Virus record (IMG/VR): IMGVR_UViG_3300025769_000070
Reading direction: 5' to 3' (one strand)
DNA: 64,000 nucleotides
Origin: a virus
Taxonomy: Duplodnaviria; Heunggongvirae; Uroviricota; Caudoviricetes
In this document: positions 1 to 64,000 of the stretch, one piece after another
How positions within the stretch are numbered: position 1 is the stretch's first letter
How the letters are laid out: each line of letters begins with the position of its first letter
Notes under the pieces: generated by a model
What the model was told of the DNA's origin: nothing
The model's input: the letters and a program-made list of their open reading frames with translations, nothing else
The model's database searches: none
Program-made: the position numbers and the translations under genes

Positions 1-3000
1 CCGTTATTACCAACTAGTTTGTCTACAGAATTAGAAAACATAGTATAAGATTCTGAACTATTTCCAAGTCCACCAACAGACCCACCATCTGCGTAATATC
101 CAACTCTTCCGCCTTTATTATACCCCTTAATCGAATTCAATCTGTTTAAATTATTTGTTCCTATAGCTTCTGCCGACTTTTTATTAATAACATATTCACC
201 ACGAGTTAACATAGCCGGATTAGCATCAACTCCCGGAACTCCACCAACTGGACCTCCGTTATTTAAATAATCTGCCGGGTTTATATGGTCTTTACCTAAA
301 GATGGCGGATTACTTTGGAATCCATAATCTAAGAAGTTCGCCCTTATTTTTGACAAATTCTTTTTAAAGTATGAGATATTTTTAGCATCTCTAGCACCTT
401 CTACATCTTTAATTTGACCGTTTTTAGCCCATAAGAAGAACAGTTTTTCGTCTTGACTTAAAACGCTAAGTTTGGGATTCTTAGTAAAGTTCCCACTCAA
501 TGTTAGAGAATCGGAAATAGGATTTCCAGTTAGAATAAGCTGTGCTTCACTCTCTTTGAACATACTGAGTTTAGATCCAGAAATCTTAGTTGGATTCACG
601 CCAGCATCTTTATAAGCCTTAATATAAGGTAGTGCGTCTGAACCCAAATTAGACTTTAAAAACTTAGCTAAGTTGGGAGCATTAAATGCTTGTTTTATAT
701 TGTAAATTTCTTGAGGACTAGATGGATAGTTCGATGAACCGGAGATCGATGGCTCATTCAGAATGGCTTCAGCTTTTTTAGCTTTGTTAGCTTTAAGTCT
801 TTCTTGGTTAGCCTTTCTTCGTTTAGCCCTTGCTTCTTCTTTTGCTTTTTGTTCAGCTTTAAGTTTTGCCGCCTTTTCGTTGGCGAGATCAGTTTCGCTT
901 TGCGGGCCAAAAACTACCCCTTCTGCTTTGTCTTTATTTAATCGACGATTTACTTCTTCGTTAATAGATCCTAAAAGTAATGCATCTTGGCGAGGATCTG
1001 GCCCATTTCCTAAGTTAGCTTGTAATGCATCTTGTTGAGCTTTTTGAGATTCGGTTTTGTTTTTAGACGCAGAATTGTATTCGTTTATTGCGGCGAATTC
1101 GGCTGCGGCTATTCCGCCACGTCTATCCGTTCTTCGATCTATTGAACCAGATACCGGGGCTTGTTCAAACTGTTTTTGTCTGTCTGTTGCATAATTCCTC
1201 GCTGCATCTTGAGCTTGAGCAGTTTGCTTGGCTTTTTCTTCCATTGCCCGCCCTGCTTCAGTTTGTCCCGGAGCTAATCTTCTCCGCCCCACTTCAGTTT
1301 GGCCTGGAGCTAATCTAAGTTTTTCTTCGTCTACAGGACCACCCGTAGCATAATTCCCCGCATTAATAGCTGATAACATTCCCGCTCCGTATTTATCAAC
1401 AGAGCTTTTCTTAATCACAAATTCACCAGGTGTCAGCATAGCTGGCACCGTATCGGTTCCTTTTGGTTGGTAGTTAACTAATTGACCAGTACTTGCGTAG
1501 ATTGGTCCACCAGTACTTTTTGGGGTAGCGGCTAATACATCCGCATCTAATTTCTTAGCAATGGTTCTAAGTAAATCATTACGAATTTCGTCTACAGTTA
1601 AATTATTCTCTATCTGTTTTAGTATCTTTTCTTCCGTAGGAACCATATCCGCCAAGACTTCATCGATTTGACTTTCGTTAAACCCTTGATTTCTTAAGAA
1701 GTTTCCGGTAAGATTCTTAATGACTTCTGCACCAGTTCTTCCACCAAAGACAGGAAGTTTTTCAAACCTTTTAAGAAGAGATAGGACATCTGCTCTTTTT
1801 TCTTCCGGTATAACTTCTGCCGATCCAGACTGAACAGCTAATTTGGTAAGTCCTAATGTCTGTTGGAAATTAAATCTAGATTCTTTTGTTCCAAAAGCTA
1901 ATTCTGTAGCTAATTCGCCCTTCTGCCTTCTCCCTTCTCTAGACTCATCTAATTTCTTTTGGAGAATAGCAGTCTCTTGTGTAGTATCAGACAAGAGTTG
2001 CATAGAATTTTCTAATTTATCCGCCTCTAATCCTAAGTCTTGAAGGGCACTTCTGGCAGATTTTTGCTGTTCTAGATTAAGTCTACCACTATTAATATTC
2101 TGTTGAAGTAGTTTTTGAGCATTTTTATTAATAGCAAGTTCGTTAGCAACTAAAGAAACATCTTTTGCAGCATTACCAGTTAAACTACCGCCTAAACCAG
2201 TACCGGCAAGTGCATTTCTACCACGAGCGGTTCTATCTACACCGGCTTGAAACAGAGAAGGATCGTCTCCACGGATTTCCGCTATCTTATTCTTAATATC
2301 CTGTTCTAATTTAAGAGACTCGACTCTACGATCATATATTCTTTGTTCTATAGTATTTCGTTTTTCCAATAACTCGCTATAGTTATCTAAAGACTCATTA
2401 ATCTGCTGACGACCTCTTTCCAGGGTTTCAGCAAATGGCCCAATAGCATCTTCGATAAGTTTCTTCTCCAAGGCTTTAGCCGCCGCAGGATCACCTTTAA
2501 AATCACTTTCAGAAATTTCTTTTTGAATTTGTGTTATCTGTTCATCACTAATTATTCCAGAAAGTCTTTTACGAATATCTCCAGAAACTTTTTGTAAATC
2601 TCCACCAGCTAAACTTTGAGCGAACCCATTAAATGCTCCGAGAACTCCCTGTATTTGATTAGCTTGATTAGCAAAGTCTGGACCTAAACGAGAAACTGCC
2701 CTAAGTCCCTCAGCGAATTTTGCTGTACCAGAACTATCAAAATCAGTCAGATTTGATCCGATTTCTTTTTTACCAACACTTCCGCTTATTGCAAAATCTA
2801 AATTAGCTAGACTATCTTTTTGTCTAGATAAAGCAGCATCAAAAGCTTCGAGAGAAGCATTAAGCCTAACTTGTATAGATAGTTGGGCTAGAAAAATAGA
2901 AATACTACGTTGTCTAGCCGCATTCTCCGAAGCTATAGCCGCAATAGCCGCTTGATTCACTTGAATCATCTGGTTCCAAATAGATTCGGCTTCACCCGGA

Positions 3001-6000
3001 GGAAGTGTGGCTTTAAACGCTTTTGCCAATTCCGGAGAGTCTTGAGCTAATTTTTGCAGAGATATGCCTTGTGCATTTGCTGCTTCTGCTAACTGATCAA
3101 ACGCATCTTTAACCTGCTGATCTGCCTGAGCAATAATTTCTGCTCTATTAGGAGCATCTTTGGATAATTGTATAGCCGCATCTTTTTGTGCTTTGGTTGC
3201 TTGTGCAAGTTTATTGGCTTCAGATGCAAATCCAGCAAAATTAGTTTTTGGATCTAAGTCTCTAGATGCATTTCTAAATTGGACGCCAATACCATCCAAA
3301 GCTTTTTGAATATTAGTAGTTTTGGCTTGTTCAACTCTCTTTTTCTCATTTTTGGCTAATGCTTCACTATATGTTTCCATTTGTCCAAAAAAACCAGTCA
3401 TATTAGCAAGACTAATAGCACCATCATAAATAGAAGTCTTTAATGATGATGCATATGTTGCCAATGTTCCAGCTATTGCTCCAACACCAGCACCAATTGC
3501 TGTTCCAACAACTGGTACAATAGTACCTATTGCTGCACCTGTGGCTGCCGCTCCTAAAATTATTGTTTTGTTTAATTTTGCTTCTGATTCTTGTCTAGCA
3601 GCAAGTGCTGCTTCTTGCACATCACCATTTTGTGCCGCAGACTCTGCTAAATTACCAAAAGAACCTATTATCTGATTTAAAATAGAATCTAATGACCCTA
3701 CAATAGCTGCTGTTGCAACTAAAGGATCTATTTTTGAAGCGACTGATGTTAAGCCTTTTTTAACACCCCTAGTAGCACCTTTAACAGATAGAAATCCTTT
3801 ACTAGCTTCAGTTTGTGCGTCTAGTTGTTTTTGCCTCTTTCTACTAGATTCTGATAAATCCCTTTGGTTTTGAACTAATTGATCATAAACCTGAGTAAGA
3901 GTATCTACAGATTGATTTTGTTTTCTTATAGCTTCTGCTGAATCTTTGACTTCCGCTAAATAAGCTTTTATTGCATCATTAGATGCTGTTGTAGCTTTTA
4001 TTTGATTGCCAACTTTTTTTCCAAACTTTCTTTGAAGATCTGTCGTCGCTCTTATAACCTCTGCGTTATTTGAGTAAGACCTAAGTAACTCTTTTGTTTT
4101 ACTGTCAAGTTTTTCTAATTTTGGCCCAGACGGACCAGCATAGCTCACTTGATTTTGTCCAGCAATTTCTCCTACAACCTGGCCTCTTCTACTACTACCT
4201 TTTTCTCCAGACGGATCACCTCCAATGAACTCAAAATCTTTTTGTAACACTTCAGCGGCTTGAGAAGCGTCTACTATTCTAGTTTGAAACGCATCAATTT
4301 TTTCCGCACCTTCTCTTAGGTTAATATCTAACATAAGACCAGCCTCAAAAAGCTTTTGTCTTACTGCTATAGACTTTTGATCTATACCTATAAGTTCTTT
4401 AAGTACAGAATTAGATTTACCCAATCCATCCTGAAACTGTTTAAAAGAACCCGATATCTGTTTAAGAGAAAATAATAAAACCCCAAATTCAGCAACGGCG
4501 GAAGTAATAAAACCAAATCCTCCAACTTCCCCACCGTCTGCAAATTTTTGAACACCTACAGGACCGCCCTTAGCATACTTATTTATCTTTTTAAGATTGC
4601 CATAACCATATGATTCAGCAGATTTTTTATTGATTACAAATTCGCCGGGGGTTAATAAGGCCGGGACGGTATCTGTTCCTACAGACCCGCCTTTCGCAAA
4701 TTTCGCTATATCTACACCACCATATTGCGTTTTGTCTTTATCTTTTCCGATTGAATATTTTTTAACAACAGCGGCCATAGATGATGGTTCATTAGTAAAA
4801 TAAGCACCAATATTGATATTGTCTTTATACTTACCGGCCCCAATGGTTTTAGCTAAGTAAGTTATAGGATTATTGCCCTTATTGTCGTTTAAAGAATAAG
4901 ATTTATTTTCTTTTAAAAATTTTGCATCACCCGGTTTTGCTGGATAGTCTAAAAATGCACCTCTACGTTTGTCTTGTCGTAATTTTCGAGAAGCGGCAAC
5001 CGCATCTTCAAATATCTCCCAAGTTTTTGTTTTGGATGGATAGTCTTTATTTTTTCTTGCGGCAGATATCATTCTAGCCATCAAAGCATTACTTTTAGTA
5101 GAGTATCTATTTGGTTCAATAACCCCTTTGTAAATTTTGTCTTCGTCTACATTAATAGTTTTGTATAAACTATTAATCTCTTTGCCAGAAGCCTCTACTC
5201 TCCCACCAATAGCATACTTATTAATATCAGCCAACTTGTCAGCACCAAACGCCTGAACAGCACTTTTGCGAATAACAAATTCCCCAGGCTCCAACATAGC
5301 TGGAACAGTATCACCATTCCCAGCACCTGGAACAGAACCTCCGCGATTAAATCCTAAAACAGTACCACCTTTAGCAAATGGTCTTTTGGTTCCTAAGCCT
5401 GGAGTAGTAAATCCAGTTTTAACCGCAGTAGAAAAAATGCCGCCTAGTTTAATAGAGCCAAGAAGGGCTATTAAAGGAATAAGGGGTTTAAGGGTGCGAG
5501 CGATCTCTAAGAATGCGTTAGCCATACTCAAAGCAATCTTAACTATCTCCTTAAAGCTCTGAGTTTGACTAATCTCACGAATTAATGCAGCAAAGTTTTG
5601 ACGAGTTCTCTCAATTGCCTGTGCTGTAGTCTCCTGTGCTTTAGCAACATCTTTATCTAACGAAACCCCACCAGCTAAAGCAACCTGTCTAGCTTCTTCT
5701 GCTTTTTTGAACTGTCCAAGCAATGGAATCACACGAGACACCTGGCGAATACCACCAAGCTGTTCTACGACCTCAGCAAACTTAATCTGCCCCGCTTTAA
5801 TTCCCGCTCTGTCCAATCCCTCACTTAATCTTTTAACAGCCTCAAAAGCACCAACGAAATTACCCTGACCATCTTCAAGTTGAATGTTTAATTCTTTAAA
5901 ATAGTCGATAACTTTTGGACGTTGTAATCTAGCGAAAATTGTACGAAAACCAGTAGAGATGGTCTCGGCGGATTCACGAGTGGTACTTCTAACAGCAGTG

Positions 6001-6746
6001 AAGAGAGAAATGAACTCATTAAATGTACCATTAGCGGCTTTAAAAGCACCACCACCACGACGCACTGCTTCAATGATATCACTAGACTCAACAGCAAATT
6101 TCTTAGATACGGCATTAATTGCACCTAATTGTGACTCTAATGACCCAACGCCTTCTTCAAATTGAGCGATGATAGCAACAGCACCTTCTGCCGTTTGAGC
6201 TATATTATCAAAAGTAGAAGCTAGAGTCGTTTTGGCTAATGAATTTAAAGCTATCTGGGTCTCTCTAGCAGTCAAACCAGACTGTGCTAAGACCACACTA
6301 GTTTTAGCAATAACATTAGCTGATAAGCCATACTGTTGAGATAATTCAGATATTTTATTACTCAAGCCTTCTAAGTTTTTGACATTAGTATCAAACACCT
6401 GGGCGAGTTTAACAAATTCTCTTTCAAACTTAATAGCATCTCTAGTTGCTCTAGATAAAGCTATACTAATTCTACCTAAAATTGCTACTGCTGAAGTATA
6501 AGCGGCGAAGTTTCGTCCAGCTATGCCAATAGCGTCACCAAAATCCTTAGTGTCTTTAGTAGATTTTTTAGTACTGGCACTAATTGCATTAAGCTGTTTA
6601 TTAGCAGTAGCCGCATTATTCAATTGGACATTGGCTTGAATATTCCCAAGTCCAGCTTGAATCTGTTGTCTCAAGGCTGAAACATTGCCGCCAGTTGGTG
6701 GAGTTAGTATTACCTGAAAAGTAAGGCCATTTGGCAATGATGACAT
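1..6746 (-). CDS. tail tape measure protein (3' end beyond window; >2,240 aa)
   Basis: Single uninterrupted minus-strand frame across 6.7 kb, with only short shadow ORFs in other frames. ATG at 6744-6746 is preceded by a GGAG SD. N-terminus reads MSSLPNGLTFQV.... Long Ala/Gln/Lys-rich coiled-coil stretches typical of tape-measure proteins. Four copies of a (G)TDTVPAMLTPGEFVI module. Lies at the distal end of the tail gene string. Confidence 0.8.
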   Translation of the reverse strand, partial: MSSLPNGLTFQVILTPPTGGNVSALRQQIQAGLGNIQANVQLNNAATANKQLNAISASTKKSTKDTKDFGDAIGIAGRNFAAYTSAVAILGRISIALSRATRDAIKFEREFVKLAQVFDTNVKNLEGLSNKISELSQQYGLSANVIAKTSVVLAQSGLTARETQIALNSLAKTTLASTFDNIAQTAEGAVAIIAQFEEGVGSLESQLGAINAVSKKFAVESSDIIEAVRRGGGAFKAANGTFNEFISLFTAVRSTTRESAETISTGFRTIFARLQRPKVIDYFKELNIQLEDGQGNFVGAFEAVKRLSEGLDRAGIKAGQIKFAEVVEQLGGIRQVSRVIPLLGQFKKAEEARQVALAGGVSLDKDVAKAQETTAQAIERTRQNFAALIREISQTQSFKEIVKIALSMANAFLEIARTLKPLIPLIALLGSIKLGGIFSTAVKTGFTTPGLGTKRPFAKGGTVLGFNRGGSVPGAGNGDTVPAMLEPGEFVIRKSAVQAFGADKLADINKYAIGGRVEASGKEINSLYKTINVDEDKIYKGVIEPNRYSTKSNALMARMISAARKNKDYPSKTKTWEIFEDAVAASRKLRQDKRRGAFLDYPAKPGDAKFLKENKSYSLNDNKGNNPITYLAKTIGAGKYKDNINIGAYFTNEPSSMAAVVKKYSIGKDKDKTQYGGVDIAKFAKGGSVGTDTVPALLTPGEFVINKKSAESYGYGNLKKINKYAKGGPVGVQKFADGGEVGGFGFITSAVAEFGVLLFSLKQISGSFKQFQDGLGKSNSVLKELIGIDQKSIAVRQKLFEAGLMLDINLREGAEKIDAFQTRIVDASQAAEVLQKDFEFIGGDPSGEKGSSRRGQVVGEIAGQNQVSYAGPSGPKLEKLDSKTKELLRSYSNNAEVIRATTDLQRKFGKKVGNQIKATTASNDAIKAYLAEVKDSAEAIRKQNQSVDTLTQVYDQLVQNQRDLSESSRKRQKQLDAQTEASKGFLSVKGATRGVKKGLTSVASKIDPLVATAAIVGSLDSILNQIIGSFGNLAESAAQNGDVQEAALAARQESEAKLNKTIILGAAATGAAIGTIVPVVGTAIGAGVGAIAGTLATYASSLKTSIYDGAISLANMTGFFGQMETYSEALAKNEKKRVEQAKTTNIQKALDGIGVQFRNASRDLDPKTNFAGFASEANKLAQATKAQKDAAIQLSKDAPNRAEIIAQADQQVKDAFDQLAEAANAQGISLQKLAQDSPELAKAFKATLPPGEAESIWNQMIQVNQAAIAAIASENAARQRSISIFLAQLSIQVRLNASLEAFDAALSRQKDSLANLDFAISGSVGKKEIGSNLTDFDSSGTAKFAEGLRAVSRLGPDFANQANQIQGVLGAFNGFAQSLAGGDLQKVSGDIRKRLSGIISDEQITQIQKEISESDFKGDPAAAKALEKKLIEDAIGPFAETLERGRQQINESLDNYSELLEKRNTIEQRIYDRRVESLKLEQDIKNKIAEIRGDDPSLFQAGVDRTARGRNALAGTGLGGSLTGNAAKDVSLVANELAINKNAQKLLQQNINSGRLNLEQQKSARSALQDLGLEADKLENSMQLLSDTTQETAILQKKLDESREGRRQKGELATELAFGTKESRFNFQQTLGLTKLAVQSGSAEVIPEEKRADVLSLLKRFEKLPVFGGRTGAEVIKNLTGNFLRNQGFNESQIDEVLADMVPTEEKILKQIENNLTVDEIRNDLLRTIAKKLDADVLAATPKSTGGPIYASTGQLVNYQPKGTDTVPAMLTPGEFVIKKSSVDKYGAGMLSAINAGNYATGGPVDEEKLRLAPGQTEVGRRRLAPGQTEAGRAMEEKAKQTAQAQDAARNYATDRQKQFEQAPVSGSIDRRTDRRGGIAAAEFAAINEYNSASKNKTESQKAQQDALQANLGNGPDPRQDALLLGSINEEVNRRLNKDKAEGVVFGPQSETDLANEKAAKLKAEQKAKEEARAKRRKANQERLKANKAKKAEAILNEPSISGSSNYPSSPQEIYNIKQAFNAPNLAKFLKSNLGSDALPYIKAYKDAGVNPTKISGSKLSMFKESEAQLILTGNPISDSLTLSGNFTKNPKLSVLSQDEKLFFLWAKNGQIKDVEGARDAKNISYFKKNLSKIRANFLDYGFQSNPPSLGKDHINPADYLNNGGPVGGVPGVDANPAMLTRGEYVINKKSAEAIGTNNLNRLNSIKGYNKGGRVGYYADGGSVGGLGNSSESYTMFSNSVDKLVGNN

Positions 6747-6765
6747 GCTATTACTCCATAAAAAA

Positions 6766-6806
6766 AGGGCGTACCTTGATTATTAAATCTTGATACGCCC
6801 CCTTCT
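6766..6806 (-). terminator. putative rho-independent terminator (7-bp GC stem, large loop, T6 tract on minus strand)
   Basis: GGGCGTA...TACGCCC stem followed by TTTTTT on the minus strand, downstream of the gene at 6822-7670. Confidence 0.3.
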
Positions 6807-6821
6807 ATATCATTAAATTAT

Positions 6822-7670
6822 TTATTTTACTGCTGTCTTTTTCCTTTTTGGGGGTTCTTCTTCCTTAATAGTTAATACACCTAAATCATCTTCAAACTCA
6901 GCCTTTTCTACATTATCATCTTTTTCTAAAATAGGAAGTTCATTAATATTAATTCTTTTGCCATCTTCATTTAATATATATCCAAATTCATCAAGACGAT
7001 TACCGTCACGGTCTATAGGTCTTCCATCTTTATCAATTAGTTGGTTTTTATCATCTACAAAATTGAATCGTTTAAGAAATCGGTTTTCTGTTAAAGAATT
7101 TTCATATTCTGGATCAATCTCATATACAAGTTCGCCAACGTGTTTTGCTGCATCCACACTAGCCTGATCATTCGACTTTTCCTGGTAATCATCGAAATCA
7201 GTATAAAAAGGCTTTTGGGACAAGAAATCTTTAGTACAAACAAAGACTAAATACGAGAATTTTTCTGCGTCAGCTTGTCCTTCTGCTGTCAAGTGATCTA
7301 GATTTTGTCTTTCAGAAATTAGGTCTTTAAATTCTTCACGCTTATCACGCAAAGACAAAGCCATTTCTTTAGCTTCACTAATCTTAAGCTTTTCGCCTTC
7401 TGTATTTTTCCCCTTATTTAGTTGATAATCTAGAAGATTAATCTCCTTAATAACATCAACATATTCTTTTTCTTGTTTATCTGTCCAAATACCTTGATCA
7501 ATCATATACATATTAAGCTTTTTACGCAGCATAGCACCTTCTTCCAGAGCCTGCCTAAAAGCTTTCTTGTATACTTTTTCCGCTTCCAAAGACTGCTTGG
7601 TAGTTGGAGTAGAGACAACAAGCTCTATTTCTTTACCATCTTTGTCTTTAGTTGTAAATCGTTTTTCCAT
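6822..7670 (-). CDS. hypothetical Lys/Glu-rich protein (tail assembly chaperone position)
   Basis: 282-aa ORF immediately upstream of the tape measure gene. Highly charged (K/E/D-rich). No recognisable motif. Confidence 0.4.
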   Translation of the reverse strand: MEKRFTTKDKDGKEIELVVSTPTTKQSLEAEKVYKKAFRQALEEGAMLRKKLNMYMIDQGIWTDKQEKEYVDVIKEINLLDYQLNKGKNTEGEKLKISEAKEMALSLRDKREEFKDLISERQNLDHLTAEGQADAEKFSYLVFVCTKDFLSQKPFYTDFDDYQEKSNDQASVDAAKHVGELVYEIDPEYENSLTENRFLKRFNFVDDKNQLIDKDGRPIDRDGNRLDEFGYILNEDGKRININELPILEKDDNVEKAEFEDDLGVLTIKEEEPPKRKKTAVK

Positions 7671-7681
7671 CTTACTTCTCC

Positions 7682-8005
7682 TTAGTTTTTAGTGAATTTA
7701 ATAGGCGTGACCGGAATTTGATATTTATATCTATTCCAAAGTACGTCATACGTAGACAACTCAGATTCTACATTTCGTATCTGAGTATTTCCTTTATCCA
7801 GAATTTCCGATCTAAGATCATCATAAATTTTTCTTATTTCTTCTTGATCTGTAGTTAGTGGCTCTTCTGAATTATGTCCCCATAAAAAGCCAAAATGATC
7901 TTCAATGCTACTTAGAGATCCAATCATTGTGGTTTTTATTTTTTTCTCTATTGCTAAAGATAATTTCTCTTTAGACTTTTTTTTATAATGTACGTCCTTC
8001 GGCAT
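7682..8005 (-). CDS. hypothetical protein (tail assembly chaperone position)
   Basis: 107-aa ORF tightly packed (3-nt gap) with the flanking tail genes. Confidence 0.4.
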   Translation of the reverse strand: MPKDVHYKKKSKEKLSLAIEKKIKTTMIGSLSSIEDHFGFLWGHNSEEPLTTDQEEIRKIYDDLRSEILDKGNTQIRNVESELSTYDVLWNRYKYQIPVTPIKFTKN

Positions 8006-8007
8006 TA

Positions 8008-9018
8008 TTATCCCCTCTTCTTAAGGCTTTCCGAAAGTAATTTATTTGCTTGCATTTTTAATTTAGTTTGCACATGAGAAAATTCATGTTCTTCTAAAGA
8101 ACCTTTTTCTTTTAACTCTTTCTCTCTAGATTGAATAGTAGCCTTTCCTTCTTGAGTATTCATATTATAAACGTTTTTAGCATCTTCTTTATTCTTTACC
8201 ATAACGAAAACTTCGCCTGTTTTTGGCAACGCATCCTTTGCTGACTGTTTTCTTTCATCATCCCTTTTATTCCTTTGAGCAGTAAACCATCCGTCTATAG
8301 CATAATCATCTTCAATAATTTCATCAGAAGGCATATCTGGAGATTCATATATACTATCATAAACTCTAGACCAATTTATCAACGACTTTTGCATATCGGT
8401 AAAATCACAAGCTGGAAAAGAGAAAAGGGCATTCCCGGTTTTTTTGGAGTTCCATATCAATCTCCATTCATGACTCTTGCTTACACGTCTAATCTCTTTA
8501 TCGTCTAACAATTCTTCATTATATTTTGAATAAATAAATTGAGGATTAAAATAATCTTTATCTAGTTTATTTCCGTATTGGTCAGTAGTGCATTCTTGAA
8601 TGATAAACATTGTATATGCATGGGTTTTTAGGCTTTCACATGTATAATTGAATAAACCATACTTAATACGCTGTAAATCTTCAAAGACAGACCCTAGCTC
8701 TTTAATAGCCTTTTTTGTTTTTTCTTTTTTCTCTGTTCTGAAAAAATTATTAAAGTAATCCACCTTCATAGCTTCTAATTGCTTAGGTATCTCAATTAGC
8801 ATAGTCTCTTGTTCATCAGTCCACCATTCATTTTTAATTATAAGATCTTCTAATTCTTCTTGAAGGAATACATTATCTTGAAAAGCCTCTTCATAAATCT
8901 GTTGAGCAAAAGAATCAGCCAGATACCTAGTTTGGGCATCTGGCTGATTTACAATTATCAATTGATCACGTAATTTTACAATGATTTTTCCAGAAAGTAT
9001 CTTATTTAATTCCTTCAT
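8008..9018 (-). CDS. hypothetical acidic protein
   Basis: 336-aa ORF in the tail module; E/D/K-rich; no motif recognised. Confidence 0.4.
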   Translation of the reverse strand: MKELNKILSGKIIVKLRDQLIIVNQPDAQTRYLADSFAQQIYEEAFQDNVFLQEELEDLIIKNEWWTDEQETMLIEIPKQLEAMKVDYFNNFFRTEKKEKTKKAIKELGSVFEDLQRIKYGLFNYTCESLKTHAYTMFIIQECTTDQYGNKLDKDYFNPQFIYSKYNEELLDDKEIRRVSKSHEWRLIWNSKKTGNALFSFPACDFTDMQKSLINWSRVYDSIYESPDMPSDEIIEDDYAIDGWFTAQRNKRDDERKQSAKDALPKTGEVFVMVKNKEDAKNVYNMNTQEGKATIQSREKELKEKGSLEEHEFSHVQTKLKMQANKLLSESLKKRG

Positions 9019-9097
9019 CTAGTCCCTAATCTGTTTGTACTCCGATAAAAGTGTCGAAGAAAACACCCGCCATAGCCGAAACTAATCTAGATTATGA

Positions 9098-10339
9098 TTA
9101 GAATTTATTACTCCAATAAGTACCGCCTACTCGAATAGGGTCTCCGCTATGGAGAATCACGAAATCATTAAAGTTAGAGAAGTTGTAAGTAATACTGGCA
9201 TTTCCTCCACCAGCGTCACCACCACCATAGGTAATAGAAGATATTTTATTCTTTTTACCAAGATGAATAACTGTTGAATCTTTAAGAGCAATACAGATTT
9301 CGTGATTATTCAAATTAGTTCGATTAGTTTCCACAGCGTCTACATTATCTCCAGCAATAGCAATAACTTCTATAGCAGAAGTAACTTCAGTTGGAAATGA
9401 TACATATCGATTATAAGGAATTTTTGTTCCAAGCTGATTAATGGATTCACGACCAAGATCTACAGAACAATTAAAAGATTGAATATGGGCTACATTAGTA
9501 TTCAAACGACCAGCGGAAGTTGGTGCTGTACTAGCCCAAACAGTTCCAGAGATAGTACCGTCTGCCTGAACCCCTTCAATAACAGATGGGAGTATTGTAG
9601 TGTATCTTTCAGAGGCGGAACTTCCACCAGTTACATCACCAGACGTTACAACGTCTTCGCGACGAAGAACATGTCCTGTGCTATAGTTAGGTGCATCATC
9701 ACCAAAAATTGAAGCAAAACCAGAACTGACCCCTCCAGATCCATTAATCAATACCAATTGACCATCAGCATCATCAGTAAGCCACTTTTTGTTATTACCA
9801 ACGAATGATACATCTTCAGTACAGTTTCCATCTGTAGGAATAGTATAGCTAATACTAGACACATACATACCGGAATTGTAGAGTTCAGAGACAGCACTAT
9901 CGCCAGATGTAACAGCTTCTTCTGTAGTAGCATTAATAACCATACGCATATCGGCACGGGTATCTGCTCTATTAGACAAAGTAGTAGATGTCCCAGATAT
10001 AGGATTACCATTTCCATCATACGATGAACCTAGATGGTAAATCAAAGGATATCCATCTAAAACCTTTTGCATCGAAACAGCAATTTCGGGGATATCTTCA
10101 ATGTTCTCATATAGAGACAATTGACCTAACTCAAATGCCTGTTCAAGGTTAAAGTTAGTATCAACACCGACACTTTGAACACCATGAACAATTGTGCTAG
10201 CACCTGTTTGAACTCCTCCTCCAGTTACCCATCCGTCAACTGGAGCACTAGTATTACCAATAGCCCCCAGCGTAACAGCTTGAGTGGCATAAAAAACTCT
10301 TGTATTACTATTTGAAAAACTTGCCATAATTATCTCCAA
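9098..10339 (-). CDS. putative major tail structural protein (tube/sheath-like)
   Basis: 413-aa ORF rich in G/S/T/V. N-terminus reads ...VFYATQAVTLGAIGNTS...VHGVQSVGVDTNFNLEQ. Sits between fibre/baseplate genes and the chaperone-like genes. Assignment is by position only. Confidence 0.35.
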   Translation of the reverse strand: MEIIMASFSNSNTRVFYATQAVTLGAIGNTSAPVDGWVTGGGVQTGASTIVHGVQSVGVDTNFNLEQAFELGQLSLYENIEDIPEIAVSMQKVLDGYPLIYHLGSSYDGNGNPISGTSTTLSNRADTRADMRMVINATTEEAVTSGDSAVSELYNSGMYVSSISYTIPTDGNCTEDVSFVGNNKKWLTDDADGQLVLINGSGGVSSGFASIFGDDAPNYSTGHVLRREDVVTSGDVTGGSSASERYTTILPSVIEGVQADGTISGTVWASTAPTSAGRLNTNVAHIQSFNCSVDLGRESINQLGTKIPYNRYVSFPTEVTSAIEVIAIAGDNVDAVETNRTNLNNHEICIALKDSTVIHLGKKNKISSITYGGGDAGGGNASITYNFSNFNDFVILHSGDPIRVGGTYWSNKF

Positions 10340-10363
10340 GGAAAAATGTTGTATTGCAATTTA

Positions 10364-11335
10364 TTATACACCTAAAATTACTTCAACGGAACATTTAACT
10401 GTTCCAACGTGTAAATTAGGGCTGAGGCTGTAGATAGAGTCAAATTTCATATTAAAAAGACGTAAGTTCTTGAATGGGTATTGTGTTATGAGTTCCGGAA
10501 AATGCAATGCCCCCGAAGCGGGAACACCTCTATGATCAAGGGGGAAGGCATTTGCCTCAGCAATTAGATTTAAATCATACATTTTAAAGTTTTTATCATT
10601 TTGATAAGTAACTATATCAAGTAGATTGTCTCTAATATAATCATCCTCAGATATACAATGAAATAATACATCTGTATATACATAAGAACTTCCGCCAAGT
10701 TGATATCCCTTAAAAGATCTATTATTAACCACTTCTATACCAAGAGCAGGTAATTGAAGTCTATTCTGGGATAATTGAGACCAGTCTCCTGAAGTAGTAT
10801 GGAATTGAGAGTTCTCCACACGCTCTGATTTTTTCTGTATCTCTTGAAACCAAGGCAATCCATCAGATTTTGTAACATTCACATATTTGTAGCTGTAGGC
10901 ACAAGTAACCGTACTAGTAGTTGGGATCGCTGTATCAAAAACTACTCTACCCTGTGGATGATCTACATAATGAGAATAAGTACCAGTTTCTGTTACAGGA
11001 TGAAATACATCATTGACATAAACCCCTGTGACTCCTGGGTTTGCATTGTCCGTACCAACCAAAGGTGGATCAAATTCAGTAGCTACCCCGCTCTGCCAAA
11101 CCCAATTACTTCGAAAACCTTCCCACACTTGACCAGCATTGTATCTAGGATCATTAACAAGCCTAAGCTGGTGTTCATTTCCACCATAATATCCACTAGA
11201 AGGTATAGATACGTTAATAAAGTTTTCTTTTTGCAGAAGTCCCCAATCAAAGAAAGAGATGAGATTCTCTCTTATGTCATTAGTAAGAGTCGAATCACCA
11301 ATCTTTTGAAAGCCTTTCAGATCAATATTTGCCAT
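10364..11335 (-). CDS. virion structural protein (tail/baseplate-associated)
   Basis: 323-aa ORF in the tail module; overlaps the next gene by 1 nt (11335). Confidence 0.4.
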   Translation of the reverse strand: MANIDLKGFQKIGDSTLTNDIRENLISFFDWGLLQKENFINVSIPSSGYYGGNEHQLRLVNDPRYNAGQVWEGFRSNWVWQSGVATEFDPPLVGTDNANPGVTGVYVNDVFHPVTETGTYSHYVDHPQGRVVFDTAIPTTSTVTCAYSYKYVNVTKSDGLPWFQEIQKKSERVENSQFHTTSGDWSQLSQNRLQLPALGIEVVNNRSFKGYQLGGSSYVYTDVLFHCISEDDYIRDNLLDIVTYQNDKNFKMYDLNLIAEANAFPLDHRGVPASGALHFPELITQYPFKNLRLFNMKFDSIYSLSPNLHVGTVKCSVEVILGV

Positions 11336-11970
11336 TATAATACCTTATTAATTTCTTCTTTTATGATATTCTCTATTGCTGTACGGCTTTCAGTAACTAT
11401 CCTCGTCAAAAAGTTATCATCTTTAGTTCCTGCAAATCTAGGATCAACACGAAAGCTATTACCTGACTTAAGCATAAATCCTAGACCACTCCTAGAGTTA
11501 TTAGCATTTACAGAAAAAACACTTTCAAATCCGCTTACAACAACTTGGGAACCTCTATTAAGTAACCAATCCATCCAGTTAATTATATAACCATTACTAT
11601 CATAAGAGCCGGAAGGTATATTTTGAATTGGACCAACAGGATCTATTTTTATTGAAATACCAGAAAATCCGGCACTAAAAATTTTTCCGCCTTTTAAGAC
11701 ATTTACAGAGACTGAACTTTCTATAGCCTGCAACATTTCATTAATTGCTTTATCGGCAACCTCTAGACTTAATCCAAAATCTAGAGCTAATTGTCCATGT
11801 CGTAATTCATCAAGAATTGGATGTGAAACTAATTGTTCAGTAATCAAAGATTTTATTCTCTGCTCAATAAAAACAGAAGCTTTGAGCATCTGCGGATCTA
11901 TTTTCTTAGCTAGTAAAGAGAAAACTTTAGCGGTAAATTGACGGTCTGTAGTAATTAATTTTAATCCCAT
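11335..11970 (-). CDS. hypothetical structural protein
   Basis: 211-aa ORF in the tail module. Confidence 0.4.
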   Translation of the reverse strand: MGLKLITTDRQFTAKVFSLLAKKIDPQMLKASVFIEQRIKSLITEQLVSHPILDELRHGQLALDFGLSLEVADKAINEMLQAIESSVSVNVLKGGKIFSAGFSGISIKIDPVGPIQNIPSGSYDSNGYIINWMDWLLNRGSQVVVSGFESVFSVNANNSRSGLGFMLKSGNSFRVDPRFAGTKDDNFLTRIVTESRTAIENIIKEEINKVL

Positions 11971-11977
11971 GTGACAC

Positions 11978-12199
11978 CTACTCGTTATCGCTATTATCTT
12001 CTTCTACTTCTTCTACTTCTTCAACCTTTTTAATTTTAGGCTGAAAATAAGAAATTTTTACTTCTGGAATACACACCTTACAAGTATCCCTAAAACCTAA
12101 TTTCCCAGAAACGTCTTTATCGAAGAATTCCAGACTGACAATTTTTCTTTGTCCACATGTTTTACATACTTTATTAGCCATGATTATTCCCTCTTCCAA
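11978..12199 (-). CDS. small zinc-ribbon protein with acidic (EEVEEVEE) tail
   Basis: Cysteine pairs CKTCGQ...CKVC; overlaps the upstream gene by 16 nt. Confidence 0.4.
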   Translation of the reverse strand: MEEGIIMANKVCKTCGQRKIVSLEFFDKDVSGKLGFRDTCKVCIPEVKISYFQPKIKKVEEVEEVEEDNSDNE

Positions 12200-12660
12200 A
12201 AGGTTATGATATAACGGTCGTGTTTAAACCCGTGAGGAACAGGTTCGGTAATTCTTGTATATCTAAATGTATCGTGCCCAGCTAATTCAGTATCTGTTAC
12301 TAAAGCTATTGCCCTGTTAATTTTGGTAAGATCGCTAAGATAGCCAATAGTTTGTATAGCTCCATCAGGAACATCTATTTGTCCTATCTTAATGAAGTCT
12401 TTTTTATTACGATAAACTCGCATTTTTATGGTATCAGAAGATTCTACAGTTTTAAATGTAGAAGTCCCCCGGCTAAAACCGGCTGATTCATTTCGATTCT
12501 GTATATTCAGGCTGCGTCTTTGCTTAACTGTAGGTACACTGTCTGTGATTACTTCGACCTGATGGGTATAAATTAAATTGCAGTTCACGCCAAAAGACGC
12601 AATCATCTCATCTGCAAATTCTTTATATTTAGTAAATATGTCAGAAGGAATAGATACCAT
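12184..12660 (-). CDS. hypothetical protein
   Basis: 158-aa ORF in a compact operon. Confidence 0.4.
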   Translation of the reverse strand: MVSIPSDIFTKYKEFADEMIASFGVNCNLIYTHQVEVITDSVPTVKQRRSLNIQNRNESAGFSRGTSTFKTVESSDTIKMRVYRNKKDFIKIGQIDVPDGAIQTIGYLSDLTKINRAIALVTDTELAGHDTFRYTRITEPVPHGFKHDRYIITFWKRE

Positions 12661-12668
12661 AATTTCCC

Positions 12669-12851
12669 CTATGCGGAATAGTAGTCGTAATCATCAAATC
12701 TCCCAGTTAAATAACCGCTCTGTGCGATAATTTCTGATCGATTAAATTTAGGGGCTGTATTATAATAATTCCCCAGTTCATCAGCACCTACAACAACACC
12801 GCCATTCACAATGTCATTAGCTGGTTTTATTTTCTGAAATACATCAGCCAT
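12669..12851 (-). CDS. hypothetical small protein
   Basis: 60-aa ORF, Gly-rich, within the operon. Confidence 0.3.
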   Translation of the reverse strand: MADVFQKIKPANDIVNGGVVVGADELGNYYNTAPKFNRSEIIAQSGYLTGRFDDYDYYSA

Positions 12852-12963
12852 TATAGCCTCTTTTCTTTAAAAGTCTACGAACATGATAAAAGGAGATGAA
12901 TAATATGCATAGCCTTTTCCAATTTTATTAACTTGATTATCTTCGAAAAAATGAAACATTATA

Positions 12964-14892
12964 TTAACCTAAATTCTGAGCTAGTACCATTCCGTCATAG
13001 TGATTTCCGGATGTACATAGAAATCCAAAAAGGTCAGCCCTATTTCCAGAAGTACTAAGAGTTGGTGTTGTAGCTCCATCCCACTTGATTGTATTGAACC
13101 AAGTAACCGTTCTATTTCCAGTTCCATCTTGTTGCAGTCTCAAAATAAACTTTTGCCCCACTGTAGGATTGCTAACAGCAATAATTCTATTGGCTCCTCC
13201 TAAAGTTGCATAATGAGTATTAGATTCATTTAAGTCAAATGTGATAGTAGCACCGTCAGGATTACTTTTAATACTAGTTTTAACAGCTTTATTAGTAGTT
13301 AATACACCGCCAACATTCCCTGAGTCACTGAGAACTAAAGCATCAAAATATCCTGTTCCTGCTGTAGAAAACTCAGATCCATTTAAAGCCAAGCCCGTCC
13401 CCGCAGTATAAGTAGTATCCGTCCCGTTAATAGTCAATACGTTGGTAGAAGTATTATAACTGGTAGTTACAGATCCAGTTCCACTAGCATATACACTATC
13501 ACCAGATGCAATAGTTTCTGTATTCCCGCTACCGTCTCCGAACACCCAATCATAACCTGCACCACCACCACCACCACCACCTTGTGAAACTCCGCTACCA
13601 TTAAAGTAAAGAACGCCTCCTACATTATATAGTTTGTTAGTAGTTACATCGGGAGTTCCGGCCAATAATTGTACGCCGCTTCCAACAGTTATGGTGCGAC
13701 CAAAGTTTCCACTATCTGTCACAACCATTGATGGAGCTGTAAATAACGAATTGCCACTATCGTATGTAAAGCCTACAACTGTGTGGATAGCTACATCGTT
13801 GCCGCCCTTTGCTATAATGAAGGGGACACCGCTCAACTGTGTCCCTGAATTACTAACTTGACCACCGCCAAATCTCGGACCTGTAGGTCTTAAAAATATA
13901 GATCCTGTTGAGGCATGACTTCTGACCACAGTTCCAACAGCTACTGAATAATTTGGCAACCCTGGTTTTGATGAACTTAATACTCCAGAAGATGTGGGGG
14001 ATAAATACGCAAGCTCTCCTTCAGTTAGTGCCGAAGTGTCTATATTTCTGACAAGTCCAAAAGTTGTGATATAACCAAAAGATGAGTCCTCTATATCATG
14101 AGTCGCAAGCCCAAGAATATTCGAGTCTATAAAAGAAGAAGCTATGGCCCTACTAATTTCCATATTACTTCCTTGTACCCCACTAACTATCACTACCGTT
14201 CCATTAGTAATTGTTGAACCCGTATTATTCCTAACTCTAACCCAATTTTCTTGTCCTACTTGAAGACTAATATCAGATTCATCATTATAGAAGGCTAATG
14301 ATTTATTGTCAGTGTCATAAAACAGCCGCCCCTCTTTATAAGGAAGCGTTCCGGTAGTTGCTAAATCTATTGCTGAAAAGTTTCCCGTGCCTTCCGTATA
14401 AATTTGTGAACCACTAATGGTCAATCCACTTCCAGCAGTAGAGACATAACCAGCATCATTCACAGCTTTTGGTGTTAAGGCTTTATTCTGTGATGCGTCT
14501 ATAGTATTTGTTAATATTGTCACACCTGTGACAGAAGTTGACGCGGTCAAAGCATTAAATACAGTCCCAGATAGTTGTAATCCAGTGCCAGCAGTATAGG
14601 TCGTTCCACTACCACCACTACCACCACTAACCCCAGACCATTGTACCCCATTATAAATCTTTAACCCATTGTCGTAGACAAGGTAGCCCGTTGGAGTTGG
14701 AGTAATTACATTTCCTGTTGGTAATACCTTAACGCCATAAACACCAGAAGCGTCATAAGGGATTAGAGAGTCCGCAATATGTTGGTGCATATTACGAAAA
14801 TCAAGTGGAGAAATGTCTCCATTTATATTGTCTATAAACGTTCCAGTAGAAAATACCACTAATTCTGAGGCTGTCTTAAAAGCCATTACCAA
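12964..14892 (-). CDS. tail fibre protein (paralog 1)
   Basis: 642 aa. G/S/T-rich with TYTAGTGLxLxGTxF fibre repeats, a poly-Gly stretch and a TTNKLYNVGGVLYFNG motif. Its C-terminal ~110 aa (KAVKTSIKSN...SNPTVGQKFILRLQQDGTGNRTVTWF...ADLFGF) are shared with the 17212-19422 product. Confidence 0.65.
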   Translation of the reverse strand: MVMAFKTASELVVFSTGTFIDNINGDISPLDFRNMHQHIADSLIPYDASGVYGVKVLPTGNVITPTPTGYLVYDNGLKIYNGVQWSGVSGGSGGSGTTYTAGTGLQLSGTVFNALTASTSVTGVTILTNTIDASQNKALTPKAVNDAGYVSTAGSGLTISGSQIYTEGTGNFSAIDLATTGTLPYKEGRLFYDTDNKSLAFYNDESDISLQVGQENWVRVRNNTGSTITNGTVVIVSGVQGSNMEISRAIASSFIDSNILGLATHDIEDSSFGYITTFGLVRNIDTSALTEGELAYLSPTSSGVLSSSKPGLPNYSVAVGTVVRSHASTGSIFLRPTGPRFGGGQVSNSGTQLSGVPFIIAKGGNDVAIHTVVGFTYDSGNSLFTAPSMVVTDSGNFGRTITVGSGVQLLAGTPDVTTNKLYNVGGVLYFNGSGVSQGGGGGGGAGYDWVFGDGSGNTETIASGDSVYASGTGSVTTSYNTSTNVLTINGTDTTYTAGTGLALNGSEFSTAGTGYFDALVLSDSGNVGGVLTTNKAVKTSIKSNPDGATITFDLNESNTHYATLGGANRIIAVSNPTVGQKFILRLQQDGTGNRTVTWFNTIKWDGATTPTLSTSGNRADLFGFLCTSGNHYDGMVLAQNLG

Positions 14893-15368
14893 CTCCTATA
14901 ATTTCTATCTTGTTGCCTTAATGAATAAGGGGATAGAACAGCTTCTCCAATATTACCACCGGCTTGATATTGAAGTTTCGCGTTCTCGTATTTTTCTTTA
15001 ATATCTTCGTATACTATTTTTAGTCCATTTAATGTTGCGGTCATATTAATACTTGATGGACCGTCGCTAATACTAATCAAATTTGCACCCGCAGTTTTAA
15101 TCTCGCTACCTAATATAATACACCCTGCTCGTAAAGAGACAAGGTTTATAAAGGCGTTGTCTTTAGTCTCAACCGTAGGATCTGGCGATAAAGAACACCC
15201 ATCCACATCAATAGTATAGACTTTTCCGAAATTTATTTCATTGTTCATTAATTGTGCGGCGACCAATATAGAAGTTTCCAATCTTGAATTTGTAAAAGTT
15301 GGATCAGATATATCAGTATCATTAATTAAATGTCTTACTATTGTTGTCATTTCGCTCTGCCACGCCAT
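14886..15368 (-). CDS. hypothetical protein (fibre/baseplate-associated)
   Basis: 160-aa ORF overlapping the fibre gene by 7 nt. Confidence 0.4.
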   Translation of the reverse strand: MAWQSEMTTIVRHLINDTDISDPTFTNSRLETSILVAAQLMNNEINFGKVYTIDVDGCSLSPDPTVETKDNAFINLVSLRAGCIILGSEIKTAGANLISISDGPSSINMTATLNGLKIVYEDIKEKYENAKLQYQAGGNIGEAVLSPYSLRQQDRNYRSW

Positions 15369-15377
15369 AATTATCTC

Positions 15378-15689
15378 CTAAGACAAATTCTTATAAACTC
15401 TAAATGTACTTATATCTGAATAAAATTCATTAACGCCAAAGTCAACAAATGCTTGAATTTTCCAAGTTCCAACAACATCTAAATCTCCTGATGCTGAAGT
15501 ATATGTGATTATTCCATCTGTTCCGTCTGTATAAAAAGAGGCGTTTTTAGACACAACGGTATTATCCGGCTTACTGAATCTAATATAATTAGTAGCTGAA
15601 GAAACATCTACGGCAGTCCCACTCTCTAGAACTGTCACTCTGAATTCTGTACCTACGTTATTTTGATGAATTTCATTCGCGGCCATTAC
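15378..15689 (-). CDS. small beta-rich structural protein
   Basis: ORF track gives 15378-15740; the likely start is the internal Met (MAANEIHQ...). T/S/V/G-rich. Confidence 0.35.
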   Translation of the reverse strand, partial: VMAANEIHQNNVGTEFRVTVLESGTAVDVSSATNYIRFSKPDNTVVSKNASFYTDGTDGIITYTSASGDLDVVGTWKIQAFVDFGVNEFYSDISTFRVYKNLS

Positions 15690-15742
15690 ATAGCCTTTCT
15701 TTTTTACTAGAAATTTTACTTCTTCTACAATAAGATACACCC

Positions 15743-17212
15743 TTAAGTCAATAATAGCATGAATGCTGGATGTGCTGTATTAACAATAGGTACAGTTATT
15801 ACTTCTAATTCTGGAGAAAAAGAAGATCCTTGCTCTGCATAATAATTACGGTAAAAATGAGTTACATTAGAAGCCCATGTGGGAGTAGCGACATCTAGAT
15901 CGTATGTACTTAATATTGAAACAAATCTGGATAATCCAGAAGTATTTACAGCCGCTCTACCAGCGGCATTCATTGTAAAAGTGTTATAACCAGCCGAATT
16001 TACACTTCCTGAAGTTATTTCCGTCGCTAAAGGAGTAGACTGAACAGCTTGAAAATCTGAAGTTGTTGGAACCGTAGTATTTGTAGAACTAGAACCATAA
16101 ATATTTAAAGAGCTAGACCAGAAGGGGCTTGGGTTGGAAGAAGAGAAAATATAATATTTTAATAAACATGATGTTACTAATCCAGATAATGAAGATGTAT
16201 CAAAGAAAAAATTAGCTCTATTCAGCAAATTAAATCTATTTGTTGTAGTATCAGATCTCATTCTTATATATCCGCTAGTATTACTAGCACTAGCTCCATT
16301 CCCATTTCCTGTACTCAATTGCGTCCATGTTTGTCCAGCTACAGATCTTTGTGTCCAAAAATCCATACTTGTAGTTTCTGGATCTGCATCTGGAACAAAT
16401 GTAATATCTGTTCTTAAATAAGATCCATCAGAAAAAGCATTTAGAATAAGTTGTCTAGGAATAAATTTTGTACAACGAACAGTCTCCTTATCTGATAAAA
16501 GCTCAAAATTAACTTTTACATTATGTCTGATAATTTCTCCCTGCTCGTCATACCACCAGCAAACTGGATTTTTAATTAATACGCCTCTAATTTTGGAATC
16601 TCCAAGAGACACAAAAGCTTGAGTATTGTACAAATCTACAGAAGCAGTTGTTTTTCCATCCCAAGGTCTAATACCTTCAGAACCTCCAACCCAGGCTTTT
16701 GCATTTGAAGACCTTAGTAAAAAAGAATATTTTACATATTCTTCGTCTCCTGAAGGCACTTCTCTTATATGCACAACCTTTTCAATTCTGGTAGATAAAC
16801 CTCTCCATAACCCCAATACTAAATCAGCACCATTCCAAGCATTTTTATAGATAATACTACTAGGATGATTTTCGTCTATAAAACCTTCTATATTACGTTC
16901 TGCCTCAATGCATAATGATAATGAAAAATTTGGTTCGGCATTAAACCCCAAACTCACAGGGTCTTCTATAGCTCTTTTTATAGAATAAGAAGAATCAAAA
17001 ACAAAGTCCGACCATTCTTGTGAAGATTTTGCAAAATCAGCACTAGCTGGAAAAGAAGAAACAGTAAAGTCAGGAAGAATTCTTTCATCTATACTAGTCC
17101 ATACTCCTTGTTTTCTAAAATTACGCCATCCTATACTTATTTTTGAAATAATAGTTTTACTGTCTTTTCTGACACTATCTATGTTCCAACCTTGCTGTAA
17201 AAAATTAGTCAT
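15743..17212 (-). CDS. baseplate/tail-fibre-associated structural protein
   Basis: 489-aa ORF. Its start overlaps the stop of the upstream fibre gene at 17212. S/T/N-rich. Confidence 0.45.
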   Translation of the reverse strand: MTNFLQQGWNIDSVRKDSKTIISKISIGWRNFRKQGVWTSIDERILPDFTVSSFPASADFAKSSQEWSDFVFDSSYSIKRAIEDPVSLGFNAEPNFSLSLCIEAERNIEGFIDENHPSSIIYKNAWNGADLVLGLWRGLSTRIEKVVHIREVPSGDEEYVKYSFLLRSSNAKAWVGGSEGIRPWDGKTTASVDLYNTQAFVSLGDSKIRGVLIKNPVCWWYDEQGEIIRHNVKVNFELLSDKETVRCTKFIPRQLILNAFSDGSYLRTDITFVPDADPETTSMDFWTQRSVAGQTWTQLSTGNGNGASASNTSGYIRMRSDTTTNRFNLLNRANFFFDTSSLSGLVTSCLLKYYIFSSSNPSPFWSSSLNIYGSSSTNTTVPTTSDFQAVQSTPLATEITSGSVNSAGYNTFTMNAAGRAAVNTSGLSRFVSILSTYDLDVATPTWASNVTHFYRNYYAEQGSSFSPELEVITVPIVNTAHPAFMLLLT

Positions 17213-19422
17213 TATAAATTATACCCTATTCCAAATCCGTCATATTGTCCACCAGAAGTACAGACAAAACCAAATAAATCCGCCTTATTACCAGTAGAAC
17301 TTAATGTAGGTACAGTATTATCGGGCCATCTTATTGTTGAAAACCAAGTCACTGTTCTATTACCAGTTACATCCTGTTGTAACCTAATAGCAAACTTTTG
17401 ACCTACTGTAGGATTTGATAATGCAAGAGTTCTATTTCCTCCTAGTGTAACAGTATGGAAATTAGATTCATTTAAGTCAAATGTTATAGTTGTAGAGTCA
17501 GCATTAGATTTATTAGAAGTCTTAATAGCTTTTGATACTGTTACTATTCCGCCAGTAATATTTCCGGTTGTAGATATCCCCGCAGAAGTAATAACTCCTG
17601 TAGTTGTATCATTAGCATCATTTCTTAGGTAGTTATCTTGTACATTAAAAGTGGTTCCAGCAAGCTGCAATCCGCTTCCGGCTGAATATGTGGTATCTGT
17701 ATCAGTTACTGTTTCTGTCGCTGTACTAATACTAGTCACATGACCATTACTATCCAACAAAATGTCTTGAATATAAGTTCTACCGGAATTATTTGAACTA
17801 GAAGCCGCTGAGATAGCAGGATGTGCATTTAGATATCCTGAATCATTGACAAACTGACTAATATTGCCACCGCTACGTGCTACTGTGCTATCGACACTAA
17901 AAGTAGTAGTGGCTAGATTTAGACCATCTCCCGCAGAATATGTAGTATTAGTATCTGTATTTACTGGATTTCCATTAAAATATAATGTGCCTCCGCTGTT
18001 GTATAATTTGTTAGTAGTGACAGATGGAGTAGAGGAAGATATTAATATGCCAGTATCTACAGCTACTAAATTATGAACTCTTAAGCCCGTATCATTAACA
18101 TTTAATGATATTATTTCGACTGTGGCATTAGGGTTTAAAGTAGATACCCCGACATTACCCAAAGCTACTCTTCGTGTCGAACTATCGCCAGTGATTAACT
18201 TTTGAATATGAACCTTGTTATCGGTATTATTAAGAATGCTAGTGTTAGCACCACTGTTAACAATCTCTAAATTATTATAACCATCAGCATTATACCCGGC
18301 CTGAAAACCTATATAATTGTTGTGATGACCACTAGAAGATTCTCCCGCATAATATCCAACAAAATTACAAAATTCTGCATCTCTAGATAAACTACCGGCA
18401 TATTCTCCAATCATAACACTTCGAATAGAATTTAAAGATTCATCTCCAGCGTTTCTTCCACCCATGAACACAGTATCACAACCTACAGCATTCGCCCCAG
18501 CGGCCTTTCCTAAGAACTGGCTGTAGGAACAATTATTAGCATTAAAACCCGCCGTAGTTCCAATACATATAACACTGGTTAAAGAAGTACTCTCTTCGCC
18601 TGCCTCAGAGCCAATAAAATCACAACTATCAGCATTCAGGGCATTATAACCAGCATAATCTCCTAACATATTTGTAGAAATATTGCCACTGGATTCCCGT
18701 CCAGCATAACTTCCAATCATATTTGTAGCTCTATTGCCACTGGATGCCCGACCCGCAGTATTGCCAATCATAGCTACATTAGTATTCCCGCTTGACGCCC
18801 ATCCAGCAGACGATCCAATCATTGAAACATTTGTATTGTTTTTATTATAGGCTCCAGCGTAACTACCAATATATTCGACAGAGGCGGGTCCGATAGAATC
18901 AAGTCCCGCATTGTCTCCAATACTAATAAAATCGGCATCTCCAAATGTTATATTTTTAAAATTACCAGTATCTGCTGTATAGAACTGAGTCCCGTTAAGT
19001 CTTAATCCAGTTCCTGCTGTATATGACGTAGCCGCTGTAGTTTGTACGGTAGAATCAGAGAATATTACTCCGGAGCTAGTTAAGACTACTTGATCATTCG
19101 CATTCCTATAAACAGATTTTTCAGCAGGATAAGTTAAGAATACGGTATGCGTACCAGTAGATAAAGTAACGATACTATCCGCATTACTACTTGCTAAAAT
19201 AGTATTACGTGTTAAAGTATCAGGAGATGCGTCAGTTATAGTTCCAATACCAACTTCCCAATCCGTTCCATTTGCATCCTGGATAGCATAGTAACAAGTA
19301 TTTCCATTACCGACAGCAGACACAAAACCTTCGAATCCAGCAACAGCACCGTCTAAATCCAAGGTGCCTGTACCTGTCGTCGAAGATGTTTCTTTTACTC
19401 TGTCTTTTAATATTAAAGCCAT
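17212..19422 (-). CDS. tail fibre protein (paralog 2) with beta-helix-like repeats
   Basis: 736 aa. Central tandem ~15-aa repeats (IGxxAGxASSGNxNxxM), also visible as DNA repeats at 18270-18900. SYTAGTGLRLNGTQF and TTNKLYNSGGTLYFNG motifs. C-terminal domain shared with the 12964-14892 product. Confidence 0.65.
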   Translation of the reverse strand: MALILKDRVKETSSTTGTGTLDLDGAVAGFEGFVSAVGNGNTCYYAIQDANGTDWEVGIGTITDASPDTLTRNTILASSNADSIVTLSTGTHTVFLTYPAEKSVYRNANDQVVLTSSGVIFSDSTVQTTAATSYTAGTGLRLNGTQFYTADTGNFKNITFGDADFISIGDNAGLDSIGPASVEYIGSYAGAYNKNNTNVSMIGSSAGWASSGNTNVAMIGNTAGRASSGNRATNMIGSYAGRESSGNISTNMLGDYAGYNALNADSCDFIGSEAGEESTSLTSVICIGTTAGFNANNCSYSQFLGKAAGANAVGCDTVFMGGRNAGDESLNSIRSVMIGEYAGSLSRDAEFCNFVGYYAGESSSGHHNNYIGFQAGYNADGYNNLEIVNSGANTSILNNTDNKVHIQKLITGDSSTRRVALGNVGVSTLNPNATVEIISLNVNDTGLRVHNLVAVDTGILISSSTPSVTTNKLYNSGGTLYFNGNPVNTDTNTTYSAGDGLNLATTTFSVDSTVARSGGNISQFVNDSGYLNAHPAISAASSSNNSGRTYIQDILLDSNGHVTSISTATETVTDTDTTYSAGSGLQLAGTTFNVQDNYLRNDANDTTTGVITSAGISTTGNITGGIVTVSKAIKTSNKSNADSTTITFDLNESNFHTVTLGGNRTLALSNPTVGQKFAIRLQQDVTGNRTVTWFSTIRWPDNTVPTLSSTGNKADLFGFVCTSGGQYDGFGIGYNL

Positions 19423-21425
19423 TATAAGGCTACCTCAAAGGCTGTATCTATTTCTGTCATGAATTCTGTAGACTGATTTAGATTCATATTTAAAATACTA
19501 TCAGATTCTACATAACTATCTATATTGTTTATACTATGTACATTTAAGTTAAAGGGCTGAGTAGTAACTAAGCTTAAATCAAATTCACATAGAGACTTTT
19601 GTTCTAGTAAAGAAGATAGGCCAGTTGAAAGTTTTGATAGTGAGAATGTATGTTGTCTTCTGATGTTGCCATCAAACAGCACAAGTGATTTAGATTGACC
19701 TCCTATTGATGTTCGGCTCAATAGGGATTTTAGAGTAACTTGTTGTAATCTATTTATATACAGTGGGAAGTTAACAACTTCTGTTCTACCAACTAATACA
19801 CCATTTCCGGTGATTCTAGAACTAGAAGCAAGACTTGCTGACAGTGTCTGAGTTACAATATTGCCATTTATAGCAGCAGATCCGAAGATACTAGCTGAAC
19901 TAGCAGATAACAAACTTCCTACAGCAGACAGGGTAGATGATCCACTGACTAATGAAATTCCGTCAGTAAAAGAATTAGCGTTAGTTATGTTTGAATTTAG
20001 TGTGCTTTGGGCGGAAAGCGACCCATTAATGCTTACTTCTTTACTAGACGTACTTTCCAGTATAGATCGATTAGCTAAACCTGCATTAATAGATAGTATA
20101 ACACCAACATCTGCTGATACTTCAGATGATCCAATTATAGTCTTTTGACTCGTTAAGCTGACTGATCCTATAGCTGTAAGAGTAGAACTCGCCCTAAGAG
20201 ATGAACTCCCTGGTAACTCTTGTCCCCCTTGGGATATTTCCCCAATCAAACGACCTTGTCCAGCAAATAGTAATGGTTTATTTACTATGCTAAAACCGTT
20301 ATTAAACGCCTCTGAAAATGATCCAGGAGAATATCCGCCATTTATTATTAAGCTATTATTAGATCTAATTCTTGAAGAAGATATTAAAGATGTTGAGTTA
20401 CTTATAGTATTGACTATAGTACCAGTAAGTTCTGCCTGTGAGCCAAAACTAGAACCTACAGATAATATCAAACTATTGTCAGGAACTATTGAAGCTTTAC
20501 TACTTAAATTAGCACTATTAGAAGTAGATAGACTGCCTACAGAAAATACTCTAGAAGTACTTGACAACGATACAGAACCGCTTGAAATATTCGTAACGTT
20601 TACGTCTACTCTAGATGTAGAGGCTAAGGAAGCCCTTCCTCCAATACTTACATTAGCACTGCTAGAGACAGTAGCAGAAGCTGAGATAGTCGCTGCTATT
20701 ATTTTTGTTAAGGAGCCATTGACTACTGAAGTATTATTTGATACAATAGAGGAGTTGCCGGAGATTATTAATGACGGATCTCCAACTAGACTACCCGTAC
20801 CAGACATCGTCAATACAGGGTTGCTTGTAGTCAATTTTCCGTCTGACCGTACTTCACTGGATGTAGATAGAGTTTGATCTCCATCAATAATTATACTTCC
20901 TTGACTATCCAAAGAAGCACTTCCGGTAAGTACAGAAGATATCTGCTTAGATATATTTCCTTCGCCACTAAGAAAAGAACTAGCACTTAGTGAAGAAGAT
21001 ATGGCCTTAGATGAACTTCCTTGACTATTGAGAGAAGAGTTCTCTGCTAATGAAGCATCTACCGAGCCAGATAAACTTCCCTGACTTTCTAGAGAGATAT
21101 TCGAAGCTAGTGAGGAAGATATCGAGCTAGATAAACTCCCCTGGCTTTCGAGAGAAGCATTCGATACAAGTGAAGAATATATCGATTGAGATATACTTCC
21201 TGTAAAATTAACTTCAGAAGAGGCTGGTAAAAAGGCAGGGCTGGATAATACAAAAGAAGCCTCAGACACTAATGTAGCTTGAGAAGCTAGACTAATATCT
21301 GAGGCTTTAATGAAGCTTGGTCCGGCACTTATAGTTGACGTGGCAGACAGTGTAGACGCACCATCCTTGAATCCACCACCAAGTGATGAAAATGGTAACG
21401 TGCTAAAGGCTTCAATACTAAACAT
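19422..21425 (-). CDS. Ser-rich low-complexity repeat structural protein
   Basis: 667 aa, about 30% Ser, with recurring SSSLASNxSLESQGSLS modules. Start overlaps the stop of the next gene. Sits in the structural operon. Confidence 0.5.
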   Translation of the reverse strand: MFSIEAFSTLPFSSLGGGFKDGASTLSATSTISAGPSFIKASDISLASQATLVSEASFVLSSPAFLPASSEVNFTGSISQSIYSSLVSNASLESQGSLSSSISSSLASNISLESQGSLSGSVDASLAENSSLNSQGSSSKAISSSLSASSFLSGEGNISKQISSVLTGSASLDSQGSIIIDGDQTLSTSSEVRSDGKLTTSNPVLTMSGTGSLVGDPSLIISGNSSIVSNNTSVVNGSLTKIIAATISASATVSSSANVSIGGRASLASTSRVDVNVTNISSGSVSLSSTSRVFSVGSLSTSNSANLSSKASIVPDNSLILSVGSSFGSQAELTGTIVNTISNSTSLISSSRIRSNNSLIINGGYSPGSFSEAFNNGFSIVNKPLLFAGQGRLIGEISQGGQELPGSSSLRASSTLTAIGSVSLTSQKTIIGSSEVSADVGVILSINAGLANRSILESTSSKEVSINGSLSAQSTLNSNITNANSFTDGISLVSGSSTLSAVGSLLSASSASIFGSAAINGNIVTQTLSASLASSSRITGNGVLVGRTEVVNFPLYINRLQQVTLKSLLSRTSIGGQSKSLVLFDGNIRRQHTFSLSKLSTGLSSLLEQKSLCEFDLSLVTTQPFNLNVHSINNIDSYVESDSILNMNLNQSTEFMTEIDTAFEVAL

Positions 21426-21446
21426 GACTTAACCTATTTAAAAGGA

Positions 21447-21863
21447 TTAGTCAAATTTAATATCAAGATCTGATATATTGAACCGGAATGTATCTCCCAA
21501 TAAAACATCTCTAGGGGTTGTTAAACCACCCTTAAAGAAGATATTACCGCCACTTAGAGCATCTGCAATAATAACTCCACTAGCATATCCCCAATTCCCT
21601 GCGGCAGTAGGGAAAGTAATAGCTGTATTATTAGAGACAAGTTGACCGCTACCATCTACCGTTGGTGGATCAAAATTACCAGTTGGGACGTGAACTCGTG
21701 CATATCCATTTCCAGTAATTTCATTGGCTGAAGGATTTGATTCGCTAGGATAGTCAGAAGTTAAACCAATATAAACACCTGTAGAAGGAAGAGTAAAAGA
21801 TTGACCCCTAAAAATAGCCGATAATAGGCCGGATTCAAAATAGTCGGTCATCGCATTGCTCAT
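21447..21863 (-). CDS. hypothetical structural protein
   Basis: 138-aa ORF between the homing endonuclease and the Ser-rich protein. Confidence 0.4.
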   Translation of the reverse strand: MSNAMTDYFESGLLSAIFRGQSFTLPSTGVYIGLTSDYPSESNPSANEITGNGYARVHVPTGNFDPPTVDGSGQLVSNNTAITFPTAAGNWGYASGVIIADALSGGNIFFKGGLTTPRDVLLGDTFRFNISDLDIKFD

Positions 21864-21913
21864 GACGACTCCTTATTATTTTTGTGTAATGAATTAACAA
21901 GCTATACAATCTA

Positions 21914-23524
21914 TTACACCTTATTATAGGTTTTTACCCATTTAGCCTGACCACAATCCCAAATCTTGTTCATACCGTGTTCATATCCAGTATTTGAGGG
22001 GAATTTCATACGGTGGTAGGTAGACTGAGTGTCTGTCCACTTAAAACTTTTGTAACACGATTGACAAGAAAATCCTAAATCAGACAAATATTCTCCAGAT
22101 CCGTATCTTTTATCAATAAATGTCGTAATACTATCTGGATTGTTCTCTAGTTCAAAAGATTTTAATAATCTAGAGAACCCCCCAGGAATAGAATACCCCT
22201 TCTTTGGACAGAATCTACTAATTTCCCAATTATTATCTTTTTTTCTTCTGACTCTCATAGCACAATAAACGATTTTGTCATTATGTAGTGTATATGTTAG
22301 CCCCTGACCTTTTCCCATTAAATGGTTATCTTCAAAAAACATTTTTGATAATGAAGCACCCATTTTTCCAATTTTTAGTTTCCTAGCATAAATAGTATCG
22401 CTGATTGATAGTTTGTTATTGATAATAGATTCAACAATTTCAAATTTATTCAATAACTCGTCTTCTAAAAAGAAAAGGGACTTATAGCCAAGTGCTTCAT
22501 AAGCGTCTTTTTTATTTATATGATATCTGTCATCCTGTTGAATTTTATCTGAGTGCCAAAATAACCCGTCCGTTTCAATAATTAAACTAAATTCCGGAAT
22601 TACAAAGTCAGGGTAAAATCTATCTAATTTTTTATTGTAATCAAAATCTATTCCTTTCTCTTTTAATAGATTAAAAATTAAAGTTTCGATGTTAGTCATA
22701 CTCTTTTTGTAATTAATAGCATAGTCCCATCCATGCTGATTTGCTAATGTCGCAAAGTAACTTCTAGAAATACCTATCCTTTGAGACCATTCTGTCTTGT
22801 TCATGCCCTTATGAGTTTCTATCTGCCCCATTTCTGTTTTTGTTTTTAGGGACTTAGCATTGATAGCACAGGCATTTTCCGGCACCTGCATATAGTATTC
22901 TTTTCCATATCTATCTAGACAGGTTTGTCTTGATTTCTTTCTAACTTCTTCTAATTGGAAAACGTTATCAACTCCAAACTTTTCTTTTGATAATTTTTTA
23001 CATGATTCCGAAGCTAAATAGTATTCATGACCATATAATTTTTTGTTAGTGTTTTTCCTTTTTTCTTTGAATTCATCAACAGAAGATACGTTCTCTACAC
23101 CATATCTTTTCATACAAGTTTCTTTATATTTACTCTGTACTTCTTGAGATTGTACAGCAAACTCTACTCCGTATTTTTTTAAGCAGGTTTCTTTAGATCT
23201 ATTCTGGACGCTTTTATTCATCATAGGATGTTCAGCTCCATATTTTTCCAAATTAGTTTCTTTTATTTTATCTTTAATGTCTTTTCTTTGGAATGGATTA
23301 GACACCCCATGTTTCTGTATAGATATCTCTTCCCTCTTTTTATCACGACATTTTTTACAACAGTCTTTTGGTAATTTATCTCTACCAGTACTATATATCT
23401 TCATTGTTGTTTCATAGGTATTCTCACAGTAATCACAGAGGGCTAATATTTTTTTACGAGAGAACTTACTTAGGTTTTTGACTTCATATCCAAATTTTGA
23501 TTTAGTTTGTTCGTTTAAAAACAT
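21914..23524 (-). CDS. free-standing homing endonuclease (Vsr/DUF559-type PD-(D/E)xK domain, HEF-like)
   Basis: C-terminal IIETDGLFWHSD...D motif typical of the Vsr-like/DUF559 endonuclease core. N-terminal CxxC pair plus tandem ~30-aa E(T/S)xxKKYGV repeats, probably DNA-binding modules. Inserted between the capsid and tail modules. Confidence 0.55.
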   Translation of the reverse strand: MFLNEQTKSKFGYEVKNLSKFSRKKILALCDYCENTYETTMKIYSTGRDKLPKDCCKKCRDKKREEISIQKHGVSNPFQRKDIKDKIKETNLEKYGAEHPMMNKSVQNRSKETCLKKYGVEFAVQSQEVQSKYKETCMKRYGVENVSSVDEFKEKRKNTNKKLYGHEYYLASESCKKLSKEKFGVDNVFQLEEVRKKSRQTCLDRYGKEYYMQVPENACAINAKSLKTKTEMGQIETHKGMNKTEWSQRIGISRSYFATLANQHGWDYAINYKKSMTNIETLIFNLLKEKGIDFDYNKKLDRFYPDFVIPEFSLIIETDGLFWHSDKIQQDDRYHINKKDAYEALGYKSLFFLEDELLNKFEIVESIINNKLSISDTIYARKLKIGKMGASLSKMFFEDNHLMGKGQGLTYTLHNDKIVYCAMRVRRKKDNNWEISRFCPKKGYSIPGGFSRLLKSFELENNPDSITTFIDKRYGSGEYLSDLGFSCQSCYKSFKWTDTQSTYHRMKFPSNTGYEHGMNKIWDCGQAKWVKTYNKV

Positions 23525-23551
23525 TCTATGATTCCTAAAGAGACTATTTTC

Positions 23552-23588
23552 AATAAAAAAAGAGAGGCGGGCCGAAACCCGCCTCTCT
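23552..23588 (-). terminator. rho-independent terminator after the capsid gene
   Basis: Minus-strand hairpin AGAGAGGCGGG-uuucgg-CCCGCCUCUCU followed by a U7 tract. Confidence 0.6.
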
Positions 23589-23605
23589 ATTATAGCAAAA
23601 ATATC

Positions 23606-24616
23606 TTAGAAACTAGCCGCAATTACACGTCGAGAATCCAATACCCCAAAACCTAGCTCACTAAATCCGTAAAAACCCATCTTCTGATGACGATGCAGCA
23701 TCTCATCTTCGAAGATAGTAACTTCTTGTTTAACTGGCATAACAAAGCTATCGCTAGCCTTGAGGTCAAGACCGATAACCAGTTCTACATCACCATTAGG
23801 ACCAAGTGCCCCACCAAGATTGTTAGTGAAGTAGTTCTGATATTCTTGGCTCTGTCCGAGTTCATCAAGAGCATGAAGATTAACATTGAACAAGCGAGAA
23901 AGTGCTCCACTTTCATCATTAGCGACATGAACTTCTCGACGACTAGTGTCATCAAGCTGATCAACGCCCCAGTTTCGCATGTCCTCAATTCCTTCAGGAC
24001 TCAGATAAGCATCGGTCAATTGACCACGATTCATAGAACCAGAGTTACCGCCACCATTACGTCTCATAACGGTCTTCATCAGACTTACGAGTCGTTTGGT
24101 GAACTGACCAGGAGCCGCATCAGTATCGAACAGCAAGATATTACGATCAACAGTAGCAGCCAAAATAGTATGCCAACCATCATCGTTCATCTTCTTGACG
24201 AAACCAGCTTCCAGGGCTTGAGCGGCACGATTCACAACGTCCCAACGTGCTTCGCGAACATATCGAAGAAGCATATCGATTGAGTTAGTAATTGAGTACG
24301 TAGGAATCGTCACATAGTCGCCTTCAACAGTCCGCTCAGGCACACGACCATGACCAGGATTGGTGTAAGCGACAAATTCATCTTCTTCTCCTGGAGCAAT
24401 AAGATCCAGAGGAAATTCAGTTGAAGTACCTGGCTCCATAGGAATGCGTTCAAAGATACCACCAAGGATATCTCCAACAAGAACGCCTTCTCGGAGAGGC
24501 AATTCAATAGCTTTAGCCAACTGATGCTGTGCGACAAGAGCTTCCGGCTTATTAGAACTACCGGCCCTTTTGATCAGTTCGATAAAGTCAGGACTAGGTT
24601 TAGTAAGAATAGACAT
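23606..24616 (-). CDS. major capsid protein
   Basis: 336 aa, immediately downstream of the scaffold and decoration genes and followed by a strong terminator. Composition and size fit an HK97-fold MCP. Assignment rests on synteny. Confidence 0.55.
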   Translation of the reverse strand: MSILTKPSPDFIELIKRAGSSNKPEALVAQHQLAKAIELPLREGVLVGDILGGIFERIPMEPGTSTEFPLDLIAPGEEDEFVAYTNPGHGRVPERTVEGDYVTIPTYSITNSIDMLLRYVREARWDVVNRAAQALEAGFVKKMNDDGWHTILAATVDRNILLFDTDAAPGQFTKRLVSLMKTVMRRNGGGNSGSMNRGQLTDAYLSPEGIEDMRNWGVDQLDDTSRREVHVANDESGALSRLFNVNLHALDELGQSQEYQNYFTNNLGGALGPNGDVELVIGLDLKASDSFVMPVKQEVTIFEDEMLHRHQKMGFYGFSELGFGVLDSRRVIAASF

Positions 24617-24641
24617 TTATTTTACCCCTAAGAAAAGTTTG

Positions 24642-25091
24642 TTAGACGTTGACAGCGACCTTGGCAAAGCCATCGGCGTTCTTCGTTGATAGAAATTGAC
24701 CAATTTTTGGAGCCGTACCATCCTGCGTAGCAGAGCAGTTGCCCGAATCAGCCAAATAACAATCTTGGCCTGCCGTTGGAGTACCAGAAATCTGGTCCGT
24801 AACGACCCAACCTTTTCGCAAGAGGGTAACTTTACCTCCCTGCTGAACTTCATCTTTCTGCCAATTAATATGATAACGAGACTGATCAATATTAACGACA
24901 TCATTTAAAAGAATACCAGCAAACTTCGCACCACTTGCTTCTGCTGCAACTGTAACAACAGCGTTGCTGTTATCCATTGCGGAACCAGAACCAGCAGTAC
25001 TGATACTCATGAACTGACCTTTTTCAGCCGTTTCGTTAATGAAAAAACTAATGTCAGTATCAAGTTCGTTTCGATCACCTTTAAGAGCCAT
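24642..25091 (-). CDS. head decoration-like protein
   Basis: About 149 aa (start MALKGD with an AGGGG SD). Located between the scaffold and capsid genes, the usual position and size for a decoration protein. Confidence 0.4.
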   Translation of the reverse strand: MALKGDRNELDTDISFFINETAEKGQFMSISTAGSGSAMDNSNAVVTVAAEASGAKFAGILLNDVVNIDQSRYHINWQKDEVQQGGKVTLLRKGWVVTDQISGTPTAGQDCYLADSGNCSATQDGTAPKIGQFLSTKNADGFAKVAVNV

Positions 25092-25106
25092 TGTAAACAC
25101 CCCTGA

Positions 25107-26456
25107 TTATTTAAGGTTTTGAGTAGTTTTAAGAACATTTCTAAAATAACTAGCAGTAGAAGCAAACGTATCTGTCAGATCTTCTGGAGTAGAAATAAGA
25201 GCGGCTTCCGCTTCTTGTTCAACTTCCTCAAGTTCTTCAGCAACACTTTCTTCTACTTCTTCTACTTCTTCTTCTACCGCTTCAGCAATAACTACTTCAG
25301 GAGTAGCCTGTGGCGTATGGACCAATTCCAACATCGCTGCAAAAGCTTCATCATCTACAGAGTCGAACTTTTCTAAAAGATTGCCGACTTTGTCTTCAGT
25401 AATACCAACTTCAAGAGCCTGCTTAGTACGATTCAACGTGCGAATAGTAGCAACAGCCTCAGTGAGTTTAGTCTTGGAAGCATCTAGTTCAGATTTGACC
25501 GTAGCCAATTCTGTACTAAGAGCTTTTTCAGTTTCTACATGCTGTGCGATAGTTTCATTAAGTTCAGCAATCACAGCATCTTTTTCATTTTTCACATTTT
25601 CAAGTTCTGTAAGAGTAACGGAAGCTACGGCAGCTTCCAATTCAGGACTCGTGACCGATTGAGCATCGGACATAGCAAACTCCTTAATTTTAAAAGGTTG
25701 AGTTTCTTGCTCGAATACATCTTGGTTCGAATCAAGAATGATACTTCTAGGATTAGCAGGTTGATTAACTAAGCCTTTACCAGAAAAAGAGATATTACGC
25801 AATAATCTACCAACTTTGTATCCATTCCATTTACCTTCGCCTCCATAAACCCGGAGATGTTTTGTTAAGAATGCAGAGTCTTCATCTCTAACAACTACAT
25901 TTATTTTACCTTCTGGACTAATCACAGAATAATCAAAGTCAGAAAATAGACACTCCATAGAGACTGCCCATTTTCCTTCATCAATCTCTTCAGTCAAAGA
26001 TTTAATTCTTTGACGGAGTTCTGGATCACTCCAGCTTTTATAAATAACAGCCGAAGTAATAATATCGAATACTTCTGGTCTTTCTTCAGATACAACCTTC
26101 GACCCATCTTGATCAACAACAATAGAACCAGTTATATGCCCAATGATATCAGTTTCATTATGCATATAGTTAAATTGCTTATCTACCGGAGTATCTCTTG
26201 CCGCCCAAACTTCATCAGGATCAAAAACATCGTCGTTTTTATTCCATCCAGTAGAGACAAGGATTGAGTTCAGATAATATAAATCAATCTGGTCAGGATT
26301 TGAATTACCAAAACCAGCAATAGTCTTTTGAATATCTTCTTTAGAAGGATGGGTATAGTCAGCATCAAGAAGAATTTTTGCTTCTAGTGCCACACTAGCA
26401 CTAGACTTAACTATATCACTTAAACCATCTAAAATTTCTTGTTCATATATTTTCAT
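25107..26456 (-). CDS. scaffolding protein (N-terminal globular domain, possible prohead protease fusion)
   Basis: 449 aa. The C-terminal half is a coiled-coil, Ala/Glu-rich region with EEEVEEVEE acidic repeats. Lies between the portal and decoration genes. Confidence 0.5.
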   Translation of the reverse strand: MKIYEQEILDGLSDIVKSSASVALEAKILLDADYTHPSKEDIQKTIAGFGNSNPDQIDLYYLNSILVSTGWNKNDDVFDPDEVWAARDTPVDKQFNYMHNETDIIGHITGSIVVDQDGSKVVSEERPEVFDIITSAVIYKSWSDPELRQRIKSLTEEIDEGKWAVSMECLFSDFDYSVISPEGKINVVVRDEDSAFLTKHLRVYGGEGKWNGYKVGRLLRNISFSGKGLVNQPANPRSIILDSNQDVFEQETQPFKIKEFAMSDAQSVTSPELEAAVASVTLTELENVKNEKDAVIAELNETIAQHVETEKALSTELATVKSELDASKTKLTEAVATIRTLNRTKQALEVGITEDKVGNLLEKFDSVDDEAFAAMLELVHTPQATPEVVIAEAVEEEVEEVEESVAEELEEVEQEAEAALISTPEDLTDTFASTASYFRNVLKTTQNLK

Positions 26457-26487
26457 ATAGTCACCTCGTTTTATTATACACCAAATT

Positions 26488-28578
26488 TTATAATTCGGCG
26501 TCTTTTATTTGAACGTATGCAAAACAATAAATTTGACGCATCTCTTCTAGTGATGGTTCTTTAGAGTTTGAATTGAAGAAATCTTGCTTAAGACTAGCTA
26601 TTTCAGATAGTATTAAGGGGGTGAGATTTGGTTCACTTTCCAATATACCAAGAATTACTTCATCAGTAATCTCTTGAAATAGTTCCAAATGTGATAATAC
26701 ACTTAGTTTTAAAAGTTCAAACTCATTAGACTGAGACTTTGTTAATGTCCTTGAATCTTTCTTATTGCAATGAGCTAGAAAAGAAGGAAGCAGGGAGTCG
26801 GCAATTTTCTTCTGTGCCGATATTGCCCATATTAAGGCAGATGCTTTCCCAGGATTTGTCCTTGGATTGACCCTTCTTTGTTTTCTAGGTTTTGTATCCC
26901 TGGCATTTTTAGGTCTGCCATTTTCCGGACTTGGTTGTTTAGGATTTTCTGACTTTGGATTAGTTCCTGGCTCTTGACCTATAGGAGCTTGGGGGTTACG
27001 TTTTACTCTAGATACTTGCTCAATGCTGATCTGATCCTTATTAAGAGCAATCTTGTTGAACTCATCTTCCTGTTGGGCATTATGATAAGGACCAGCTTTA
27101 GGAGGAATCTTATAGCTTTCTCGTGCTCTGGATTCTCTTTTGACTCTAGCTGTTTCAATCTCTTCATTTTCTCCAAACCTTTCTCTAACTGTTTCGAGAG
27201 AAATAACATCTCTATCAGCTAGTTGTATTAACAAGGCTTTTTCTGAAGAATCATCAGATAGAATCATATGGTCAAAATGTATATAGGCGGGATTCTTGAA
27301 CCCCATAGCTTTCTGGACTTTTCGGATTTCTCCATTCCAGAATTTAGAGAGCATATTTCTACCGTATTCAAGTCTCTCAATTAATGTTTTGAGAGAGATG
27401 AAATTATTAGTAAATCCGCCGCTCTGTCCAGCAATTCCGGTTAAAGTTGGGGGAATACCCAATCCGGCATATATGCTATTTAATACAGGACCATACTTTT
27501 CATTACCTAAGAATTTATAAACCTGGCTATTACTCTCTTTGAAGTCAATTTCCGGACCCCAAACCAGATCCATTGTTCCTCCACCAACGTTAGTAGCTAA
27601 GACATCTCGCAATTTATCAATTGCTGCCTTTGTTGGGAGAATTTTGTGCTCAAGATCTCCTAGACGCCAAAGACGAATATTAGATATAGCACCATCTAGA
27701 GCAGACATATCAGCGAGCTTCATCTTCTCAAGCATCGTGATATCGTCAAGTATTGGGTTAATCATGGGATATGCCCATAATTGCCAATCGTCTTTCTTAT
27801 AATGAAAGACTTCTATAGTTTCTGGTTTTAGCTCAATCCTTTCCTGATTATTTTTTAATGCGTTAATTATATCAACTGGAAGATTTTTGAGTGTCGAATT
27901 TTTCTTTTTAAATTCATCTCGTATCTTTTTAGAGATTTTCACAAAATATTTTTTATCGCCAGAAAATAAAGCAGTCTCACCACCATCTACTTCTATAGTA
28001 GTTGGATTAAGAAAATTGTATACAAAAGGAATTCTACGAGTAGACATTTTCTCTTCGAGGTATTTAAGATCTTCATCACCCTTTGTTAAAGTTCTTTGAT
28101 TTACTTTAGTAAGTTTTACATAACGACGTTTAACAATAACGTTTCCGGTACGAAATAAATTATTTAAGAAACGCTCAGATCGTTCAGACCCACCAATTTC
28201 TTCCCACCAACGACGATAGAATTTTTGGGCATTAGGATCACTATGAACCAAACTAATCCCTTGTGAGCCAAAATCGCCCATCAAGTCGATAACGTTTTTT
28301 ATAATCCCAACTTTATCATATGCAGACATACATCGCTGCATAATATCCTGTTGATGATTGGGAGGTTCTTCCCCCGGTCTGAATCCATAATAACTATTTT
28401 TACTATAGCTATCACGAACAGAAAGACCTGGCTCCATACTGAGGAAGGTCCGGCTTGAAGCACTAGCGGACATCATTCCTTGATATGAAGATAAATTTTC
28501 AGATGCTCTTTCTAAAGCATCTTTATCATTCATATCTATATATAGATTTTTAGCTGTACTAAGATTTTCTTCAGACAT
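26488..28578 (-). CDS. portal protein
   Basis: 696 aa, immediately downstream of the terminase large subunit, with a basic/Pro-rich C-terminal tail. Assigned by synteny. Confidence 0.55.
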   Translation of the reverse strand: MSEENLSTAKNLYIDMNDKDALERASENLSSYQGMMSASASSRTFLSMEPGLSVRDSYSKNSYYGFRPGEEPPNHQQDIMQRCMSAYDKVGIIKNVIDLMGDFGSQGISLVHSDPNAQKFYRRWWEEIGGSERSERFLNNLFRTGNVIVKRRYVKLTKVNQRTLTKGDEDLKYLEEKMSTRRIPFVYNFLNPTTIEVDGGETALFSGDKKYFVKISKKIRDEFKKKNSTLKNLPVDIINALKNNQERIELKPETIEVFHYKKDDWQLWAYPMINPILDDITMLEKMKLADMSALDGAISNIRLWRLGDLEHKILPTKAAIDKLRDVLATNVGGGTMDLVWGPEIDFKESNSQVYKFLGNEKYGPVLNSIYAGLGIPPTLTGIAGQSGGFTNNFISLKTLIERLEYGRNMLSKFWNGEIRKVQKAMGFKNPAYIHFDHMILSDDSSEKALLIQLADRDVISLETVRERFGENEEIETARVKRESRARESYKIPPKAGPYHNAQQEDEFNKIALNKDQISIEQVSRVKRNPQAPIGQEPGTNPKSENPKQPSPENGRPKNARDTKPRKQRRVNPRTNPGKASALIWAISAQKKIADSLLPSFLAHCNKKDSRTLTKSQSNEFELLKLSVLSHLELFQEITDEVILGILESEPNLTPLILSEIASLKQDFFNSNSKEPSLEEMRQIYCFAYVQIKDAEL

Positions 28579-28632
28579 AATCTAACCTTGTTATGATTAC
28601 AATTAAACTACGTCTGTTTAATACACCGTTTT

Positions 28633-31600
28633 TTAATAAACCCCATTCATTTTTTCTGTATACCAGTTAGGACCAAGAAAAACAGCCTCGGTTTTTTTAT
28701 TACTATCTGGCACGGAAGCAAAGCCTCCATAAATTTCATAAGAGTCTTGAATGCGGGCGTTACGAGCTTGTCGAGCAGCCATATTAGCCATTAAAAGTGC
28801 TGAATATCGGTCTTTTCTCAGTCTATCTTTCTTGCCCACACCTGTCTTAACTTCTGGTGTATTCCACTGATCTCTACCTGTAGGAGTCTGACGAATTTCT
28901 ATAAGACACAGTTCATCCTTCAATGCCTCAATTTCCATCACACAATCTTCCAAAGTATCATAAGTTCTGTTACTGGCTTTATCCTGTTCAATAGACAATC
29001 CAATTGTAATAGGATCAAATCTGGGGAATAGAAGAACTTTATCTTCCAGATCTTTTCTTAGACCATGATTAGCCTCAGAGAGCCAGTCATATTTCGCAAA
29101 CTGGCATAATTCTAATATATGAAGACCCTGTTCGTCGTCAGTATCTTTTTCCTTGTCTTCATCGATAACAGGCCAAATAGGAAGTTCTCCTGGTAGAAGC
29201 CTAACAGGATCATGTAAAGCTTCAGCTACAGCAATTCCGCCACCTTGAGCATCCATTGCGATATGAATAGTTGGAAAAGCCCCCATTAGATCACGAATAC
29301 GTCTGGCACAATATGCGTAGAAGTCCCCTTCTTCTGTTAATCCGCGTTTTAATCTCTCATTATACTCTTTTCTTGTAGTAGTCCAAACATGAGCTATTCT
29401 TCTATGATCTGAGTTTACTTCTAATACAACAATCGAAAAATTATCGACTTCAGATGCAGGGTCTACACCAATAATATATTGCTTATCAATTTGCCCCTTT
29501 AGTGAGGGGTCAAAGTATAAGTCGCCAGAAGGTAACTTGATTGGTTTTTGCTCAGAACCCGTACATGCTTCAATCAAACTTCTCTTAAAGAATCCTGCAC
29601 TATCTGTACAGAAAACAGCACTAAATTCCATCAGATAAATGCCGTTATGTACGGTAGCCTTAGAACGGGCTACTTGAGCGTCATCCATAAATCCTTTAGG
29701 AATTAACTCAAAAGGCATTCTAATAACTGAATAATCTTTCCAGTTGAAACTATCCGGCACTTTTTCTTCGCCAAAAGTCTCTTTAAGCTTGACAGGATCG
29801 CCCTTAGAGTTTATAATTGAACGCCATCGTTTCCAATATGTTGAGAAATGATTAAAGTCATAATAAGCTGTTCCTGATAAAACAATCTGGTTACCAAAGT
29901 CTTCATTGGCAAAGTTTTCTTGTAAAAGAGAAAGGTCATATCCTCTTTGTTTTGCAAGATTTTTAGCTGCGGCTAATTTGACGCCTTCGGACGGTGATGA
30001 GGAAACGGCACCAAAACCGGCAATAACGTTTTCGAATATGTCACGGGACTGTGAAGCAAATTCGTCTGCAATGATATCATTTGCTCTTAGTCCACGAATC
30101 TTTTGACCATCACCCACAGGAATAGCGGTTACTGTACTGCTATTTATAATCATTCGGCACATGTCTACATCACGACGAGGCCCGCTATTAGAATCACATA
30201 AATCTCTTAATATAGGAGATTTCTTCCAGATGGTTTCCATATATTCATGAAGAAATTTAGACTGACGAAAAGCTGCTCCAATAACTACAACTTTTCGTTC
30301 AGGCATAATTAATGCACGCATTAATGAATAAAGGGATAGGAGAAAGGTATTGTGAGTTACAATATAGTCTTTAGTGATGTATGTATGATCAGGACTATCC
30401 ACTGAGATACATTGCATCTCTTCAAATTCATTTACATATTCCGCAGATATTAAAGAAGTATATTTCTCACGAGAAGTCTGGTTATTTTTTAACCTCTCTA
30501 CTTTTCTAGGTAGCTTAAAAACCTGTTTAGAGGTGTTGATAAAGACTCTATAGTAAGGATTACGTGGGATTTGTTTTCCACGAATTTCGGAATAACTACC
30601 TGATCTATCGTCAATCTTCAATTGGCAGCTAATTCCTAAACTTCTTAAGACTTCTATTAAATCTTTAACCAGTTTTTCGCATGAATTAGTAAATTCAATA
30701 GCTCCATTTTTATTACAAGACCCATCCGTATCTAACAGACCTCTAACAATCTCCATCCTCTGCTCTACCGATGAAGTCTTATATTCTTCTGGAATAAATT
30801 TATCTTTACATCCTACATTTAATTTCATTCCTTCAATTATACTAACTAATCGATTACCATCTCTTTTATAGAATGATTTGCCCTTTTTAGAAAATCTTTT
30901 ATTTAGTTGTTTATCTATGTCAACGATTGTGTAGTTGTTATTACTAGAATCTTTCTTAATTTCAAATCCGTCTAATCTAGTTCTAAACTGCTCAATAATG
31001 AACGCATCGTCACTGGCAATTTTTGGCGTTCTGGTTGTCATACATCCATCACCAAGTAGACATCCCAATATATATGGATCTAAAGGTAGTTGTTTTTCTT
31101 CATACTGAATTGGCTCAGTCAGTGGAAGCTTATACTTATAAGCCCATTTACCAGGAGACGAATAAAATCTAACCCCGTCATTAATAATATCTTTGGTAGA
31201 TACCGTAACTTCCTTCTGTTGTTTTTTCATTACCCATAAATGATCTTCGCAGCAATCAATCTCTCTACCATCTGCAAATTTTAATCTACAAACTTGTTTC
31301 TTGCCTTGTGGATAAATACCAACTATATTACATAATTTTCCGTTCCTGGAATACACTTTATGATTATAAGTAATATCGCCCATACGAACCCATCCTTGGT
31401 CAGTAAGCAATGGTTCTGTACATTTAGTTGCTTTCCCAACGCCACGACTACCAATCAGCATGGGAAACTTTCGCTTCCAGATTTCCTCAAGCATAAGTCC
31501 TTGAAAAGGGACAAGGTCTATATTCAATATGTTCTTACAGAGAAAACAGAAGTACTCAGGCTGTATCATTAGCCAGGTAAACGTCTTGTAAAATTCCTCT

Positions 31601-31716
31601 GGATCGTCTGTAGTGAGTAAATCGAAAGGCTTACATAACTCATTTTTATTATAATTAATATTAAGCCAAGCATCATTAAGTTCGGATAATATTTCTACTC
31701 TTAAGCGTTCAGTCAT
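28633..31716 (-). CDS. terL: terminase large subunit interrupted by an intein
   Basis: Walker A GSRGVGKATK is split after K98 by an insertion starting with Cys. The extein carries Walker B DIIADE and the nuclease motifs GVDPA and IAMDAQGGG. Total 1027 aa, about 669 aa extein plus 358 aa intein. Confidence 0.85.
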   Translation of the reverse strand: MTERLRVEILSELNDAWLNINYNKNELCKPFDLLTTDDPEEFYKTFTWLMIQPEYFCFLCKNILNIDLVPFQGLMLEEIWKRKFPMLIGSRGVGKATKCTEPLLTDQGWVRMGDITYNHKVYSRNGKLCNIVGIYPQGKKQVCRLKFADGREIDCCEDHLWVMKKQQKEVTVSTKDIINDGVRFYSSPGKWAYKYKLPLTEPIQYEEKQLPLDPYILGCLLGDGCMTTRTPKIASDDAFIIEQFRTRLDGFEIKKDSSNNNYTIVDIDKQLNKRFSKKGKSFYKRDGNRLVSIIEGMKLNVGCKDKFIPEEYKTSSVEQRMEIVRGLLDTDGSCNKNGAIEFTNSCEKLVKDLIEVLRSLGISCQLKIDDRSGSYSEIRGKQIPRNPYYRVFINTSKQVFKLPRKVERLKNNQTSREKYTSLISAEYVNEFEEMQCISVDSPDHTYITKDYIVTHNTFLLSLYSLMRALIMPERKVVVIGAAFRQSKFLHEYMETIWKKSPILRDLCDSNSGPRRDVDMCRMIINSSTVTAIPVGDGQKIRGLRANDIIADEFASQSRDIFENVIAGFGAVSSSPSEGVKLAAAKNLAKQRGYDLSLLQENFANEDFGNQIVLSGTAYYDFNHFSTYWKRWRSIINSKGDPVKLKETFGEEKVPDSFNWKDYSVIRMPFELIPKGFMDDAQVARSKATVHNGIYLMEFSAVFCTDSAGFFKRSLIEACTGSEQKPIKLPSGDLYFDPSLKGQIDKQYIIGVDPASEVDNFSIVVLEVNSDHRRIAHVWTTTRKEYNERLKRGLTEEGDFYAYCARRIRDLMGAFPTIHIAMDAQGGGIAVAEALHDPVRLLPGELPIWPVIDEDKEKDTDDEQGLHILELCQFAKYDWLSEANHGLRKDLEDKVLLFPRFDPITIGLSIEQDKASNRTYDTLEDCVMEIEALKDELCLIEIRQTPTGRDQWNTPEVKTGVGKKDRLRKDRYSALLMANMAARQARNARIQDSYEIYGGFASVPDSNKKTEAVFLGPNWYTEKMNGVY
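30349..31422 (-). mobile_element. intein with LAGLIDADG homing endonuclease domain inside terL
   Basis: Starts with Cys after the P-loop and ends ...IVTHN followed by Thr. Two LAGLIDADG motifs (LGCLLGDGC and GLLDTDGS). Classic P-loop insertion site for terminase inteins. Confidence 0.75.
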
Positions 31717-32153
31717 TTAGGTTCACCTAGATTTATATCAATTCCGGTATGGAGTATTGAATACCCGGAAATAAAAGATGTAATTTGCACTCTTTTAACA
31801 CTAATTCCATATTCTTGCATTCTTCGATGAACCAAACCTGTGATTTCCCTATTCATTTTTGTCCGGTCATCCATTAACTCTTTTAATTCTTTTCTAGCTA
31901 CATAACGACAGATTAGACCCATAGTTTCATCGTCAATCTGGTCTGTTACTTCGTAGGCTTTCGCTATCGCTGTCATAACGTCATCGACCTCGTAAGACAC
32001 CACAGACCTTAGTTTGAGTGGTTTACCATCTAACGTCATTAAGTCTTGTTCAAGCGTATACAGAGACTGTCTGACAACAGGTAATAGATAGTAAGTTGAG
32101 AAAAAAGGGATATACCAGTAACGACCTGGTAAAAGAAGAAGGGATGTGTGCAT
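31713..32153 (-). CDS. short SPFH/band-7-like protein with N-terminal hydrophobic segment
   Basis: The segment LEQDLMTLDGKPLKLRSVVSYEVDDVMTAIAKAYEV...LKELMDDRTKMNREI...EYGISVKRVQITSF resembles the SPFH core. The N-terminus YWYIPFFSTYYLL is hydrophobic. Overlaps the terL start by 4 nt. Confidence 0.4.
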   Translation of the reverse strand: MHTSLLLLPGRYWYIPFFSTYYLLPVVRQSLYTLEQDLMTLDGKPLKLRSVVSYEVDDVMTAIAKAYEVTDQIDDETMGLICRYVARKELKELMDDRTKMNREITGLVHRRMQEYGISVKRVQITSFISGYSILHTGIDINLGEPK

Positions 32154-32265
32154 ACCTTTGAATTTTACGCCTTGATGGGTTGGTTCGACTAGAATTCGAC
32201 GGGGGATTAAATCCCCTATCAGTTTTACTAGCTCACCAAGCCATTCTAGATATGCAAAAATTTTA

Positions 32266-32760
32266 TCATTCCTTAGAATTATGTTCTACCCATGTATCCC
32301 TAATTAATTGTGCCGCATATTTTTCAGCTTCTATCTTGTTCTCACAATACACAAATTCAATGTCGTAATTATCCATAACCTCATGAATTAATTTCCGGAA
32401 AAACCCGGAACCACCTCTTATATATTTCTTTTTACATTCTGGAATTCCGGAGTCATTAGGAAAACTAAAGATATGGGACTCCGGAAATTCACACAATATG
32501 ATTGCTTTCTGAATCTTTGAGAGCTTATCAAGCTCTCTATAAAAACGCTCTTTCATTGATGTCTTCGCTAAGTTACCATATAGCTCACCACTAGTTGACT
32601 TTCTTTCAATAGCTAGAATATGTTCCATGCCTTCTATCGAGTAATCTCCCGCGTCTAGTTTCCGGAACTCTGTCTTCATATACTCTCCGGTAGACAAGTA
32701 TGGTGCTACCTCAAAGAAAGGCTTTTGCTCACGAGTATCTATCAATATATTTATAGTCAT
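32266..32760 (-). CDS. ERCC4/XPF-type nuclease domain protein
   Basis: ILIDTREQ...GDYSIEG...ILAIERKSTSGELYGNL matches the ERCC4 metal-binding signature (DxRE...GDx...ERKxxxD). Confidence 0.55.
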   Translation of the reverse strand: MTINILIDTREQKPFFEVAPYLSTGEYMKTEFRKLDAGDYSIEGMEHILAIERKSTSGELYGNLAKTSMKERFYRELDKLSKIQKAIILCEFPESHIFSFPNDSGIPECKKKYIRGGSGFFRKLIHEVMDNYDIEFVYCENKIEAEKYAAQLIRDTWVEHNSKE

Positions 32761-33035
32761 TTTTTTTCATTTTTGGCAATGATTTGTTTGAATAGTCCTA
32801 CATAATGGGCTTCTTTTCCATTAATTGATTCATGACACTCTTTACAAAGAGTAATTAGATTAAATACTTCATATCTTAGCCAAGAGGCATCAGACCAACG
32901 TTCAATATGATGGACATGTAATTTTTTACGGCTCTTGCATCCTGGCATTTGGCACGTTCGTTTATCCCTCTTTAAGGTTTTTAACCTAGCGTCTTTATAA
33001 ATAGGGCAGTCATAATGTCTTCTAACCATTCTCAA
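32757..33035 (-). CDS. HNH endonuclease
   Basis: CxxC...HVHHI...N...TLCKECH HNH/zinc-finger motif. 92 aa. Overlaps the downstream gene by 4 nt. Near the terminase, as is common for packaging-associated HNH proteins. Confidence 0.8.
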   Translation of the reverse strand: MRMVRRHYDCPIYKDARLKTLKRDKRTCQMPGCKSRKKLHVHHIERWSDASWLRYEVFNLITLCKECHESINGKEAHYVGLFKQIIAKNEKK

Positions 33036-33181
33036 ATGACCAATCTTAGTCTAGTAATATATTTTGATTGTTATGTAAAACTAAGAAGATAAACAGATTC
33101 ATATAATATGTCATTGTTTATGCCTTCATTAATTTTTAATTCAAAGTATGAACATAATATCTTTATAGCTTATTCTACAAA

Positions 33182-33646
33182 TTATTCGTAACTATAAGAG
33201 CCTGTATTAGGATCGGTTGTTTTTATTGATAGTTGATCTTTTACCCGGATTACTTGATATATACACCTACCGTTCTCAATCATTTGTCTAATTTTTTTTT
33301 GACGATCAGTTTCTCTTGATTCCCCCGTCTTAAATTCTATTAGAACAATCTGGTCACCTTTAAAATCAAAAACAACCATATCAATAGGAGAACCTAGAAA
33401 TCGTACATCTTTCGGATCATATGGAAACCCATCTAGGTACGGAGCAAATTGTTCCGCTATCTGCCCTGTTCTTACTTCTGTTGATTTTAACTTGGATTTT
33501 ATCTCGGAAATCTCTCTCCTAAGTTTTTGATTAGTAGATTGCTCTCTTTTTAAGTTATCTATTAAAATTTTAAATAAGATAAAGAGAATAATCGTAAAAC
33601 CAAGTACAACAAAAGTAAACAACAATGTATTATAATTCATACTCAA
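33182..33646 (-). CDS. membrane-anchored Hjc-like/PD-(D/E)xK nuclease-domain protein
   Basis: N-terminal TM helix (LLFTFVVLGFTIILFILF), then a coiled coil, then a C-terminal GSPIDMVVFDF...IVLIEFKTGESR D-E-K motif. Confidence 0.4.
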   Translation of the reverse strand: MSMNYNTLLFTFVVLGFTIILFILFKILIDNLKREQSTNQKLRREISEIKSKLKSTEVRTGQIAEQFAPYLDGFPYDPKDVRFLGSPIDMVVFDFKGDQIVLIEFKTGESRETDRQKKIRQMIENGRCIYQVIRVKDQLSIKTTDPNTGSYSYE

Positions 33647-34718
33647 CCATTTCCTTTACAAGTTCTTCAAAACTATAGGATGGTGCCCATCCAAAGGTTT
33701 CTTGTGCTTTTTTACATGATCCTCTCAAGTAATCCACTTCTGCCGGACGGTAGAATTCCGGGTCAGTAACTACAAAGGGTTCCCAATCATCAATATCTAT
33801 ATGCTTGAAAGCTACTGTTAGGAATTCCCTAATAGTTCTGGTTTCACCAGTACATATAACGAAATCATCTGATTTTTCCTGTTGAAGAATACTATGCATT
33901 CCCTCAGCATAGTCTTTTGCATGACCCCAATCTCGACTTGCATCTAGATTACCTAAACGTAATTTAGGAAAACCTTGTTTATCGTATGGTGAAAAGTAAA
34001 TGATATCTGGATCATCATCCATTCTTAACTGACCCTGCTCAAAACCCTGCTGGGTATCCATCCATCTTGAAAACTCACCAATCCATTTGGTAATCTTTTT
34101 CGTAACAAACTTATCACCTCTGCGAGGTGATTCGTGATTGAACAGGATTCCTGCCGCAGCATAAATACCATATGACTCACGATACAAGCGTACAAGGTGG
34201 TGTGCCCCCAGCTTTGCTACGGCGTATGGGGATTGGGGCATCATTTTTGTATTTTCGTCTTGATATTTCTCGACAGATCCTATACCATGCTCTGTGTAGG
34301 CTATAGACTGATAGGTATCATAACTTGATCCAAACAGTTCACTCGTGCTTGCTTGGTAAAATTTAGTTGTTGGAGATAGTTCCTTAATACAATTAAGGAT
34401 ATTCAAAACTCCTTCATAATTAATCTTACTCGTAACCACTGGCTGCTTAAACGATGTAGCTACATGAGATTGGGCCGCTAAATTATAAAATTCAGATACC
34501 CTATACTTAGTCAACAAAGACGTAATATAATGGGCATCACAAATATCGCCTTCCTCAAACTGAAAATTAGGATTAGTCAATAAATGTTTGATTCTATCAG
34601 AGGTATCTACAGAAACCCGACGAGAGAAGCCAATTACAAAATAGCCTTTCTTTAGCAAAATTTCAGCTAGATAAGATCCTGTTTGTCCTGTAACTCCAGA
34701 AATGACTGCTACTTGCAT
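33630..34718 (-). CDS. gmd: GDP-mannose 4,6-dehydratase
   Basis: Rossmann motif SGVTGQTGSYLAEILLKKGY, catalytic S...YxxxK (YAVAKL), and the C-terminal GMD-specific region. 362 aa. Confidence 0.9.
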   Translation of the reverse strand: MQVAVISGVTGQTGSYLAEILLKKGYFVIGFSRRVSVDTSDRIKHLLTNPNFQFEEGDICDAHYITSLLTKYRVSEFYNLAAQSHVATSFKQPVVTSKINYEGVLNILNCIKELSPTTKFYQASTSELFGSSYDTYQSIAYTEHGIGSVEKYQDENTKMMPQSPYAVAKLGAHHLVRLYRESYGIYAAAGILFNHESPRRGDKFVTKKITKWIGEFSRWMDTQQGFEQGQLRMDDDPDIIYFSPYDKQGFPKLRLGNLDASRDWGHAKDYAEGMHSILQQEKSDDFVICTGETRTIREFLTVAFKHIDIDDWEPFVVTDPEFYRPAEVDYLRGSCKKAQETFGWAPSYSFEELVKEMVEYEL

Positions 34719-34788
34719 TTGTTATCCTAGAAAAATAATAAGGTCAGGTAAGCTAACAATTTATTATATCCCAAATAAGAAAAAATAT

Positions 34789-35208
34789 ATGTCCTCAGTG
34801 AAAATTCGCAAAGTTTATCAACGTTCCGTAGAAGCCCGAAATAATTGCTGTCTCCCCGCCTGCATTAGTTCTTTAACAGGTATTCCTATGAGGGAGATAC
34901 CTTATCAGAAGAGACATATCAGAAAAAACTGGTTTACCGCCATGAATAAGTTCTTAGACTCTAAAGGTTTTGAGTTGAGAATCGTTCTTGCGGAACTTGT
35001 TAAACCTGATAAACCATATATTAAATGTTATGAGTTCAAGATTGACGGTGGGAACATAGGTTCACATTCCGTTGTGAATGTTGGATTCAAGACAATACAT
35101 GATCCGTCAAAGTTTCTTCAAAAGAAGATAAAGCCAAAAGGATTCAATATGTCCTACAAAGAGACATATTATCTGGAAATATCTAGAAAAAGGACAAGGC
35201 CCATATAA
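34789..35208 (+). CDS. hypothetical protein (lone plus-strand gene in a minus-strand block)
   Basis: ORF 34702-35208 with a probable start at MSSVKIRK. Cys-rich N-terminal region. Confidence 0.35.
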   Translation: MSSVKIRKVYQRSVEARNNCCLPACISSLTGIPMREIPYQKRHIRKNWFTAMNKFLDSKGFELRIVLAELVKPDKPYIKCYEFKIDGGNIGSHSVVNVGFKTIHDPSKFLQKKIKPKGFNMSYKETYYLEISRKRTRPI

Positions 35209-36000
35209 TTAATCAACAGTATCAGCACTGAGTAATGGCCTGTCTATCATTCCATCAGCATATTGATGATAATCCCCCAGGCGGGCCTTTTCTTGTTGAA
35301 CAGCAAGCCGGAATTTTTCCATATATTGGTTTTGTTCATCTAGCCATTCAGGATCGCGTAGAACCTTTTGAACCAGTCCGTCAAATGTCTCCCTATTATT
35401 TTCCAGCTTTTGAATACGTTGTTCTCTAGTACCTTTTAAGTCTTTAAACATCTTAGACTTTTTATCTTGTAAGTCCTTGAATTCTTTTGAGATAGATTCT
35501 TTAGCCGCACGTAATGTGGCTATTTGTCTTTCCAGATTAAAGATTTGTTCAACATCGCGATCCTCTATTGGCTTCCGTTTTTCATTAACAATTAACTGTT
35601 CAAATTCCGCCACAGTTTGCATAGAGCTTTGTTGTTCCCGTAAAGCCCTGTTCATCAGAATCTCAAGTTTAATCACGTCAATAATCTGAAGTTCTTCAGT
35701 GGGCAGAATATCCTTACGGAATTGCCCCACAATCTGTGACCAGTGATAAAGGAACAATTTGAGTTCCTCTTCGGAAAATTGGGCTTGCAATTCGCTCCAA
35801 TACGGCCTGCTCTTTAAATCATAGGCCGCTTGTACTTCAAAATTCTTCTTAGTACTTGGCCCCTTACCTATCTTACTCAAATGCTTCAGAATAGGATCAA
35901 TCGCCCGATCTAAATTTTCCGCAATTTCTTCTGCCGTAAGTTTATCACAGTTAGTTTCGATATAGTCCCATTCCGCTTTTGATAGTCTTCCTGTTTTCAC
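35209..36000 (-). CDS. coiled-coil regulatory/DNA-binding-like protein (N-terminal HTH-like segment)
   Basis: The N-terminus LSKAEWDYIETNCDKLTAEEIAENL looks HTH-like. A long Q/E/K-rich coiled coil follows. Sits upstream of the sigma-like gene. Confidence 0.35.
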   Translation of the reverse strand: MKTGRLSKAEWDYIETNCDKLTAEEIAENLDRAIDPILKHLSKIGKGPSTKKNFEVQAAYDLKSRPYWSELQAQFSEEELKLFLYHWSQIVGQFRKDILPTEELQIIDVIKLEILMNRALREQQSSMQTVAEFEQLIVNEKRKPIEDRDVEQIFNLERQIATLRAAKESISKEFKDLQDKKSKMFKDLKGTREQRIQKLENNRETFDGLVQKVLRDPEWLDEQNQYMEKFRLAVQQEKARLGDYHQYADGMIDRPLLSADTVD

Positions 36001-36479
36001 CAGTCTTCCCCCAGAATTTCTTTGACAGAATCAATTACCGCTTGTCTACGACCTTTTGTAATAACCACCCCGTTAGACATACGTAAGAAGTCGTTTTTAA
36101 TTAAAGGACTCATTTTTGATAGCAGAAAATCCACCGAATCCTGATTATCAATGCTCTCTTCTGTAAAAAGAGAAAGGGGCTGGATAGAGATGGGTCGCAT
36201 AAGGTTTCTTTTTGTCTCATTAGACTTTTGTCTTTTTTGAGACGATTCCTCTAATCCCAAACGAAAGAAATTGTCGCGTTTAAAGTTTTTGAGTCTATTA
36301 GACATATGGACAGAAATAAAATTTTCTAAAGGCCGGGTTTGATCCCATCTTTCATAAGCCTCTAATCCAAAAATTATTGCTTCCTGTTCTATGTCTTTTA
36401 CATCAAAATAGCCGAAGACGTACTTAGTCGCTAACCTCTTCGCTATCGTCTGGATCATGTTCAGATGTGTCTGGTTCAA
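35997..36479 (-). CDS. sigma-70-family-like transcription factor (probable late-gene regulator)
   Basis: DIEQEAIIFGLEAYERWD...FISVHMSNRLKNFKR resembles sigma region 2. The C-terminal LIKNDFLRMSNGVVITKGRRQAVIDSVKEIL resembles a region-4 HTH. Confidence 0.45.
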   Translation of the reverse strand: MNQTHLNMIQTIAKRLATKYVFGYFDVKDIEQEAIIFGLEAYERWDQTRPLENFISVHMSNRLKNFKRDNFFRLGLEESSQKRQKSNETKRNLMRPISIQPLSLFTEESIDNQDSVDFLLSKMSPLIKNDFLRMSNGVVITKGRRQAVIDSVKEILGEDW

Positions 36480-36639
36480 GTATAGCCTTCGCTTTCATTA
36501 AACATGGGTCTGGTATAAGAAGTTCTAAAGTCACGGCTTTCTTTAACTCTTCAGTTTCTTTTATGAGCATAAAAACTCTCCAGGTAAGGGTATAATCTAT
36601 TATATCCAATTTCTTCTCCAAAAGGTTAATACACCAAAA

Positions 36640-37077
36640 ATGAATTATTTACAAATAGCACTATCGGGAAAAGCGGGAGCGGGAAAATTCGCCAAAGTCT
36701 CAAAAGAAGATTATGGGATGCTGATTCGCTACTCATGGAACTACAGAGATGGTTATGCAATTACTAAGATTAACCGTAAAGAAGTGCGAATGCATCGACT
36801 CGTATTAGGGGTTGAAGATCCCGAAATACTAGTAGACCATAAGGATAGAGATCGACTCAATAACCAAAGGACAAATCTCCGGACATTTACACATACCCAG
36901 AACTCTAATAATAGAACTACCTCTCGTTATATTATAGCTTTTGGCGAGAAGCAGACTGTGGGCGAGTGGGCGGTAGACCCAAGATGCGGATGCTCCTATA
37001 ATGTTTTATTAAAGAGACTGGATAAGGAAATTGATCCAGAGATTGCTATATTGGCTCCTGATGATTCAGGTTCTTAG
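36640..37077 (+). CDS. HNH homing endonuclease
   Basis: HRLV...VDHKDRDRLNNQRTNLR is an HNH_3-type motif. Sits at the boundary between the late and early modules. Confidence 0.7.
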   Translation: MNYLQIALSGKAGAGKFAKVSKEDYGMLIRYSWNYRDGYAITKINRKEVRMHRLVLGVEDPEILVDHKDRDRLNNQRTNLRTFTHTQNSNNRTTSRYIIAFGEKQTVGEWAVDPRCGCSYNVLLKRLDKEIDPEIAILAPDDSGS

Positions 37078-37288
37078 CGGGGTAGTAAGGGTGAGACAAT
37101 TTGGAGAGTGGTTTGGCGAATTTTGTTTGAACCCCCCCGGCCAACAGATTCCTACTACTCCCGAACAAATTACAAGATAAAACCCCCTGTCCTGTCCCCC
37201 TAAGTGTCCTGTCCGAAAATTCAAAAGAATTGAAAATTGATAAACCCTTTGGTAGTAACGACTTAGGTAAAAACCGAAAATTTACCTC

Positions 37289-37316
37289 TTGATAACAAGA
37301 ATCGCCAGCCTATAAT
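37289..37316 (+). promoter_or_regulatory. sigma70-type promoter (TTGATA-16-TATAAT) at start of early module
   Basis: Near-consensus hexamers with a 16-nt spacer, about 45 nt upstream of the first early gene. Confidence 0.5.
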
Positions 37317-37362
37317 TAGGTGCAAGACGGAAACGACACCAAAAACAAAGGAAAAAAGTAAG

Positions 37363-37587
37363 ATGATCACAGTTTGCCTCAATGATGGTCATGTAGTGTA
37401 CGAATTCAACACAGTCACTGAATTCGTCGATGCGTTCCCTGATGGTCTGGACCAGGACAATCTCGACCAGGGCTGTTATGTCAACTGTTCTATCCGTCAG
37501 GCTCAGGAAATAGCTTGGGAGCGAGAAGACCGGAAACGTCGATACAATACCAAGTTGCCATTCGTTGGTCAGCGTTGTCGAGACTAG
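37363..37587 (+). CDS. small early protein, paralog A
   Basis: 74 aa, about 88% identical to the 37995-38219 product (MI(T/K)VCL(N/K)DGHVVYEFNT...). Preceded by a GGA-rich leader. Confidence 0.55.
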   Translation: MITVCLNDGHVVYEFNTVTEFVDAFPDGLDQDNLDQGCYVNCSIRQAQEIAWEREDRKRRYNTKLPFVGQRCRD

Positions 37588-37662
37588 GCTTGACGTTGCT
37601 TGCCAGGTCTGATACAATCGGGCCTGGCTGTTTCCCACTGTCTGATCTCAAGGAATGTTTGA

Positions 37663-37899
37663 ATGCGAAAATCAGTATACCAACTGTCAGCAGGTGATGT
37701 TGTTCGCTGCTTCAATGGTACTGGTGATCAGGTTGTCAGTTGTACGGATATCGTACAACATAACAAGAAGAAGCGAATACTTGTTCTAGTGAACAAGAAG
37801 ACAGGGGTAAGGCGGCGTGTGGTATGGGGCTACTATACAAAGGTCTCCATGCAGCCCATCATTCCAAGTACTGCACCTGCGATCAGTATACGAAAGTGA
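37663..37899 (+). CDS. hypothetical small early protein
   Basis: 78-aa ORF with an AGGA SD; followed by palindrome GCCACTAGTGGC and leader element copy 1. Confidence 0.45.
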   Translation: MRKSVYQLSAGDVVRCFNGTGDQVVSCTDIVQHNKKKRILVLVNKKTGVRRRVVWGYYTKVSMQPIIPSTAPAISIRK

Positions 37900-37911
37900 G
37901 CCACTAGTGGC

Positions 37912-37971
37912 ACCGGCGGAAGCCGAGTCGTCTCACTCACCGCAGGTGTGAGTGAGCGAGACGCAACGGAA
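37912..37971 (+). repeat. conserved intergenic stem-loop/leader element, copy 1
   Basis: ACCGGCGGAAGCCGA-GTCGTCTCACTCAC-CGCAGGT-GTGAGTGAGCGAGAC-GCAACGGAA. Inverted repeat of 8 bp or more, followed by GGA motifs and an ATG about 25 nt downstream. Confidence 0.8.
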
Positions 37972-37994
37972 TAAAATCAACGGAGAATCGAGCG

Positions 37995-38219
37995 ATGATC
38001 AAGGTTTGCCTAAAAGATGGTCATGTAGTGTACGAATTCAACACCATCCCCGAATTTGTCGATGCATTCCCTGATGGCCTAGACCAGGAGAATCTGAACC
38101 AGGGCTGTTACGTGAACTGCACTATCCGTCAGGCTCAAGAGATTGCCTGGGAGCGTGAGGACAGGAAACGTCGATACAATACCAAGCTCCCATTCGTTGG
38201 TCAACGTTGCCGGGACTAG
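37995..38219 (+). CDS. small early protein, paralog B
   Basis: 74 aa, paralog of the 37363-37587 product. Confidence 0.55.
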   Translation: MIKVCLKDGHVVYEFNTIPEFVDAFPDGLDQENLNQGCYVNCTIRQAQEIAWEREDRKRRYNTKLPFVGQRCRD

Positions 38220-38275
38220 GGGCTAGGCTACGGGTTGCAACTTCCGCTTTCTTTTATTCAGGATGGAGTTCTAAA

Positions 38276-38500
38276 ATGAAGCCAATCACTCAGCGACCAA
38301 TCCCAGAGGGTTACACTACTGAATGGGATAACACTATCTGGAATGTGGGTATTGTTTTCCTGTGGTCAGATATTTTCGACGATTATTTGCAATGCGGTCG
38401 AATCACTGTGAAGCCCGGAGATACTTTGGCCGAAGCGTTCGAACGTGAAATGAATGAACCAATGTGGACAGAATTTGAAGTTTTCTTCGTCAACGAATAG
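38276..38500 (+). CDS. hypothetical small early protein
   Basis: ORF 38207-38500; probable start MKPITQRP with a GGATGGAG SD. Confidence 0.45.
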   Translation: MKPITQRPIPEGYTTEWDNTIWNVGIVFLWSDIFDDYLQCGRITVKPGDTLAEAFEREMNEPMWTEFEVFFVNE

Positions 38501-38505
38501 ACAGG

Positions 38506-38706
38506 ATGGAACCAGTGGACCCACGTATCACATATATGGCTATTTTCAATGCCATGTCAATCGGTGACTTCACAATGGCGAGAGTTCACGCCACCGACCT
38601 GAAAGAATGGTTGGACAAAGGTGGATTCTATCCCGACACCTATACAAAAGTGGAGGTGGACGCCTATCTCGCGAGCGTATTGAGACGTACAGTAGGGTAT
38701 GAATGA
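38506..38706 (+). CDS. hypothetical small early protein
   Basis: 66-aa ORF in the operon. Confidence 0.4.
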   Translation: MEPVDPRITYMAIFNAMSIGDFTMARVHATDLKEWLDKGGFYPDTYTKVEVDAYLASVLRRTVGYE

Positions 38707-38721
38707 TCAAAAGCGAAGGCG

Positions 38722-38790
38722 GTCGTGTTGCCCGTTCTTCGCCGGTCGTCCCACTCACAGCAGGTGTGAGTGAGCGGGACGCAACGGAAA
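38722..38790 (+). repeat. conserved intergenic stem-loop/leader element, copy 2
   Basis: ...GGTCGTCCCACTCACAGCAGGTGTGAGTGAGCGGGACGCAACGGAAAC.... ACGGAG then ATG follow downstream. Confidence 0.8.
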
Positions 38791-38814
38791 CAAAACACTA
38801 AACGGAGAACGGCG

Positions 38815-39027
38815 ATGCTTGACATCAAATTGACATCATACGAAAAGCGAATCATCGGCACACTGACCGATGAAGGGCACACACTTTATGTAACCGGAGA
38901 CGGTTGGATCTTTGAAGAATCTTGCGGAGATAAGCACACTTTCCAGTCTTTTCGAAAGTTCTTTGAGTTCTGCGAGTATCGTGAGTCGCAATTGCTGCTC
39001 GTGCGAGAAATGCAGGAGACTTTTTAA
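38815..39027 (+). CDS. hypothetical small early protein
   Basis: MLDIKLTSYEK...; the start follows element copy 2 and a GGAGAACGG SD. Confidence 0.45.
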   Translation: MLDIKLTSYEKRIIGTLTDEGHTLYVTGDGWIFEESCGDKHTFQSFRKFFEFCEYRESQLLLVREMQETF

Positions 39028-39057
39028 ATAACGCCCTTTAGACGGAGATTGAAGAGA

Positions 39058-39236
39058 TGAACGGACCAGAAGCAATCGAGTTTTTCGTAGCGAACGCAAA
39101 TGTCTACAACGAATGGTCAGAAGCTGCTATGTGGCAGCATGTCAGCCACGTCGTTAGAAAATCCCACAAAGAACCAAATCGGGTCTGGACAGTGGAAGAA
39201 CTATCCGCTATGATAGCACAAGCGGAGAACCAGTAA
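39058..39236 (+). CDS. hypothetical small protein (59 aa, below ORF-track cutoff)
   Basis: ATG preceded by GGAGATTGAAGAG. Reads MNGPEAIEFFVANANVYNEW.... Confidence 0.35.
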
Positions 39237-39251
39237 CCCATATGCGAGGTA

Positions 39252-39321
39252 CGGGTGTGTTACCCGTGCTTCGCGGGTCGTCTCACTCACCGCAGGTGTG
39301 AGTGAGCGAGACGCAACGGAA
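39252..39321 (+). repeat. conserved intergenic stem-loop/leader element, copy 3
   Basis: ...GGGTCGTCTCACTCACCGCAGGTGTGAGTGAGCGAGACGCAACGGAAAAC.... Followed by AAGGACGGAAACG then ATG. Confidence 0.8.
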
Positions 39322-39349
39322 AACAACTCAAAACAAAAGGACGGAAACG

Positions 39350-39478
39350 ATGGACGATTTCGATGATGTGACGTGTGAAGAGTTTTTCGACGACGAAAAG
39401 TATTACCGCAGTGTGCCAGATGCTGAGTTTGAGCAATCGGTTCCCTTCTCGTATCAGGTATCACTTTTCTTCGAATAA
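39350..39478 (+). CDS. hypothetical acidic mini-protein (42 aa)
   Basis: MDDFDDVTCEEFFDDEKYY...; the ATG follows element copy 3 and an AAGGACGGAAACG SD. Confidence 0.3.
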   Translation: MDDFDDVTCEEFFDDEKYYRSVPDAEFEQSVPFSYQVSLFFE

Positions 39479-39482
39479 CCGC

Positions 39483-39510
39483 TTGACATTCTCTGTCAAT
39501 GGGCTACAAT
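39483..39510 (+). promoter_or_regulatory. sigma70-type promoter (TTGACA-16-TACAAT)
   Basis: Consensus -35 box and 16-nt spacer. Confidence 0.5.
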
Positions 39511-39551
39511 CCACTTCTCAAACGGAAACTGTCTTTTAGAAGGAAAACACT

Positions 39552-39848
39552 ATGTCGCACACAATCTTCGAAAACGCTTTTGGTAAGATTTCCCATGAAG
39601 TTCGAAGGGATTATGTTATCTCTGATGAAGAACTGTTCGGGATGGTCAGCCGGGACTTCTACAAATCCTTGAACAATCCAGAAGTGACGGGAACGAAATC
39701 AATGCTCAAAAGTCTGGCAAAAGAACAAGGCCAGGTTGTGGAAGAAACACCAGAAGAAATTGCGATTCGCGAAGCAATGGAACGTGAGCAGAGGATTCTT
39801 GCCCATATCAGACGGGTTCAAATCGAATTGCAATGCTGTGAAGATTGA
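39552..39848 (+). CDS. hypothetical small early protein
   Basis: 98-aa ORF preceded by a GAAGGAAAACACT SD. Confidence 0.45.
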   Translation: MSHTIFENAFGKISHEVRRDYVISDEELFGMVSRDFYKSLNNPEVTGTKSMLKSLAKEQGQVVEETPEEIAIREAMEREQRILAHIRRVQIELQCCED

Positions 39849-39901
39849 AGATTGAAGATTGAAGAGGACGGAAACAATCCCCAGAAAAGAAGGAAAGAAC
39901 G

Positions 39902-40066
39902 ATGAAAGACGCTGAACGCCTGATGATCATCCGTGCCCTGGCATTAAATTGTCGGGACAACGCAAAGAATGGGGCAGATGAGGACAATCGTCCACTTCTG
40001 GACCTGATCCATGAGTTAGCGTTTCAGATGGATGTTGAGTACACAAATTTTTCGCTGGGGGAGTAA
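39902..40066 (+). CDS. hypothetical small protein (54 aa)
   Basis: ATG preceded by GAAGGAAAGAACG. Reads MKDAERLMIIRAL.... Confidence 0.35.
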   Translation: MKDAERLMIIRALALNCRDNAKNGADEDNRPLLDLIHELAFQMDVEYTNFSLGE

Positions 40067-40165
40067 TGCTAATAAACGCAATCCAAGACGCGACCCCCTA
40101 CGTAATTGGAACAGGTCTGTTCCTGTTCATAATGACACTTCTAGAAAAGAATGGAAGACTTTAGG

Positions 40166-40345
40166 ATGCTAGTACTGTCAAGAAAAAAAGACGAAAAGAT
40201 CACAATTCAGATTCCCGGAAAACCGGATATCGAAATCATGATCATCGAAACGGGCATCAAGACGCGGGTGGGGATTAAAGCTCCACAAGAATACCAGATC
40301 GTCAGAAACGAACTGATTGGAACGTCAAGAGGGCTTCCAAAATAG
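40166..40345 (+). CDS. csrA: carbon storage regulator CsrA homologue
   Basis: MLVLSRKKDEKITIQ...IMIIETGIKTRVGIKAPQEYQIVRNELI aligns to the CsrA/RsmA consensus MLILTRRxGE...V..GNQVRIGI.APKEV.V.REEI, with a short insertion. Confidence 0.8.
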   Translation: MLVLSRKKDEKITIQIPGKPDIEIMIIETGIKTRVGIKAPQEYQIVRNELIGTSRGLPK

Positions 40346-40437
40346 GTTTCTTGATATCGGTTCTTTGATATGGGGCGGGTGGGGAAATTGTCCCTGCCTG
40401 CCTTTATCTTTTACCAGAAAAATAGCCTGTCTGTTTT

Positions 40438-40497
40438 ACCGGCGGAAGCCGAGTCGTCTCACTCACCGCAGGTGTGAGTGAGCGAGACGCAGCGGAA
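40438..40497 (+). repeat. conserved intergenic stem-loop/leader element, copy 4
   Basis: ACCGGCGGAAGCCGAGTCGTCTCACTCACCGCAGGTGTGAGTGAGCGAGACGCAGCGGAA; about 60 nt near-identical to copy 1. Confidence 0.8.
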
Positions 40498-40616
40498 AAC
40501 AAGACACAAAGGAAAACCAAAAAGTCAGAATTTTCAGCTTGCAAGCCACAATGATTGTGTTACAATGCTCTCTCAATGGAACGGCGACCAACTTTTTCTT
40601 TCATGGGGATGAACGA

Positions 40617-41879
40617 ATGACTAAATGGATCAAGATGCACAATGATGGTGAATTCGACGTTATTACCGCAATTGGTATGCTGGGGGCGTCGGTGAAGATG
40701 GGTGAAGATCCCATTGGTCTCTATGGTTCTGGTATCAAGTACGCTATGGCTCAGGCTTTGCGTATGGGTATCTCGCTGAAGATTTCCGACAAGGGAAATC
40801 TGTACACTCTCACGTCCTTCGAAACTGAGTTTCGGGGGCGACAATTTCAAAGTGTCGGTCTCAAGACAAAGACCGGAAAGATCCATAAAACTGGAATCAC
40901 TACTGATTTCGGTAAAGAAGACTGGACAGATATTTGGTTCATCTTCCGCGAATTTTATTCGAACTGCCTTGATGAAGGCGGATTTCTGGAAATCGTGGAC
41001 GGTATACAAACCAGCGAGTCAGGCGTTGACGTTTTTATCCCGTATACTCCATTCAAGGAAATCGTTGATAACCTGAGTGATTACTTTTGTCCTAAAGATT
41101 TTAAGCTAAAAGTCGGCACGGGACGAGTATTCAAAAAGGGAGTATGGGTTGGGAATATGTCGGTCGATACAGGCTTGGACTTCCAGTCTGATTACATCGA
41201 AATTACTGAAACCCGAACGCTCAACCAATATTGTGCTTGGAGGCGTTTAGAAGGCATTATCGAAAGCTACGCAGAAAAAGAACATTTGGTCGAACTGCTC
41301 AAGCATGAAGAATGTTGGACAGAAATGCCGAACCTATGGTTGTGCGGCGAGAAATGCGAGGAGCATTTGCACGCAGCCCTAGTCGAAGTATATGGCAAAG
41401 ATTATATGATCTGTCCAAATGTGGATTGGATTATCAAAGATGCCATAGAAGTCTACGGAAGGAATCCGGTAGTATTTCCATCGGAATGGAAATTGCCAAC
41501 ATCAAAAATTCAAACGATGCAAGATCTGGCGAATAGTATCATCTTCCGCGATGCGACAGAAGCAGAGCAAAAAGTCATTGATAAAGGAATGAAGGCTTTA
41601 GCATGGATGGACGATGTTCCTAATCCTTTTGATTCCCTTTATAGTGTCAGGATAAAAGACATCAAAGTCAGAATCCTGAAGACAGACGAGAATTGTGGCG
41701 GATTGGCTAAACAAGGTTCCACCGAAATTGCCATCAATTCATCAGTGGTGAGCGGAGATTTTAAGAAGTTTTTGCAAACCCTGATGCACGAGTGCGTTCA
41801 CGCCATCACTGGCGAACAAGACTATACCAGAGGATTCGCTAGCTTCATGGAAAGAGCTTTAGTGTCCTTCTCTGTTTGA
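40617..41879 (+). CDS. hypothetical protein with C-terminal HExxH (metallopeptidase-like) motif
   Basis: ORF 40539-41879; probable start MTKWIKMH with a GGGGA SD. LMHECVHAITGEQDY. A G-rich GLYGSGIKYA motif is also present. Confidence 0.45.
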   Translation: MTKWIKMHNDGEFDVITAIGMLGASVKMGEDPIGLYGSGIKYAMAQALRMGISLKISDKGNLYTLTSFETEFRGRQFQSVGLKTKTGKIHKTGITTDFGKEDWTDIWFIFREFYSNCLDEGGFLEIVDGIQTSESGVDVFIPYTPFKEIVDNLSDYFCPKDFKLKVGTGRVFKKGVWVGNMSVDTGLDFQSDYIEITETRTLNQYCAWRRLEGIIESYAEKEHLVELLKHEECWTEMPNLWLCGEKCEEHLHAALVEVYGKDYMICPNVDWIIKDAIEVYGRNPVVFPSEWKLPTSKIQTMQDLANSIIFRDATEAEQKVIDKGMKALAWMDDVPNPFDSLYSVRIKDIKVRILKTDENCGGLAKQGSTEIAINSSVVSGDFKKFLQTLMHECVHAITGEQDYTRGFASFMERALVSFSV

Positions 41880-42112
41880 TTCCATCCCCGTGGATTGAGT
41901 GGCGGGCATGATGCCCGCTGCTCAATATTTTGACTGGAGGCGAAATGTTCTGCATGTATCTTTCACCGGCAGGAAAACAATTCAATAGAATTGTAAGGGT
42001 TACTGGCGAAGTCGCCGTATGTATTGCGACAGGAAAGAAACGGTTCATTGACCCGATGTTTCTGAGACCAACAGTTTCCGCAGATTGGCAACTCTGAGAT
42101 AAAGGGCTTGAA

Positions 42113-42134
42113 GAGGCCGCTACGGAGCGGCCTC
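42113..42134 (+). terminator. GC-rich hairpin (member of repeated GGCCGCTACGGAGC family), terminator-like
   Basis: GAGGCCGCT-ACGG-AGCGGCCTC, a 9-bp stem. No clean U tract follows. Confidence 0.35.
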
Positions 42135-42205
42135 TGAGGGCCGCTCTGATGTAGACTAACCTGTACGGATGATCGAACAATCTTTGATAATTAAGCTCAA
42201 TTAAG

Positions 42206-42233
42206 TTGCAATGGTCTGCCGATATGATATACT
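42206..42233 (+). promoter_or_regulatory. sigma70-type promoter (TTGCAA-16-TATACT), TTGCAATGG family
   Basis: Shares the TTGCAATGG...GTGACATGAG architecture with the promoters at 44071 and 45353. Confidence 0.45.
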
Positions 42234-42296
42234 AGTGACATGAGACGCGGGGGCAATCAGCCCAACACGGGGTTTTTTCTTCAAAGGAGAATTGTG

Positions 42297-43193
42297 ATGC
42301 AGAATGTTCTTTCAAGTGACGTTGCTGAAACAGTCAAAAAAGAGTTCGATTTCCAGGTCAACAAGTTCCCCTTGTCTGGTCCCGATGGAATGAAGACTCC
42401 CTGTTATGGTCTGTTCCGGTCTGACAATGCGTCTTTCGTTGGTTCTTGCAACAATGCCAAAAGTCGGAACTATATTCCACACCAGACTGACGATGTCATT
42501 GCTCTGGTTGAAGCGTCTTCCACGCTGTTTGATGGTGAAGTCGATGTCACCTGTTTCTTCAATCAGGGGCACTATGTGTCCGTTCAACCAACAATGGACA
42601 AACGCAAAGCCGTGTTCGGCCAAAAGGATAACGTCTTCCCGCGAATCATTATTAACGCGGGATATGATGGTCAGGCTTTCAAAGCGAACATGGGCTACTA
42701 TCGTGACGTTTGCAAGAATCTGAGTATCATGAGAATGGTCAAAGGTACGACTGTTTCGATTCGTCACATGAGCAACCTACGCTCCGAGATGGATGAATTG
42801 ATTGAAACGTTCGGCGTTCTTGGCGAATCGTGGGAAGCTCTGGGGCAAAGAATTGATGCTCTTGAACAAACCAAAGTCTCTTTGGTAGGATTCCTGGAAG
42901 ATGTTTTTGGACCAGTCCCAGAAGAAACGGGACGGGGAAAAACGGTCGCGGAAAATCGTATTGAGAAGATTGTTGGTCGTCTTCTCAACGAACGATTCAA
43001 AACGGGACGACCATTGAGTGAAGGCGTGGCCCCGGAATATTCTGGATGGGAGCTTGCAAATGCTGTGCAGGGATATACTCAACATGATAAGCCCCGGCAT
43101 GGTAATCCTACTGAGTTTCAACGTGCTATCATGGCAATGAATGATCAACACGTCAATAAAGCATTCGAATTGCTTTTATCAATGAGTGCTTAG
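42297..43193 (+). CDS. DUF932-like (phage/plasmid-like) protein
   Basis: ORF 42240-43193; probable start MQNVLSS with an AAGGAGA SD. Reads ...CYGLFRSDN...HQTDDVIALVEA...IIINAGYDGQAFKANMGYYRDVCKNL..., recalled DUF932 signatures. Confidence 0.5.
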   Translation: MQNVLSSDVAETVKKEFDFQVNKFPLSGPDGMKTPCYGLFRSDNASFVGSCNNAKSRNYIPHQTDDVIALVEASSTLFDGEVDVTCFFNQGHYVSVQPTMDKRKAVFGQKDNVFPRIIINAGYDGQAFKANMGYYRDVCKNLSIMRMVKGTTVSIRHMSNLRSEMDELIETFGVLGESWEALGQRIDALEQTKVSLVGFLEDVFGPVPEETGRGKTVAENRIEKIVGRLLNERFKTGRPLSEGVAPEYSGWELANAVQGYTQHDKPRHGNPTEFQRAIMAMNDQHVNKAFELLLSMSA

Positions 43194-43205
43194 AATTGGT
43201 AAGGT

Positions 43206-43240
43206 GGGGGGATGGCGGAAACCCGCCATTCCCCTATCCC
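43206..43240 (+). repeat. palindromic direct repeat flanking HNH gene (left copy)
   Basis: GGGGGATGGCGGAAACCCGCCATTCCCCTAT. Confidence 0.6.
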
Positions 43241-43854
43241 AAAGTCTGAAGTATGTATTGGGCAAAACTTCTTAATTCATCGGGGCTAGCGTCAGATTTC
43301 ATTCGATTGGCTTTATGGCTCAGAATTTGGACATTGCCAATAATATAACCTTTTGTGTTGTCTATTCTGTCAATTGTTGCAGATTCTGATACAATTCGAC
43401 TAGTACCACCATAAGACAGTTCAATTCCCAATATCGGGCAGAACGGAACGTAGATGGAATCTAGATGCTCGCGAGTCAGATTAAACTCCCATCCTTTTTC
43501 TTTTGCTCGCTTTTTTGCGTTTTTCAACCTACCCGCCCATTTGTCATCTTTTTTTCTTTGGGCAATTTGAGCCTTGTTCTTCTCATAATATTCTCTTTGA
43601 TACTTGTCATAAGCTTCTTTTGAGGCATAGCCGTTACGCTGCCAAGCTTCTAACATGGAACGTCTCTTCTTTTGATAAGTTACACGGTTTTCTTTAGCCC
43701 TTTCTTTAGTGTCCAGCAGTTCACAATCATAACAGATAGTCTTTTGATAGTCGTAAAATTCTCCGGTTTTGACCTTGTTAACAATCCTTGGTCGTTGTAT
43801 AATCCTGAAATCTGAGAGGGGTTTATCGACTTGACATTTTCTACACTTTTTCAT
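43234..43854 (-). CDS. HNH-family endonuclease (free-standing, opposite strand to its neighbours)
   Basis: N-terminal CRKC...CYDC zinc finger. C-terminal ATIDRIDNTKGYIIGNVQILSHKANRMK is an HNH_3-like motif. Lone minus-strand gene in the plus-strand module. Confidence 0.6.
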   Translation of the reverse strand: MKKCRKCQVDKPLSDFRIIQRPRIVNKVKTGEFYDYQKTICYDCELLDTKERAKENRVTYQKKRRSMLEAWQRNGYASKEAYDKYQREYYEKNKAQIAQRKKDDKWAGRLKNAKKRAKEKGWEFNLTREHLDSIYVPFCPILGIELSYGGTSRIVSESATIDRIDNTKGYIIGNVQILSHKANRMKSDASPDELRSFAQYILQTLG

Positions 43855-43922
43855 TGTAAATACCCTTGAAAAGAAAATTTGTTCTCAAGGTTATATACAC
43901 CCTTTTCGATTCAAAAAGGACA

Positions 43923-43957
43923 AACGGGGATGGCGGATTTACGCCATTCCCCTATGC
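43923..43957 (+). repeat. palindromic direct repeat flanking HNH gene (right copy)
   Basis: GGGGATGGCGGATTTACGCCATTCCCCTAT. Confidence 0.6.
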
Positions 43958-44070
43958 GAGAGTATATCCTCCATCTTATAAATGGTAGAAAGATTAATTG
44001 GTTCATGTGCGTTCGATTCGCACCTCTCGCACTGACACTGAGTTTTTTCAAAAACTCTAAAGATAACGCT

Positions 44071-44098
44071 TGCAATGGTCGATAATTACAGTACAATG
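44071..44098 (+). promoter_or_regulatory. sigma70-type promoter (TTGCAA-16-TACAAT), TTGCAATGG family
   Basis: TTGCAATGGTCGATAATTACAGTACAATGGTGACATAAAG, near-identical to the promoter at 45353. Confidence 0.5.
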
Positions 44099-44170
44099 GT
44101 GACATAAAGCGATCAGCTTGACCTACAACCAGGCCATCATCTTGGCCGAATCAATCCTGGAGGCTTTGAA

Positions 44171-44458
44171 ATGAAAGACATTATGGTTGGCGGATTCTTT
44201 GTTCTTTTTATTATTGGGGCATTGTTTATTGGTGCAACTAATGTACCACTAGAGCAAGAACCACCAACAGAGCTTCAACAACTACAAACTGAGGTGCGGT
44301 CTTTACGCAACGACCTGAACCAGTTAATCCTTGCATTGCCCGAAGATCCGACCATCATTGTAGATGGTCAAGTGGTAGACGAACATTTTGACTGGAACGT
44401 GTTTCATAACGTGCCGGGGAAAACAGATGATCAAAAAACCAGCGTTTTACCAGATTGA
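44171..44458 (+). CDS. small membrane-anchored protein
   Basis: N-terminal TM helix GGFFVLFIIGALFIGA; Q/L-rich. Confidence 0.45.
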   Translation: MKDIMVGGFFVLFIIGALFIGATNVPLEQEPPTELQQLQTEVRSLRNDLNQLILALPEDPTIIVDGQVVDEHFDWNVFHNVPGKTDDQKTSVLPD

Positions 44459-44837
44459 CCAGTGGAACATGCTTTCACTACTGGAACCGTTTCAAAAGGT
44501 GGACGTATACCGGAACTTGACTTCTGGTCTGTGGAGTGTCAGGCAGAATGGGATTGTTATACTACACGCTGAGTGTATAGCAATTTACAACCCCGAATTT
44601 ATCGTCAGTCAAAAGGGAAGGGCGAGGGTAATTCGGGAACAAAAGAAATACATCCATGCTTATGTTCGGGGCTTTCCTACATTTTTATCTGGGAAAAGGA
44701 CAGGGCCAGTTAATCCAACGGTTTTGACTTATAATCCCTACATTCACGAGAGTTTTGTGGACGAACGGGGGAATCCGGTATATAATGCTGGCATGTGTGT
44801 GTTGCGTCCGGATCATAAAGTTGAGGTAGTCAGATGA
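44427..44837 (+). CDS. hypothetical protein
   Basis: ORF 44388-44837; likely start MIKKPAFYQ with a GGGGAAAACAG SD. Confidence 0.4.
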   Translation: MIKKPAFYQIDQWNMLSLLEPFQKVDVYRNLTSGLWSVRQNGIVILHAECIAIYNPEFIVSQKGRARVIREQKKYIHAYVRGFPTFLSGKRTGPVNPTVLTYNPYIHESFVDERGNPVYNAGMCVLRPDHKVEVVR

Positions 44838-45003
44838 ATGAATATTGGGTAATCATGAAGGCGGCAGGTATTCAACCCTCTTACGTGTATGGTCCATTCA
44901 CATATCAAGAGGCCAGAAAAGAGTATGACCGGCGAACTGATCTGTACGAACAAAACAACCGGGAATTCACAATTCGATTGACAAAGACCGAAATTCTGGC
45001 GTA
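44836..45003 (+). CDS. hypothetical mini-protein (55 aa)
   Basis: ATGA start/stop overlap with the upstream gene. Reads MNEYWVIMKAAGIQPSYVYGPFTYQEARKEY.... Confidence 0.3.
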
Positions 45004-45266
45004 AGCCAGTTGGTATGAGAAAGCTCCTCATACTGTAAAGTGGTAAACGGTGAAGCACGGTCCACTATAATAAAACGGGGTTTCACCATACAATATGGAG
45101 TAGGGGCCACTATTGATAACTGTGGCAGTCAGACCGCAATATCTGACCGGGTTTGCTTTCTTCTTTTCTAGGGAGATTTAAGCACAGAAGAGTAATTAAC
45201 TTCTGAATACCCATGCGGGTTCAATTCCCGCCTACTCCTGCCTTATTCTTTTACTAGGCCGCTACG

Positions 45267-45288
45267 GAGCAGCCGCTGGCGGCTGCTC
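45267..45288 (+). terminator. GC-rich hairpin (GGCCGCTACGGAGCAGCCGCTGGCGGCTGCTC family)
   Basis: GAGCAGCCG-CTGG-CGGCTGCTC, a 9-bp stem. Confidence 0.35.
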
Positions 45289-45352
45289 TGATGCGTGTAT
45301 TCCAGTGAACGTATGTCTTTCTGTTCTTTTTCGGTTTTCTCAAGGTTGGTGC

Positions 45353-45380
45353 TTGCAATGGACGATAACTATAGTATAAT
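45353..45380 (+). promoter_or_regulatory. sigma70-type promoter (TTGCAA-16-TATAAT), TTGCAATGG family
   Basis: TTGCAATGGACGATAACTATAGTATAATGGTGACATAAGAG. Confidence 0.5.
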
Positions 45381-45461
45381 GGTGACATAAGAGACAACGG
45401 GAAAAAAAGCAGAATGGACATTATGACTCAGCAAGCAATTCCATTTGGGGGATGATTCGGC

Positions 45462-45758
45462 ATGAAAAAATATCAACTACGCAATCAGTTAGACTCATCC
45501 AAAACTAGGATACGTGAACTGGAAGCTCAATTAGTTCATCAGCATCATTTTGCTGATGCTAACATCGACAAATGTTCTACTGAGAAATTGTTGGGTTCTG
45601 CTGTCATCCTGGAATTAACTGCTTTAGGTGGCAGAACTATTGTAGCACCTATTGCTATAAGTGACGGGCTATCTCTAGAGACAATTGAAGCATTGAAGGC
45701 CGACATATGCCGATCCTACAAGAATCGTGTTGAGTTCAAACCAAAGGGGATGGAATGA
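45462..45758 (+). CDS. hypothetical protein
   Basis: 98-aa ORF with a GGGGGATGATTCGGC SD region. Confidence 0.45.
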   Translation: MKKYQLRNQLDSSKTRIRELEAQLVHQHHFADANIDKCSTEKLLGSAVILELTALGGRTIVAPIAISDGLSLETIEALKADICRSYKNRVEFKPKGME

Positions 45759-45988
45759 GATCGAAGCCTGTTCCTCACCACACTTTTCCCGGTGGGTATC
45801 CAATGTTCTACTACGTGAAGTCAGATGATGGTCACCTACACAGTTGCCCATCATGTGTCAATCAGAATCGTGTGGGTAGGAATGTGACGAAAGTTGAAGG
45901 TCACATTAACTATGAGGACGACAGTCTAACTTGTGATGTTTGTGAAAAGCGGATAGAATCCGCCTATGGGAGGGAGAATGAAAACTGA
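45755..45988 (+). CDS. zinc-ribbon small protein
   Basis: CPSC...CDVC cysteine pairs. ATGA overlap with the upstream gene. Confidence 0.45.
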   Translation: MRSKPVPHHTFPGGYPMFYYVKSDDGHLHSCPSCVNQNRVGRNVTKVEGHINYEDDSLTCDVCEKRIESAYGRENEN

Positions 45989-46199
45989 AGTTTGGTATCA
46001 ATGGAAAGAATTGATCGAAGGGCGATTGGTTGATGCCGAGTCTAATCCAATGCATAGCGAGACTCCTATAGGCGATTTTCTATTTGATTCACCGGAAGAT
46101 GCGAGGGATTACCTTGACGAATCCTTTGAAGACGAAGTCAAACCGGACTGGATTCTTGTTCGCACAACTTATGATCCCATAGGGGGTTACAATGGCTAA
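45978..46199 (+). CDS. hypothetical acidic protein
   Basis: ORF 45966-46199; probable start MKTEVW after a GGGAGGGAGA SD. Confidence 0.4.
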   Translation: MKTEVWYQWKELIEGRLVDAESNPMHSETPIGDFLFDSPEDARDYLDESFEDEVKPDWILVRTTYDPIGGYNG

Positions 46200-46242
46200 T
46201 AAAAAGAAAAGGCAGGTTTTTAACTAAAATCGCCAAAATACC

Positions 46243-46270
46243 TTGAAATCTCTCTGAGACATGGTACAAT
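46243..46270 (+). promoter_or_regulatory. sigma70-type promoter (TTGAAA-16-TACAAT)
   Basis: Hexamers with a 16-nt spacer. Confidence 0.4.
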
Positions 46271-46567
46271 TGACACAGCGGTGATCTAGTGATGACGATT
46301 ACAATATGATCACCAATGTTGGCTTGACCGCCAGTGTTTGACCGGCAACACAAAAAGTCCGTCTGAGATGTTTCCCAGTTCTTTAAGCTAGACGTTAAAC
46401 GATAGAATGTGGCGTAGAATGTTATAATAGTGTTCACCAGGTTCTGAATCTTTTACAACGTCAGAGAAAGATAAATGATCCGGCGTGTCAACGAAAGTTG
46501 TTAAATTGTTCCACTGCGGTGAGTTCAAACACGTAATCTATCAGTTTTGGTCGTTTACTGAGGTAAC

Positions 46568-46652
46568 AACTAAACGGCCACAGGGGATTTGGTGTATTTG
46601 GTAACACGCCGCTATTTAAGCGAGGCACATCGGTTCGATTCCGATTTTAGTT
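46568..46652 (+). other. tRNA-like element (class-II-like, non-canonical anticodon arm)
   Basis: Perfect 7-bp acceptor pairing AACTAAA/TTTAGTT. T-arm ATCGG-TTCGATT-CCGAT. D-arm GCCA...TGGT with GG. The anticodon arm has only a GTGT/ACAC stem with an 8-nt loop. Confidence 0.3.
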
Positions 46653-46673
46653 TGGAACGCCTGAAATTGAGAA

Positions 46674-46699
46674 GTGAGGTTCGAATCCTTACAATCCCA
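46674..46699 (+). other. tRNA 3'-half-like fragment (T-arm GGTTCGAATCC + acceptor-like tail)
   Basis: TGAGG-TTCGAAT-CCTTA then CAATCCCA. No matching 5' half at tRNA distance. Confidence 0.25.
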
Positions 46700-46718
46700 T
46701 TTGGTATCCTGATTTTGC

Positions 46719-46746
46719 TTGACTGTTCGTGTCAACGTGGTACAAT
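46719..46746 (+). promoter_or_regulatory. sigma70-type promoter (TTGACT-16-TACAAT)
   Basis: Upstream of the gene at 46811. Confidence 0.45.
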
Positions 46747-46810
46747 TCGCATATGAAAAACGTGCTCATCACAGCACTGATTTTGGGCTTCCTTTTGGAG
46801 TGGTTTAGAG

Positions 46811-47086
46811 ATGAAGATTAGCAGAGCAAAAGCGTTAAAACTTATTAAGGCTTCTAACGGGAAGACTTTTGGAGTTGGTTTCATTAAAAAGAACGGGGAG
46901 CAAAGGAATATGAATGCCCGTCTGGGTGTTAAAAAGGGAGTTATTGGTGTGGGGATGAAATACGATCCATCAGAACATGATTTGATCACCGCTTTCGATA
47001 TGAAGAAAGACGGTTTTCGTATGATCAACCTTAACACTCTTTTCAGACTTTCAACCAAAAAGAAAACTTACGAAATCGTAGATTAG
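46811..47086 (+). CDS. hypothetical basic protein
   Basis: 91-aa ORF with a GGAGTGG SD. Confidence 0.45.
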   Translation: MKISRAKALKLIKASNGKTFGVGFIKKNGEQRNMNARLGVKKGVIGVGMKYDPSEHDLITAFDMKKDGFRMINLNTLFRLSTKKKTYEIVD

Positions 47087-47091
47087 GGGGG

Positions 47092-47316
47092 ATGGTGGAA
47101 GAAGAACTTGAAGAAATCAGAGAAAGAATAAAAAGGCAGCACCTTAACTATCTATGGCAAGAAGATCACATGATGGAAATCATCATGCAAATTTGTCGAG
47201 AACAGGATGATGATCGAGAAGCTGTTAAAAATGTTATCAAGTCTACTATCTCTTTGGCATATTCGACAGGAGCCGCTGACGCCACTGAGATGACTATTGA
47301 ATTACTCAATAAATAG
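47092..47316 (+). CDS. hypothetical acidic protein
   Basis: 74-aa ORF with an AGGGGGG SD. Confidence 0.45.
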   Translation: MVEEELEEIRERIKRQHLNYLWQEDHMMEIIMQICREQDDDREAVKNVIKSTISLAYSTGAADATEMTIELLNK

Positions 47317-47328
47317 GATCAGATTGAA

Positions 47329-47362
47329 GCCTCAGATTGCATCAGTAATCTGGGGCTTTTTT
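47329..47362 (+). terminator. rho-independent terminator
   Basis: CAGATTGCATCAGTAATCTG hairpin followed by GGGGCTTTTTTG. Confidence 0.4.
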
Positions 47363-47381
47363 GTATTCATAGGGTGCAACA

Positions 47382-47411
47382 GAGCAGCCGCTGGCGGCTG
47401 CTCGTTTGTGT
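47382..47411 (+). terminator. GC hairpin family member with U-rich tail
   Basis: GAGCAGCCGCTGGCGGCTGCTC followed by GTTTGTGT. Confidence 0.45.
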
Positions 47412-47464
47412 ATCTGCCTATACGGGTGAATTCGGCTATTTTTCACTTTTTAGACTTAAGACTA

Positions 47465-47492
47465 TTGCAATCAACTGTCGATATATTATAAT
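47465..47492 (+). promoter_or_regulatory. sigma70-type promoter (TTGCAA-16-TATAAT)
   Basis: TTGCAATCAACTGTCGATATATTATAATAGGGACATGAAG. Confidence 0.5.
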
Positions 47493-47538
47493 AGGGACAT
47501 GAAGGGGAGAGAACGAAACACTAAACGGGGGAGAGAGA

Positions 47539-47724
47539 ATGAAGTTTAGAGTGACAATGAAGAATCCTGATTGTGTGTCGCAGGCTATCGACGACGCCAT
47601 TGCTGATGATCCTCATCAGGAAGACGATATCAGATCAGCTATCTCTAGGTGGTTCAAATACGAGGATTATTTGGAAGTAGAGATTGACACTTCTGTCGGA
47701 ACTTGCGTGGTGATCAAACCATGA
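47539..47724 (+). CDS. hypothetical small protein
   Basis: 61-aa ORF with a GGGGGAGAGAGA SD. Confidence 0.4.
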   Translation: MKFRVTMKNPDCVSQAIDDAIADDPHQEDDIRSAISRWFKYEDYLEVEIDTSVGTCVVIKP

Positions 47725-47888
47725 ACAATCAAAGAGCTATACTTGAACAGTTGCGGGATGCGTTAGCGATTGTGTCTGAAGCGTATATCGAATGTCCACA
47801 TTGTGTTTGTGGGCCGGTATTGCAAGCCAAACAGAGTCTTGAGGATGCTGTCCATAGACTAGAAAAAAACATTGAAAGTTCAAACTAG
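47703..47888 (+). CDS. hypothetical small protein (CxxC...CxC)
   Basis: 61-aa ORF overlapping the upstream gene by 22 nt. Confidence 0.4.
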   Translation: MRGDQTMNNQRAILEQLRDALAIVSEAYIECPHCVCGPVLQAKQSLEDAVHRLEKNIESSN

Positions 47889-47921
47889 TAAAAAGGAAGG
47901 CAGATTAACGCAAGAAAACAC

Positions 47922-47949
47922 TTGACACGGCCAGTAACTAAGTTATAAT
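47922..47949 (+). promoter_or_regulatory. sigma70-type promoter (TTGACA-16-TATAAT)
   Basis: Perfect consensus hexamers. Confidence 0.55.
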
Positions 47950-47978
47950 ACGGAAGTCAACTCACACGGGGGAAAACG

Positions 47979-48722
47979 ATGATTACATTTTCAGAAGCGA
48001 ACAGTAAACTCAAAAAATTGCAAGCCGTTACTGGTCGAACTGTTTTCAGCTTCGACCTATTGTCGGGGCACACTTGTCCCGGTGCGAAGGATTGTTTCAC
48101 CAAAGTTGTTTATGATTGGCTGACAGATACTTATTCGCTGTTCGATGGTCCTGATCAGGAGTTTCGTTGTTACGCTGCAAGCCAAGAGCAACAATATACA
48201 GGCGTTTACAATAAGCGTCTCGAAAACTGGACTATCCTGGAAAGAATGTCCAGTCCGAACATAATGGCAGCAGCTATTGAAGCTGCTATGCCTAGTCACG
48301 CGGCGACTATTCGGATTCATTCAGGCGGCGACTTCTTTAGTATGTCTTATTTCAAGGCATGGATACTTGTTGCCAAACGCAACCCGCTAAAAAGATTCTA
48401 TGCGTACACTAAGTTTCTGCCAGCATGGGTTAAATTTATGGGGATTATTCCCGCAAATTTAATTCTGACGGCATCGCGTGGTGGGCGTTATGATCATCTG
48501 ATCGACAAACACGGTCTGAGAGAAGCTAAGGTGATCTATGACGAGTCTGAGGCTAACGGTCTGGCGATTGATGTTGACGATTCTATTGCCGCCGATCCTG
48601 ATCGGAGAAATGAGGATTTCTGTCTGCTGATCCACGGACAAGGGCAAGCGGGTTCTGATCAGGCAAAGATTCACAGTGAACTAACACGGGCAAAACGAAA
48701 CGCCAAACTAATCTCTAACTAG
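47979..48722 (+). CDS. hypothetical protein (GHTCPGAKDC motif)
   Basis: 247-aa ORF with a GGGGGAAAACG SD. Confidence 0.5.
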   Translation: MITFSEANSKLKKLQAVTGRTVFSFDLLSGHTCPGAKDCFTKVVYDWLTDTYSLFDGPDQEFRCYAASQEQQYTGVYNKRLENWTILERMSSPNIMAAAIEAAMPSHAATIRIHSGGDFFSMSYFKAWILVAKRNPLKRFYAYTKFLPAWVKFMGIIPANLILTASRGGRYDHLIDKHGLREAKVIYDESEANGLAIDVDDSIAADPDRRNEDFCLLIHGQGQAGSDQAKIHSELTRAKRNAKLISN

Positions 48723-48735
48723 GGGGACCAAACCT

Positions 48736-49038
48736 GTGACTATTGAAGAACAAATTGCTGTAATGGACGCTTTCCGTAATGGGTTTTGTATTGATTCCCG
48801 CCTAAAATCCCCGCCGGGAGTTGTAAAGTCTTGCTGGTGCTGTAATGAGAGTCCGGGTTGGGATTGGGTTAACTATGAATATCGGGTTCGACCTGTGCCA
48901 AAAATTACTCGTCAAAATTTAATTGACGATATAATCACGGTGTGCCGCAATGCGGAGAATCGTATGTTAGCGGCGAACCACCGTCATGTTACTGGTAGCC
49001 AAGTTTTCTGGGATGAAGACGAATTCTCAGAAAACTAG
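48736..49038 (+). CDS. hypothetical Cys/Trp-containing protein
   Basis: 100-aa ORF. Confidence 0.45.
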   Translation: MTIEEQIAVMDAFRNGFCIDSRLKSPPGVVKSCWCCNESPGWDWVNYEYRVRPVPKITRQNLIDDIITVCRNAENRMLAANHRHVTGSQVFWDEDEFSEN

Positions 49039-49048
49039 AAGAAACGAC

Positions 49049-49076
49049 TTGCATTAGCTTTAGCTTATGCTATAAT
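49049..49076 (+). promoter_or_regulatory. sigma70-type promoter (TTGCAT-16-TATAAT)
   Basis: Hexamers with a 16-nt spacer. Confidence 0.45.
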
Positions 49077-49110
49077 TTGGAAAAGACCAGGCATGTGACC
49101 TGGCAACATT

Positions 49111-49464
49111 TTGACCGGGAACAAAGTTCCCCTTTTTGAAAAGAGGTTTGCTATGGAAGACACGACTTTTGTGGAAATGTGGATTGACACTCACGCTGAA
49201 GGTGGCACCATCAATGACATGGTTAAAAACTATCGTCAGGCGGTGCCGGAATGTACCGCGAGCGATGCAAGTCTGAAGACTGCACTCTCGACCCGAGCTA
49301 CTAAAATCAGGGCAGAACTGATTGCTCTGGGAAAAACTGAAGATGAAGTCACGAAACTCTTCCCAAAGTTCCCGCGAGCCACCAAAACCAAGCAGAATCT
49401 CCAGTCTGCTGTTGCCCGTATCCTTGAAATGGCAGGAGAAAAAGCTGAACCGGAAGGAGAATGA
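49111..49464 (+). CDS. hypothetical protein
   Basis: 117-aa ORF with an AAAGAGG SD. Confidence 0.45.
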   Translation: MTGNKVPLFEKRFAMEDTTFVEMWIDTHAEGGTINDMVKNYRQAVPECTASDASLKTALSTRATKIRAELIALGKTEDEVTKLFPKFPRATKTKQNLQSAVARILEMAGEKAEPEGE

Positions 49465-49556
49465 AAACACTCCTGATCATTGGATTTTGTGTAGGATTCA
49501 TGCTATCCTTCGTGTCTGATGAGTAGTTCAAGTGGGGGAGAAATCCCCCACTATTT

Positions 49557-49640
49557 GCGGGCGTGATGTAATTGGCAGCCATATTCCGCTTAAACCGGAA
49601 TGGGAACAATCCCGTGCAGGTTCGAATCCTGTCGCCCGTA
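49557..49640 (+). tRNA. tRNA-Leu(UAA), class II
   Basis: Acceptor GCGGGCG/CGCCCGT (G1-U72 wobble). 3-bp D stem ATG/CAT with GG in the loop. Anticodon stem TTCCG/CGGAA with loop CTTAAAC, giving anticodon UAA. Long variable arm GGGAACAATCCC. T-arm GCAGG-TTCGAAT-CCTGT. Discriminator A. Confidence 0.7.
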
Positions 49641-49692
49641 TTATAGTTGAAAACCTGGTAAAAAGACAAGGCCAAATAGGGGGAATCTTCTT

Positions 49693-49953
49693 ATGAGGAT
49701 TATTGAAGCCAGCTTATGTTTGAGATTTTACCGATCAAACGGCTGGACGCGAGAAGCCGTTCGGGAACTGTTATCCGATGATAAACGTCTGTCGCGAGTA
49801 TGTCCAAGGTATTTTGACGACCGTGACAGAGTTGGGGTAGAAGATGATCTGCCCCATGATGATTGTGATTACTTCGCAGTCTATGATTGTGGAGATCCAT
49901 TCTCAAAGGATGCAATCGCGAAACATGAACTGATACCGTTCATGCTGGGCTGA
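49693..49953 (+). CDS. hypothetical protein
   Basis: 86-aa ORF with an AGGGGGAATC SD. Confidence 0.4.
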   Translation: MRIIEASLCLRFYRSNGWTREAVRELLSDDKRLSRVCPRYFDDRDRVGVEDDLPHDDCDYFAVYDCGDPFSKDAIAKHELIPFMLG

Positions 49954-49969
49954 GGCTGATTCTTCCAAA

Positions 49970-50043
49970 GGCAAGAGGGGTTGTATTACCCCTTCTTGCC
50001 CGCTTCCGCAGCGTAGCTGCGGGTAATTGACCGTCTTTTTTCG
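49970..50043 (+). terminator. tandem hairpins + T-tract (end of GC-richer early module)
   Basis: GGCAAGAGGGG-ttgtatta-CCCCTTCTTGCC (11 bp), then CCGCAGC-gta-GCTGCGG, then TCTTTTTT. Confidence 0.5.
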
Positions 50044-50474
50044 TCGCTAGGGCACGGGATAAAATGCAAATACATGGTAATGTACCTTGCTTTAAATTAG
50101 ATTTTATATTCAATCTTTGGTTTAGTAACCAGATCTCTCTAGCTCTTAAGTATAGATTACAAACTCTTGCCCAAACTGGCATTGCAGAAGTATCTGTTAA
50201 TATAAAGAAAGCTTATATTGAATCGCCTGTATAAGCTTGCTCCCCGCCATAAGTGGCGGATTAAACACATCTTTCCTTTGCCAAGGTACGTGATTAATGA
50301 GTCGTACTAAGAATTTATACTCGCTTTTAAACCAAGTACATAAATGTGTTCCAAGAACTAACCTTCTAGCCCATTTACCCATTATTGAATTTGAGTTAAT
50401 CTTTGATCATGAGTTTATGAGTGCAAAACGCAATAACTCTTGGCAAATTTATGAAATTGTTTTAGGATTCTATA

Positions 50475-51173
50475 ATGCATCAGATTGCAGATCTCCAGAA
50501 CCGCCTAGATTCCGCTTACAAAGTTTTGACGGAAGATTTAGACAAACAGAAGTATCTGAATGAGCTACAACAGATCCAAAATGAGTTCCCTGATCTGGTA
50601 AAAAAGGAATTCCTCAGTCGTCAGGACAAACGAACATTCTTGGAATTTGGGGAATCTATAGCAGACCATATACGGGGAGAGCGGGAAATTGCCGATTTTT
50701 GGATGGGGAACTATGGGGAACAATGGTTTGGCACAAAAAGTTACCAATATAAAGGCGTGGATTCTAGGGGAAGATTAATTTGTGCTAGTTTGAAATTACG
50801 CTCAACTTTCAAAGAGCCAGATTTAGTCATAAATTCCAATACTGAAGAAGAAGAGTATGTAGAGCTAAAAACTTGCCGCGTATTATACAAAGCTACCTAT
50901 AAAGAGGCTGATATCCGCCATTATGGTAAGCTAGGCAATGTAAACATAGTGACACTCCACGCCACCGGCCAGTTCTCTCTTAATAAAGTTGGCTACTATA
51001 CACTACTCACTCCGAATGGCCTTTCTCTTTTACTAGATAAAATGGATTCAGGAGAGGTCCAAGTAGAACCTAGACCTGAATTTGGGGGCAGAAAATGCAT
51101 CAATTTCACGAGAGAACAGCTTAAAAACCACTTCTACGTTGAAGATATCGACCTAAAAAATGTGCAAATATAA
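50475..51173 (+). CDS. hypothetical protein
   Basis: 232-aa ORF. Confidence 0.45.
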   Translation: MHQIADLQNRLDSAYKVLTEDLDKQKYLNELQQIQNEFPDLVKKEFLSRQDKRTFLEFGESIADHIRGEREIADFWMGNYGEQWFGTKSYQYKGVDSRGRLICASLKLRSTFKEPDLVINSNTEEEEYVELKTCRVLYKATYKEADIRHYGKLGNVNIVTLHATGQFSLNKVGYYTLLTPNGLSLLLDKMDSGEVQVEPRPEFGGRKCINFTREQLKNHFYVEDIDLKNVQI

Positions 51174-51350
51174 ACAAATCGGCTTTTTAGCAATCTTGAT
51201 ACTCCACTGGCGGCAGATTTTATGAATGAAACTGCCCGTCTTTTGTAAGTTATTGGTACTAAAGGACTTAGAAAATGGGTCTTTTTGTGCCAATTTTTGA
51301 AAAAGTGGCGAGCCAGATGCTAATTTGAACAAATATGGAGCATACATCAC

Positions 51351-51378
51351 TTGACAAGAGTCATTCTTGTGGTATAAT
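51351..51378 (+). promoter_or_regulatory. sigma70-type promoter (TTGACA-16-TATAAT) preceding ~380-nt untranslated region
   Basis: Perfect hexamers; the next start codon is at 51763. Confidence 0.5.
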
Positions 51379-51762
51379 GGTCCTAGTTGTCATCGACAGG
51401 CAGATAACTGGTCTATGAGCGGAGTGTATGAGTTGAACACATAAAAAGACGTATCTGGTAGAATCTTGTAGGATTTTAACAGGTTCAGGTGTATTAGTAG
51501 TGTAATACACTAAGCGTGTTGTGTGGTGACCTGGTTCAAAAAATCCCCCATTTCCCACACTCTCTACCACTCTCTCTCTTCTATTACTCTATGTATATAG
51601 TATATTAGTTTAGTTTGTTTGTTTTTTATTTTAAGGGTAATTTTTATAAGTTGTGTTGTTTTTTGTAAATACGCCTCGAAAAAAATAGAAAGCAAGAAGA
51701 AAAATTTAACATTCTATTTATTAACGCGGTTATTTTATACACAAATACCATAGGATCAAGCA

Positions 51763-52143
51763 ATGAACGAAGAAATACAAAATAAGCTGTTAGGTTACCT
51801 ATCAAAGGTTGAAAATAGTATTAATGATGTGGTGGACTTTGGGTCTGACCAAGTGCCGCTTTTAGTCCAAGAAATCTTAATTTATACGGGGATAGAAGCT
51901 GCACTATATGCCACGCTCCAGATCATCTCTTCCTTATTTTTCTTGTATATAGGGAAGAAAATGTCTTTAGCTATAAAAGAAGTAATTAACGATGAACAAC
52001 ATTATATCCCCATAGTATTTTCACTGATGATATCTACACCATTTTTATGTTCTGCTCTAGAAAACATACTAATAGTCTTAAAGGTGTATTTTGCCCCTCG
52101 TATATTTCTGTTGGAATATATTCGGGAGATTATCAGAAATTAG
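51763..52143 (+). CDS. small membrane protein (2 TM helices; holin-like size)
   Basis: Hydrophobic segments IYTGIEAALYATLQIISSLFFLYI and IPIVFSLMISTPFLCSALENILIVL. Confidence 0.4.
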   Translation: MNEEIQNKLLGYLSKVENSINDVVDFGSDQVPLLVQEILIYTGIEAALYATLQIISSLFFLYIGKKMSLAIKEVINDEQHYIPIVFSLMISTPFLCSALENILIVLKVYFAPRIFLLEYIREIIRN

Positions 52144-52254
52144 CCAAAGTATACAATAGGAAATTTAACCCCGAAAATTTAGTAATTTAGAACCCTCCAG
52201 TCATTCATTTGGTTGGGGGTTTTCTTTTATCCTTTTAAAAAGAGAAGGCCCAAA

Positions 52255-53469
52255 ATGCAGAAACTTCAAACAATGGTAGATAATCTTAAAGCAACGAGTT
52301 CTCGTAATAATAAGATACAAATTCTTAAAGACAATCCTTGGTCTAAAGATATTCTCTTTCGTATATACAACCCGGATATTCTTTATGGGGTAAAATCGGG
52401 AAAATGCCGGAAATTATCACACCTAAAAGGTCTCCATTCTAATGACCTTTATCATTTACTAGACCAATTGATTAAACACAGTGGTCATGATTGTGTAAGG
52501 CTTGTTAATCAGTTTGTTCTGGACAACCCTAATTATGAAGAATTGATTTATAATGTCGTGGACAAGTCTTTAAAATGTAGGATTGATGATACAGTTATTA
52601 ATTCCGCATTCCCTGGACTTATTCCTACGTTTAATGTCGCTTTAGCTGAACAATATGATAAATACTCTGATAGAGTCAAACCCGACTGGCTTTGGTCAAG
52701 AAAATTAGACGGGGTACGTCTGATAGCGACCAAGAGAGGCTCAGACGTAACTTATCAATCCAGAGAGGGTAAGTACTTCACAACGCTAGACGCCCTCACA
52801 GAGCAGATTAGAGGTATTGAGGGCGACTTTGTCCTGGATGGTGAAATTTGTGTGATGAAAGACGGTAATGAGGATTTTTCTGGTATTGTGGGGGCTGTTA
52901 AAAGAAAAGGCCATACAATTGAAAATCCTAAATTCTTCGTATTCGACATCTTGACTATTGAAGAGTTCGAATCGCGGGAATCCACGTCTGTACTGAAAGA
53001 AAGGCTTGCCAGACTGGAATTTTCCGGTAAAATTGAGAAATTAGAACAGAGGGAGATTGGAGATGGGGGATTATTTGATTACCCCGATACTTGGGAAGGT
53101 TTGATTCTTAGGGCGAATGTTCCCTATGAAGGCAAGCGTACCTCAAATATGCTCAAGGTAAAGAAATTTCAAGACGATGAATATGTCGTGGAATCTTTAG
53201 AAATTGGAGACTTTCAGATCGTAGAAGACGGTCGGGAAAAAATTATTGAGACTGTAACCAATGTCTCCTTTTCTCATAAGGGTGAGAAGGTAAGTGCCGG
53301 ATCTGGATTTAGCCTTGACCAAAGAAAAGAATATTATGCCGATCATAGTAAGATTATCGGTAAAGTTGTAACAATCAAACACTTTGGAGAGAGCAAAGAT
53401 AAAAACGGTAAAATCTCTTTAAGGTTTCCTACTATTAAAATAGTACATGGTGATCATCGTAAAATCTAA
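52255..53469 (+). CDS. ATP-dependent DNA ligase
   Basis: Motif I KLDGVR, motif III LDGEICV, motif IV EGLILRAN, motif V LKVKKF. ORF 52213-53469; start MQKLQT with an AGAGAAGG SD. Confidence 0.85.
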   Translation: MQKLQTMVDNLKATSSRNNKIQILKDNPWSKDILFRIYNPDILYGVKSGKCRKLSHLKGLHSNDLYHLLDQLIKHSGHDCVRLVNQFVLDNPNYEELIYNVVDKSLKCRIDDTVINSAFPGLIPTFNVALAEQYDKYSDRVKPDWLWSRKLDGVRLIATKRGSDVTYQSREGKYFTTLDALTEQIRGIEGDFVLDGEICVMKDGNEDFSGIVGAVKRKGHTIENPKFFVFDILTIEEFESRESTSVLKERLARLEFSGKIEKLEQREIGDGGLFDYPDTWEGLILRANVPYEGKRTSNMLKVKKFQDDEYVVESLEIGDFQIVEDGREKIIETVTNVSFSHKGEKVSAGSGFSLDQRKEYYADHSKIIGKVVTIKHFGESKDKNGKISLRFPTIKIVHGDHRKI

Positions 53470-53475
53470 TCAATT

Positions 53476-53967
53476 ATGATAAATAAATTTAGACACATTC
53501 AATACACTGATGATGGATGCGATGAATATCAGTGTTTAAGCTGCTATGGAAAGTTAGAAATCCGGTATATCAATAATTGGAAATTCTGCCCAATGTGTGG
53601 TATCGAGTTTTCAGGTGAATTAGAGTGTAGGGAACATAACACGCCGTCGTGGCTGTACAAGCTTGATCTGGATTACCATGATCAGTATGAGCTTAAGAAA
53701 AAGCTCTGGAAAACTAAGAAGTCAGGATGGGTAATTGAATATAGGGATATTTGGTTTAATAAGTCAGATAGCGGAGAAATTTTATATAGACACGATCATT
53801 TTGCTTCAACTAATTGGGCTGTCTATAGAGATAATAGGTCTATAAATATTACAGCTATTGAAATTTTTAAACATCTTAAAGATTTAAGGTTTCAGAGTCG
53901 AATAGACTATAATATTTTAGATTATGGTCTTATTACTGAATATAGAGGAAGATATGTCTCGAATTGA
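53476..53967 (+). CDS. zinc-ribbon-containing hypothetical protein
   Basis: CxxC...CxxC near the N-terminus. 163 aa. Confidence 0.45.
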   Translation: MINKFRHIQYTDDGCDEYQCLSCYGKLEIRYINNWKFCPMCGIEFSGELECREHNTPSWLYKLDLDYHDQYELKKKLWKTKKSGWVIEYRDIWFNKSDSGEILYRHDHFASTNWAVYRDNRSINITAIEIFKHLKDLRFQSRIDYNILDYGLITEYRGRYVSN

Positions 53968-54095
53968 ATTAGACTTATTTATTAGTGGTCTAGAATATTC
54001 CTTTTGGATTCAATGTTTAATGTTTAATGATGAATTCATCGTGTTTGTCCCCAGATATATTACTGATTTAGAAAGTGTAGTTAGTAGGTGTTATA

Positions 54096-54359
54096 ATGAG
54101 TAATTTTGTATTCTCTAGTATGCTACACTCGCAGTTAAACTCGCAGTTACACTGGCATTTATACTCAGAGTTAGACTCGCAGTTACACTCGCAGTTAAGC
54201 TCACAGTCACACTGGCAGTTATACTCGCAGTCACACTGGCAGTTATACTCGCAGTTAAGCTCGCAGTTACGCTCGCGGTTACACTCGAAGTTAATCTCGC
54301 AGTTAGGCTCGCAGTTATACTGGCAGTTAGACTCGCGGTTGGAGAGAGATAGTGAATAG
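54096..54359 (+). CDS. lead mini-ORF of array A (MSNFVFSSMLH + (SQLx)n ...QLERDSE), coding status uncertain
   Basis: Real ATG with an AGGTG SD and a unique N-terminus. Downstream blocks re-start at GTG inside the punctuation with a GGAGAG SD. Punctuation carries stops in two plus-strand frames. Confidence 0.3.
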   Translation: MSNFVFSSMLHSQLNSQLHWHLYSELDSQLHSQLSSQSHWQLYSQSHWQLYSQLSSQLRSRLHSKLISQLGSQLYWQLDSRLERDSE

Positions 54360-55793
54360 ATCGCAGTTACACTTGCAGTTAAACTTGCAGTTACGCTCAC
54401 AGTCAAACTATCAGTTACGCTCGCAGTTAAACTCGCAGTTACACTTGCAGTTAAACTTGCAGTTACGCTCACAGTCAAACTATCAGTTACGCTCGCAGTT
54501 AAACTCGCAGTTATACTCGCAGTTAAACTCGCAGTTATACTCGCAGCTAAACTCGCAGTTATACTGGCAGTTATACTCGCAGTTACGCTCACAGTTGGAG
54601 AAAGATAGTGAATAGATCCCAGTTACACTCGCAGTTAATCTCGAAGTTAGGCTCGCAGTTATCCGGGGTGTTATACTCGCAGTTATACTCGCAGTTACGC
54701 TCGCGGTTACACTCGAAGTTAATCTCGCAGTTAGGCTCGCAGTTATACTGGCAGTTAGACTCGCGGTTGGAGAGAGATAGTGAATAGATCGCAGTTACAC
54801 TTGCAGTTAAACTTGCAGTTACGCTCACAGTCAAACTATCAGTTACGCTCGCAGTTAAACTCGCAGTTACACTTGCAGTTACACTTGGAGTTACACTGGC
54901 AGTTAGACTCGCAGTTATACTCGCAGTTATACTTGCAGTCAAACTTACAGTTACGCTTGCAGTTAGACTCGCAGTTACGCTCACAGTTGGAGAGATAGTG
55001 AATAACTTACAGTTAGACTCACAGTTACGCTCGCAGTTAAACTCGCAGTTACACTTGCAGTTACACTTGGAGTTACACTGGCAGTTAGACTCGCAGTTAT
55101 ACTCGCAGTTATACTTGCAGTCAAACTTACAGTTACGCTTGCAGTTAGACTATCAGTTACACTCCCAGTTAGAGAAAGATAGTGAATCCCAGTTGGAGAG
55201 AGATAGTGAATAGCTCGCAGTTATCCGGGGTGTTATACTCGCAGTTATACTCGCAGTTACACTCGGACTTACGATCACAGTTACAATTTCGGTTAGACTC
55301 GCAGTTATACTGGCAGTCATACTCACAGTTAGAATCGCAGTTATACTCACAGTTGGAGAGAGATAGTGAATAGATCGCAGTTAATCTCGCAGTTACTCTC
55401 GCAGTTATACTGGCAGTTATGCTCGCAGTTAGGCTCGCAGTTATACTGGCAGTTAGACTCGCAGTTACGCTCGCAGTTACGCTCACAGTTAGGCTCGCAG
55501 TTATACTGGCAGTTAGTCTTGCAGTCAAGCTCGCAGTTAGACTCGCAGTTACGCTCACAGTTGGAGAGATAGTGAATAACTTACAGTTAGACTCGCAGTT
55601 ATACTCGCATTTAAGCTCGCAGTTACACTCGCAGTTACACTCGCAGTTAAACTCACAGTTACGCTCGCAGTTAGACTCTCAGTTATACTTTCAGTTATAC
55701 TCGCAGTTATACTCACATTTAGACTCTCCGTTATACTGGCAGTCATTATCGCAGTTATACTGGCAGTTGGAGAGAGATAGTGAAGTGTATTAC
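54121..55793. repeat. array A: ~125 tandem 12-bp units (consensus ACTCGCAGTTAN) in 8 blocks separated by 25-bp punctuation GTTGGAGAGAGATAGTGAATAGATC
   Basis: Read directly. Punctuation copies sit at 54341, 54594, 54766, 54986 (short variant ...GAGATAGTGAATAACTTAC), 55168/55192 (tandem), 55352, 55562 (short variant) and 55766. Higher-order 72-bp and roughly 200-bp duplications. The variable positions within the 12-mer are 1, 4, 5, 10 and 12. Confidence 0.9.
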
Positions 55794-55910
55794 TGGCAAT
55801 ATCCCGATCAGCCGTAAAAATGGAAATTACCACTTGACGCCACCTCAGAGCTTGGTATGATGTGACCTGTTGAGAGCCAACAAAGCTATAACAAGTAGAG
55901 AGTAGATAAA

Positions 55911-56105
55911 ATGATACACAATGCATATAAAAGTGCATTCCTGGAAATAATTAGAAGATACAATATGGTGTATAAAGACACGATGAATGCTGAAGACATA
56001 TATAATGTCAAAAGATTAATTTCTTCAGGTATCGGTTTTTGGGAATCTGGAGAAAAAGGCCGAAAATACTATCTTTTTCCTTGCACGCCGCCGATAACCA
56101 AGTAA
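55911..56105 (+). CDS. hypothetical small protein
   Basis: 64-aa ORF. Confidence 0.4.
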   Translation: MIHNAYKSAFLEIIRRYNMVYKDTMNAEDIYNVKRLISSGIGFWESGEKGRKYYLFPCTPPITK

Positions 56106-56121
56106 AATGGGAGCATAAGAC

Positions 56122-56445
56122 ATGACATGCGAAATCAAATCTAAACCCGAATGTGAAGTAAAATCTTCAAAAAAGTCTGGTAAAGAGGTAAGGCTCTATA
56201 CTGATGAAGCTTTACTAAGACTGACGGGAACTGTCAAAAATCACCTGAAAACTGATGTGATCAATCTTTTTGACAATCGTTACCGTATTAATGTCTGGAC
56301 TGAAGAACGAAGATCAGACAGACTTATCAGTCACTTTCAGATACCAAAAAGTTTTTTCGCTTCTCTTGAAGATGGGGAATTTATTGACAGAACTATTCAA
56401 CCAAAACCAAAACCTGTTGGGAAAATTAATCTGTTCTCTGAATAA
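56122..56445 (+). CDS. hypothetical protein
   Basis: 107-aa ORF with a GGGAGCATAAGAC SD. Confidence 0.45.
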   Translation: MTCEIKSKPECEVKSSKKSGKEVRLYTDEALLRLTGTVKNHLKTDVINLFDNRYRINVWTEERRSDRLISHFQIPKSFFASLEDGEFIDRTIQPKPKPVGKINLFSE

Positions 56446-56493
56446 CCAAACATTGACGTTTAACTACTTTTATTTACTTTTGAACTGAGGATT

Positions 56494-57330
56494 TTGAATA
56501 TGGCTAAAGCTAAAAAGCAATCTTTTACCCCAGAAGAAGAAGCTCTTATTCCGGAATTCTTCGAAAAGTATCTTAAACAACAGACGGAACAAGCGTCTCT
56601 TGAAGATATTACGAAGGCTGTGAATACAATCTGGGCGGACATGGGGCAACCGCCGCCAGAAATTAAGGTGATGGACTCTCCTATCGCCTGTAAGAAAGAT
56701 TGCCCAAATCTTAAAGATTTTGCTTCTCCTTATTGGAGTATTTGGTTTAACTCATACGCAGCAATGTATGATTTTGCCAACACTATTGGTCTTGAAATGG
56801 ACCAAGAGAAACTTGAGAAATTTCTTTTATGGACTCGTTGCTGCCCCTTTATCCTTTTCAAGGATGATTTTGTTTACGTAAGTCGTAAACCTATCAAACT
56901 TGGATTCAATGATGCGGGACAGCTTCATTGTGACGATGGACCGGCTTGTCTCTATGCGGATGGATGGTCAATCTGGTCTCTGAACGGTGTAGCCGTTACA
57001 GAGCAAATCGTAATGAGACCAGAAACTTTGACTCTCGAACAGATAAAGAACGAAGAAAACGAAGAAGTTAAGCGTTTGATGATCGAGCGTTATGGTTTCG
57101 AACTATACCTTGCACAAGTTAATGCGGAATTGATTGATCGTCGAACAAACGATATTGAAGGAACTAGAGAGCTTCTGTATAAAGCAGACGGTATGCAGTT
57201 CCTACTGTGCATCTGTCCAAGCACTGCTAAAGAATTCTGCCTGGAAGTAGAAAACGGAATTAAAACATGTGCAGAGGCACAAAAATATCTGTCTAGTGGA
57301 TTATCAGACAGAATCATTAGTGCTTCTTAA
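56494..57330 (+). CDS. hypothetical protein (Cys-rich central region)
   Basis: 278-aa ORF with a GAGGATTTTGAAT SD. Confidence 0.5.
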   Translation: MNMAKAKKQSFTPEEEALIPEFFEKYLKQQTEQASLEDITKAVNTIWADMGQPPPEIKVMDSPIACKKDCPNLKDFASPYWSIWFNSYAAMYDFANTIGLEMDQEKLEKFLLWTRCCPFILFKDDFVYVSRKPIKLGFNDAGQLHCDDGPACLYADGWSIWSLNGVAVTEQIVMRPETLTLEQIKNEENEEVKRLMIERYGFELYLAQVNAELIDRRTNDIEGTRELLYKADGMQFLLCICPSTAKEFCLEVENGIKTCAEAQKYLSSGLSDRIISAS

Positions 57331-57369
57331 ATACGGAAATTCAAAAAAGCCAATTCGACAAAAATAAAC

Positions 57370-57397
57370 TTGACTCCGGCCTCAGACCGGATATAAT
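57370..57397 (+). promoter_or_regulatory. sigma70-type promoter (TTGACT-16-TATAAT)
   Basis: Precedes the GAGGAG SD of the gene at 57433. Confidence 0.5.
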
Positions 57398-57432
57398 CTG
57401 ACTGTAACGTTACTACTTTTTCTTTTGAGGAG

Positions 57433-57855
57433 ATGAAGATGGCTGTTGAAAGTTTTCAAGAAAATCTGGCTGAACTGCGTTCTTCTGTAGAAGGGCTGAA
57501 CGCCGCAAAAACCGAGCGAATTAGTGCTCCTTCATTGGGAGATGTCGTTCGCCAGGGAGACATCTACTTGGTATGCCTTAATGCTCTACCATCAGGCAAG
57601 CCGACAAAGGACACTCAGCTTGCCCCTGGCAACACTCAGGGTAGCCGACATATCCTTGTCGGAGACGCTACAATCGTTAAGGAAGTTACCTTCCGAGACA
57701 TTAATAGCGTACTCACTGGACCTGCTTTTAAGTGCAACAGTGACGTTGAAGTCACGCACCCAGAGCATGGAAACCGGATTCTGCCGGAAGGCACTATCTG
57801 GCAAGTTGTTTATCAACTTTCCCACAGTGAAGAAGTTAAGCGTGTGCAAGACTAG
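57433..57855 (+). CDS. hypothetical protein
   Basis: 140-aa ORF with a strong GAGGAG SD. Confidence 0.5.
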   Translation: MKMAVESFQENLAELRSSVEGLNAAKTERISAPSLGDVVRQGDIYLVCLNALPSGKPTKDTQLAPGNTQGSRHILVGDATIVKEVTFRDINSVLTGPAFKCNSDVEVTHPEHGNRILPEGTIWQVVYQLSHSEEVKRVQD

Positions 57856-57924
57856 ACTTAGTTAAAAGGGTCTTACAAGGGGTTGGAGTCACATCCAGCC
57901 CCTTATTTTTTGGATAAATGAATT

Positions 57925-58155
57925 ATGAAAATTAAAAAATTGGATAATAAACTGATTCTTAGAGATTATAAAGAAAAATTGTATTATGTCTTGAACTCTT
58001 TGGATAGTCAGTTGTATAAAGATGTTAATACCAGTTTTTTTTATTTTCCTTATCTTACAAAATATTATAATTCAGAACAGGTGTCACTAAATAGAATAGC
58101 CCATGATATGAACGATATGGTGCGTGATCAGTTCTGGAGTGATTGTAATGAATAA
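57925..58155 (+). CDS. hypothetical protein
   Basis: 76-aa ORF; its stop overlaps the start of the array B lead ORF. Confidence 0.4.
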   Translation: MKIKKLDNKLILRDYKEKLYYVLNSLDSQLYKDVNTSFFYFPYLTKYYNSEQVSLNRIAHDMNDMVRDQFWSDCNE

Positions 58156-58315
58156 TTTCCAGTTCAACCATCATTTATATTCGGATTTAGACTCGCAATT
58201 GTCATTGCAGTTATACCCTCATTTACAACACAAGTTATACTGGATGTTACGTTCTCAAATACGTTCGCAGTTACACTCGCAGTTAGAATCGCAGTTGGAG
58301 AAAGATAGTGAATAG
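58124..58315 (+). CDS. lead mini-ORF of array B (MNNFQFNHH + tetrapeptide repeats ...QLEKDSE), coding status uncertain
   Basis: ATG start overlapping the upstream stop. N-terminus similar to the array A lead ORF (M-x-N-F-x-F). Confidence 0.3.
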   Translation: MISSGVIVMNNFQFNHHLYSDLDSQLSLQLYPHLQHKLYWMLRSQIRSQLHSQLESQLEKDSE

Positions 58316-58545
58316 ATCGCAGTTACACTTGCAGTTATACTCGCAGTTAAACGATCATTTTTACTCGCAGTTACGCTCGCAGTTAAACTCGCAGTTATAC
58401 TTACAGTTACACTCGCAGTTACACTCGCAGTTATACTGGCGGTTACACTCCCAGTTGGAGAGAGATAGTGAATAGCTCGCAGTTACACTTGCAATTATTC
58501 TCGCAGTTAAGCTCGCGGTTATACTGGCAGTTGAACTCTCAGTGC
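58175..58545. repeat. array B: second copy of the 12-bp repeat/punctuation architecture (~30 units, 2 punctuation motifs, degenerate 5' block)
   Basis: Punctuation at 58294 (GTTGGAGAAAGATAGTGAATAGATC) and 58454 (GTTGGAGAGAGATAGTGAATAGCTC). The 12-mers are ACTCGCAGTTAN. Confidence 0.85.
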
Positions 58546-58667
58546 TTATTCCCTTTATACAAGGAGTTATTATCACAATTATCCACTCAGACTCAAACAT
58601 ACTCAGATTTGAATGAATGGAATGATAAATATTAATAAAAGGGTGTATAATTATCAGGAGGTGTATT

Positions 58668-58925
58668 ATGCACGAAATGCCAAAAGTAACCAACTCGACA
58701 CTAGACTCTACTCTAGCAACATTACGGCATGAAGAAGAATATAGTAGAAAAACTATACATGATTTAAAAGAGAATAATCCTGTCCTCTATTCTTTACTAG
58801 AAATAATTGTTAGCTCTGATAAAGACCCCGAATATATCAAAGGATTTTTATTAGGAGCTACTCAATTTTATACATTAATATCACGTCAAATTGTTTCCGA
58901 TGAATTTGAAAGGACTTGGGGATGA
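58668..58925 (+). CDS. hypothetical protein
   Basis: 85-aa ORF with a CAGGAGGTG SD. Confidence 0.5.
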   Translation: MHEMPKVTNSTLDSTLATLRHEEEYSRKTIHDLKENNPVLYSLLEIIVSSDKDPEYIKGFLLGATQFYTLISRQIVSDEFERTWG

Positions 58926-59101
58926 AAAAAACATCAATATTTAGTTTTTATAATGCTATAGATCTTCCTACTGAACAGAAGTGGGCGGTGTATTCCCTAC
59001 TCCGTAATAATATTGCAGGAGAACCTTTTAAAGGAATAGAGGATAGACTTGATATTCAACTAGAATCTATTTTACAAAGAAAATATAGAGATGTTAATTG
59101 A
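58916..59101 (+). CDS. hypothetical small protein
   Basis: 61-aa ORF overlapping the upstream gene by 10 nt. Confidence 0.4.
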   Translation: MGMKKTSIFSFYNAIDLPTEQKWAVYSLLRNNIAGEPFKGIEDRLDIQLESILQRKYRDVN

Positions 59102-60219
59102 GCGGGGTTAACACTAACCTGACTAATCAGGTGATTACAGGATCAGGAACTGTAGGTTCCAGCTCTGCATTGCTGGAGTTAAACACTACTGCAACAACTT
59201 CTTCTTCAGCCCAATTGACCTCTTCACGATTCCTGAAATACCGTCCCGGACAAGGAGCGTTAGGCAGGTTCACAGCTTTGTTTACGACAGGTGCTGCAAA
59301 TTCTAAACAGTACGCAGGTCTAGGCACTCCGTCTTTGGATAACGGATTCTTCTTTGGTTATGACGGTGCTACTTTTGGAATCTGCCATATCAATGATAGC
59401 AGTGAAGTCTGGGTTGCTCAATCATCCTGGAATGTAGATGTGTGTGACGGAACAGCGGGGTCTACTAACAAGAGTGGGTTCGACCTAGACCCTACCCAAG
59501 GAAACATCTACCAAATCAAATACCAATATCTTGGATTTGGCAACATTAAGTTCTATGTTGAGAACTCAGATGACGGAGAATTTATTCTTGTTCACGTTAT
59601 TAAGTATGCCAACTCAAATACAGCCACTAGTCTTTCTCAGCCATCTCTCAACCTGCTGTGGAACGTCACAAACACTACAAACAATACTGACATTGCTATC
59701 AAAGCAGGCTCAGGTGCTTTGTTCGTTGAGGGAATCAAAAAAAGACTAGGATCAAAATACAGTAGAGACAACTCAAAAGGGGCGATCACTACTGAGACTA
59801 ATATCATCTCTATCCGAAACGCTACAACATACAACGGAATAACAAATGCTGCTCCTATTGTGATAAATACTTTGTCAATAGCGTCTAACAAAAGCGGTTC
59901 CATTGCTGGGACGGCGATTGTCCGACTAAAAAAAGGCGTATCGCTTGGTGGCAGTCCCTCATTTGCAGCAAATGATGGATCGACCGCAGACAATGGAGTG
60001 ACTATTACAAGTGGACAATCAACCGTATCATACGATACGGCAGGTACGACTATTACTGGAGGCACGCAGATTTATGCAGCCTGTATCGTAGTTGGCGGTA
60101 ACGATGTGATTCCATTAGAAGGGATAGAAATAGAACCTGGCGAGACACTAACCATATCAGCACAATCAGATGATTCGTCAACGGTTCAGGTTGCGGTCGA
60201 TTGGGTGGAGGAAGTCTAA
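59098..60219 (+). CDS. beta-rich structural-like protein (G/S/T/N-rich); Met-free ORF with TTG start overlapping upstream stop (TTGA)
   Basis: 373 codons with no internal ATG. The frame opens at TTG 59098, overlapping the TGA of the upstream ORF. Composition resembles a fibre or capsid-accessory protein. Confidence 0.45.
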   Translation: MSGVNTNLTNQVITGSGTVGSSSALLELNTTATTSSSAQLTSSRFLKYRPGQGALGRFTALFTTGAANSKQYAGLGTPSLDNGFFFGYDGATFGICHINDSSEVWVAQSSWNVDVCDGTAGSTNKSGFDLDPTQGNIYQIKYQYLGFGNIKFYVENSDDGEFILVHVIKYANSNTATSLSQPSLNLLWNVTNTTNNTDIAIKAGSGALFVEGIKKRLGSKYSRDNSKGAITTETNIISIRNATTYNGITNAAPIVINTLSIASNKSGSIAGTAIVRLKKGVSLGGSPSFAANDGSTADNGVTITSGQSTVSYDTAGTTITGGTQIYAACIVVGGNDVIPLEGIEIEPGETLTISAQSDDSSTVQVAVDWVEEV

Positions 60220-60386
60220 TGTGGCCGTCATTACTGAATATTCTGGGCAAATTACCTCCTGCATCAGGTAACTCGTTTACGTCATTATCGGCTATGGGGA
60301 CTCCTGGTCGATTTCAGTCATTCTCTCCAAAAGGACAGACAGCAGAATTTCTTTCAATTAATTATTTTCTTAATTTAAGATTTGAA

Positions 60387-60872
60387 TTAGACCCTATCTT
60401 TATCAAGCTCTTTAAGAAGCGATGAACTATACTTCTTTTCCATAGGTAAAAAGACCATTTTTATCCCCAGCTTATTGCAAACTTCTTCTTCTTGTTTGTT
60501 ATAAGTCTGGGGATTTCTATCGCCACTATTAAAAAATAGGAATCTGTCTTTATTTAAAAAAGAAAATATTCCCCCAGTCCTTTCTTCTTTTATCCGCTTT
60601 ACCAAAGAATATAATGTCTTAGATACACTAGAATCTTGATCAAAAGATATAAAAGCTTCATCAACAACTTTTAAAGCCTGTACAATCCGGTGTCTATGTT
60701 CTTCGTCCATAAATACTTTTGAACCTTTAATATCTACCTGATGATCATTATTTACAATGACAATCAAATAATCACATTGAGACTTAGCTCCTTCTAAATA
60801 GTCAAGATGACCAGCATGAAGAGGGTTTGCGTACAAACTAGCTATACCATATCTATATTTCATATTATCCAA
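60387..60872 (-). CDS. HIGH-motif nucleotidyltransferase (cytidylyl/adenylyltransferase-like, sugar-phosphate activating)
   Basis: IASLYANPLHAGHLDYL matches the (T/H)xGH nucleotidyltransferase signature. Confidence 0.55.
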   Translation of the reverse strand: MDNMKYRYGIASLYANPLHAGHLDYLEGAKSQCDYLIVIVNNDHQVDIKGSKVFMDEEHRHRIVQALKVVDEAFISFDQDSSVSKTLYSLVKRIKEERTGGIFSFLNKDRFLFFNSGDRNPQTYNKQEEEVCNKLGIKMVFLPMEKKYSSSLLKELDKDRV

Positions 60873-61143
60873 TTCAAAATTATATTAAGTGTAATGAATA
60901 GATTAGTTATAATAGCTTGCAATACAAGAAAAGTTCGTATAAAAGCTATATTATCACTTTCCTTTGTAGAAATCCCAGATTTTTCCCCTATGGCTTTACA
61001 CCATAATCTCCATAGACTCATTGCATCCCCTGAATTATAGGTAAAGGATCACAATCATACAACCCAGAACAAGTAAAAGAATTCAATAGCTGGTAAAAGA
61101 ACAAGGCCAATTTAGCAAGTAGTCGCTAAACGGCCCATAATAT

Positions 61144-61494
61144 TCACTGCATTTTGTGAATACCGGAATCTCTTTCAATAGAATACGCTATGGCAGTAAT
61201 TGTCCCATCAGGTTTTGTGTCGTTCACAAGGACTCTCGGACCCGATGTCAGCCCCATGACAAGCTGATCGTAAAAGATTCCGACACTGTGTAACTGCCTC
61301 TCTGTGAGTGATCTCAGCCCCTCTGGGCGAGCGGTGGTGATGACGATGTAGTGTCCATCAGCCCGCCACTTTAACAAAGTCTCCTGTGTACCTTGTATTG
61401 GTCTTGGTTCCCCCATCATCATGCCATACAGATCATTTCCGTGATGAAGAAGTGTACCGTCAATATCTAAGAAGTATGTATTATTTGAACTCAT
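61144..61494 (-). CDS. HAD-superfamily phosphatase (GmhB/KdsC-like size)
   Basis: FLDIDGTLL motif I and IVITTARPE motif II. 116 aa. Confidence 0.65.
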   Translation of the reverse strand: MSSNNTYFLDIDGTLLHHGNDLYGMMMGEPRPIQGTQETLLKWRADGHYIVITTARPEGLRSLTERQLHSVGIFYDQLVMGLTSGPRVLVNDTKPDGTITAIAYSIERDSGIHKMQ

Positions 61495-61637
61495 TATATT
61501 CTATACTTTCTATAATGAAGAGTGCTTGTTCTATTAAGAAAATTTTATCTTCAAAAGGAGACGGGTCTTCTACTATATCAAAATAGTCTTCAATAAAAGT
61601 AAGAAGAAGTTTCTCTATTTTATTTCTTTTAATAGCA

Positions 61638-62609
61638 TTATACATATTGATTAATTATTCTAGATCCATATGGATCGACGCTAAAGTCAATAAAGTTTTT
61701 CCTGTATTTTTGTTTAAAATCGTTCTTATTTTTAGAACTATCAATTAATCCAAATATAAACCCGCTACCACCGCTACCAATTAACTTGCCCCCAATCATC
61801 CCCTCATCTTGCAGACGGTTATACATCTGGTCAATTTCATAATTACTTACAATGTTTGATATCTTTTTCTTTTCCAGCCAAGAGTTATGTAATAAACGAG
61901 CAATACAATCAATGTCAGAGTTTAAAAAATAATCATATGCTTTGTGTGCAAACTCTTTAATGCGATGCTTGGATTCAATATTATCAGAATTTTTGTGAGA
62001 CTCAGCAATATTAAATGATTTTCTTGACCTGCCCGTATAAATAAGAATTGCCCTATTAAAGAATTCCCTCTGAAACTCTTCACTAATGGGCATTGGTTTA
62101 ACTTTAAAATCATTATCTGCAATATGTATAGAGTTAAATCCTCCGTAACTAGCCCATATTTGGTCTTGTATCCCCCCAGCCTCACCTAATAGGTCTCGCT
62201 CTATATAAATAGCCTCTTTAGCAAGCCTCTTATTACTTATAGAATCTCCAGAAAGTCTATAAAATGAATTTAGTAGACCAACTATAAAAGATGAAGAAGA
62301 CCCAATGCCTGTTTGCGAGGGAAGATCTGATAGGTGAACAATCTCTACTCCTTCACGCACATTAAGGAAGTCTAAGACCCCACGAACACCATTATGTTTT
62401 ATTTCTTCGTTATTATCAACTATCTCTGTCTTAGCATAACAAATCTTAGTTTTATAATCAAGAATTCCTGGAGTCATTCTAACATTAGTATAACAATACT
62501 TGTCTATAGTAAAACCTATAAGCAATGACCCATATCGATTGTAGTAATTTTCATAATCAGTAGAACCACCAAACATAGAGATTCTAAACGGTGTTTGAGA
62601 TATAATCAT
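61638..62609 (-). CDS. GHMP-family sugar kinase (heptose-7-P/galacto-kinase-like)
   Basis: LPSQTGIGSSSSFIVGLLNSF matches the GHMP PxxSGLGSSAA motif. The C-terminal GGKLIGSGGSGF motif is also present. Confidence 0.75.
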   Translation of the reverse strand: MIISQTPFRISMFGGSTDYENYYNRYGSLLIGFTIDKYCYTNVRMTPGILDYKTKICYAKTEIVDNNEEIKHNGVRGVLDFLNVREGVEIVHLSDLPSQTGIGSSSSFIVGLLNSFYRLSGDSISNKRLAKEAIYIERDLLGEAGGIQDQIWASYGGFNSIHIADNDFKVKPMPISEEFQREFFNRAILIYTGRSRKSFNIAESHKNSDNIESKHRIKEFAHKAYDYFLNSDIDCIARLLHNSWLEKKKISNIVSNYEIDQMYNRLQDEGMIGGKLIGSGGSGFIFGLIDSSKNKNDFKQKYRKNFIDFSVDPYGSRIINQYV

Positions 62610-63120
62610 CTAGTTGTTTTCTAAAAACCGATTTTCCTCGACCAATATTAGCTTTCCAATCACTTGAGGATTCTTTATTCACATAATCTGTAACAAATTT
62701 ATAACATACAAATTTAATGTTATACTTCTTACACACAGAAGCAATAGCGAATGCTTCCATGTCTACTAAATCAGGTTCTAGATGACCATCACCCTTCACT
62801 CGTTTAAAAGAATACTCATCTAAGAACCTATCTCCTGTCGAACAGATACATCCTGTTTCGTCTGTTGTAATTATGTTCGGACTAAATTCACCGACAAGAT
62901 CTCTGTCTTGAAATATCCCGCACTTATACAAACCAGACATGGATGGTTTTAAAGCACCGCAAGTTCCGAAATTGATAATAACTTCTGGATCATAATTATC
63001 TATAACTTCCATTGCTGCTATTGCAGCATTTACTTTGCCAACACCGCTATAGTATATCCTATTTTTATATTTTGGATAATCAAATTCTTCTTCTAAGGCG
63101 GTTACTATCCTGAATTCCAT
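62584..63120 (-). CDS. MTA/SAH-nucleosidase-like (PNP/UDP phosphorylase family) protein
   Basis: GVGKVNAAIAAMEVIDNYDPEVIINFGTCGAL and DMEAFAIASVC match MTAN signature regions. Likely start MEFRIV. Confidence 0.6.
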   Translation of the reverse strand: MEFRIVTALEEEFDYPKYKNRIYYSGVGKVNAAIAAMEVIDNYDPEVIINFGTCGALKPSMSGLYKCGIFQDRDLVGEFSPNIITTDETGCICSTGDRFLDEYSFKRVKGDGHLEPDLVDMEAFAIASVCKKYNIKFVCYKFVTDYVNKESSSDWKANIGRGKSVFRKQLDDYISNTV

Positions 63121-63121
63121 T

Positions 63122-64000
63122 TTAATAATTCCTGCATCTTTCTGCATCGTTAGGAGACATTAAGTCATAGAATCTAGACATTTCGGCAATTCCGTATTCT
63201 AATGTATAGTTTGGTCTATATCCTAAATTATAAAGTTTACCACTAGACACATTATAATCACGTTTGTCAGGATCAGTCCTATCTGTAACAACAGAGTAGG
63301 TAGCACCAAGTTCTTTACAGACTAATTTGACTAATTCCATTTTAGTAGTATTTAGATTGTCATTACCTAAATTATAGACCTGTCCTTTCATATACCTTTG
63401 TTCTTCAATAGCAAAGTCAAACCCTCTTACAATATCCTTGACGTGTATATAGTTACGTCTAAATTGAGGATCAAAGACAGTAATATTTCCTTCTTCTTGT
63501 GCTACTTTTACTAAATTATTCACCAACAGATCTGTACGCGGTCTATAAGACCATCCGAATACAGTGGCTAATCTAAAACATACTGTATTTCGATATCCGC
63601 TAATAAGCGTATCTTCTGCCGCCTGTTTTGTCCTAGCATATAAAGAAAGAGGGTTTGATGGAGTTTCTTCTGTACATATTTCCTCTCCAGTAGAACCATA
63701 GCCAGAATTAGTGTTAGGGTATATAACTAACTGATTATTCAAATAAGGAATTAGTTCAGAAAACCAATCCTGATTTAAAGCTTTTGTAACGTATTGATAC
63801 TTATCGCATAGTGGTGCTCCAACTAAAGCCGCTAATGGAATAATTACATCGGATGTCTTAATATGATGTATTAAGTTATCAGACCAATTAGTAACATCTT
63901 CTATATAAAGTTTGCCACCTTTATCACAAAAAACACTACTTACTAATGTCCCCTGATCATACCATAGATTATCAAATCCTACAACTTCATTACCCATAGA
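63122..64000 (-). CDS. NAD-dependent sugar epimerase/dehydratase (extended SDR), 5' end beyond window
   Basis: Catalytic LYARTKQAAE (YxxxK). Typical epimerase C-terminal region. The ORF runs off the window edge. Confidence 0.7.
   Translation of the reverse strand, partial: SMGNEVVGFDNLWYDQGTLVSSVFCDKGGKLYIEDVTNWSDNLIHHIKTSDVIIPLAALVGAPLCDKYQYVTKALNQDWFSELIPYLNNQLVIYPNTNSGYGSTGEEICTEETPSNPLSLYARTKQAAEDTLISGYRNTVCFRLATVFGWSYRPRTDLLVNNLVKVAQEEGNITVFDPQFRRNYIHVKDIVRGFDFAIEEQRYMKGQVYNLGNDNLNTTKMELVKLVCKELGATYSVVTDRTDPDKRDYNVSSGKLYNLGYRPNYTLEYGIAEMSRFYDLMSPNDAERCRNY

Follow-up and report, generated by a model that had tools for sequence, protein, structure and literature searches.

The early operon of phage T7 carries RNase III processing hairpins, and phage N4 has early promoters made of DNA hairpins. 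In most phages studied, early and late genes differ significantly in GC content and in codon and nucleotide bias (PMC5683454), and hyperplastic regions of T4-like phages contain promoter-early stem-loop (PeSL) cassettes (PMC2839356, PMC4122927). The block described here lies in a 64,000-nt stretch of a tailed phage genome (the window). Like the early regions of T4, T5 and T7, it is a one-strand block of many small ORFs served by strong sigma-70-type promoters, it departs from the late genes in both composition and codon usage, and phage tRNAs fit the codons of later genes. It differs in that the phage has no detectable sequence relationship to those phages, and its early timing is proposed from architecture.

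Borders and composition of the block

An unconstrained two-change-point likelihood scan of the window gave maximum-likelihood borders of 36940–50060, with a GC content of 44.6% inside and 37.2% elsewhere. The earlier note, which had put the contrast at about 50% against 35%, was right about place and direction and overstated the size. The mean GC of 500-nt segments was 0.445 inside (sd 0.027, n = 26) and 0.372 outside (sd 0.036, n = 102; Mann–Whitney p = 1e-11), and values fall to 0.36–0.40 right past the end of the module at about 50.0 kb. GC skew changes sign at 37 kb, which reflects a strand switch, and a local dip at 43–44 kb (GC 0.41, negative skew) is due to a minus-strand endonuclease gene with a GC content of 0.39.

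37078–50043, + strand: GC-richer, putatively early module (change-point, GC3, synteny in relatives)

The significant shift extends to codon usage, the other check that the earlier note had proposed. GC3 reaches 0.447 in module genes, compared with 0.257 for late genes and 0.322 for those downstream, and codon usage differs strongly (chi-square 724, 60 df). At two-fold sites C is favored over T in module codons with an odds ratio of 2.6 (p = 1e-26) and G over A with 1.35; at four-fold sites the rise in G exceeds that in C. Along the module, GC3 declines from the start onwards (Spearman rho −0.63, p = 3e-4). Non-coding DNA, full of hairpins and tRNA-like genes, makes up 29% of the module and has a GC content of 0.456, versus 0.329 in the late region.

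Gene content and conservation among relatives

Module ORFs were picked by the analyst from the sequence. The earlier note had spoken of some 30 small ORFs; 28 ORFs were counted on the plus strand (24 of them shorter than 105 aa), and one further gene, an endonuclease, lies on the minus strand. The HNH_3 gene occupies the junction where module and late operon diverge; the first genes of that operon encode a sigma-70-region-2-like protein and a conserved 263-aa protein. A ligase gene follows downstream of the module.

36640–37077, + strand: HNH_3 endonuclease-like protein, 145 aa (PF13392, 28.2 bits, cut-off 24.8; phrog_99, 5e-13)
37341–38220, + strand: tandem gene duplication (248-nt direct repeat, 84% identical); 74-aa paralogues at 37363–37587 and 37995–38219 with a 78-aa ORF in between
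40151–40345, + strand: CsrA-family RNA-binding regulator homologue, 64 aa (PF02599, 45.6 bits, cut-off 27; weak CsrA/RsmF/RsmN matches in the PDB, E = 0.003–0.006)
40617–41879, + strand: 420-aa protein (N-terminal phrog_8203, 1.5e-19; C-terminal HExxH, with a weak SprT-like match below cut-off, E = 0.0018)
42297–43193, + strand: DUF932 protein, 298 aa (PF06067, 56.9 bits, cut-off 23)
43234–43854, − strand: strain-specific HNH/EndoVII-type endonuclease (phrog_3322, 5e-30; phrog_1035, 8e-24)
44469–44837, + strand: Mycobacteriophage L5 gp82-like protein, 122 aa (PF25735, 85.2 bits)
46811–47086, + strand: 91-aa protein (phrog_2267, 2e-17; weak WYL_2/Sm-like match below cut-off, PF10902, E = 5e-4)
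47979–48722, + strand: GP88-family protein, 247 aa (PF17338, 115.9 bits)
49693–49953, + strand: final module ORF, 86 aa, GC 0.46 (ORF pick; kept in L008–L010)

The phage belongs to a lineage of abundant, uncultured tailed phages with genomes of roughly 115–170 kb, found in marine and other metagenomes; its presumed capsid protein and portal had no tblastn match in 50,697 GenBank phage records. The relatives compared were L008–L010 (98–99.8% nucleotide identity), L011, L013/L014, L007, L004–L006, L095 and L096, the last two being contigs for whose selection only the late 263-aa gene was used; module conservation was judged in those with enough sequence. The shared late junction (263-aa gene, sigma-like gene and HNH) adjoins the block in relatives as close as about 98% nucleotide identity and as distant as about 42% protein identity. 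L008 is collinear with the window over both borders (98.1% and 99.8% nucleotide identity). L011, L013/L014, L007 and L004–L006 have in common the junction genes, DUF932 (42–69%), GP88 (47%), the gp82-like gene (35–44%), the ~420-aa protein and CsrA, while L095 and L096 have HNH and small ORFs at the junction, with DUF932 and GP88 also present in L095.

The 145-aa HNH_3 gene is found at the junction in L008, L011, L013, L095 and L096, its position and size are kept in most relatives, and a 47% identical homologue stands there in L004/L006. The modules of L008, L011, L012 and L013 include CsrA genes. DUF932 is the best-conserved module gene (42–94% identity in relatives; 741 metagenomic homologues), and in L004/L006 it is adjoined by homologues of the 420-aa protein with 24–31% identity. 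The gp82-like homologues are those of L004, L006 and L007, and the gene is absent from the 98%-identical strain L008; the GP88 homologues are in L004 and L007, and those of the 91-aa protein in L004, L008 and L011. Identities to L004 are 42% for DUF932, 47% for GP88 and 60% for the late 263-aa gene, and to L007 50%, 47% and 45%. For most small ORFs, no homologue was detected across lineages, and many indels separate near-identical strains. The endonuclease gene is absent from L008–L010, which carry a tRNA-Ile(tat) at its site; in the window it is bracketed by two 38-nt hairpin copies (43208–43245 and 43926–43963, repeat D6; −31 and −23 kcal/mol), giving a unit of 43208–43963. In one strain pair, the breakpoints of cassette swaps lie at common hairpins or promoters.

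The GC excess of the module is 8.0 points in the window, 6.6 in L011, 4 to 8 in L013, 4.4 to 5.2 in L007, 3 in L004 and L006, 11.5 in L095 and 3.6 in L096. Scoring covered these genomes; L097, with 218 nt of module sequence at a GC content of 0.33, was set aside. Module GC spans 0.44–0.49 across lineages and backbone GC 0.36–0.45. The offset is kept throughout the lineage and is a property of the module.

Promoters, structured hairpins and tRNAs

At a threshold of at least 10 of 12 positions, sigma-70-like promoter matches number 12 on the module coding strand (13 kb), 4 in the late region (37 kb) and only 2 on the module non-coding strand. A repeat search showed that a 40-nt predicted promoter recurs in the module in four near-identical copies, and in three composites a hairpin precedes the promoter by about 45 nt.

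37289–37316, + strand: first predicted module promoter, TTGATA-16-TATAAT (11/12), upstream of the first ORF
42098–42243, + strand: composite of hairpin 42098–42161 and predicted promoter TTGCAA-16-TATACT at 42204–42243 (repeat families D3 and D4)
44068–44107, + strand: repeated putative early promoter TTGCAA-16-TACAAT, reference copy of family D4
45240–45390, + strand: composite of hairpin 45240–45303 and predicted promoter TTGCAA-16-TATAAT at 45351–45390 (repeats, promoter scan)
47355–47492, + strand: composite of hairpin 47355–47418 and predicted promoter TTGCAA-16-TATAAT at 47465–47492 (repeats, promoter scan)
47922–47949, + strand: predicted promoter with perfect consensus (12/12) ahead of the GP88 gene (unit 47922–48722)
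49970–50023, + strand: two adjacent strong hairpins at the module end (−35.1 kcal/mol, z = −3.2), followed by a T-run at 50037–50042

A further repeat, the three-tier hairpin, covaries, is confined to the modules of this phage and its relatives, and had no match in Rfam. It stands in intergenic spaces, always on the coding strand, 25–37 nt 5′ of the next start codon, and unlike the composite hairpins it has no adjacent sigma-70 promoter. Copy 4 is preceded by a terminator-like hairpin (40372–40404) and followed by a promoter (40537–40576).

37927–37972, + strand: three-tier hairpin copy 1 (repeat family D2, exact core, covariance model R1, 59.8 bits)
38745–38790, + strand: copy 2 (compensatory change in the basal stem, CGTCCC/GGGACG)
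39277–39322, + strand: copy 3 (repeat, core match, covariance model)
40453–40498, + strand: copy 4 (repeat, core match, covariance model)

The module also carries one canonical tRNA gene and three tRNA-like sequences.

43953–44030, + strand: non-canonical tRNA-like element with acceptor stem, T arm and anticodon-type loop CUUAUAA (UAU), read from the sequence
45097–45240, + strand: 144-nt cloverleaf-like RNA with 8-bp acceptor stem, T arm and ~64-nt variable region
46567–46653, + strand: degenerate tRNA-like sequence (ARAGORN tRNA-Lys(ttt) at -ps90 only)
49556–49641, + strand: tRNA-Leu(UAA), reader of UUA/UUG (ARAGORN; Rfam RF00005, 47.2 bits)

The element at 43953 lacks a D arm and was not called by ARAGORN or Rfam; it is 90.8% identical to L011:11497–11572 within surroundings of about 65% identity, and both its acceptor stem and its T stem show compensatory changes. 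The cloverleaf-like RNA (MFE −53.8 kcal/mol, z = −5.1) was called by ARAGORN at relaxed settings only, and its sole Rfam match was to a tmRNA 3′ end (E = 0.0035). The degenerate sequence, whose fold is no better than that of shuffled sequences, occupies the position of a tRNA-Val(aac) in L011. L008 and L013 share the tRNA-Leu(UAA) in their modules, and the modules of relatives also hold Ile-UAU and Arg-UCU genes, in a variable phage tRNA set. Late genes exceed the module in TTA (36% vs 11% of Leu codons), ATA (32% vs 11% of Ile codons) and AGA (45% vs 19% of Arg codons); these AT-rich codons are the ones matched by the tRNAs Leu(UAA), Ile(UAU) and Arg(UCU) found among the modules of this phage and its relatives.

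Origin of the module and comparison with known systems

With good confidence, we regard the block as an ancestral, conserved early module that the lineage keeps at a constant place, rather than as an island. Early expression and, probably, a role in host takeover, as had been suggested, fit the one-strand layout, promoter density, small ORFs, CsrA gene and downstream ligase. Transcription would run rightwards from the divergent junction, most likely by host sigma-70 RNA polymerase reading the block from its many near-consensus predicted promoters. Hairpin-plus-promoter cassettes and the lineage-specific three-tier hairpin would punctuate it as far as the hairpin pair near 50.0 kb. The genes for CsrA, the HExxH protein, DUF932, the gp82-like, GP88 and WYL_2-like proteins would form a conserved core among fast-turning-over small ORFs and phage tRNA genes; small ORFs lacking homologues between lineages may have entered from outside.

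As a selective cause of the GC offset, the expression needs of early genes are a tentative proposal, to which we give slightly less than even weight. Early genes, expressed with unmodified host machinery, would most likely keep less AT-biased codons rich in C-ending ones, while middle and late genes would drift to UUA, AUA and AGA, which the module tRNAs would help to read. Translational selection alone is insufficient, because non-coding GC is also raised and four-fold sites gain more G than C; GC-rich structured non-coding elements would contribute to the excess.

The earlier note had suggested a horizontally acquired or moron island. The HNH, CsrA and DUF932 genes, the tRNA-Leu and the hairpins near 49970 that it named are all present (Pfam cut-offs passed, tRNA call, folds). 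Members of the DUF932 family are also known from ICEs and plasmids. A recently acquired island derived from an ICE, plasmid or prophage and inserted beside a tRNA gene would account for the real GC and codon shift with sharp borders, and the distinct composition, DUF932 gene and nearby tRNA do recall tRNA-associated islands and ICEs. Yet the block is syntenic and GC-shifted in all relatives examined, across their whole range of divergence, and its proteins matched no integrase or recombinase family among Pfam and phrog profiles. The plasmid-database search gave no similarity for the module DNA or the DUF932 protein, no ICE similarity was seen either, and a repeat search found no copy of the tRNA end at the opposite border and no att-like repeats. 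The tRNA, near the border as claimed, does not form the edge of the module: about 400 nt inward of it, on the transcribed strand, it is followed by the final ORF and the terminal hairpins, and it belongs to the variable phage set instead of marking an integration site. Conservation and synteny among relatives, which the earlier note had itself named as refuting, refute the island and tRNA-integration readings; we consider such an island highly improbable.

Two other accounts concern the offset itself. The module could stem from a gene pool shared with or inherited from higher-GC phages, by ancient chimerism or ongoing cassette influx through recombination at repeated hairpin/promoter motifs rather than expression selection. 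Its near-constant GC against more variable backbones, the largely unrelated small ORFs, the strain-level swaps, and matches to L5 gp82, GP88 and Microbacterium-phage DUF932, families best known from high-GC actinophages, speak for this; we nevertheless find it unlikely, since core and late genes have diverged to a broadly similar extent (L004 and L007), no recent core-gene transfer between lineages was seen, and an offset lasting over such divergence argues for equilibrium and not for incomplete amelioration. Somewhat less likely still is a by-product of another mutational or recombinational regime, such as GC-biased gene conversion or dense GC-rich structured elements. Non-coding DNA as GC-rich as coding DNA, its large hairpin- and tRNA-like-rich share and the numerous indels between near-identical strains agree with that, whereas coding GC3 alone rises by 19 points, and unequally for pyrimidine- and purine-ending codons, an asymmetry that uniform GC-biased conversion does not predict.

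Compared with T4, T5 and T7, the size of the offset here (GC3 +19 points) and its lineage-wide conservation are computational findings. The three-tier hairpin resembles the T7 RNase III hairpins and N4 promoters in being repeated in intergenic spaces of a putative early operon on the coding strand. It differs in its ~14-bp stem, conserved apical mini-stem, 3′ ‘GA’ bulge and 3′ ‘CNGAA’ tail, in having no G–U pairs (0 in 178 cells), and in standing, in relatives, immediately 3′ of an intrinsic-terminator-like hairpin; no virion RNA polymerase was seen within the window. PeSL cassettes differ in having no sequence homology to the module motifs, whose terminator and promoter activities are predictions, and from the three-tier hairpin in its having no adjoining sigma-70 promoter. 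The composites nevertheless resemble them as repeated stable stem-loops joined to strong sigma-70-like promoters in an ORFan-rich region, and the insertions and replacements between strains, bounded by common hairpins or promoters, suggest from the breakpoints of one strain pair a similar recombination.

Composition and gene content of the block

The earlier note had placed a compositionally distinct block at about 37-50 kb, and a likelihood scan given no prior coordinates returned 36940-50060 as the best inner segment (log-likelihood gain 120), so the proposed borders were accurate. The 1-kb profile of the window gives a GC content of 0.41-0.48 over 37-50 kb and mostly 0.32-0.42 elsewhere; the sign of the GC skew switches at 37 kb, and GC falls immediately beyond the hairpins at the end of the block. 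This block, the module, is GC-richer as claimed, but the contrast of ~50% with ~35% was overstated: the measured values are 0.446 within the segment and 0.372 in the rest of the window. Both the sliding GC and the codon-usage check proposed for it show a significant shift (Mann-Whitney p = 1e-11 over 500-nt windows; chi-square 724 with 60 df between codon tables). Third codon positions shift most: GC3 is 0.447 in the module (28 ORFs), 0.257 in the late region (25 ORFs) and 0.322 in the downstream ORFs. GC dips at 43-44 kb over an HNH/EndoVII-type endonuclease gene on the minus strand. A second GC-raised patch at 54124-55768 is a 1.6-kb array of ~135 copies of the 12-nt tandem repeat TACACTCGCAGT (70% matches), which also gives rise to spurious low-complexity minus-strand ORFs; possible functions are those of an origin, an array of binding sites or a packaging signal.

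The genes and structures named for the block (HNH, CsrA, DUF932, tRNA-Leu and terminal hairpins) were all recovered by profile searches, ARAGORN and folding.

Recognisable features of the module and its left border
36640-37077: HNH_3 gene, profile match
40151-40345, plus strand: CsrA gene, PF02599 at 45.6 bits (gathering 27), profile positions 1-48 of 53
42297-43193, plus strand: DUF932 gene, PF06067 at 56.9 bits (gathering 23)
49556-49641: tRNA-Leu(taa), ARAGORN call, Rfam RF00005 at 47.2 bits (gathering 29)
49970-50023: two strong hairpins and then a T-run, closing the module, from fold and sequence

By our own ORF picks the module carries 28 plus-strand ORFs, 24 of them shorter than 105 aa. 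The CsrA homologue can be aligned by eye with E. coli CsrA, its N-terminal MLVLSRK matching L2/L4/R6 and the arginine of its C-terminal VRNE matching R44. The other recognisable products are a 420-aa protein (phrog_8203) with HExxH in its C-terminal part, an L5-gp82-like protein, a phrog_2267 / WYL_2-like protein and GP88. PDB sequence searches with DUF932, GP88 and the 420-aa protein gave no usable match, and a literature search on the function of DUF932 yielded nothing useful. A 74-aa early gene is tandemly duplicated (37341-37588 and 37973-38220), the copies being 84% identical in nucleotides and flanking a single ORF; the duplication is also present in the close relative L008.

To the left of the module, the minus strand encodes structural and packaging proteins, including the large terminase, a tail-fibre protein, a homing endonuclease and GDP-mannose dehydratase. 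This late operon starts, next to the module, with genes for a 160-aa protein, whose relatives show a weak Sigma70_r2 match, and a 263-aa protein. The presumed capsid protein (23606-24616) has no PHROG match; in relatives its gene comes after that for a cement/decoration protein. It adjoins the homing endonuclease gene (21914-23524, 536 aa; phrog_3339, 1.7e-70), which sits inside the structural block. The large terminase gene (28633-31716) contains a LAGLIDADG intein that is missing from the ~660-aa homologue of the relative L001. Sugar-nucleotide genes occupy 60387-63997 and 33630-34718 on the minus strand, where GDP-mannose 4,6-dehydratase is a Pfam match and the others (epimerase-like, GHMP-kinase-like and cytidylyltransferase-like) were assigned by eye from translations; they suggest phage modification of cell-surface polysaccharide. 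The dehydratase has an intein of its own in some relatives (L095:10789-13029 and L011:1-2312; Intein_splicing / LAGLIDADG matches, products of 746-789 aa) and none in the window. To the right of the module, the plus strand continues with AT-rich genes, including one for an ATP-dependent DNA ligase.

Conservation of the block in uncultured relatives

Megablast with the module DNA found no match in GenBank phages or in plasmids, and tblastn with the presumed capsid protein and the portal found none among phages, so that no cultured relative can be named. IMG/VR scans with the 420-aa protein, DUF932 or GP88 singly also returned no relatives; it was the late 263-aa gene, and after it the DUF932 of a relative, that led to them. 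Metagenomic homologues are plentiful, with 741 for DUF932, 1,475 for the 263-aa late protein and more than 5,000, Tara Oceans included, for the presumed capsid protein. Three contigs (L008-L010) are 98-99.8% identical to the window and collinear over both module borders. The more distant lineages (DUF932 identity: L011 69%, L013/L014 53%, L007 50%, L004-L006 42%) all share one layout: late genes on one strand and, on the diverging strand, an HNH gene followed by small ORFs, the HNH being missing at the L007 junction. A core of CsrA, the ~420-aa protein, DUF932, gp82-like, GP88 and WYL_2-like genes is conserved in partly shuffled order; detection was incomplete, and not each gene was found in each lineage. 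Three further contigs were chosen through the late 263-aa gene alone to guard against circularity. The junction of L095 is followed by HNH, small ORFs, a 400-aa protein, DUF932 and GP88, that of L096 by HNH and eleven small ORFs up to the contig end, and that of L097 by HNH and then the contig end. None of the relatives examined has an empty junction.

GC content of the module and its flanks in the window and its relatives
Window: module 0.446; flanks 0.366 and 0.363
L011: module 0.437; flank 0.371
L013: module 0.461; flanks 0.42 and 0.38
L007: module 0.444; flanks 0.40 and 0.392
L004: module 0.482; flank 0.452
L006: module 0.477; flank 0.446
L095: module 0.490; flank 0.375
L096: module 0.445; flank 0.409

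The compositional offset is kept throughout the lineage: backbone GC varies, while module GC stays nearly constant. This refutes the proposal that a tRNA anchors a horizontally acquired island here, since the block is present, and GC-shifted, in all relatives with enough sequence; far from being absent or non-syntenic, it is collinear in L008-L010 and present in the more distant relatives. The tRNA at the module end had been read as an integration signature, but tRNA-Leu lies inside the block and the tRNAs of relatives occupy other module positions. A search of 36500-50500 for repeats gave no att-like copy of the tRNA 3' end that would connect 49.6 kb to 37 kb. Neither Pfam nor PHROGs indicates an integrase or recombinase among the 28 module ORFs and the minus-strand ORF, where the only nucleases are of HNH type. 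The expected similarity to plasmids and ICEs was likewise not borne out, as module megablast and DUF932 tblastn gave no match in 72,556 plasmids. We therefore consider it likely that the block is a conserved early region of an abundant uncultured phage lineage and not an island. The module is an ordinary kind of feature within an undescribed phage, with some RNA or DNA elements that merit separate attention. A sharp GC or codon island beside a tRNA in a phage genome need not be foreign, and the present case guards against that common mis-call. The family concerned is plentiful in metagenomes and lacks cultured members.

Codons, tRNAs and the cause of the offset

The modules of relatives carry tRNAs for Ile(tat), Arg(tct), Leu(taa), Glu(ttc), Cys and Val. 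The first three read ATA, AGA and TTA, which are enriched in late genes relative to module genes (32% against 11%, 45% against 19% and 36% against 11% of the respective codon shares); this is the usual logic of phage tRNAs and not the signature of an attachment site. At two-fold sites the module favours C over T (odds ratio 2.6, p = 1e-26) and, to a much lesser degree, G over A (odds ratio 1.35). GC3 is lower the farther a gene lies from the start of the module (rho -0.63, p = 3e-4), with a mean of 0.50 in the first eleven genes and 0.42 in the remaining ones. The C-over-T bias and the GC3 gradient would fit selection linked to expression at a very early stage, when the host machinery is still unmodified. 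Such selection is not the sole cause of the offset: non-coding DNA is also GC-rich (0.456 in the module against 0.329), and at four-fold sites the gain in G exceeds that in C, which argues for a contribution of structured elements and possibly also of another recombination or mutation regime. An effect of strand or replication is ruled out as the cause of the GC excess, the downstream plus-strand genes being AT-rich.

Early and late genes have been reported to differ significantly in GC and nucleotide bias in most phages examined (PMC5683454), so the difference seen here is known in kind. The lineages compared add a multi-lineage example in which composition follows inferred expression timing and is linked to phage tRNAs that read AT-rich codons. 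On this hypothesis early genes would be host-like and late genes would rely on phage tRNAs. In one scan of genome contigs GDP-mannose dehydratase gave no host signal, with ~40-44% identity to many phyla.

Structured elements and strain turnover

A 46-nt structured element, the three-tier hairpin, is present in four copies, all within the first 3.5 kb of the module and nowhere else in the window.

Copies of the three-tier hairpin in the window (coding strand)
37927-37972
38745-38790
39277-39322
40453-40498

The hairpin is common to the window, L011, L013/L014, L004 and L006, with 4 to 13 copies per genome, all intergenic and on the coding strand. In the window, L011 and L013 its basal stem has 5-7 bp and is separated by one A-C or G-C position from a middle stem of 4-5 bp; an apical stem of 3-4 bp closes on a small loop, and a 3' bulge ends in GA. 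CNGAA is conserved a few bases 3' of the stem, and the next start codon follows each copy by 25-37 nt. Over these three lineages 92% of cells are paired, against 73% when shuffled and 29-51% with slid pairing; eight of the 12 pairs changed on both sides, and there are no G-U pairs. The covariation is seen inside single genomes as well as from one lineage to another. A covariance model from the same lineages (R1) matched modules only, on the coding strand only, with no copy in the window outside the module or in late-region loci; it did not recover the divergent versions of L004, L006 and L007, whose kinship is proposed from manual comparison. The L004/L006 version is simpler (9-13 copies per locus); pairing in its main helix reaches 99.4%, four positions being fully compensatory, and each copy lies directly 3' of an intrinsic-terminator-like hairpin, as does the L013 element. 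Rfam (E <= 1, 34-54 kb) matched only the tRNA and not the three-tier hairpin.

That the element is a new class of phage regulatory signal, as opposed to an ordinary terminator, is a tentative and rather doubtful proposal. It may serve for RNA processing or stabilisation or for the binding of a protein, possibly in connection with the CsrA homologue of the module, or it may be a structure-dependent promoter that a non-host or modified RNA polymerase recognises. A coding-strand A-C position corresponds to G-T on the template strand, which together with the lack of G-U pairs makes a role at the DNA level possible.

Three non-canonical elements (43953-44030, 45097-45240 and 46567-46653) have no tRNA call at default ARAGORN or Rfam thresholds and appear only at relaxed ARAGORN settings. 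In the one at 43953-44030 the acceptor stem is joined by a T arm, a variable region of 19 nt and the anticodon-type loop CUUAUAA (UAU, Ile), and there is no D arm; it is 91% conserved in L011:11497-11572, where adjoining DNA is ~65% identical, with compensatory changes in the acceptor and T stems. That at 45097-45240 is a cloverleaf-like RNA of 144 nt (MFE -53.8 kcal/mol, z = -5.1); its acceptor stem has 8 bp, its 'anticodon' loop 8 nt, its T arm is canonical and its ~64-nt variable region holds two hairpins. Of the databases' entries, just the tmRNA 3' end matches it, and weakly. The covarying hairpin and these odd tRNA-like genes are leads to new phage RNA or DNA signals.

Closely related strains differ inside the module. 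In the window, 43208-43963 holds the opposite-strand HNH/EndoVII-type endonuclease gene with a copy of a 38-nt hairpin on each side, next to a tRNA-like element; at the same place the 98%-identical L008 (10900-11190) has a canonical tRNA-Ile(tat) and a hairpin. The exchanged segment (window 43238-44050) has a shared hairpin as its left limit and a shared promoter as its right limit in the one strain group compared, and is a strain-specific cassette replacement. L008 also has two unrelated ORFs in place of the gp82-like gene, and individual small genes are missing from L010. A 170-aa gene of L008 considered as a diverged gp82 was rejected on comparison.

Promoters are frequent here. Sigma-70-like matches of at least 10/12 number 12 on the plus strand of the module (13 kb), two on its minus strand and four in the late region (37 kb), and 36-51.5 kb contains 43 promoter-like sites against 26.8 +/- 4.8 in shuffles. 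This coding-strand enrichment is as expected of an early phage transcription unit that host sigma-70 RNA polymerase would read. One 40-nt promoter (repeat family D4) is present in four copies within the module, and three times (42098-42243, 45240-45390 and 47355-47492) a GC-rich hairpin (family D3) lies ~45 nt upstream of it. A repeated stable stem-loop with a sigma-70-like promoter in an ORFan-rich variable region, which is what characterizes a PeSL-type cassette, is thus present in the module. PeSL cassettes have been described in the hyperplastic regions of T4-like phages (PMC2839356, PMC4122927), and the shuffling that they mediate there resembles the strain-level swaps of the module, by analogy and not by homology.

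Follow-up and report, generated by a model that had tools for sequence, protein, structure and literature searches.

The early region of this phage DNA raises the question of what a short hairpin element, repeated between its genes, does there. The window (the whole stretch of DNA analysed, 64 kb) carries four copies of the element, labelled E, which consists of a hairpin, P2, with conserved flanks, usually preceded by a second hairpin, P1. An earlier note had described the copies as leader elements before four start codons and had proposed that, together with a GGA-bearing spacer, they form one modular cis-regulatory RNA unit. A window scan with GTGAGTGAGCGAGAC and at most 3 mismatches returned four matches, all on the plus strand (37948, 38766, 39298 and 40474), against 0.71 expected; none of 100 shuffles gave as many as four. 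The repeat search of the window delineated a four-member 78-nt family (37906-37983, 38724-38801, 39256-39333 and 40432-40509), with members 76-83% identical to the reference copy. The covariance model scored E1-E4 at 76.7-82.5 bits (calibrated E values of 1e-19 to 1e-21) and, run with filters off, found no fifth copy in the 64 kb and nothing else above 14 bits. The four conserved copies were therefore borne out, as was their bulged inverted repeat, all four folding into the same hairpin (CGUCYC.ACUCAC...GUGAGUGAGCGRGACG) with a compensatory U-A to C-G change in the stem of E2 relative to E1, E3 and E4. Two subfamilies were likewise recognised by their 5' flanks, ACCGGCGGAAGCCGAG being common to E1 and E4 and GTGTTRCCCGTNCTTCGCSGG to E2 and E3, and the element is, as the note had judged probable, no canonical terminator, the U-tract being absent.

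The position before start codons held for three copies only. P2 ends 31, 33 and 36 nt before an ATG in E1, E2 and E3, respectively, which lie between co-directional genes without an intervening promoter, whereas E4 lies 127 nt from the ATG at 40617, with a terminator-like hairpin on its 5' side and a sigma70-like promoter on its 3' side, ahead of that ATG (Table 1). Distances from the preceding stop codon to P2 were 29, 40, 42 and 109 nt for E1 to E4, and placement after stop codons is at least as regular as before start codons. Placement upstream of promoters was also seen in other contigs (L032, L006:2014, L031:321), some copies following terminators. Since copy 4 and several relatives precede promoters, E as a whole is an intercistronic or 3'-side element and not strictly a leader. 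Also in the window, a giant ORF gave tape-measure family matches over its first ~620 residues and a short C-terminal stretch, with no further family match and no PDB relative.

Table 1. Features mapped in the early region of the window, in order of position
Feature	Positions	Strand	Basis and neighbours
Sigma70-like promoter TTGATA-16-TATAAT with hairpin-less leader GACGGAAACGACACCAAAAACAAAGGAAAA resembling the 3' tail of E	37289..37362	+	
E1 P1, small upstream hairpin CGGC-GGAA-GCCG	37914..37925	+	fold; sequence identical ahead of E4
E1 P2 core hairpin CGTCTC A CTCAC CGCAGGTGTGA GTGAG C GAGACG	37929..37963	+	fold, model 76.7 bits; gene B stop at 37899, ATG at 37995
E1 3' flank and leader: ACGGAA, then ACGGAG Shine-Dalgarno	37964..37994	+	
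Cassette [A' C D], between E1 and E2	37995..38706	+	order relative to [F G] swapped in L023, L010, L141, L143
E2 P1 upstream hairpin	38713..38742	+	fold, z = -2.9 for 38707-38783
E2 P2 core hairpin CGTCCC...GGGACG, compensatory variant, loop base A	38747..38781	+	model 82.5 bits; stop at 38706, ATG at 38815
Cassette [F G], between E2 and E3	38815..39236	+	
E3 P1, 14-bp stem plus ACCC/GGGU, abutting P2	39236..39278	+	fold, z = -6.5
E3 P2 core hairpin	39279..39313	+	fold, model 81.7 bits; stop at 39236, ATG at 39350
Sigma70-like promoter TTGACA-16-TACAAT with leader containing AAACGGAAAC, no hairpin	39483..39551	+	
csrA homologue, final gene of the operon ending before E4	40166..40345	+	Pfam CsrA, 3.9e-13
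Terminator-like hairpin, then T-rich tail TATCTTTTAC, between csrA and E4	40372..40404	+	
E4 P1, small upstream hairpin	40440..40451	+	fold
E4 P2 core hairpin, no adjoining start codon	40455..40489	+	model 76.9 bits
Sigma70-like promoter TTGCAA-16-TACAAT, 3' of E4	40539..40566	+	

Searches with the exact core and the model extended the family to about 80 copies, of which 55 are distinct, spread over 38 contigs from marine metagenomes. Exact-core instances numbered 50 in the window and these contigs together, and 79 covariance-model matches were obtained at E<1e-3, 55 of them distinct. The database search that the earlier note had called for was therefore fruitful among marine metagenome contigs but not in Rfam, INPHARED, IMG/VR or GTDB genomes, where no match was found (0 exact-core matches in GTDB genomes), nor did 1.16 Mb of Planctomycetaceae loci yield a model match. 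The element is real, widespread and not private to this genome, and by the GTDB and Planctomycetaceae searches it does not belong to host genomes. It is intergenic, between small ORFs, and its own strand carries more ORF length in 58 of 72 distinct contexts. HNH endonuclease genes occur near E. One copy (L012) lies within an element integrated at tRNA-Asn in a marine Planctomycetaceae genome; that element has an ordinary xis-int pair at the site and, over the 6 kb visible, no detectable protein in common with this phage, so any reader of E must be host-encoded or widely shared.

Across the 55 distinct copies, P2 is a bulged hairpin of ~35 nt with a covarying lower helix of 5-6 bp and an upper helix of 3-5 bp, interrupted by a conserved C-A-C/G-C-G mismatch and a 3' 'GA' internal loop; its predicted folding energy is about -13 to -22 kcal/mol. 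The apex varies in length and sequence (loops ATTTCT, TCGGCT, GGTA), and the helices persist together with the flanks (5' C-Y-G-N-T; 3' R-G-A-R, the invariant G-A sitting 6-7 nt 3' of the stem). About 28 nucleotides of E stay invariant between lineages in which the proteins encoded beside it share 36-75% identity. Over all 55 distinct copies, pairing was retained in 97.1% of P2 cells, with double-sided changes in 7 of 12 pairs. For the lower helix taken by itself, 99.3% of cells were paired, with such changes in 4 of 5 pairs. The covariation score of this helix was reached by none of 500 shuffles, slid controls were 20-52% paired, and RNAalifold returned the same hairpin. Stems can differ inside a single genome (window: CGTCTC/GAGACG, CGTCCC/GGGACG; L020/L024: CGTTGC, CGTAGC), which argues that a structure was selected and not a dimeric DNA operator. 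Covariation of this kind shows that P2 is under selection as a hairpin. P1 is variable; the largest subfamily has a terminator-like P1, a 7-bp GC-rich stem followed by CUAUUCUCU. The same downstream gene can be preceded by a type 1 or a type 3 hairpin, depending on the genome, and the types therefore appear functionally interchangeable.

Two GGA motifs per leader were present in the window, as claimed. Hairpin-free occurrences of the ACGGAAAC...AAGGA leader were also found, two of them downstream of promoters (37289 and 39483) and one ahead of gene J (~39866), and in other lineages the 3' flank of E was CAGAAC, without GGA. The A-rich, GGA-bearing, Shine-Dalgarno-carrying leader is a module separate from the hairpin. 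What stands of the proposed unit is a modular, conserved and structured early-region cis-element (covariation, 55 distinct copies, 38 other contigs); the inclusion of the GGA spacer does not. As for the phage CsrA, also suggested earlier as a reader of the element, P2 itself is not a CsrA-type site, its loop in the window being AGGU and being replaced by unrelated loops in variants, notwithstanding the conservation of csrA across the family (homologues in the divergent E-bearing contigs L028, L006, L008, L002, L038 and L004). The window leaders resemble CsrA/RsmA sites in having two A(N)GGA motifs each, one at the Shine-Dalgarno, and a phage csrA in the same module; they differ in that the motifs linked to E belong to the separable leader, and other lineages with E do not conserve them.

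It is possible that a specific RNA-binding protein uses P2 as its operator and thereby regulates how the downstream cassette is translated or how stable its message is. The protein could be encoded by the host or by the phage, one of the conserved small early proteins being an example; the phage CsrA is the variant put forward in the earlier note. Conserved helices, a mismatch, a GA internal loop and a free apex are typical of protein-recognised hairpins; the short distance to three start codons, the retention of csrA in divergent contigs and the concentration of ACGGARA in early leaders (9 of 18 window matches within 2.5 kb, all on the plus strand) also fit. We nevertheless consider an operator unlikely, if worth serious attention, given a loop that lacks GGA and is not conserved, a GGA leader that exists without P2, the CAGAAC flank elsewhere, copies such as E4 that precede no start codon, and the L012 element, in whose visible 6 kb the early proteins of the window have no homologue.

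Comparison of close relatives brought out a feature beyond the earlier note, namely E as a recombination joint. The window, L016 and L036 are arranged as E-[A'CD]-E-[FG]-E. Four relatives that are 95-98% identical (L023, L010, L141, L143) are arranged as E-[FG]-E-[A'CD]-E, and the flanks of their elements are chimeric; the breakpoints of this swap fall inside E. Among 74 elements, 7 upstream clusters had more than one downstream partner and 10 downstream clusters more than one upstream partner, that is, 17 flank clusters with alternative partners. The crossover position varies by junction, being left of the core in one and right of it in another, and E stands at the edges of multi-gene cassettes and is missing from the junctions within them. 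This shows E, a near-identical repeat of 60-90 nt, to be the crossover point for the permutation and exchange of early-gene cassettes within and between genomes.

Recombination might even be its main purpose, E being either the target of a structure- or site-specific recombinase or nuclease (attC-like, or a homing-endonuclease site) or an exchange-enabling linker. To the cassette permutation, the alternative partners and the position at cassette edges can be added the unpaired bases and variable apex of the hairpin, the HNH genes close by and the sharing of E by mobile genetic elements without detectable protein similarity in the available sequence. Such a device seems quite improbable to us, however: varying crossover positions fit homologous recombination and not a fixed cleavage point, the attC R''/R' boxes (RYYYAAC/GTTRRRY) are absent from the flanks, the searches turned up no integrase of the integron type (that of L012 being the ordinary pair mentioned above), and plain homology does not need the covariation, which reflects selection on pairing. 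The same sharing between mobile elements, the multiple intergenic copies and a palindromic unit of ~35 nt with a ...GAAAC-like 3' flank could also suggest a repeat of the MITE/REP kind, selfish or neutral, or an RNA anti-CRISPR that mimics a CRISPR repeat, in either case without any role in the expression of its neighbours. This is extremely unlikely, since terminal inverted repeats and target duplications are absent, outer stems vary around a conserved inner part (the reverse of a MITE), the exact core has no match in GTDB and E no CRISPR-DR match in Rfam, and orientation relative to genes and placement at cassette boundaries are strict.

The strand on which P2 was selected is a second matter not raised by the earlier note. 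It is ambiguous because the non-Watson-Crick cells of P2 are A.C and not G.U (14 A.C or C.A versus 1 G.U), A.C on the coding strand being G.T on the template strand; in 26 of 30 variants the minus-strand fold is also the more stable one. Template-strand selection would be expected from this, or the conserved A.C itself may be recognised, but the signal is only suggestive since it comes down to ~2 independent positions under a single architecture fitting all variants. P2 could act as DNA, in the form of a structure-specific signal, a hairpin extruded on the template strand behind a terminator (an N4-type promoter or another single-stranded DNA initiation or priming site), that would make each cassette self-sufficient in its expression. 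Neighbouring P1 and P3 hairpins do have plus-strand G.U pairs (CCGCCUC/GGGGCGG in P1), E occupies the slot held by sigma70 promoter cassettes in a sister lineage (L148, which has no E) and ahead of paralogue A, an invariant G-A follows the stem, and a terminator-like P1 with E behind it resembles PeSL cassettes, in which a promoter comes after a terminator (PMC4122927). Still, a DNA role is rather unlikely, as the 64 kb held no detectable phage RNA polymerase, the region is already supplied with strong sigma70-like promoters, the mismatch cells are few and conserved, and E1-E3 would be transcribed through regardless. Moreover, the stem (12-16 bp) and loop of E are unlike N4 promoters, which have a 5-7 bp stem and a 3-nt loop.

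A/A', the protein encoded first in the early region, is Arg-rich at its C-terminus. Read as RNA, P1-P2 might alter the polymerase (HK022 put-like) or load an N-like factor (lambda nut-like) and so lead to read-through of the terminators between cassettes, for which one could cite the two adjacent hairpins in early transcripts, the copy in L024 inside a long leader 3' of the first early promoter, the terminator-like P1 hairpins repeated along arrays, the C-terminus of A/A', and the presence of E in an element without detectable shared protein, as befits a host-polymerase target. This is very unlikely: P2 lies 3' and not 5' of its neighbour P1, which differs from one subfamily to the next and lacks U-tracts in the window, there is no boxA/boxB similarity, and many copies per operon are not typical of put or nut.

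We therefore favor, tentatively and with a probability of about one in three, E as an intercistronic RNA processing and stability signal that also serves as a recombination joint in the early arrays of an uncultured marine phage lineage. E would be a strand-specific punctuation of early (host-takeover) gene arrays. Because E1-E3 lie between co-directional genes without a promoter, E would be transcribed within polycistronic early mRNA, where P2 may be a specifically recognised signal comparable to the punctuating RNase III sites in the early mRNA of T7; processing by RNase III/E at P2 is plausible. The cistrons would be uncoupled at P2, either by an endonuclease specific for double strands or hairpins or by a protein that binds there, P1/P2 would be kept as protective 3' structure on the upstream message, and the downstream message would begin near its ACGGAAAC leader. 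Four points weigh against this punctuation. A generic stabilising hairpin would not need the invariant nucleotides of E, and a specific reader is required; read-through RNA may be scant at copies of the E4 type, which precede promoters and in part follow terminators; the copy in the L012 element narrows the reader to one that is host-encoded or widely shared; and the A.C bias and the stability of the minus-strand fold would suit a hairpin selected on the template strand, though they are suggestive only.

Among known systems, the early RNase III sites of T7/T3 are hairpins made irregular by a mismatch or an internal loop, located in the leader and between early cistrons, related to each other within a genome and leaving protective 3' stems behind. 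E resembles them as an irregular intercistronic early hairpin related within one genome, but has no sequence similarity to them, is shorter (~12-16 bp in total), occurs alongside many internal promoters, and its cleavage is putative. Integron attC sites, hairpins between co-oriented small cassettes, have a conserved base, a variable apex and unpaired bases; as in E, the pairing signature favours the non-coding strand and cassette order is permuted. Unlike attC, E has neither the R''/R' consensus nor IntI, its crossover points vary, and its cassettes are multi-gene, some with their own promoters. In Cluster K mycobacteriophages, a subset of non-structural genes is preceded by ESAS, whose inverted repeats are imperfect and flank a variable spacer; a conserved start-associated leader (SAS) follows directly, and the orientation is the same throughout (Pope 2011, PMC3203893). 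E shares the inverted repeat directly 5' of such a leader and the uniform orientation, but the sequences and the host phylum differ, ESAS half-sites are conserved as sequence, and neither compensatory stem variation nor cassette shuffling was described for them (PMC3203893). PeSL cassettes of T4-type phages are conserved composite intergenic modules among small early or hyperplastic-region ORFs, laid out as stem-loop, expression signal, then Shine-Dalgarno and ATG, and found where close relatives differ by indels, replacements or displaced ORFs (Arbiol 2010, PMC2839356; Comeau 2014, PMC4122927). PeSL stem-loops are simple terminator-like stems, whereas E has no sigma70 promoter, its conserved part is a hairpin with covariation and invariant nucleotides, and its phage is of an unrelated siphovirus-like lineage. 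Both are nonetheless composite intergenic modules between small early ORFs at points of rearrangement; excision and re-insertion (as a mini-circle) by homologous recombination would account for the [A'CD]/[FG] swap, and the promoter cassettes of the sister lineage are themselves PeSL-like.

The core of the recurrent hairpin element, here called E (GTGAGTGAGCGAGAC), was found at four sites in 64 kb when up to three mismatches were allowed, all on the + strand; 0.71 sites were expected and none of 100 shuffles gave four. Repeat finding in the window returned a 78-nt family of four members, and copies E1 to E4 reached 76.7-82.5 bits under a covariance model built later. With every filter off, this model gave no fifth copy in the window, all other sites staying at or below 14 bits. 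The two subfamilies described in the earlier note (copies 1 and 4, copies 2 and 3) were borne out, the split lying in the 5' flank. Genes in this region, taken from gene calls and Pfam, are listed in the table with the other features. A stop codon precedes each of the four copies. The element had also been placed before four start codons; this holds for three copies, 31-36 nt from the start, and not for E4, near which the sole promoter lies 48 nt downstream, outside the repeat.

Positions of features in the window and in compared loci (L-numbers)
Sequence	Feature	Position	Strand	Remark
Window	Giant ORF	3-6779	-	exits window
Window	HNH homing-endonuclease gene	21914-23524		free-standing
Window	Large terminase gene	28633-31716	-	1027 aa
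Window	Sigma70_r2-like gene	35997-36479	-	first late-arm gene
Window	HNH homing-endonuclease gene	36640-37077		free-standing
Window	Promoter	37289	+	precedes A
Window	Gene A	37363-37587	+	duplicated stretch 37341-37588
Window	Promoter	37590	+	precedes B
Window	Gene B	37663-37899	+	
Window	Weak promoter match (9/12)	37913-37885	-	
Window	E1	near 37929	+	precedes A', C, D
Window	Gene A'	from 37995	+	duplicated stretch 37973-38220
Window	Weak promoter match (9/12)	38680-38707		overlaps end of D
Window	E2	near 38747	+	precedes F, G
Window	Gene F	from 38815	+	
Window	E3	near 39279	+	precedes H
Window	Gene H	from 39350	+	
Window	Promoter	39483	+	precedes I, J, K, csrA
Window	(TGAAGAT)x3	39838-39860		crosses stop of I
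Window	csrA	40166-40345	+	
Window	Terminator-like hairpin	40372-40404	+	between csrA and E4
Window	E4	near 40455	+	
Window	Promoter	40539	+	follows E4
Window	420-aa protein gene	40617-41879	+	
Window	DUF932 protein gene	42240-43193		
Window	tRNA-Leu(TAA) gene	49556-49641		
L004	csrA homologue	9995-10141	-	
L004	Second cassette	13521-13490	-	
L004	Second cassette	12188-12158	-	
L024	Second cassette	9828-9860		
L024	Second cassette	10073-10101		
L024	A-rich tracts	10100-10270		upstream of E
L024	E	10275		
L148	PeSL-like modules	160-540, 760-845, 1081-1260, 1750-1925		
L012	Integrative element	1-6092		at tRNA-Asn(GTT)
L012	E	3961-4027		single copy

Two hairpins make up the element, P2 being the conserved core hairpin and P1 a variable one upstream. 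In E1-E3 and most relatives they are followed by a Shine-Dalgarno sequence (SD) and then by ATG. The promoter scan gave no promoter-like site between P2 and the next start codon of E1-E3, the only matches near them being the two weak ones of the table. By eye, no sigma70, extended -10, ECF-like (GGAAC/CGTC) or sigma54 motif was correctly spaced in or across E. A small GTG-started ORF within E (MSETQRK...) was rejected, since only two of the four copies have it in the reading frame of the following gene and it lacks an SD. P2 is followed by GCAACGGAA or GGACAGAAC and was not the GC-rich hairpin with a direct U-tract that defines an intrinsic terminator; its tail has no U-tract and it went unreported in the terminator scan, in agreement with the earlier note, where E was held unlikely to be a simple terminator. 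In the L004 lineage, the terminator flag falls on P1 and P2 is unflagged.

P2 is under selection as a hairpin and has unpaired features that are conserved. Over 55 distinct copies, 97.1% of its cells are paired, with double changes in 7 of the 12 pairs. The lower helix (alignment columns 18-22 with 48-52) is 99.3% paired and four of its five pairs changed on both sides (CG/UA, UA/CG, CG/AU/UA, GC/UA/CG); its covariation score was reached by no shuffle, and slid controls were 20-52% paired. Different stems coexist within one genome (CGTCTC and CGTCCC in the window, CGTTGC and CGTAGC in L020/L024) and the spacing of the conserved arms shifts from 7 to 15 nt among variants, which excludes a dimeric DNA operator and argues for an intramolecular hairpin. 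A single architecture accommodates every variant: a lower helix of 5-6 bp; a 1x1 position, mostly A.C and always in the context C-A-C/G-C-G (exceptions are G-C in L006:2014 and L035:1523, A-U in L004:10401 and U.C in L021:579); an upper helix of 3-5 bp (CUCAC/GUGAG, CUCC/GGAG, CCC/GGG or CGCC/GGCG), whose covariation was read by eye, MAFFT having failed to align type 3 hairpins; an unpaired ...GA or GAA on the 3' side; and a variable apical mini-hairpin. This register of lower helix, mismatch and upper helix, which RNAalifold also picks, covers all variants, L021:579, L035:1523 and type 3 included. The alternative register of 7 bp with an AGCG bulge was discarded, as it covers types 1 and 2 only.

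The flanks are conserved and unpaired: C-Y-G-N-T lies 5' of the stem, and an invariant G-A follows 6-7 nt 3' of it. A helix extending into them (columns 13-15 with 56-58) is 74% paired, yet unsupported, since the counts of its middle pair (columns 14/57: UA 7, CG 4, UG 3, CA 13) equal those expected under independence (7.4, 4.4, 2.6 and 12.6). P1 precedes P2 nearly always. In the largest subfamily it reads CCGCCUC-loop-GGGGCGG, then CUAUUCUCU, with + strand G.U pairs, and is flagged terminator-like; in the window it is a small hairpin with a GGAA loop in E1 and E4 and a long stem in E2 and E3, none with a U-tract. Among known motifs, K-turn, hammerhead core (CUGAUGA/GAAA), group II domain V, tRNA-like minihelix and boxA all fail at invariant positions. 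A role of E as a put- or nut-like antitermination signal is improbable.

E matches no curated RNA family. The gathering-level Rfam scan of the window returned a tRNA alone, and at E<=10 the comparison of 37800-40650 with Rfam 15, including CRISPR-DR, STAXI, ribozymes and riboswitches, gave chance-level scores of 12-20 bits (cut-offs 38-59). A nucleotide search of 37300-41000 against INPHARED phages gave no match. The exact core 21-mer (one N) matched 38 marine or estuarine metagenome contigs and none of the GTDB species genomes, and the exact 25-mer had no match in IMG/VR. Two looser IMG/VR searches were set aside: the gapped core pattern hit 17 loci at model scores of 20.8 bits or less, which is chance, and the P1/linker pattern five unrelated loci. 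In the 38 contigs and the window, covariance model R1 gave 79 matches at E<1e-3 (55 distinct); about 30 of these copies fall outside the exact search pattern, so that the core is freed of ascertainment bias. Homologues of protein A', encoded behind E1, form only 10 clusters, consisting of close relatives and an E-less sister lineage, and their loci held no new hairpin type. That E is a selfish repeat or a mimic of CRISPR repeats is very improbable: it is repetitive, but its core occurred in no host array in the exact core search of GTDB genomes.

The strand on which P2 acts was considered from its pairing. The non-Watson-Crick cells are A.C or C.A in 14 cases, G.U in one and other in four; read from the template strand, the A.C cells become G.U (or G.T) wobbles, and of 30 variants, 26 fold more stably on the minus strand. 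The neighbouring hairpins P1 and P3, the latter downstream, have G.U pairs on the + strand, which makes P2 unlike them in kind. However, the A.C cells collapse to one conserved position and one extra in the unified architecture, so that this template-strand signature is suggestive, not decisive, and the conserved A.C of the sense RNA could be the recognised feature itself. A signal formed by a DNA hairpin on the template strand is unlikely. The same low credence applies to its broader form, with P2 as single-stranded DNA serving as hairpin promoter, priming signal or structure-specific recombinase site, and the early region as integron- or N4-like self-contained cassettes. If true, a shared 'plug' would let mobile elements of marine Planctomycetaceae, without protein similarity to one another within the sequence available, swap host-takeover and anti-defence genes.

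E sits at cassette boundaries of early arrays. It is intergenic among small ORFs (40-100 aa), one per 0.4-1.2 kb, and ORF length is greater on its own strand in 58 of 72 distinct contexts. In the early array of L004, sigma70 promoter cassettes (TTGACAAGTCCTGGGCATGACGTTATAAC) alternate with P1+E modules every 2-4 genes. A second conserved intergenic cassette, with the sigma70 promoter TTGACA-AGTCCTGGGCATGACGT-TATAAC-TGCCCA and an internal inverted repeat (GGGCA...TGCCC), likewise alternates with E along arrays. E may lie in a long leader, as in L024 after a promoter and an AT-rich iteron-bearing stretch, between cistrons, or upstream of a promoter at variable distance (window E4, L032, L006:2014, L031:321); as all three positions occur, it is not a fixed promoter accessory. 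The stretch before the L024 copy consists of long A-rich tracts with repeated TCTGAACAGATCTGAACAG units, found also in the early arm of the relatives L014, L020, L026, L013 and L019, and looks like an origin/iteron region or an operator array.

Depending on the genome, the hairpin before a given downstream gene can be of type 1 or of type 3. In the sister lineage (A' 78% identical), sigma70 promoter cassettes fill the slots equivalent to those of E, and in the window the paralogue A likewise stands behind a promoter cassette in such a slot; E and promoter cassettes are thus interchangeable in position. An early gene for a 74-aa protein is duplicated in tandem to give the paralogues A and A', which share 84% identity across 248 nt; a sigma70-like promoter precedes A, and E1 precedes A'. 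At its C-terminus the protein is Arg-rich (WEREDRKRRYNTK), and homologues are present at 11 of the loci that bear E (15 matches). L148, of the E-less sister lineage, carries repeated PeSL-like modules, namely a CTTGCAG-N17-TATAAT promoter with the conserved leader TCGCTCACACAAGTCAAC, a promoter inside a terminator-like hairpin, and a repeated hairpin-plus-promoter module of about 180 nt.

Of 18 ACGGARA motifs in the window, nine fall within 37327-39874, each of them in a leader and on the + strand. The two GGA motifs reported earlier are present in the window leaders as ACGGAA plus ACGGAG (ACGGAAAC...ACGGAG); other lineages have CAGAAC as 3' flank and AAGGGGAAAG as SD. The leader is a module separate from the hairpin: as GACGGAAAC...AAGGA it occurs hairpin-less after promoters 37289 and 39483 and before gene J, where the (TGAAGAT)x3 repeat lies just 5' of the hairpin-less ACGGAAAC leader. 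The earlier note named the whole unit as a candidate CsrA target; the hairpin by itself is not a CsrA-type site, since its loop is AGGU, which is not conserved among variants and is replaceable. Six divergent E-bearing contigs encode csrA homologues (36-49% identical, Pfam-positive); it is reasonable to suppose, independently of the hairpin, that CsrA may bind the leader. Among the early genes of the phage family, csrA is conserved, being present in the window, L004, L028, L006, L002, L008 and L038. An operator function of E for a protein, CsrA included, is doubtful, if somewhat less so than the DNA-hairpin signal.

Mosaic junctions occur at E. The window, L016 and L036 share the gene order B-E-[A'CD]-E-[FG]-E-H, whereas L023, L010, L141 and L143, which are from other samples and 95-98% identical, display B-E-[FG]-E-[A'CD]-E-H. 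The elements of the swapped genomes are chimeras of window flanks and cores, and the side of the core on which the crossover lies differs between junctions, being the left in one case and the right in another. Such a difference fits homologous exchange, by excision and re-insertion as put forward for PeSL mini-circles (PMC4122927), better than a fixed site-specific cut, and a dedicated recombination site is unlikely despite the position of E at the borders of shuffled multi-gene cassettes. Junctions within cassettes have no E. Among 74 elements with both flanks, seven upstream clusters have more than one downstream partner cluster and ten downstream clusters more than one upstream partner. With both orders at such identity in several samples, this shuffling is among the clearest cases in natural populations for an element of this sort.

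The single copy in L012 lies upstream, at a distance of about 520 nt, of two genes that abut tRNA-Asn, one HTH_17 excisionase-like and the other for a tyrosine integrase. From the tRNA on, L012 matches a marine Planctomycetaceae MAG at 99.8% identity; this MAG lacks the 6-kb insert, and 1.16 Mb of planctomycete loci contained no E; hence E belongs to mobile elements and not to the host chromosome. The integrative element also encodes an HNH endonuclease, and the vacant site is present in MAG contigs L056 and L057. No proteins common to the insert and the window were detected. Since E is common to mobile elements without detectable protein similarity within the sequence available, its reader may well be host-encoded or widely shared. 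Infection of Planctomycetaceae by the window phage is only a lead, offered for a lineage without cultured relative (terminase at most 26% identical to that of any cultured phage).

The window belongs to an uncultured siphovirus-like phage, and the E array falls at the start of its early arm. From 1 to 36.5 kb, minus-strand genes at about 36% GC include the tape-measure ORF, tail fibres and large terminase; from 36.6 kb, + strand genes at 42-47% GC have many near-consensus sigma70-like promoters. The composition split is sharp (1-36000 versus 36000-50000), with about 35-39% GC and negative GC skew in the late arm and 42-47% and positive skew in the early one. A LAGLIDADG/homing-endonuclease insert interrupts the terminase at about residues 308-394 and is probably an intein, because relatives are annotated Intein_splicing. 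The giant ORF (>2259 aa) matches tape-measure proteins over its first ~620 residues and a short C-terminal stretch, the remainder being without family or PDB match, and therefore points to a very long tail or extra domains; its candidacy as virion RNA polymerase was dropped, as Pfam and PHROG yield tape-measure only and no PDB relative exists. The first late-arm gene has a weak Sigma70_r2 match (E 0.0013) and may encode a phage sigma-like factor for late transcription. One of the two HNH genes lies between the divergent arms, near the E array. The 420-aa protein has a weak C-terminal SprT-like zincin motif (HECVH) and is followed by the DUF932 protein; both are conserved beside the E array in relatives and may have anti-restriction-type early functions. 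A lone tRNA-Leu gene lies in the early/middle arm.

Taken by analogy, the reading we favour, at a probability of about 35%, is that E is a specifically recognised processing or stability punctuation, as are the T7 early RNase III sites. E1-E3 must lie on polycistronic mRNA, in which a hairpin of -20 kcal/mol should fold, and P1/P2 would shield the upstream message. The probability left over by this reading and the rivals described above goes to other roles. If this punctuation reading is true, mismatch, GA loop and flanks would constitute a portable insulator or punctuation part. In any case, these conserved features are a precise target for finding the reader, be it an RNase, an RNA-binding protein or a polymerase. 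E is a new nucleic-acid motif supported by covariation, without Rfam family or INPHARED match, and joins the small set of intergenic cassettes organising phage early regions (PeSL, ESAS, T7 RNase III sites).

In integron attC sites, the R'' (RYYYAAC) and R' (GTTRRRY) boxes pair at the hairpin base, whereas the flanks of E, C-Y-G-N-T and R-G-A-R/AAC, show no covarying pairing. No Phage_integrase match was found among the window ORFs scanned, and the integrase of L012, unlike that of integrons, is part of a xis-int pair at tRNA-Asn. N4-type hairpin promoters form on the template strand upstream of early genes, with a stem of 5-7 bp and a 3-nt loop. The strand signature of P2 is compatible with this, but its stem is 12-16 bp and its loop at least 4-11 nt. 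The 64 kb, part of an incomplete genome with many ORFs outside any family, yielded no RNA polymerase of virion or phage type. The ESAS of Cluster K mycobacteriophages, compared by description only, resemble E in architecture, combining 17-bp inverted repeats with a 13-bp SAS consensus upstream of starts (PMC3203893). PeSL, the promoter-early stem-loops of T4-type phages, resemble E in having a 5' stem-loop with SD and start codon on its 3' side and in sitting at indels, replacements and displacements between close genomes. E is nevertheless no PeSL, because it has no sigma70-like -35/-10 promoter within the repeat, a PeSL-defining feature. PeSL are the nearest match of E in genome dynamics, and T7-type RNase III sites are its nearest match in placement, being hairpins that contain a mismatch or internal loop and that lie, as E does, in leaders and between the cistrons of early polycistronic RNA.

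Follow-up and report, generated by a model that had tools for sequence, protein, structure and literature searches.

A divergent, minimal CsrA-family protein in an uncultured marine or estuarine phage and the covarying, GGA-bearing leader cassette that co-occurs with it

The window analysed here, a 64,000-nucleotide stretch of viral DNA, belongs to an uncultured phage of marine or estuarine type without a close relative among cultured phages. To about 36.5 kb the genes are on the minus strand and include tail fibres, homing endonucleases and a terminase of 1027 aa; from 36.6 kb they are on the plus strand and include HNH endonucleases, a DNA ligase and a tRNA-Leu. Both G+C content and GC skew switch at approximately 36 kb. 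Between 37.3 and 40.35 kb, about 12 small ORFs follow near-consensus sigma-70-like promoters (Table 1); the designation of this cluster as early is putative and comes from gene and promoter layout only. Its final cistron encodes a homologue of CsrA. Ten small proteins neighbouring csrA returned no domain in a Pfam search, so no FliW-like or other partner was identified among them.

The csrA gene closes a coupled trio of ORFs. The first member, of 54 aa, is preceded by a leader that carries GGACGGAAAC and then AAGGAAAG; the second is a hydrophobic micro-ORF whose peptide is conserved, with third-position changes, in related metagenomic contigs (L001, L090, L091, L118 and L005). The stop codon of the micro-ORF precedes the ATG of csrA by one base, an arrangement suggestive of translational coupling, and AAUGGAAGACUUUAGGAUG, the ribosome-binding region of csrA with two GGA motifs 11 nt apart, sits within the micro-ORF. 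Directly after csrA, a terminator-like hairpin folds at -30.1 kcal/mol (z -3.5), and a comparable hairpin with a T-run is found 3′ of csrA in L001, L090, L091, L118 and L005. The promoter at 40539 opens the next transcription unit, that of a 420-aa gene.

Table 1. Coordinates of csrA and of the surrounding genes, promoters and leader elements in the 64,000-nt window
Feature	Position	Strand	Description
Sigma-70-like promoter, putative early	37289..37316	+	TTGATA-16-TATAAT (11/12); promoter scan
Hairpin-less leader	37323..37362	+	ACGGAAAC near predicted 5′ end, 21 nt to AAGGA Shine-Dalgarno, ATG 37363
Sigma-70-like promoter	37590..37618	+	TTGACG-17-TACAAT (10/12); promoter scan
D2 copy 1	37906..37983	+	CGGC[GGAA]GCCG, hairpin 2, GCAACGGAA, ACGGAG, ATG 37995; 74.5 bits
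D2 copy 2	38724..38801	+	Long hairpin 1, hairpin 2, GCAACGGAA, ACGGAG, ATG 38815; 74.5 bits
D2 copy 3	39256..39333	+	Long hairpin 1, hairpin 2, GCAACGGAA, AAGGACGGA, ATG 39350; 75.3 bits
Sigma-70-like promoter	39483..39510	+	TTGACA-16-TACAAT (11/12), heads the unit ending in csrA; promoter scan
Hairpin-less leader	39517..39551	+	ACGGAAAC, 18 nt to AAGGA Shine-Dalgarno, ATG 39552
Hairpin-less leader	39864..39901	+	GGACGGAAAC, 22 nt to AAGGA Shine-Dalgarno, ATG 39902
54-aa ORF, first of coupled trio	39902..40066	+	TAATG overlap with micro-ORF start
32-aa hydrophobic micro-ORF	40066..40164	+	Conserved; peptide ends …PYVIGTGLFLFIMTLLEKNGRL
csrA homologue	40166..40345	+	59 aa plus stop; final cistron of the putative early cluster
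Intrinsic-terminator-like hairpin and T-rich tract	40372..40415	+	Directly after csrA; terminator scan
D2 copy 4	40432..40509	+	CGGC[GGAA]GCCG, hairpin 2, GCAGCGGAA, AAAGGAAAA; 72.9 bits
First second-class promoter	40539..40566	+	TTGCAA-16-TAYAAT, conserved GGTGACATAA-like tail; repeat family D4 and promoter scan
D3, second structured element	42108..42152	+	GC(A/T)ACGGAGC, two mutually exclusive hairpins; more copies at 45250-45296 and 47365-47404

The original prediction placed a protein with a CsrA/RsmA signature at exactly these coordinates, and it was right on both counts. The translated product, MLVLSRKKDEKITIQIPGKPDIEIMIIETGIKTRVGIKAPQEYQIVRNELIGTSRGLPK, scores 49.6 bits (E 3.9e-13) with the Pfam CsrA profile (PF02599), whose gathering cutoff is 27, over profile positions 1-48 of 53. 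It also matches PHROG 9500, "CsrA-like regulator", and by sequence it weakly matches PDB chains of CsrA, RsmE and RsmN/RsmF (E 0.007-0.5). Superposition of its predicted model on 1vpz_A covers 49 residues at 2.3 Å. When the protein is aligned with CsrA sequences of E. coli, B. subtilis and Pseudomonas type and with Planctomycete-like and metagenomic homologues, M1, L2, L4, R6, E10, G36, A39, P40, R47 and E49 are invariant. The N-terminal motif MLVLSRK resembles MLILTRR, and the GxxAP motif, the key arginine and the glutamate are all kept. The RNA-binding surface formed by β1 and β5 consists of L2, L4, R6, R/K7 and a critical arginine, R44 of E. coli, which is reportedly the residue that matters most for RNA binding. 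Every residue on this list is kept in the phage protein according to the alignment: K7 is the residue present in B. subtilis CsrA, and R47 aligns with E. coli R44, the conserved arginine that the original prediction had left to be checked.

The immediate neighbours of this arginine have changed (H43 to V and E45 to N), so the RNA specificity of the phage protein could differ. It also misses the NCBIfam csrA equivalog cutoffs (35.9 vs. 70.1 bits for TIGR00202 and 34.1 vs. 73 bits for NF002469), which makes it a divergent member of the family and not an orthologue of the cellular regulator. There is a four-residue insertion (PGKP) after the first predicted β-strand, and the C-terminal tail is absent. 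The ORF is a real, divergent CsrA-family member with conserved binding-surface residues, and its product is most likely a functional, minimal protein of this family and a putative RNA binder.

Pairwise dN/dS values for csrA are 0.11-0.32 in at least six related metagenomic lineages, and dS between the window and the other lineages is saturated (about 1.3-2.0); the gene is therefore maintained by purifying selection. Length changes among the relatives are confined to the region between the third and fourth predicted β-strands. One could argue that a protein of 59 aa, lacking the tail of its cellular counterparts and missing the equivalog cutoffs, is a decayed or non-functional remnant whose Pfam match has no functional meaning. 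We see scarcely any chance of this, because such a remnant would have to show low dN/dS over five lineages with saturated dS, retain all the signature residues, occur as an identical protein in at least 8 independent metagenome contigs and keep its synteny, its coupled upstream micro-ORF and its terminator. The selection and conservation data effectively rule it out.

The exact protein and its relatives at 92, 78, 68 and 58% identity were found only in estuarine or marine metagenome contigs (JGI, ENA, Tara, Logan), with Delaware Bay among the sites sampled. All relatives that carry csrA share a common synteny, composed of small genes, the micro-ORF, csrA, the terminator, sometimes an inserted HTH gene, the 420-aa gene and DUF932. 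The closest cellular CsrAs retrieved are those of Planctomycetota, at 45-55% identity; this retrieval was biased by the peptide patterns used and is a weak hint only as to host or donor. Among GenBank phages, tblastn with CsrA gave a single match at 48% identity, megablast of positions 38000-44000 gave none, and the window terminase is only about 25% identical to those of cultured phages, so no annotated relative is usable. In IMG/VR, 178 stretches encode CsrA relatives, none above 54% identity to the window protein, and a search there with the 420-aa neighbour protein returned no relative.

A virus-encoded CsrA is not unusual in itself, and on this point the original prediction was overstated. 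Genes for csrA are present in 30 of 2517 phage genomes (PMC7366521, Sobrero & Valverde 2020), phage RsmA/CsrA homologues have been surveyed in GenBank and IMG/VR with an anti-CRISPR hypothesis in mind (PMC8450108, Campa 2021), and knock-down of the csrA homologue of PTXU04 results in smaller plaques (PMC11879866); PHROG 9500 and the 178 IMG/VR stretches add to this record. The ideas published for phage csrA are all host-directed, e.g., suppression of CRISPR-Cas, and the reports on other phage csrA genes (PMC7366521, PMC8450108, PMC11879866) describe no co-inherited leader cassette. Since phage csrA is already documented, the only new point here is the hypothetical link between a phage CsrA and the leaders of its own phage.

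A repeat search of the window detected a 78-nt family, D2, in four copies. In order, D2 consists of a variable hairpin 1, a hairpin 2 and a single-stranded tail, GCA(A/G)CGGAA. Copies 1 and 4 have CGGC[GGAA]GCCG as hairpin 1; the hairpin 1 of copies 2 and 3 is long and shows no GGA in its loop. The stem of hairpin 2 has 11 bp, with an A·C mismatch that is usually conserved; above it lie a 3-4 bp upper stem and a loop of 11-13 nt. In copies 1-3 a Shine-Dalgarno (ACGGAG or AAGGACGGA) follows, and the ATG comes 12-17 nt past the repeat. Copy 4 is placed after the csrA terminator and ahead of the next promoter, with no ORF following it, and every csrA-bearing relative has a D2 copy at this position.

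A covariance model built on hairpin 2 and the tail finds four sites in the 64 kb, all on the plus strand (72-75 bits, vs. approximately 17 bits on the other strand), and collects 23 distinct D2 variants in the relatives. Compensatory changes affect 5 of the 11 stem pairs of hairpin 2, pairing holds in 91% of cells vs. 27-53% when the partner is slid, and the observed covariation score was reached by none of 500 shuffles. The CGGA of the tail is retained in 22-23 of the 23 variants; flanking positions vary. In the copy that follows csrA, hairpin 1 is built on two different stems, CGGC/GCCG and GGCC/GGCC, each with a GGA loop, the second being GGCC[AAGGAA]GGCC in L001-type relatives. D2 is a real RNA element, supported by covariation, with a near-invariant single-stranded CGGA.

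Known families do not account for this element: an Rfam 15 covariance search of positions 36500-48000 gave no D2 match at gathering thresholds or at E ≤ 5, and an Rfam scan of the window at threshold found nothing but one tRNA. A sigma-70-like promoter scan found none within D2. An 18-mer taken from D2 had 25 matches in IMG/VR, all by chance and none confirmed by the covariance model; by this combination of 18-mer and model, the cassette was not found in IMG/VR. Hairpin 2 was rejected as an intrinsic terminator because no U-tract follows it. We also rejected D2 as a hairpin-type or single-subunit-RNAP promoter, for which stem covariation and a loop of 11-13 nt are unfit, and as an antitermination element like put of HK022, because copy 4 comes after the terminator and not before it.

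In the window and in L086, which are about 97% identical, two gene cassettes between D2 copies are found in swapped order with breakpoints inside D2, so D2 is also a substrate for homologous recombination. The position of copy 4 is explained by a recombination relic or a boundary element no less well than by a regulatory site. It is reasonable to ask whether D2 acts in RNA processing or stability independently of CsrA and doubles as a recombination module. It could be a 5′ stabiliser or, as in the early region of T7, an RNase III or exonuclease-barrier hairpin, and CGGA would then be a Shine-Dalgarno (standby or duplicated) or belong to a nuclease or ribosome site. We consider this quite plausible, if short of probable. 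The strongest constraint is on the covarying stem and not on a CsrA-type loop; hairpin 2 is the best-conserved part of D2 and, not being a CsrA-type site, must be constrained by something else. The cassettes stand between cistrons on the sense strand only, the swapped gene order has its breakpoints inside D2, ACGGAG is the usual Shine-Dalgarno of this phage, and D2 resembles the PeSL regulatory cassettes of T4. RNase III processing sites of the T7 early type comprise about two turns of double-stranded RNA, often with an internal loop, and 11 bp plus a 3-4 bp upper stem are short for a classical site of this class. There is also no Rfam family match, and a standby Shine-Dalgarno needs neither a tight spacing of 14-22 nt nor GGA loops in hairpin 1. 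A processing role would be compatible with CsrA also binding the D2 tail.

As originally predicted, small genes near csrA have repeated leaders with paired GGA motifs: in six leaders, an upstream GGA is located at -27 to -34 and a second one, in the Shine-Dalgarno region, at -10 to -13, with a spacing of 14-22 nt. Three leaders (37323, 39517 and 39864) lack hairpins and are predicted to be unstructured, with ACGGAAAC, an A-rich spacer and an AAGGA Shine-Dalgarno. Leaders repressed by CsrA reportedly have at least two GGA sites 10-63 nt apart, one of them overlapping the Shine-Dalgarno; under this spacing rule and at the level of sequence only, the six leaders and the csrA ribosome-binding site have the two-GGA layout, with one motif over the Shine-Dalgarno. 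Binding of these leaders by CsrA would fit their anatomy.

Counting motifs gives a mixed picture. The ACGGAAAC motif occurs 5 times vs. 1.1 expected, always on the plus strand and within 2.5 kb, and ACGGA occurs 12 times in the early region vs. about 1.6 expected locally (Poisson p about 1e-7); the enrichment of ACGGA is confined to this local cluster and is absent window-wide (79 vs. 71 expected). An upstream GGA (-60 to -16) is found in 10/12 early, 9/19 middle and 6/33 late leaders (Fisher's test, early vs. the rest, p = 8e-4). The six leaders are homologous, so these statistics overcount and the effective sample is perhaps two or three. Since this phage uses ACGGAG or AAGGA as Shine-Dalgarno, a GGA at this place is expected anyway, and the upstream ACGGA could itself be a Shine-Dalgarno, either duplicated or standby. 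A per-leader count of "A(N)GGA" across phages was dropped, as it counts AAGGA twice and inflates phages that lack csrA and use AAGGA Shine-Dalgarnos. We consider the evolutionary argument stronger than the counts: a non-coding CGGA and its adjacent stem are conserved across lineages whose synonymous sites are saturated.

Other GGA-bearing structures are present nearby. When GGA was searched in short hairpin loops, 7 of 13 plus-strand matches fell in 37.7-44 kb, which is suggestive only, since several are in coding sequence and the region is more G+C-rich. D3, possibly related to D2, can form a hairpin, GAGGCCGC-UACGGA-GCGGCCUC, whose loop holds ACGG (UACGGA loop at 42112). The non-coding stretch 40346-40536 has three GGA and no recognisable sponge, and neither a CsrB/RsmZ-type sponge sRNA nor a FliW antagonist was found by Rfam on the window and Pfam on ten neighbours.

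Paired GGA motifs need not be read by the phage protein. The leaders might be targets of the CsrA of the host. The phage protein would then lift or take over that control, whether by competing with host CsrA, by poisoning it through heterodimers or by replacing it. This is an improbable arrangement in our view, even if early leaders must work before any phage CsrA exists and two of them have ACGGA near the predicted 5′ end, a position where CsrA can protect a transcript. Binding of CsrA near the 5′ end reportedly protects the flhDC transcript of E. coli in this way. [quoted passage not shown]

Distant relatives reached through the 420-aa neighbour protein allowed us to compare phages with and without csrA. 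L210, whose 420-aa protein is 58% identical, carries csrA and five D2 copies, in which many stem changes are compensatory and the tail reads G(A/G)ACGGAAGC. In L211, L212 and L213, the 420-aa protein is 36-41% identical, vs. at least 58% in csrA-bearing relatives; neither csrA, by hmmsearch of six-frame ORFs over 15-21 kb, nor the D2 cassette was found in these three. At equivalent positions they have hairpin, terminator and promoter cassettes of their own, analogous and unrelated to D2, a point in favour of a CsrA-independent processing element. D2 and csrA co-occur within one clade, an association that is suggestive and, at three vs. three contigs, confounded with phylogenetic distance. Given the few contigs, this confound and the AUGGAU hairpin loops that L211 still shows without csrA, we take the contrast as suggestive and not decisive.

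As the best-supported reading, we tentatively propose that the phage CsrA dimer tunes or shuts off its own early translation through the GGA pairs of the leaders, a scheme to which we give a substantial but less than even chance. The protein would be made from the last cistron, late within the putative early unit, and would recognise GGA motifs as cellular CsrA does. As it accumulates, the dimer would bridge the upstream (A)CGGA and the Shine-Dalgarno GGA, 14-22 nt apart, in the early leaders, its own csrA ribosome-binding site being among the targets, and this bridging would occlude or tune ribosome binding. Early translation would be shut off or re-tuned with a delay and in a self-limiting way, a function similar to that of T4 RegA, and host mRNAs containing GGA might also be acted on. 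Hairpin 2 would then serve as a boundary between cistrons or for stability, and would keep the CGGA next to it single-stranded. What we infer is the early timing, the specificity for GGA, the binding to leaders and that the effect is repression and not stabilisation.

Some features of the cassettes sit poorly with autoregulation. Copy 4, placed after a terminator and before a promoter, has no ORF to regulate. In a high-affinity CsrA site the GGA is presented by a hairpin loop; here a GGA occupies the hairpin-1 loop in only two of the four window copies (1 and 4). At the copy-4 position L087 reads CAGAA, not CGGAA, and in L210 the upstream GGA is found in only 2/6 of the leaders that precede the 420-aa gene.

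A broader version of the proposal is that a minimal CsrA and a mobile, recombining D2 form a self-contained module that would place any early gene following D2 under phage CsrA; this seems to us rather unlikely. If it were true, a viral circuit for early-translation shut-off would have been built from a captured bacterial global regulator, with cis element and regulator co-inherited in one clade.

Alternatively, the phage CsrA may be a mimic directed at the host only, acting on GGA-containing host mRNAs or sponge sRNAs of metabolism, motility or defence such as CRISPR-Cas, and the GGA motifs of the leaders would be incidental. We regard this as possible, with some doubt. It is the published hypothesis for phage RsmA/CsrA (PMC8450108, PMC7366521, PMC11879866), CsrA relatives are common in viral contigs without D2 (178 IMG/VR stretches), the nearest cellular homologues in Planctomycetota (45-55% identity) are compatible with capture from a host lineage, and a position in the early cluster suits a takeover function. 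However, it leaves unexplained the near-invariant single-stranded CGGA beside hairpin 2, the GGA loops kept on two different stems and the restriction of D2 to csrA-bearing relatives. Action on the host is not exclusive of autoregulation, and the rival readings in general are not mutually exclusive.

The locus supplies short, defined candidate RNA ligands, in which CGGA lies beside a covarying hairpin, 14-22 nt from the Shine-Dalgarno. If the phage CsrA binds these leaders, it would be the first viral CsrA seen to regulate the messages of its own virus, and would offer a simple model for the joint evolution of a captured global regulator and a portable leader cassette. If it does not, D2 would still be a previously undescribed RNA motif, supported by covariation, and a recombination module of a phage lineage without cultured relatives.

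Among known systems, bacterial CsrA/RsmA/RsmE (E. coli CsrA, P. aeruginosa RsmA 1vpz, P. fluorescens RsmE 2jpp) belong to the same Pfam family as the window protein, and the putative phage targets have the classical layout of two GGA, one over the Shine-Dalgarno. The window protein differs in being phage-borne, in its PGKP insertion and in the absence of a C-terminal tail, and the three aligned reference CsrA proteins are only 25-42% identical to it. RsmN/RsmF of P. aeruginosa (4k59, 4kji) gives the best PDB sequence matches (E 0.007-0.009, residues 21-53 only) and shares the C-terminal motif IVR(N/D)EL and the lack of a long C-terminal helix or tail; whereas RsmN has a full α-helix inserted in its N-terminal half, the phage protein has four extra residues at about the same point.

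T4 RegA is comparable in function only: it is a small phage RNA-binding protein that acts on several early ribosome-binding sites and on its own message and so shuts off early translation, but its fold and family are unrelated, its recognition sequence is not GGA-based, and repression would be an inferred property of the window protein. With T4 PeSL, a class of mobile regulatory cassettes, and with the early RNase III sites of T7, D2 shares the arrangement of repeated intergenic stem-loops flanking small early genes; like PeSL, it is a repeated stem-loop associated with gene-cassette shuffling (four copies, and the swap between the window and L086). PeSL contains a promoter, whereas D2 has none and its copies 1-3 directly abut a Shine-Dalgarno and an ATG; the D2 stem is also shorter than typical RNase III substrates and is accompanied by a conserved single-stranded CGGA. 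Finally, phage homologues of CsrA/RsmA described earlier (F116, DC1, PTXU04_00028, PHROG 9500, the IMG/VR survey) likewise represent a csrA-family gene on a phage genome, with a role in the phage life cycle that is only hypothesised; the csrA of the window differs from them in being accompanied by a lineage-specific, covarying D2 cassette with a conserved GGA.

The D2 leader cassette, a repeated 78-nt element, works as a recombination module, because the breakpoints of a block swap fall inside its copies: the order of two small-gene blocks lying between D2 copies is exchanged between the window (37924–39331) and the relative L086 (7538–9185), despite ~97% identity elsewhere. Two paralogous 74-aa genes (37341–37588 and 37973–38220; 84% nucleotide identity) differ in their leaders, one being preceded by a promoter-type leader and the other by a D2 cassette. 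A short tandem repeat, (GATTGAA) × ~3.5, covers the stop of a 98-aa ORF and the beginning of the next leader (39838–39866).

Directly 5′ of csrA, the CsrA-homologue gene, a conserved hydrophobic micro-ORF (40066–40164; …PYVIGTGLFLFIMTL…) is found in every lineage and is mostly overlooked by gene callers in public records. It is probably translationally coupled to csrA. Between the csrA stop and the terminator-like hairpin lies a tandem direct repeat, TTCTTGATATCGG / TTCTTTGATATGG (40346–40371), which relatives partly keep as TATCGGTTCTTTGATATCGGG.

Each transcription unit after csrA begins with a promoter of a separate class, TTGCAA-16-TA(C/T)AAT with a conserved GGTGACATAA-like tail, and these promoters may represent a second temporal class. 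D3, a second conserved structured element, with the pattern GC(A/T)ACGGAGC…GGCYGCTC TGATG, is positioned ~55–60 nt 5′ of promoters of this class. The two hairpins of D3 are mutually exclusive, and a single pair in one of them varies among A-U, G-C and G·U. In the csrA-lacking relative L211, the D3 copies carry ACGGCG, ACGCAG or ACGAAG in place of ACGGAG.

Coordinates of D3 copies, TTGCAA-class promoters and two minus-strand genes
Feature	Location	Strand	Remark
D3 copies, window	42108–42152, 45250–45296, 47365–47404		
D3 copies, relatives	L001 4641, 8723; L211 1770, 2500, 3575, 5176, 6702		
TTGCAA-class promoters, window	40539–40576, 42206–42243, 44070–44107, 45353–45390, 47465–47500		
HNH / endonuclease VII-like gene	window 43234–43854	-	within plus-strand region
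Terminase large subunit ORF	window 28633–31716	-	1027 aa, unusually long

The HNH / endonuclease VII-like gene is flanked by a 38-nt direct repeat with a hairpin (43208–43245 and 43926–43963; 82% identical), an arrangement suggesting that a mobile endonuclease inserted here and duplicated a terminator-like hairpin. An intein or a fusion could account for the large terminase ORF; its terminase PHROG matches are limited to residues ~85–557, and weaker matches are to helicase-loader and primase PHROGs. One tRNA-Leu(TAA) gene and two tRNA/tmRNA-like fragments are also present (45215–45231, 46590–46645 and 49556–49641), the fragments being a 17-mer like a tmRNA 3′ end (E 0.002) and a sub-threshold tRNA match (22.6 bits).

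The more distant relatives L212 (3800–13000) and L213 (1–9000), which lack csrA, have abundant intergenic cassettes of their own, in 5–7 copies, which combine a TTGACG…TATAAT promoter with two hairpins, one TAAACCCTTA…TAAGGGTTTA and the other GC-rich and terminator-like. Modular regulatory cassettes therefore seem to be typical of the phage group in general.
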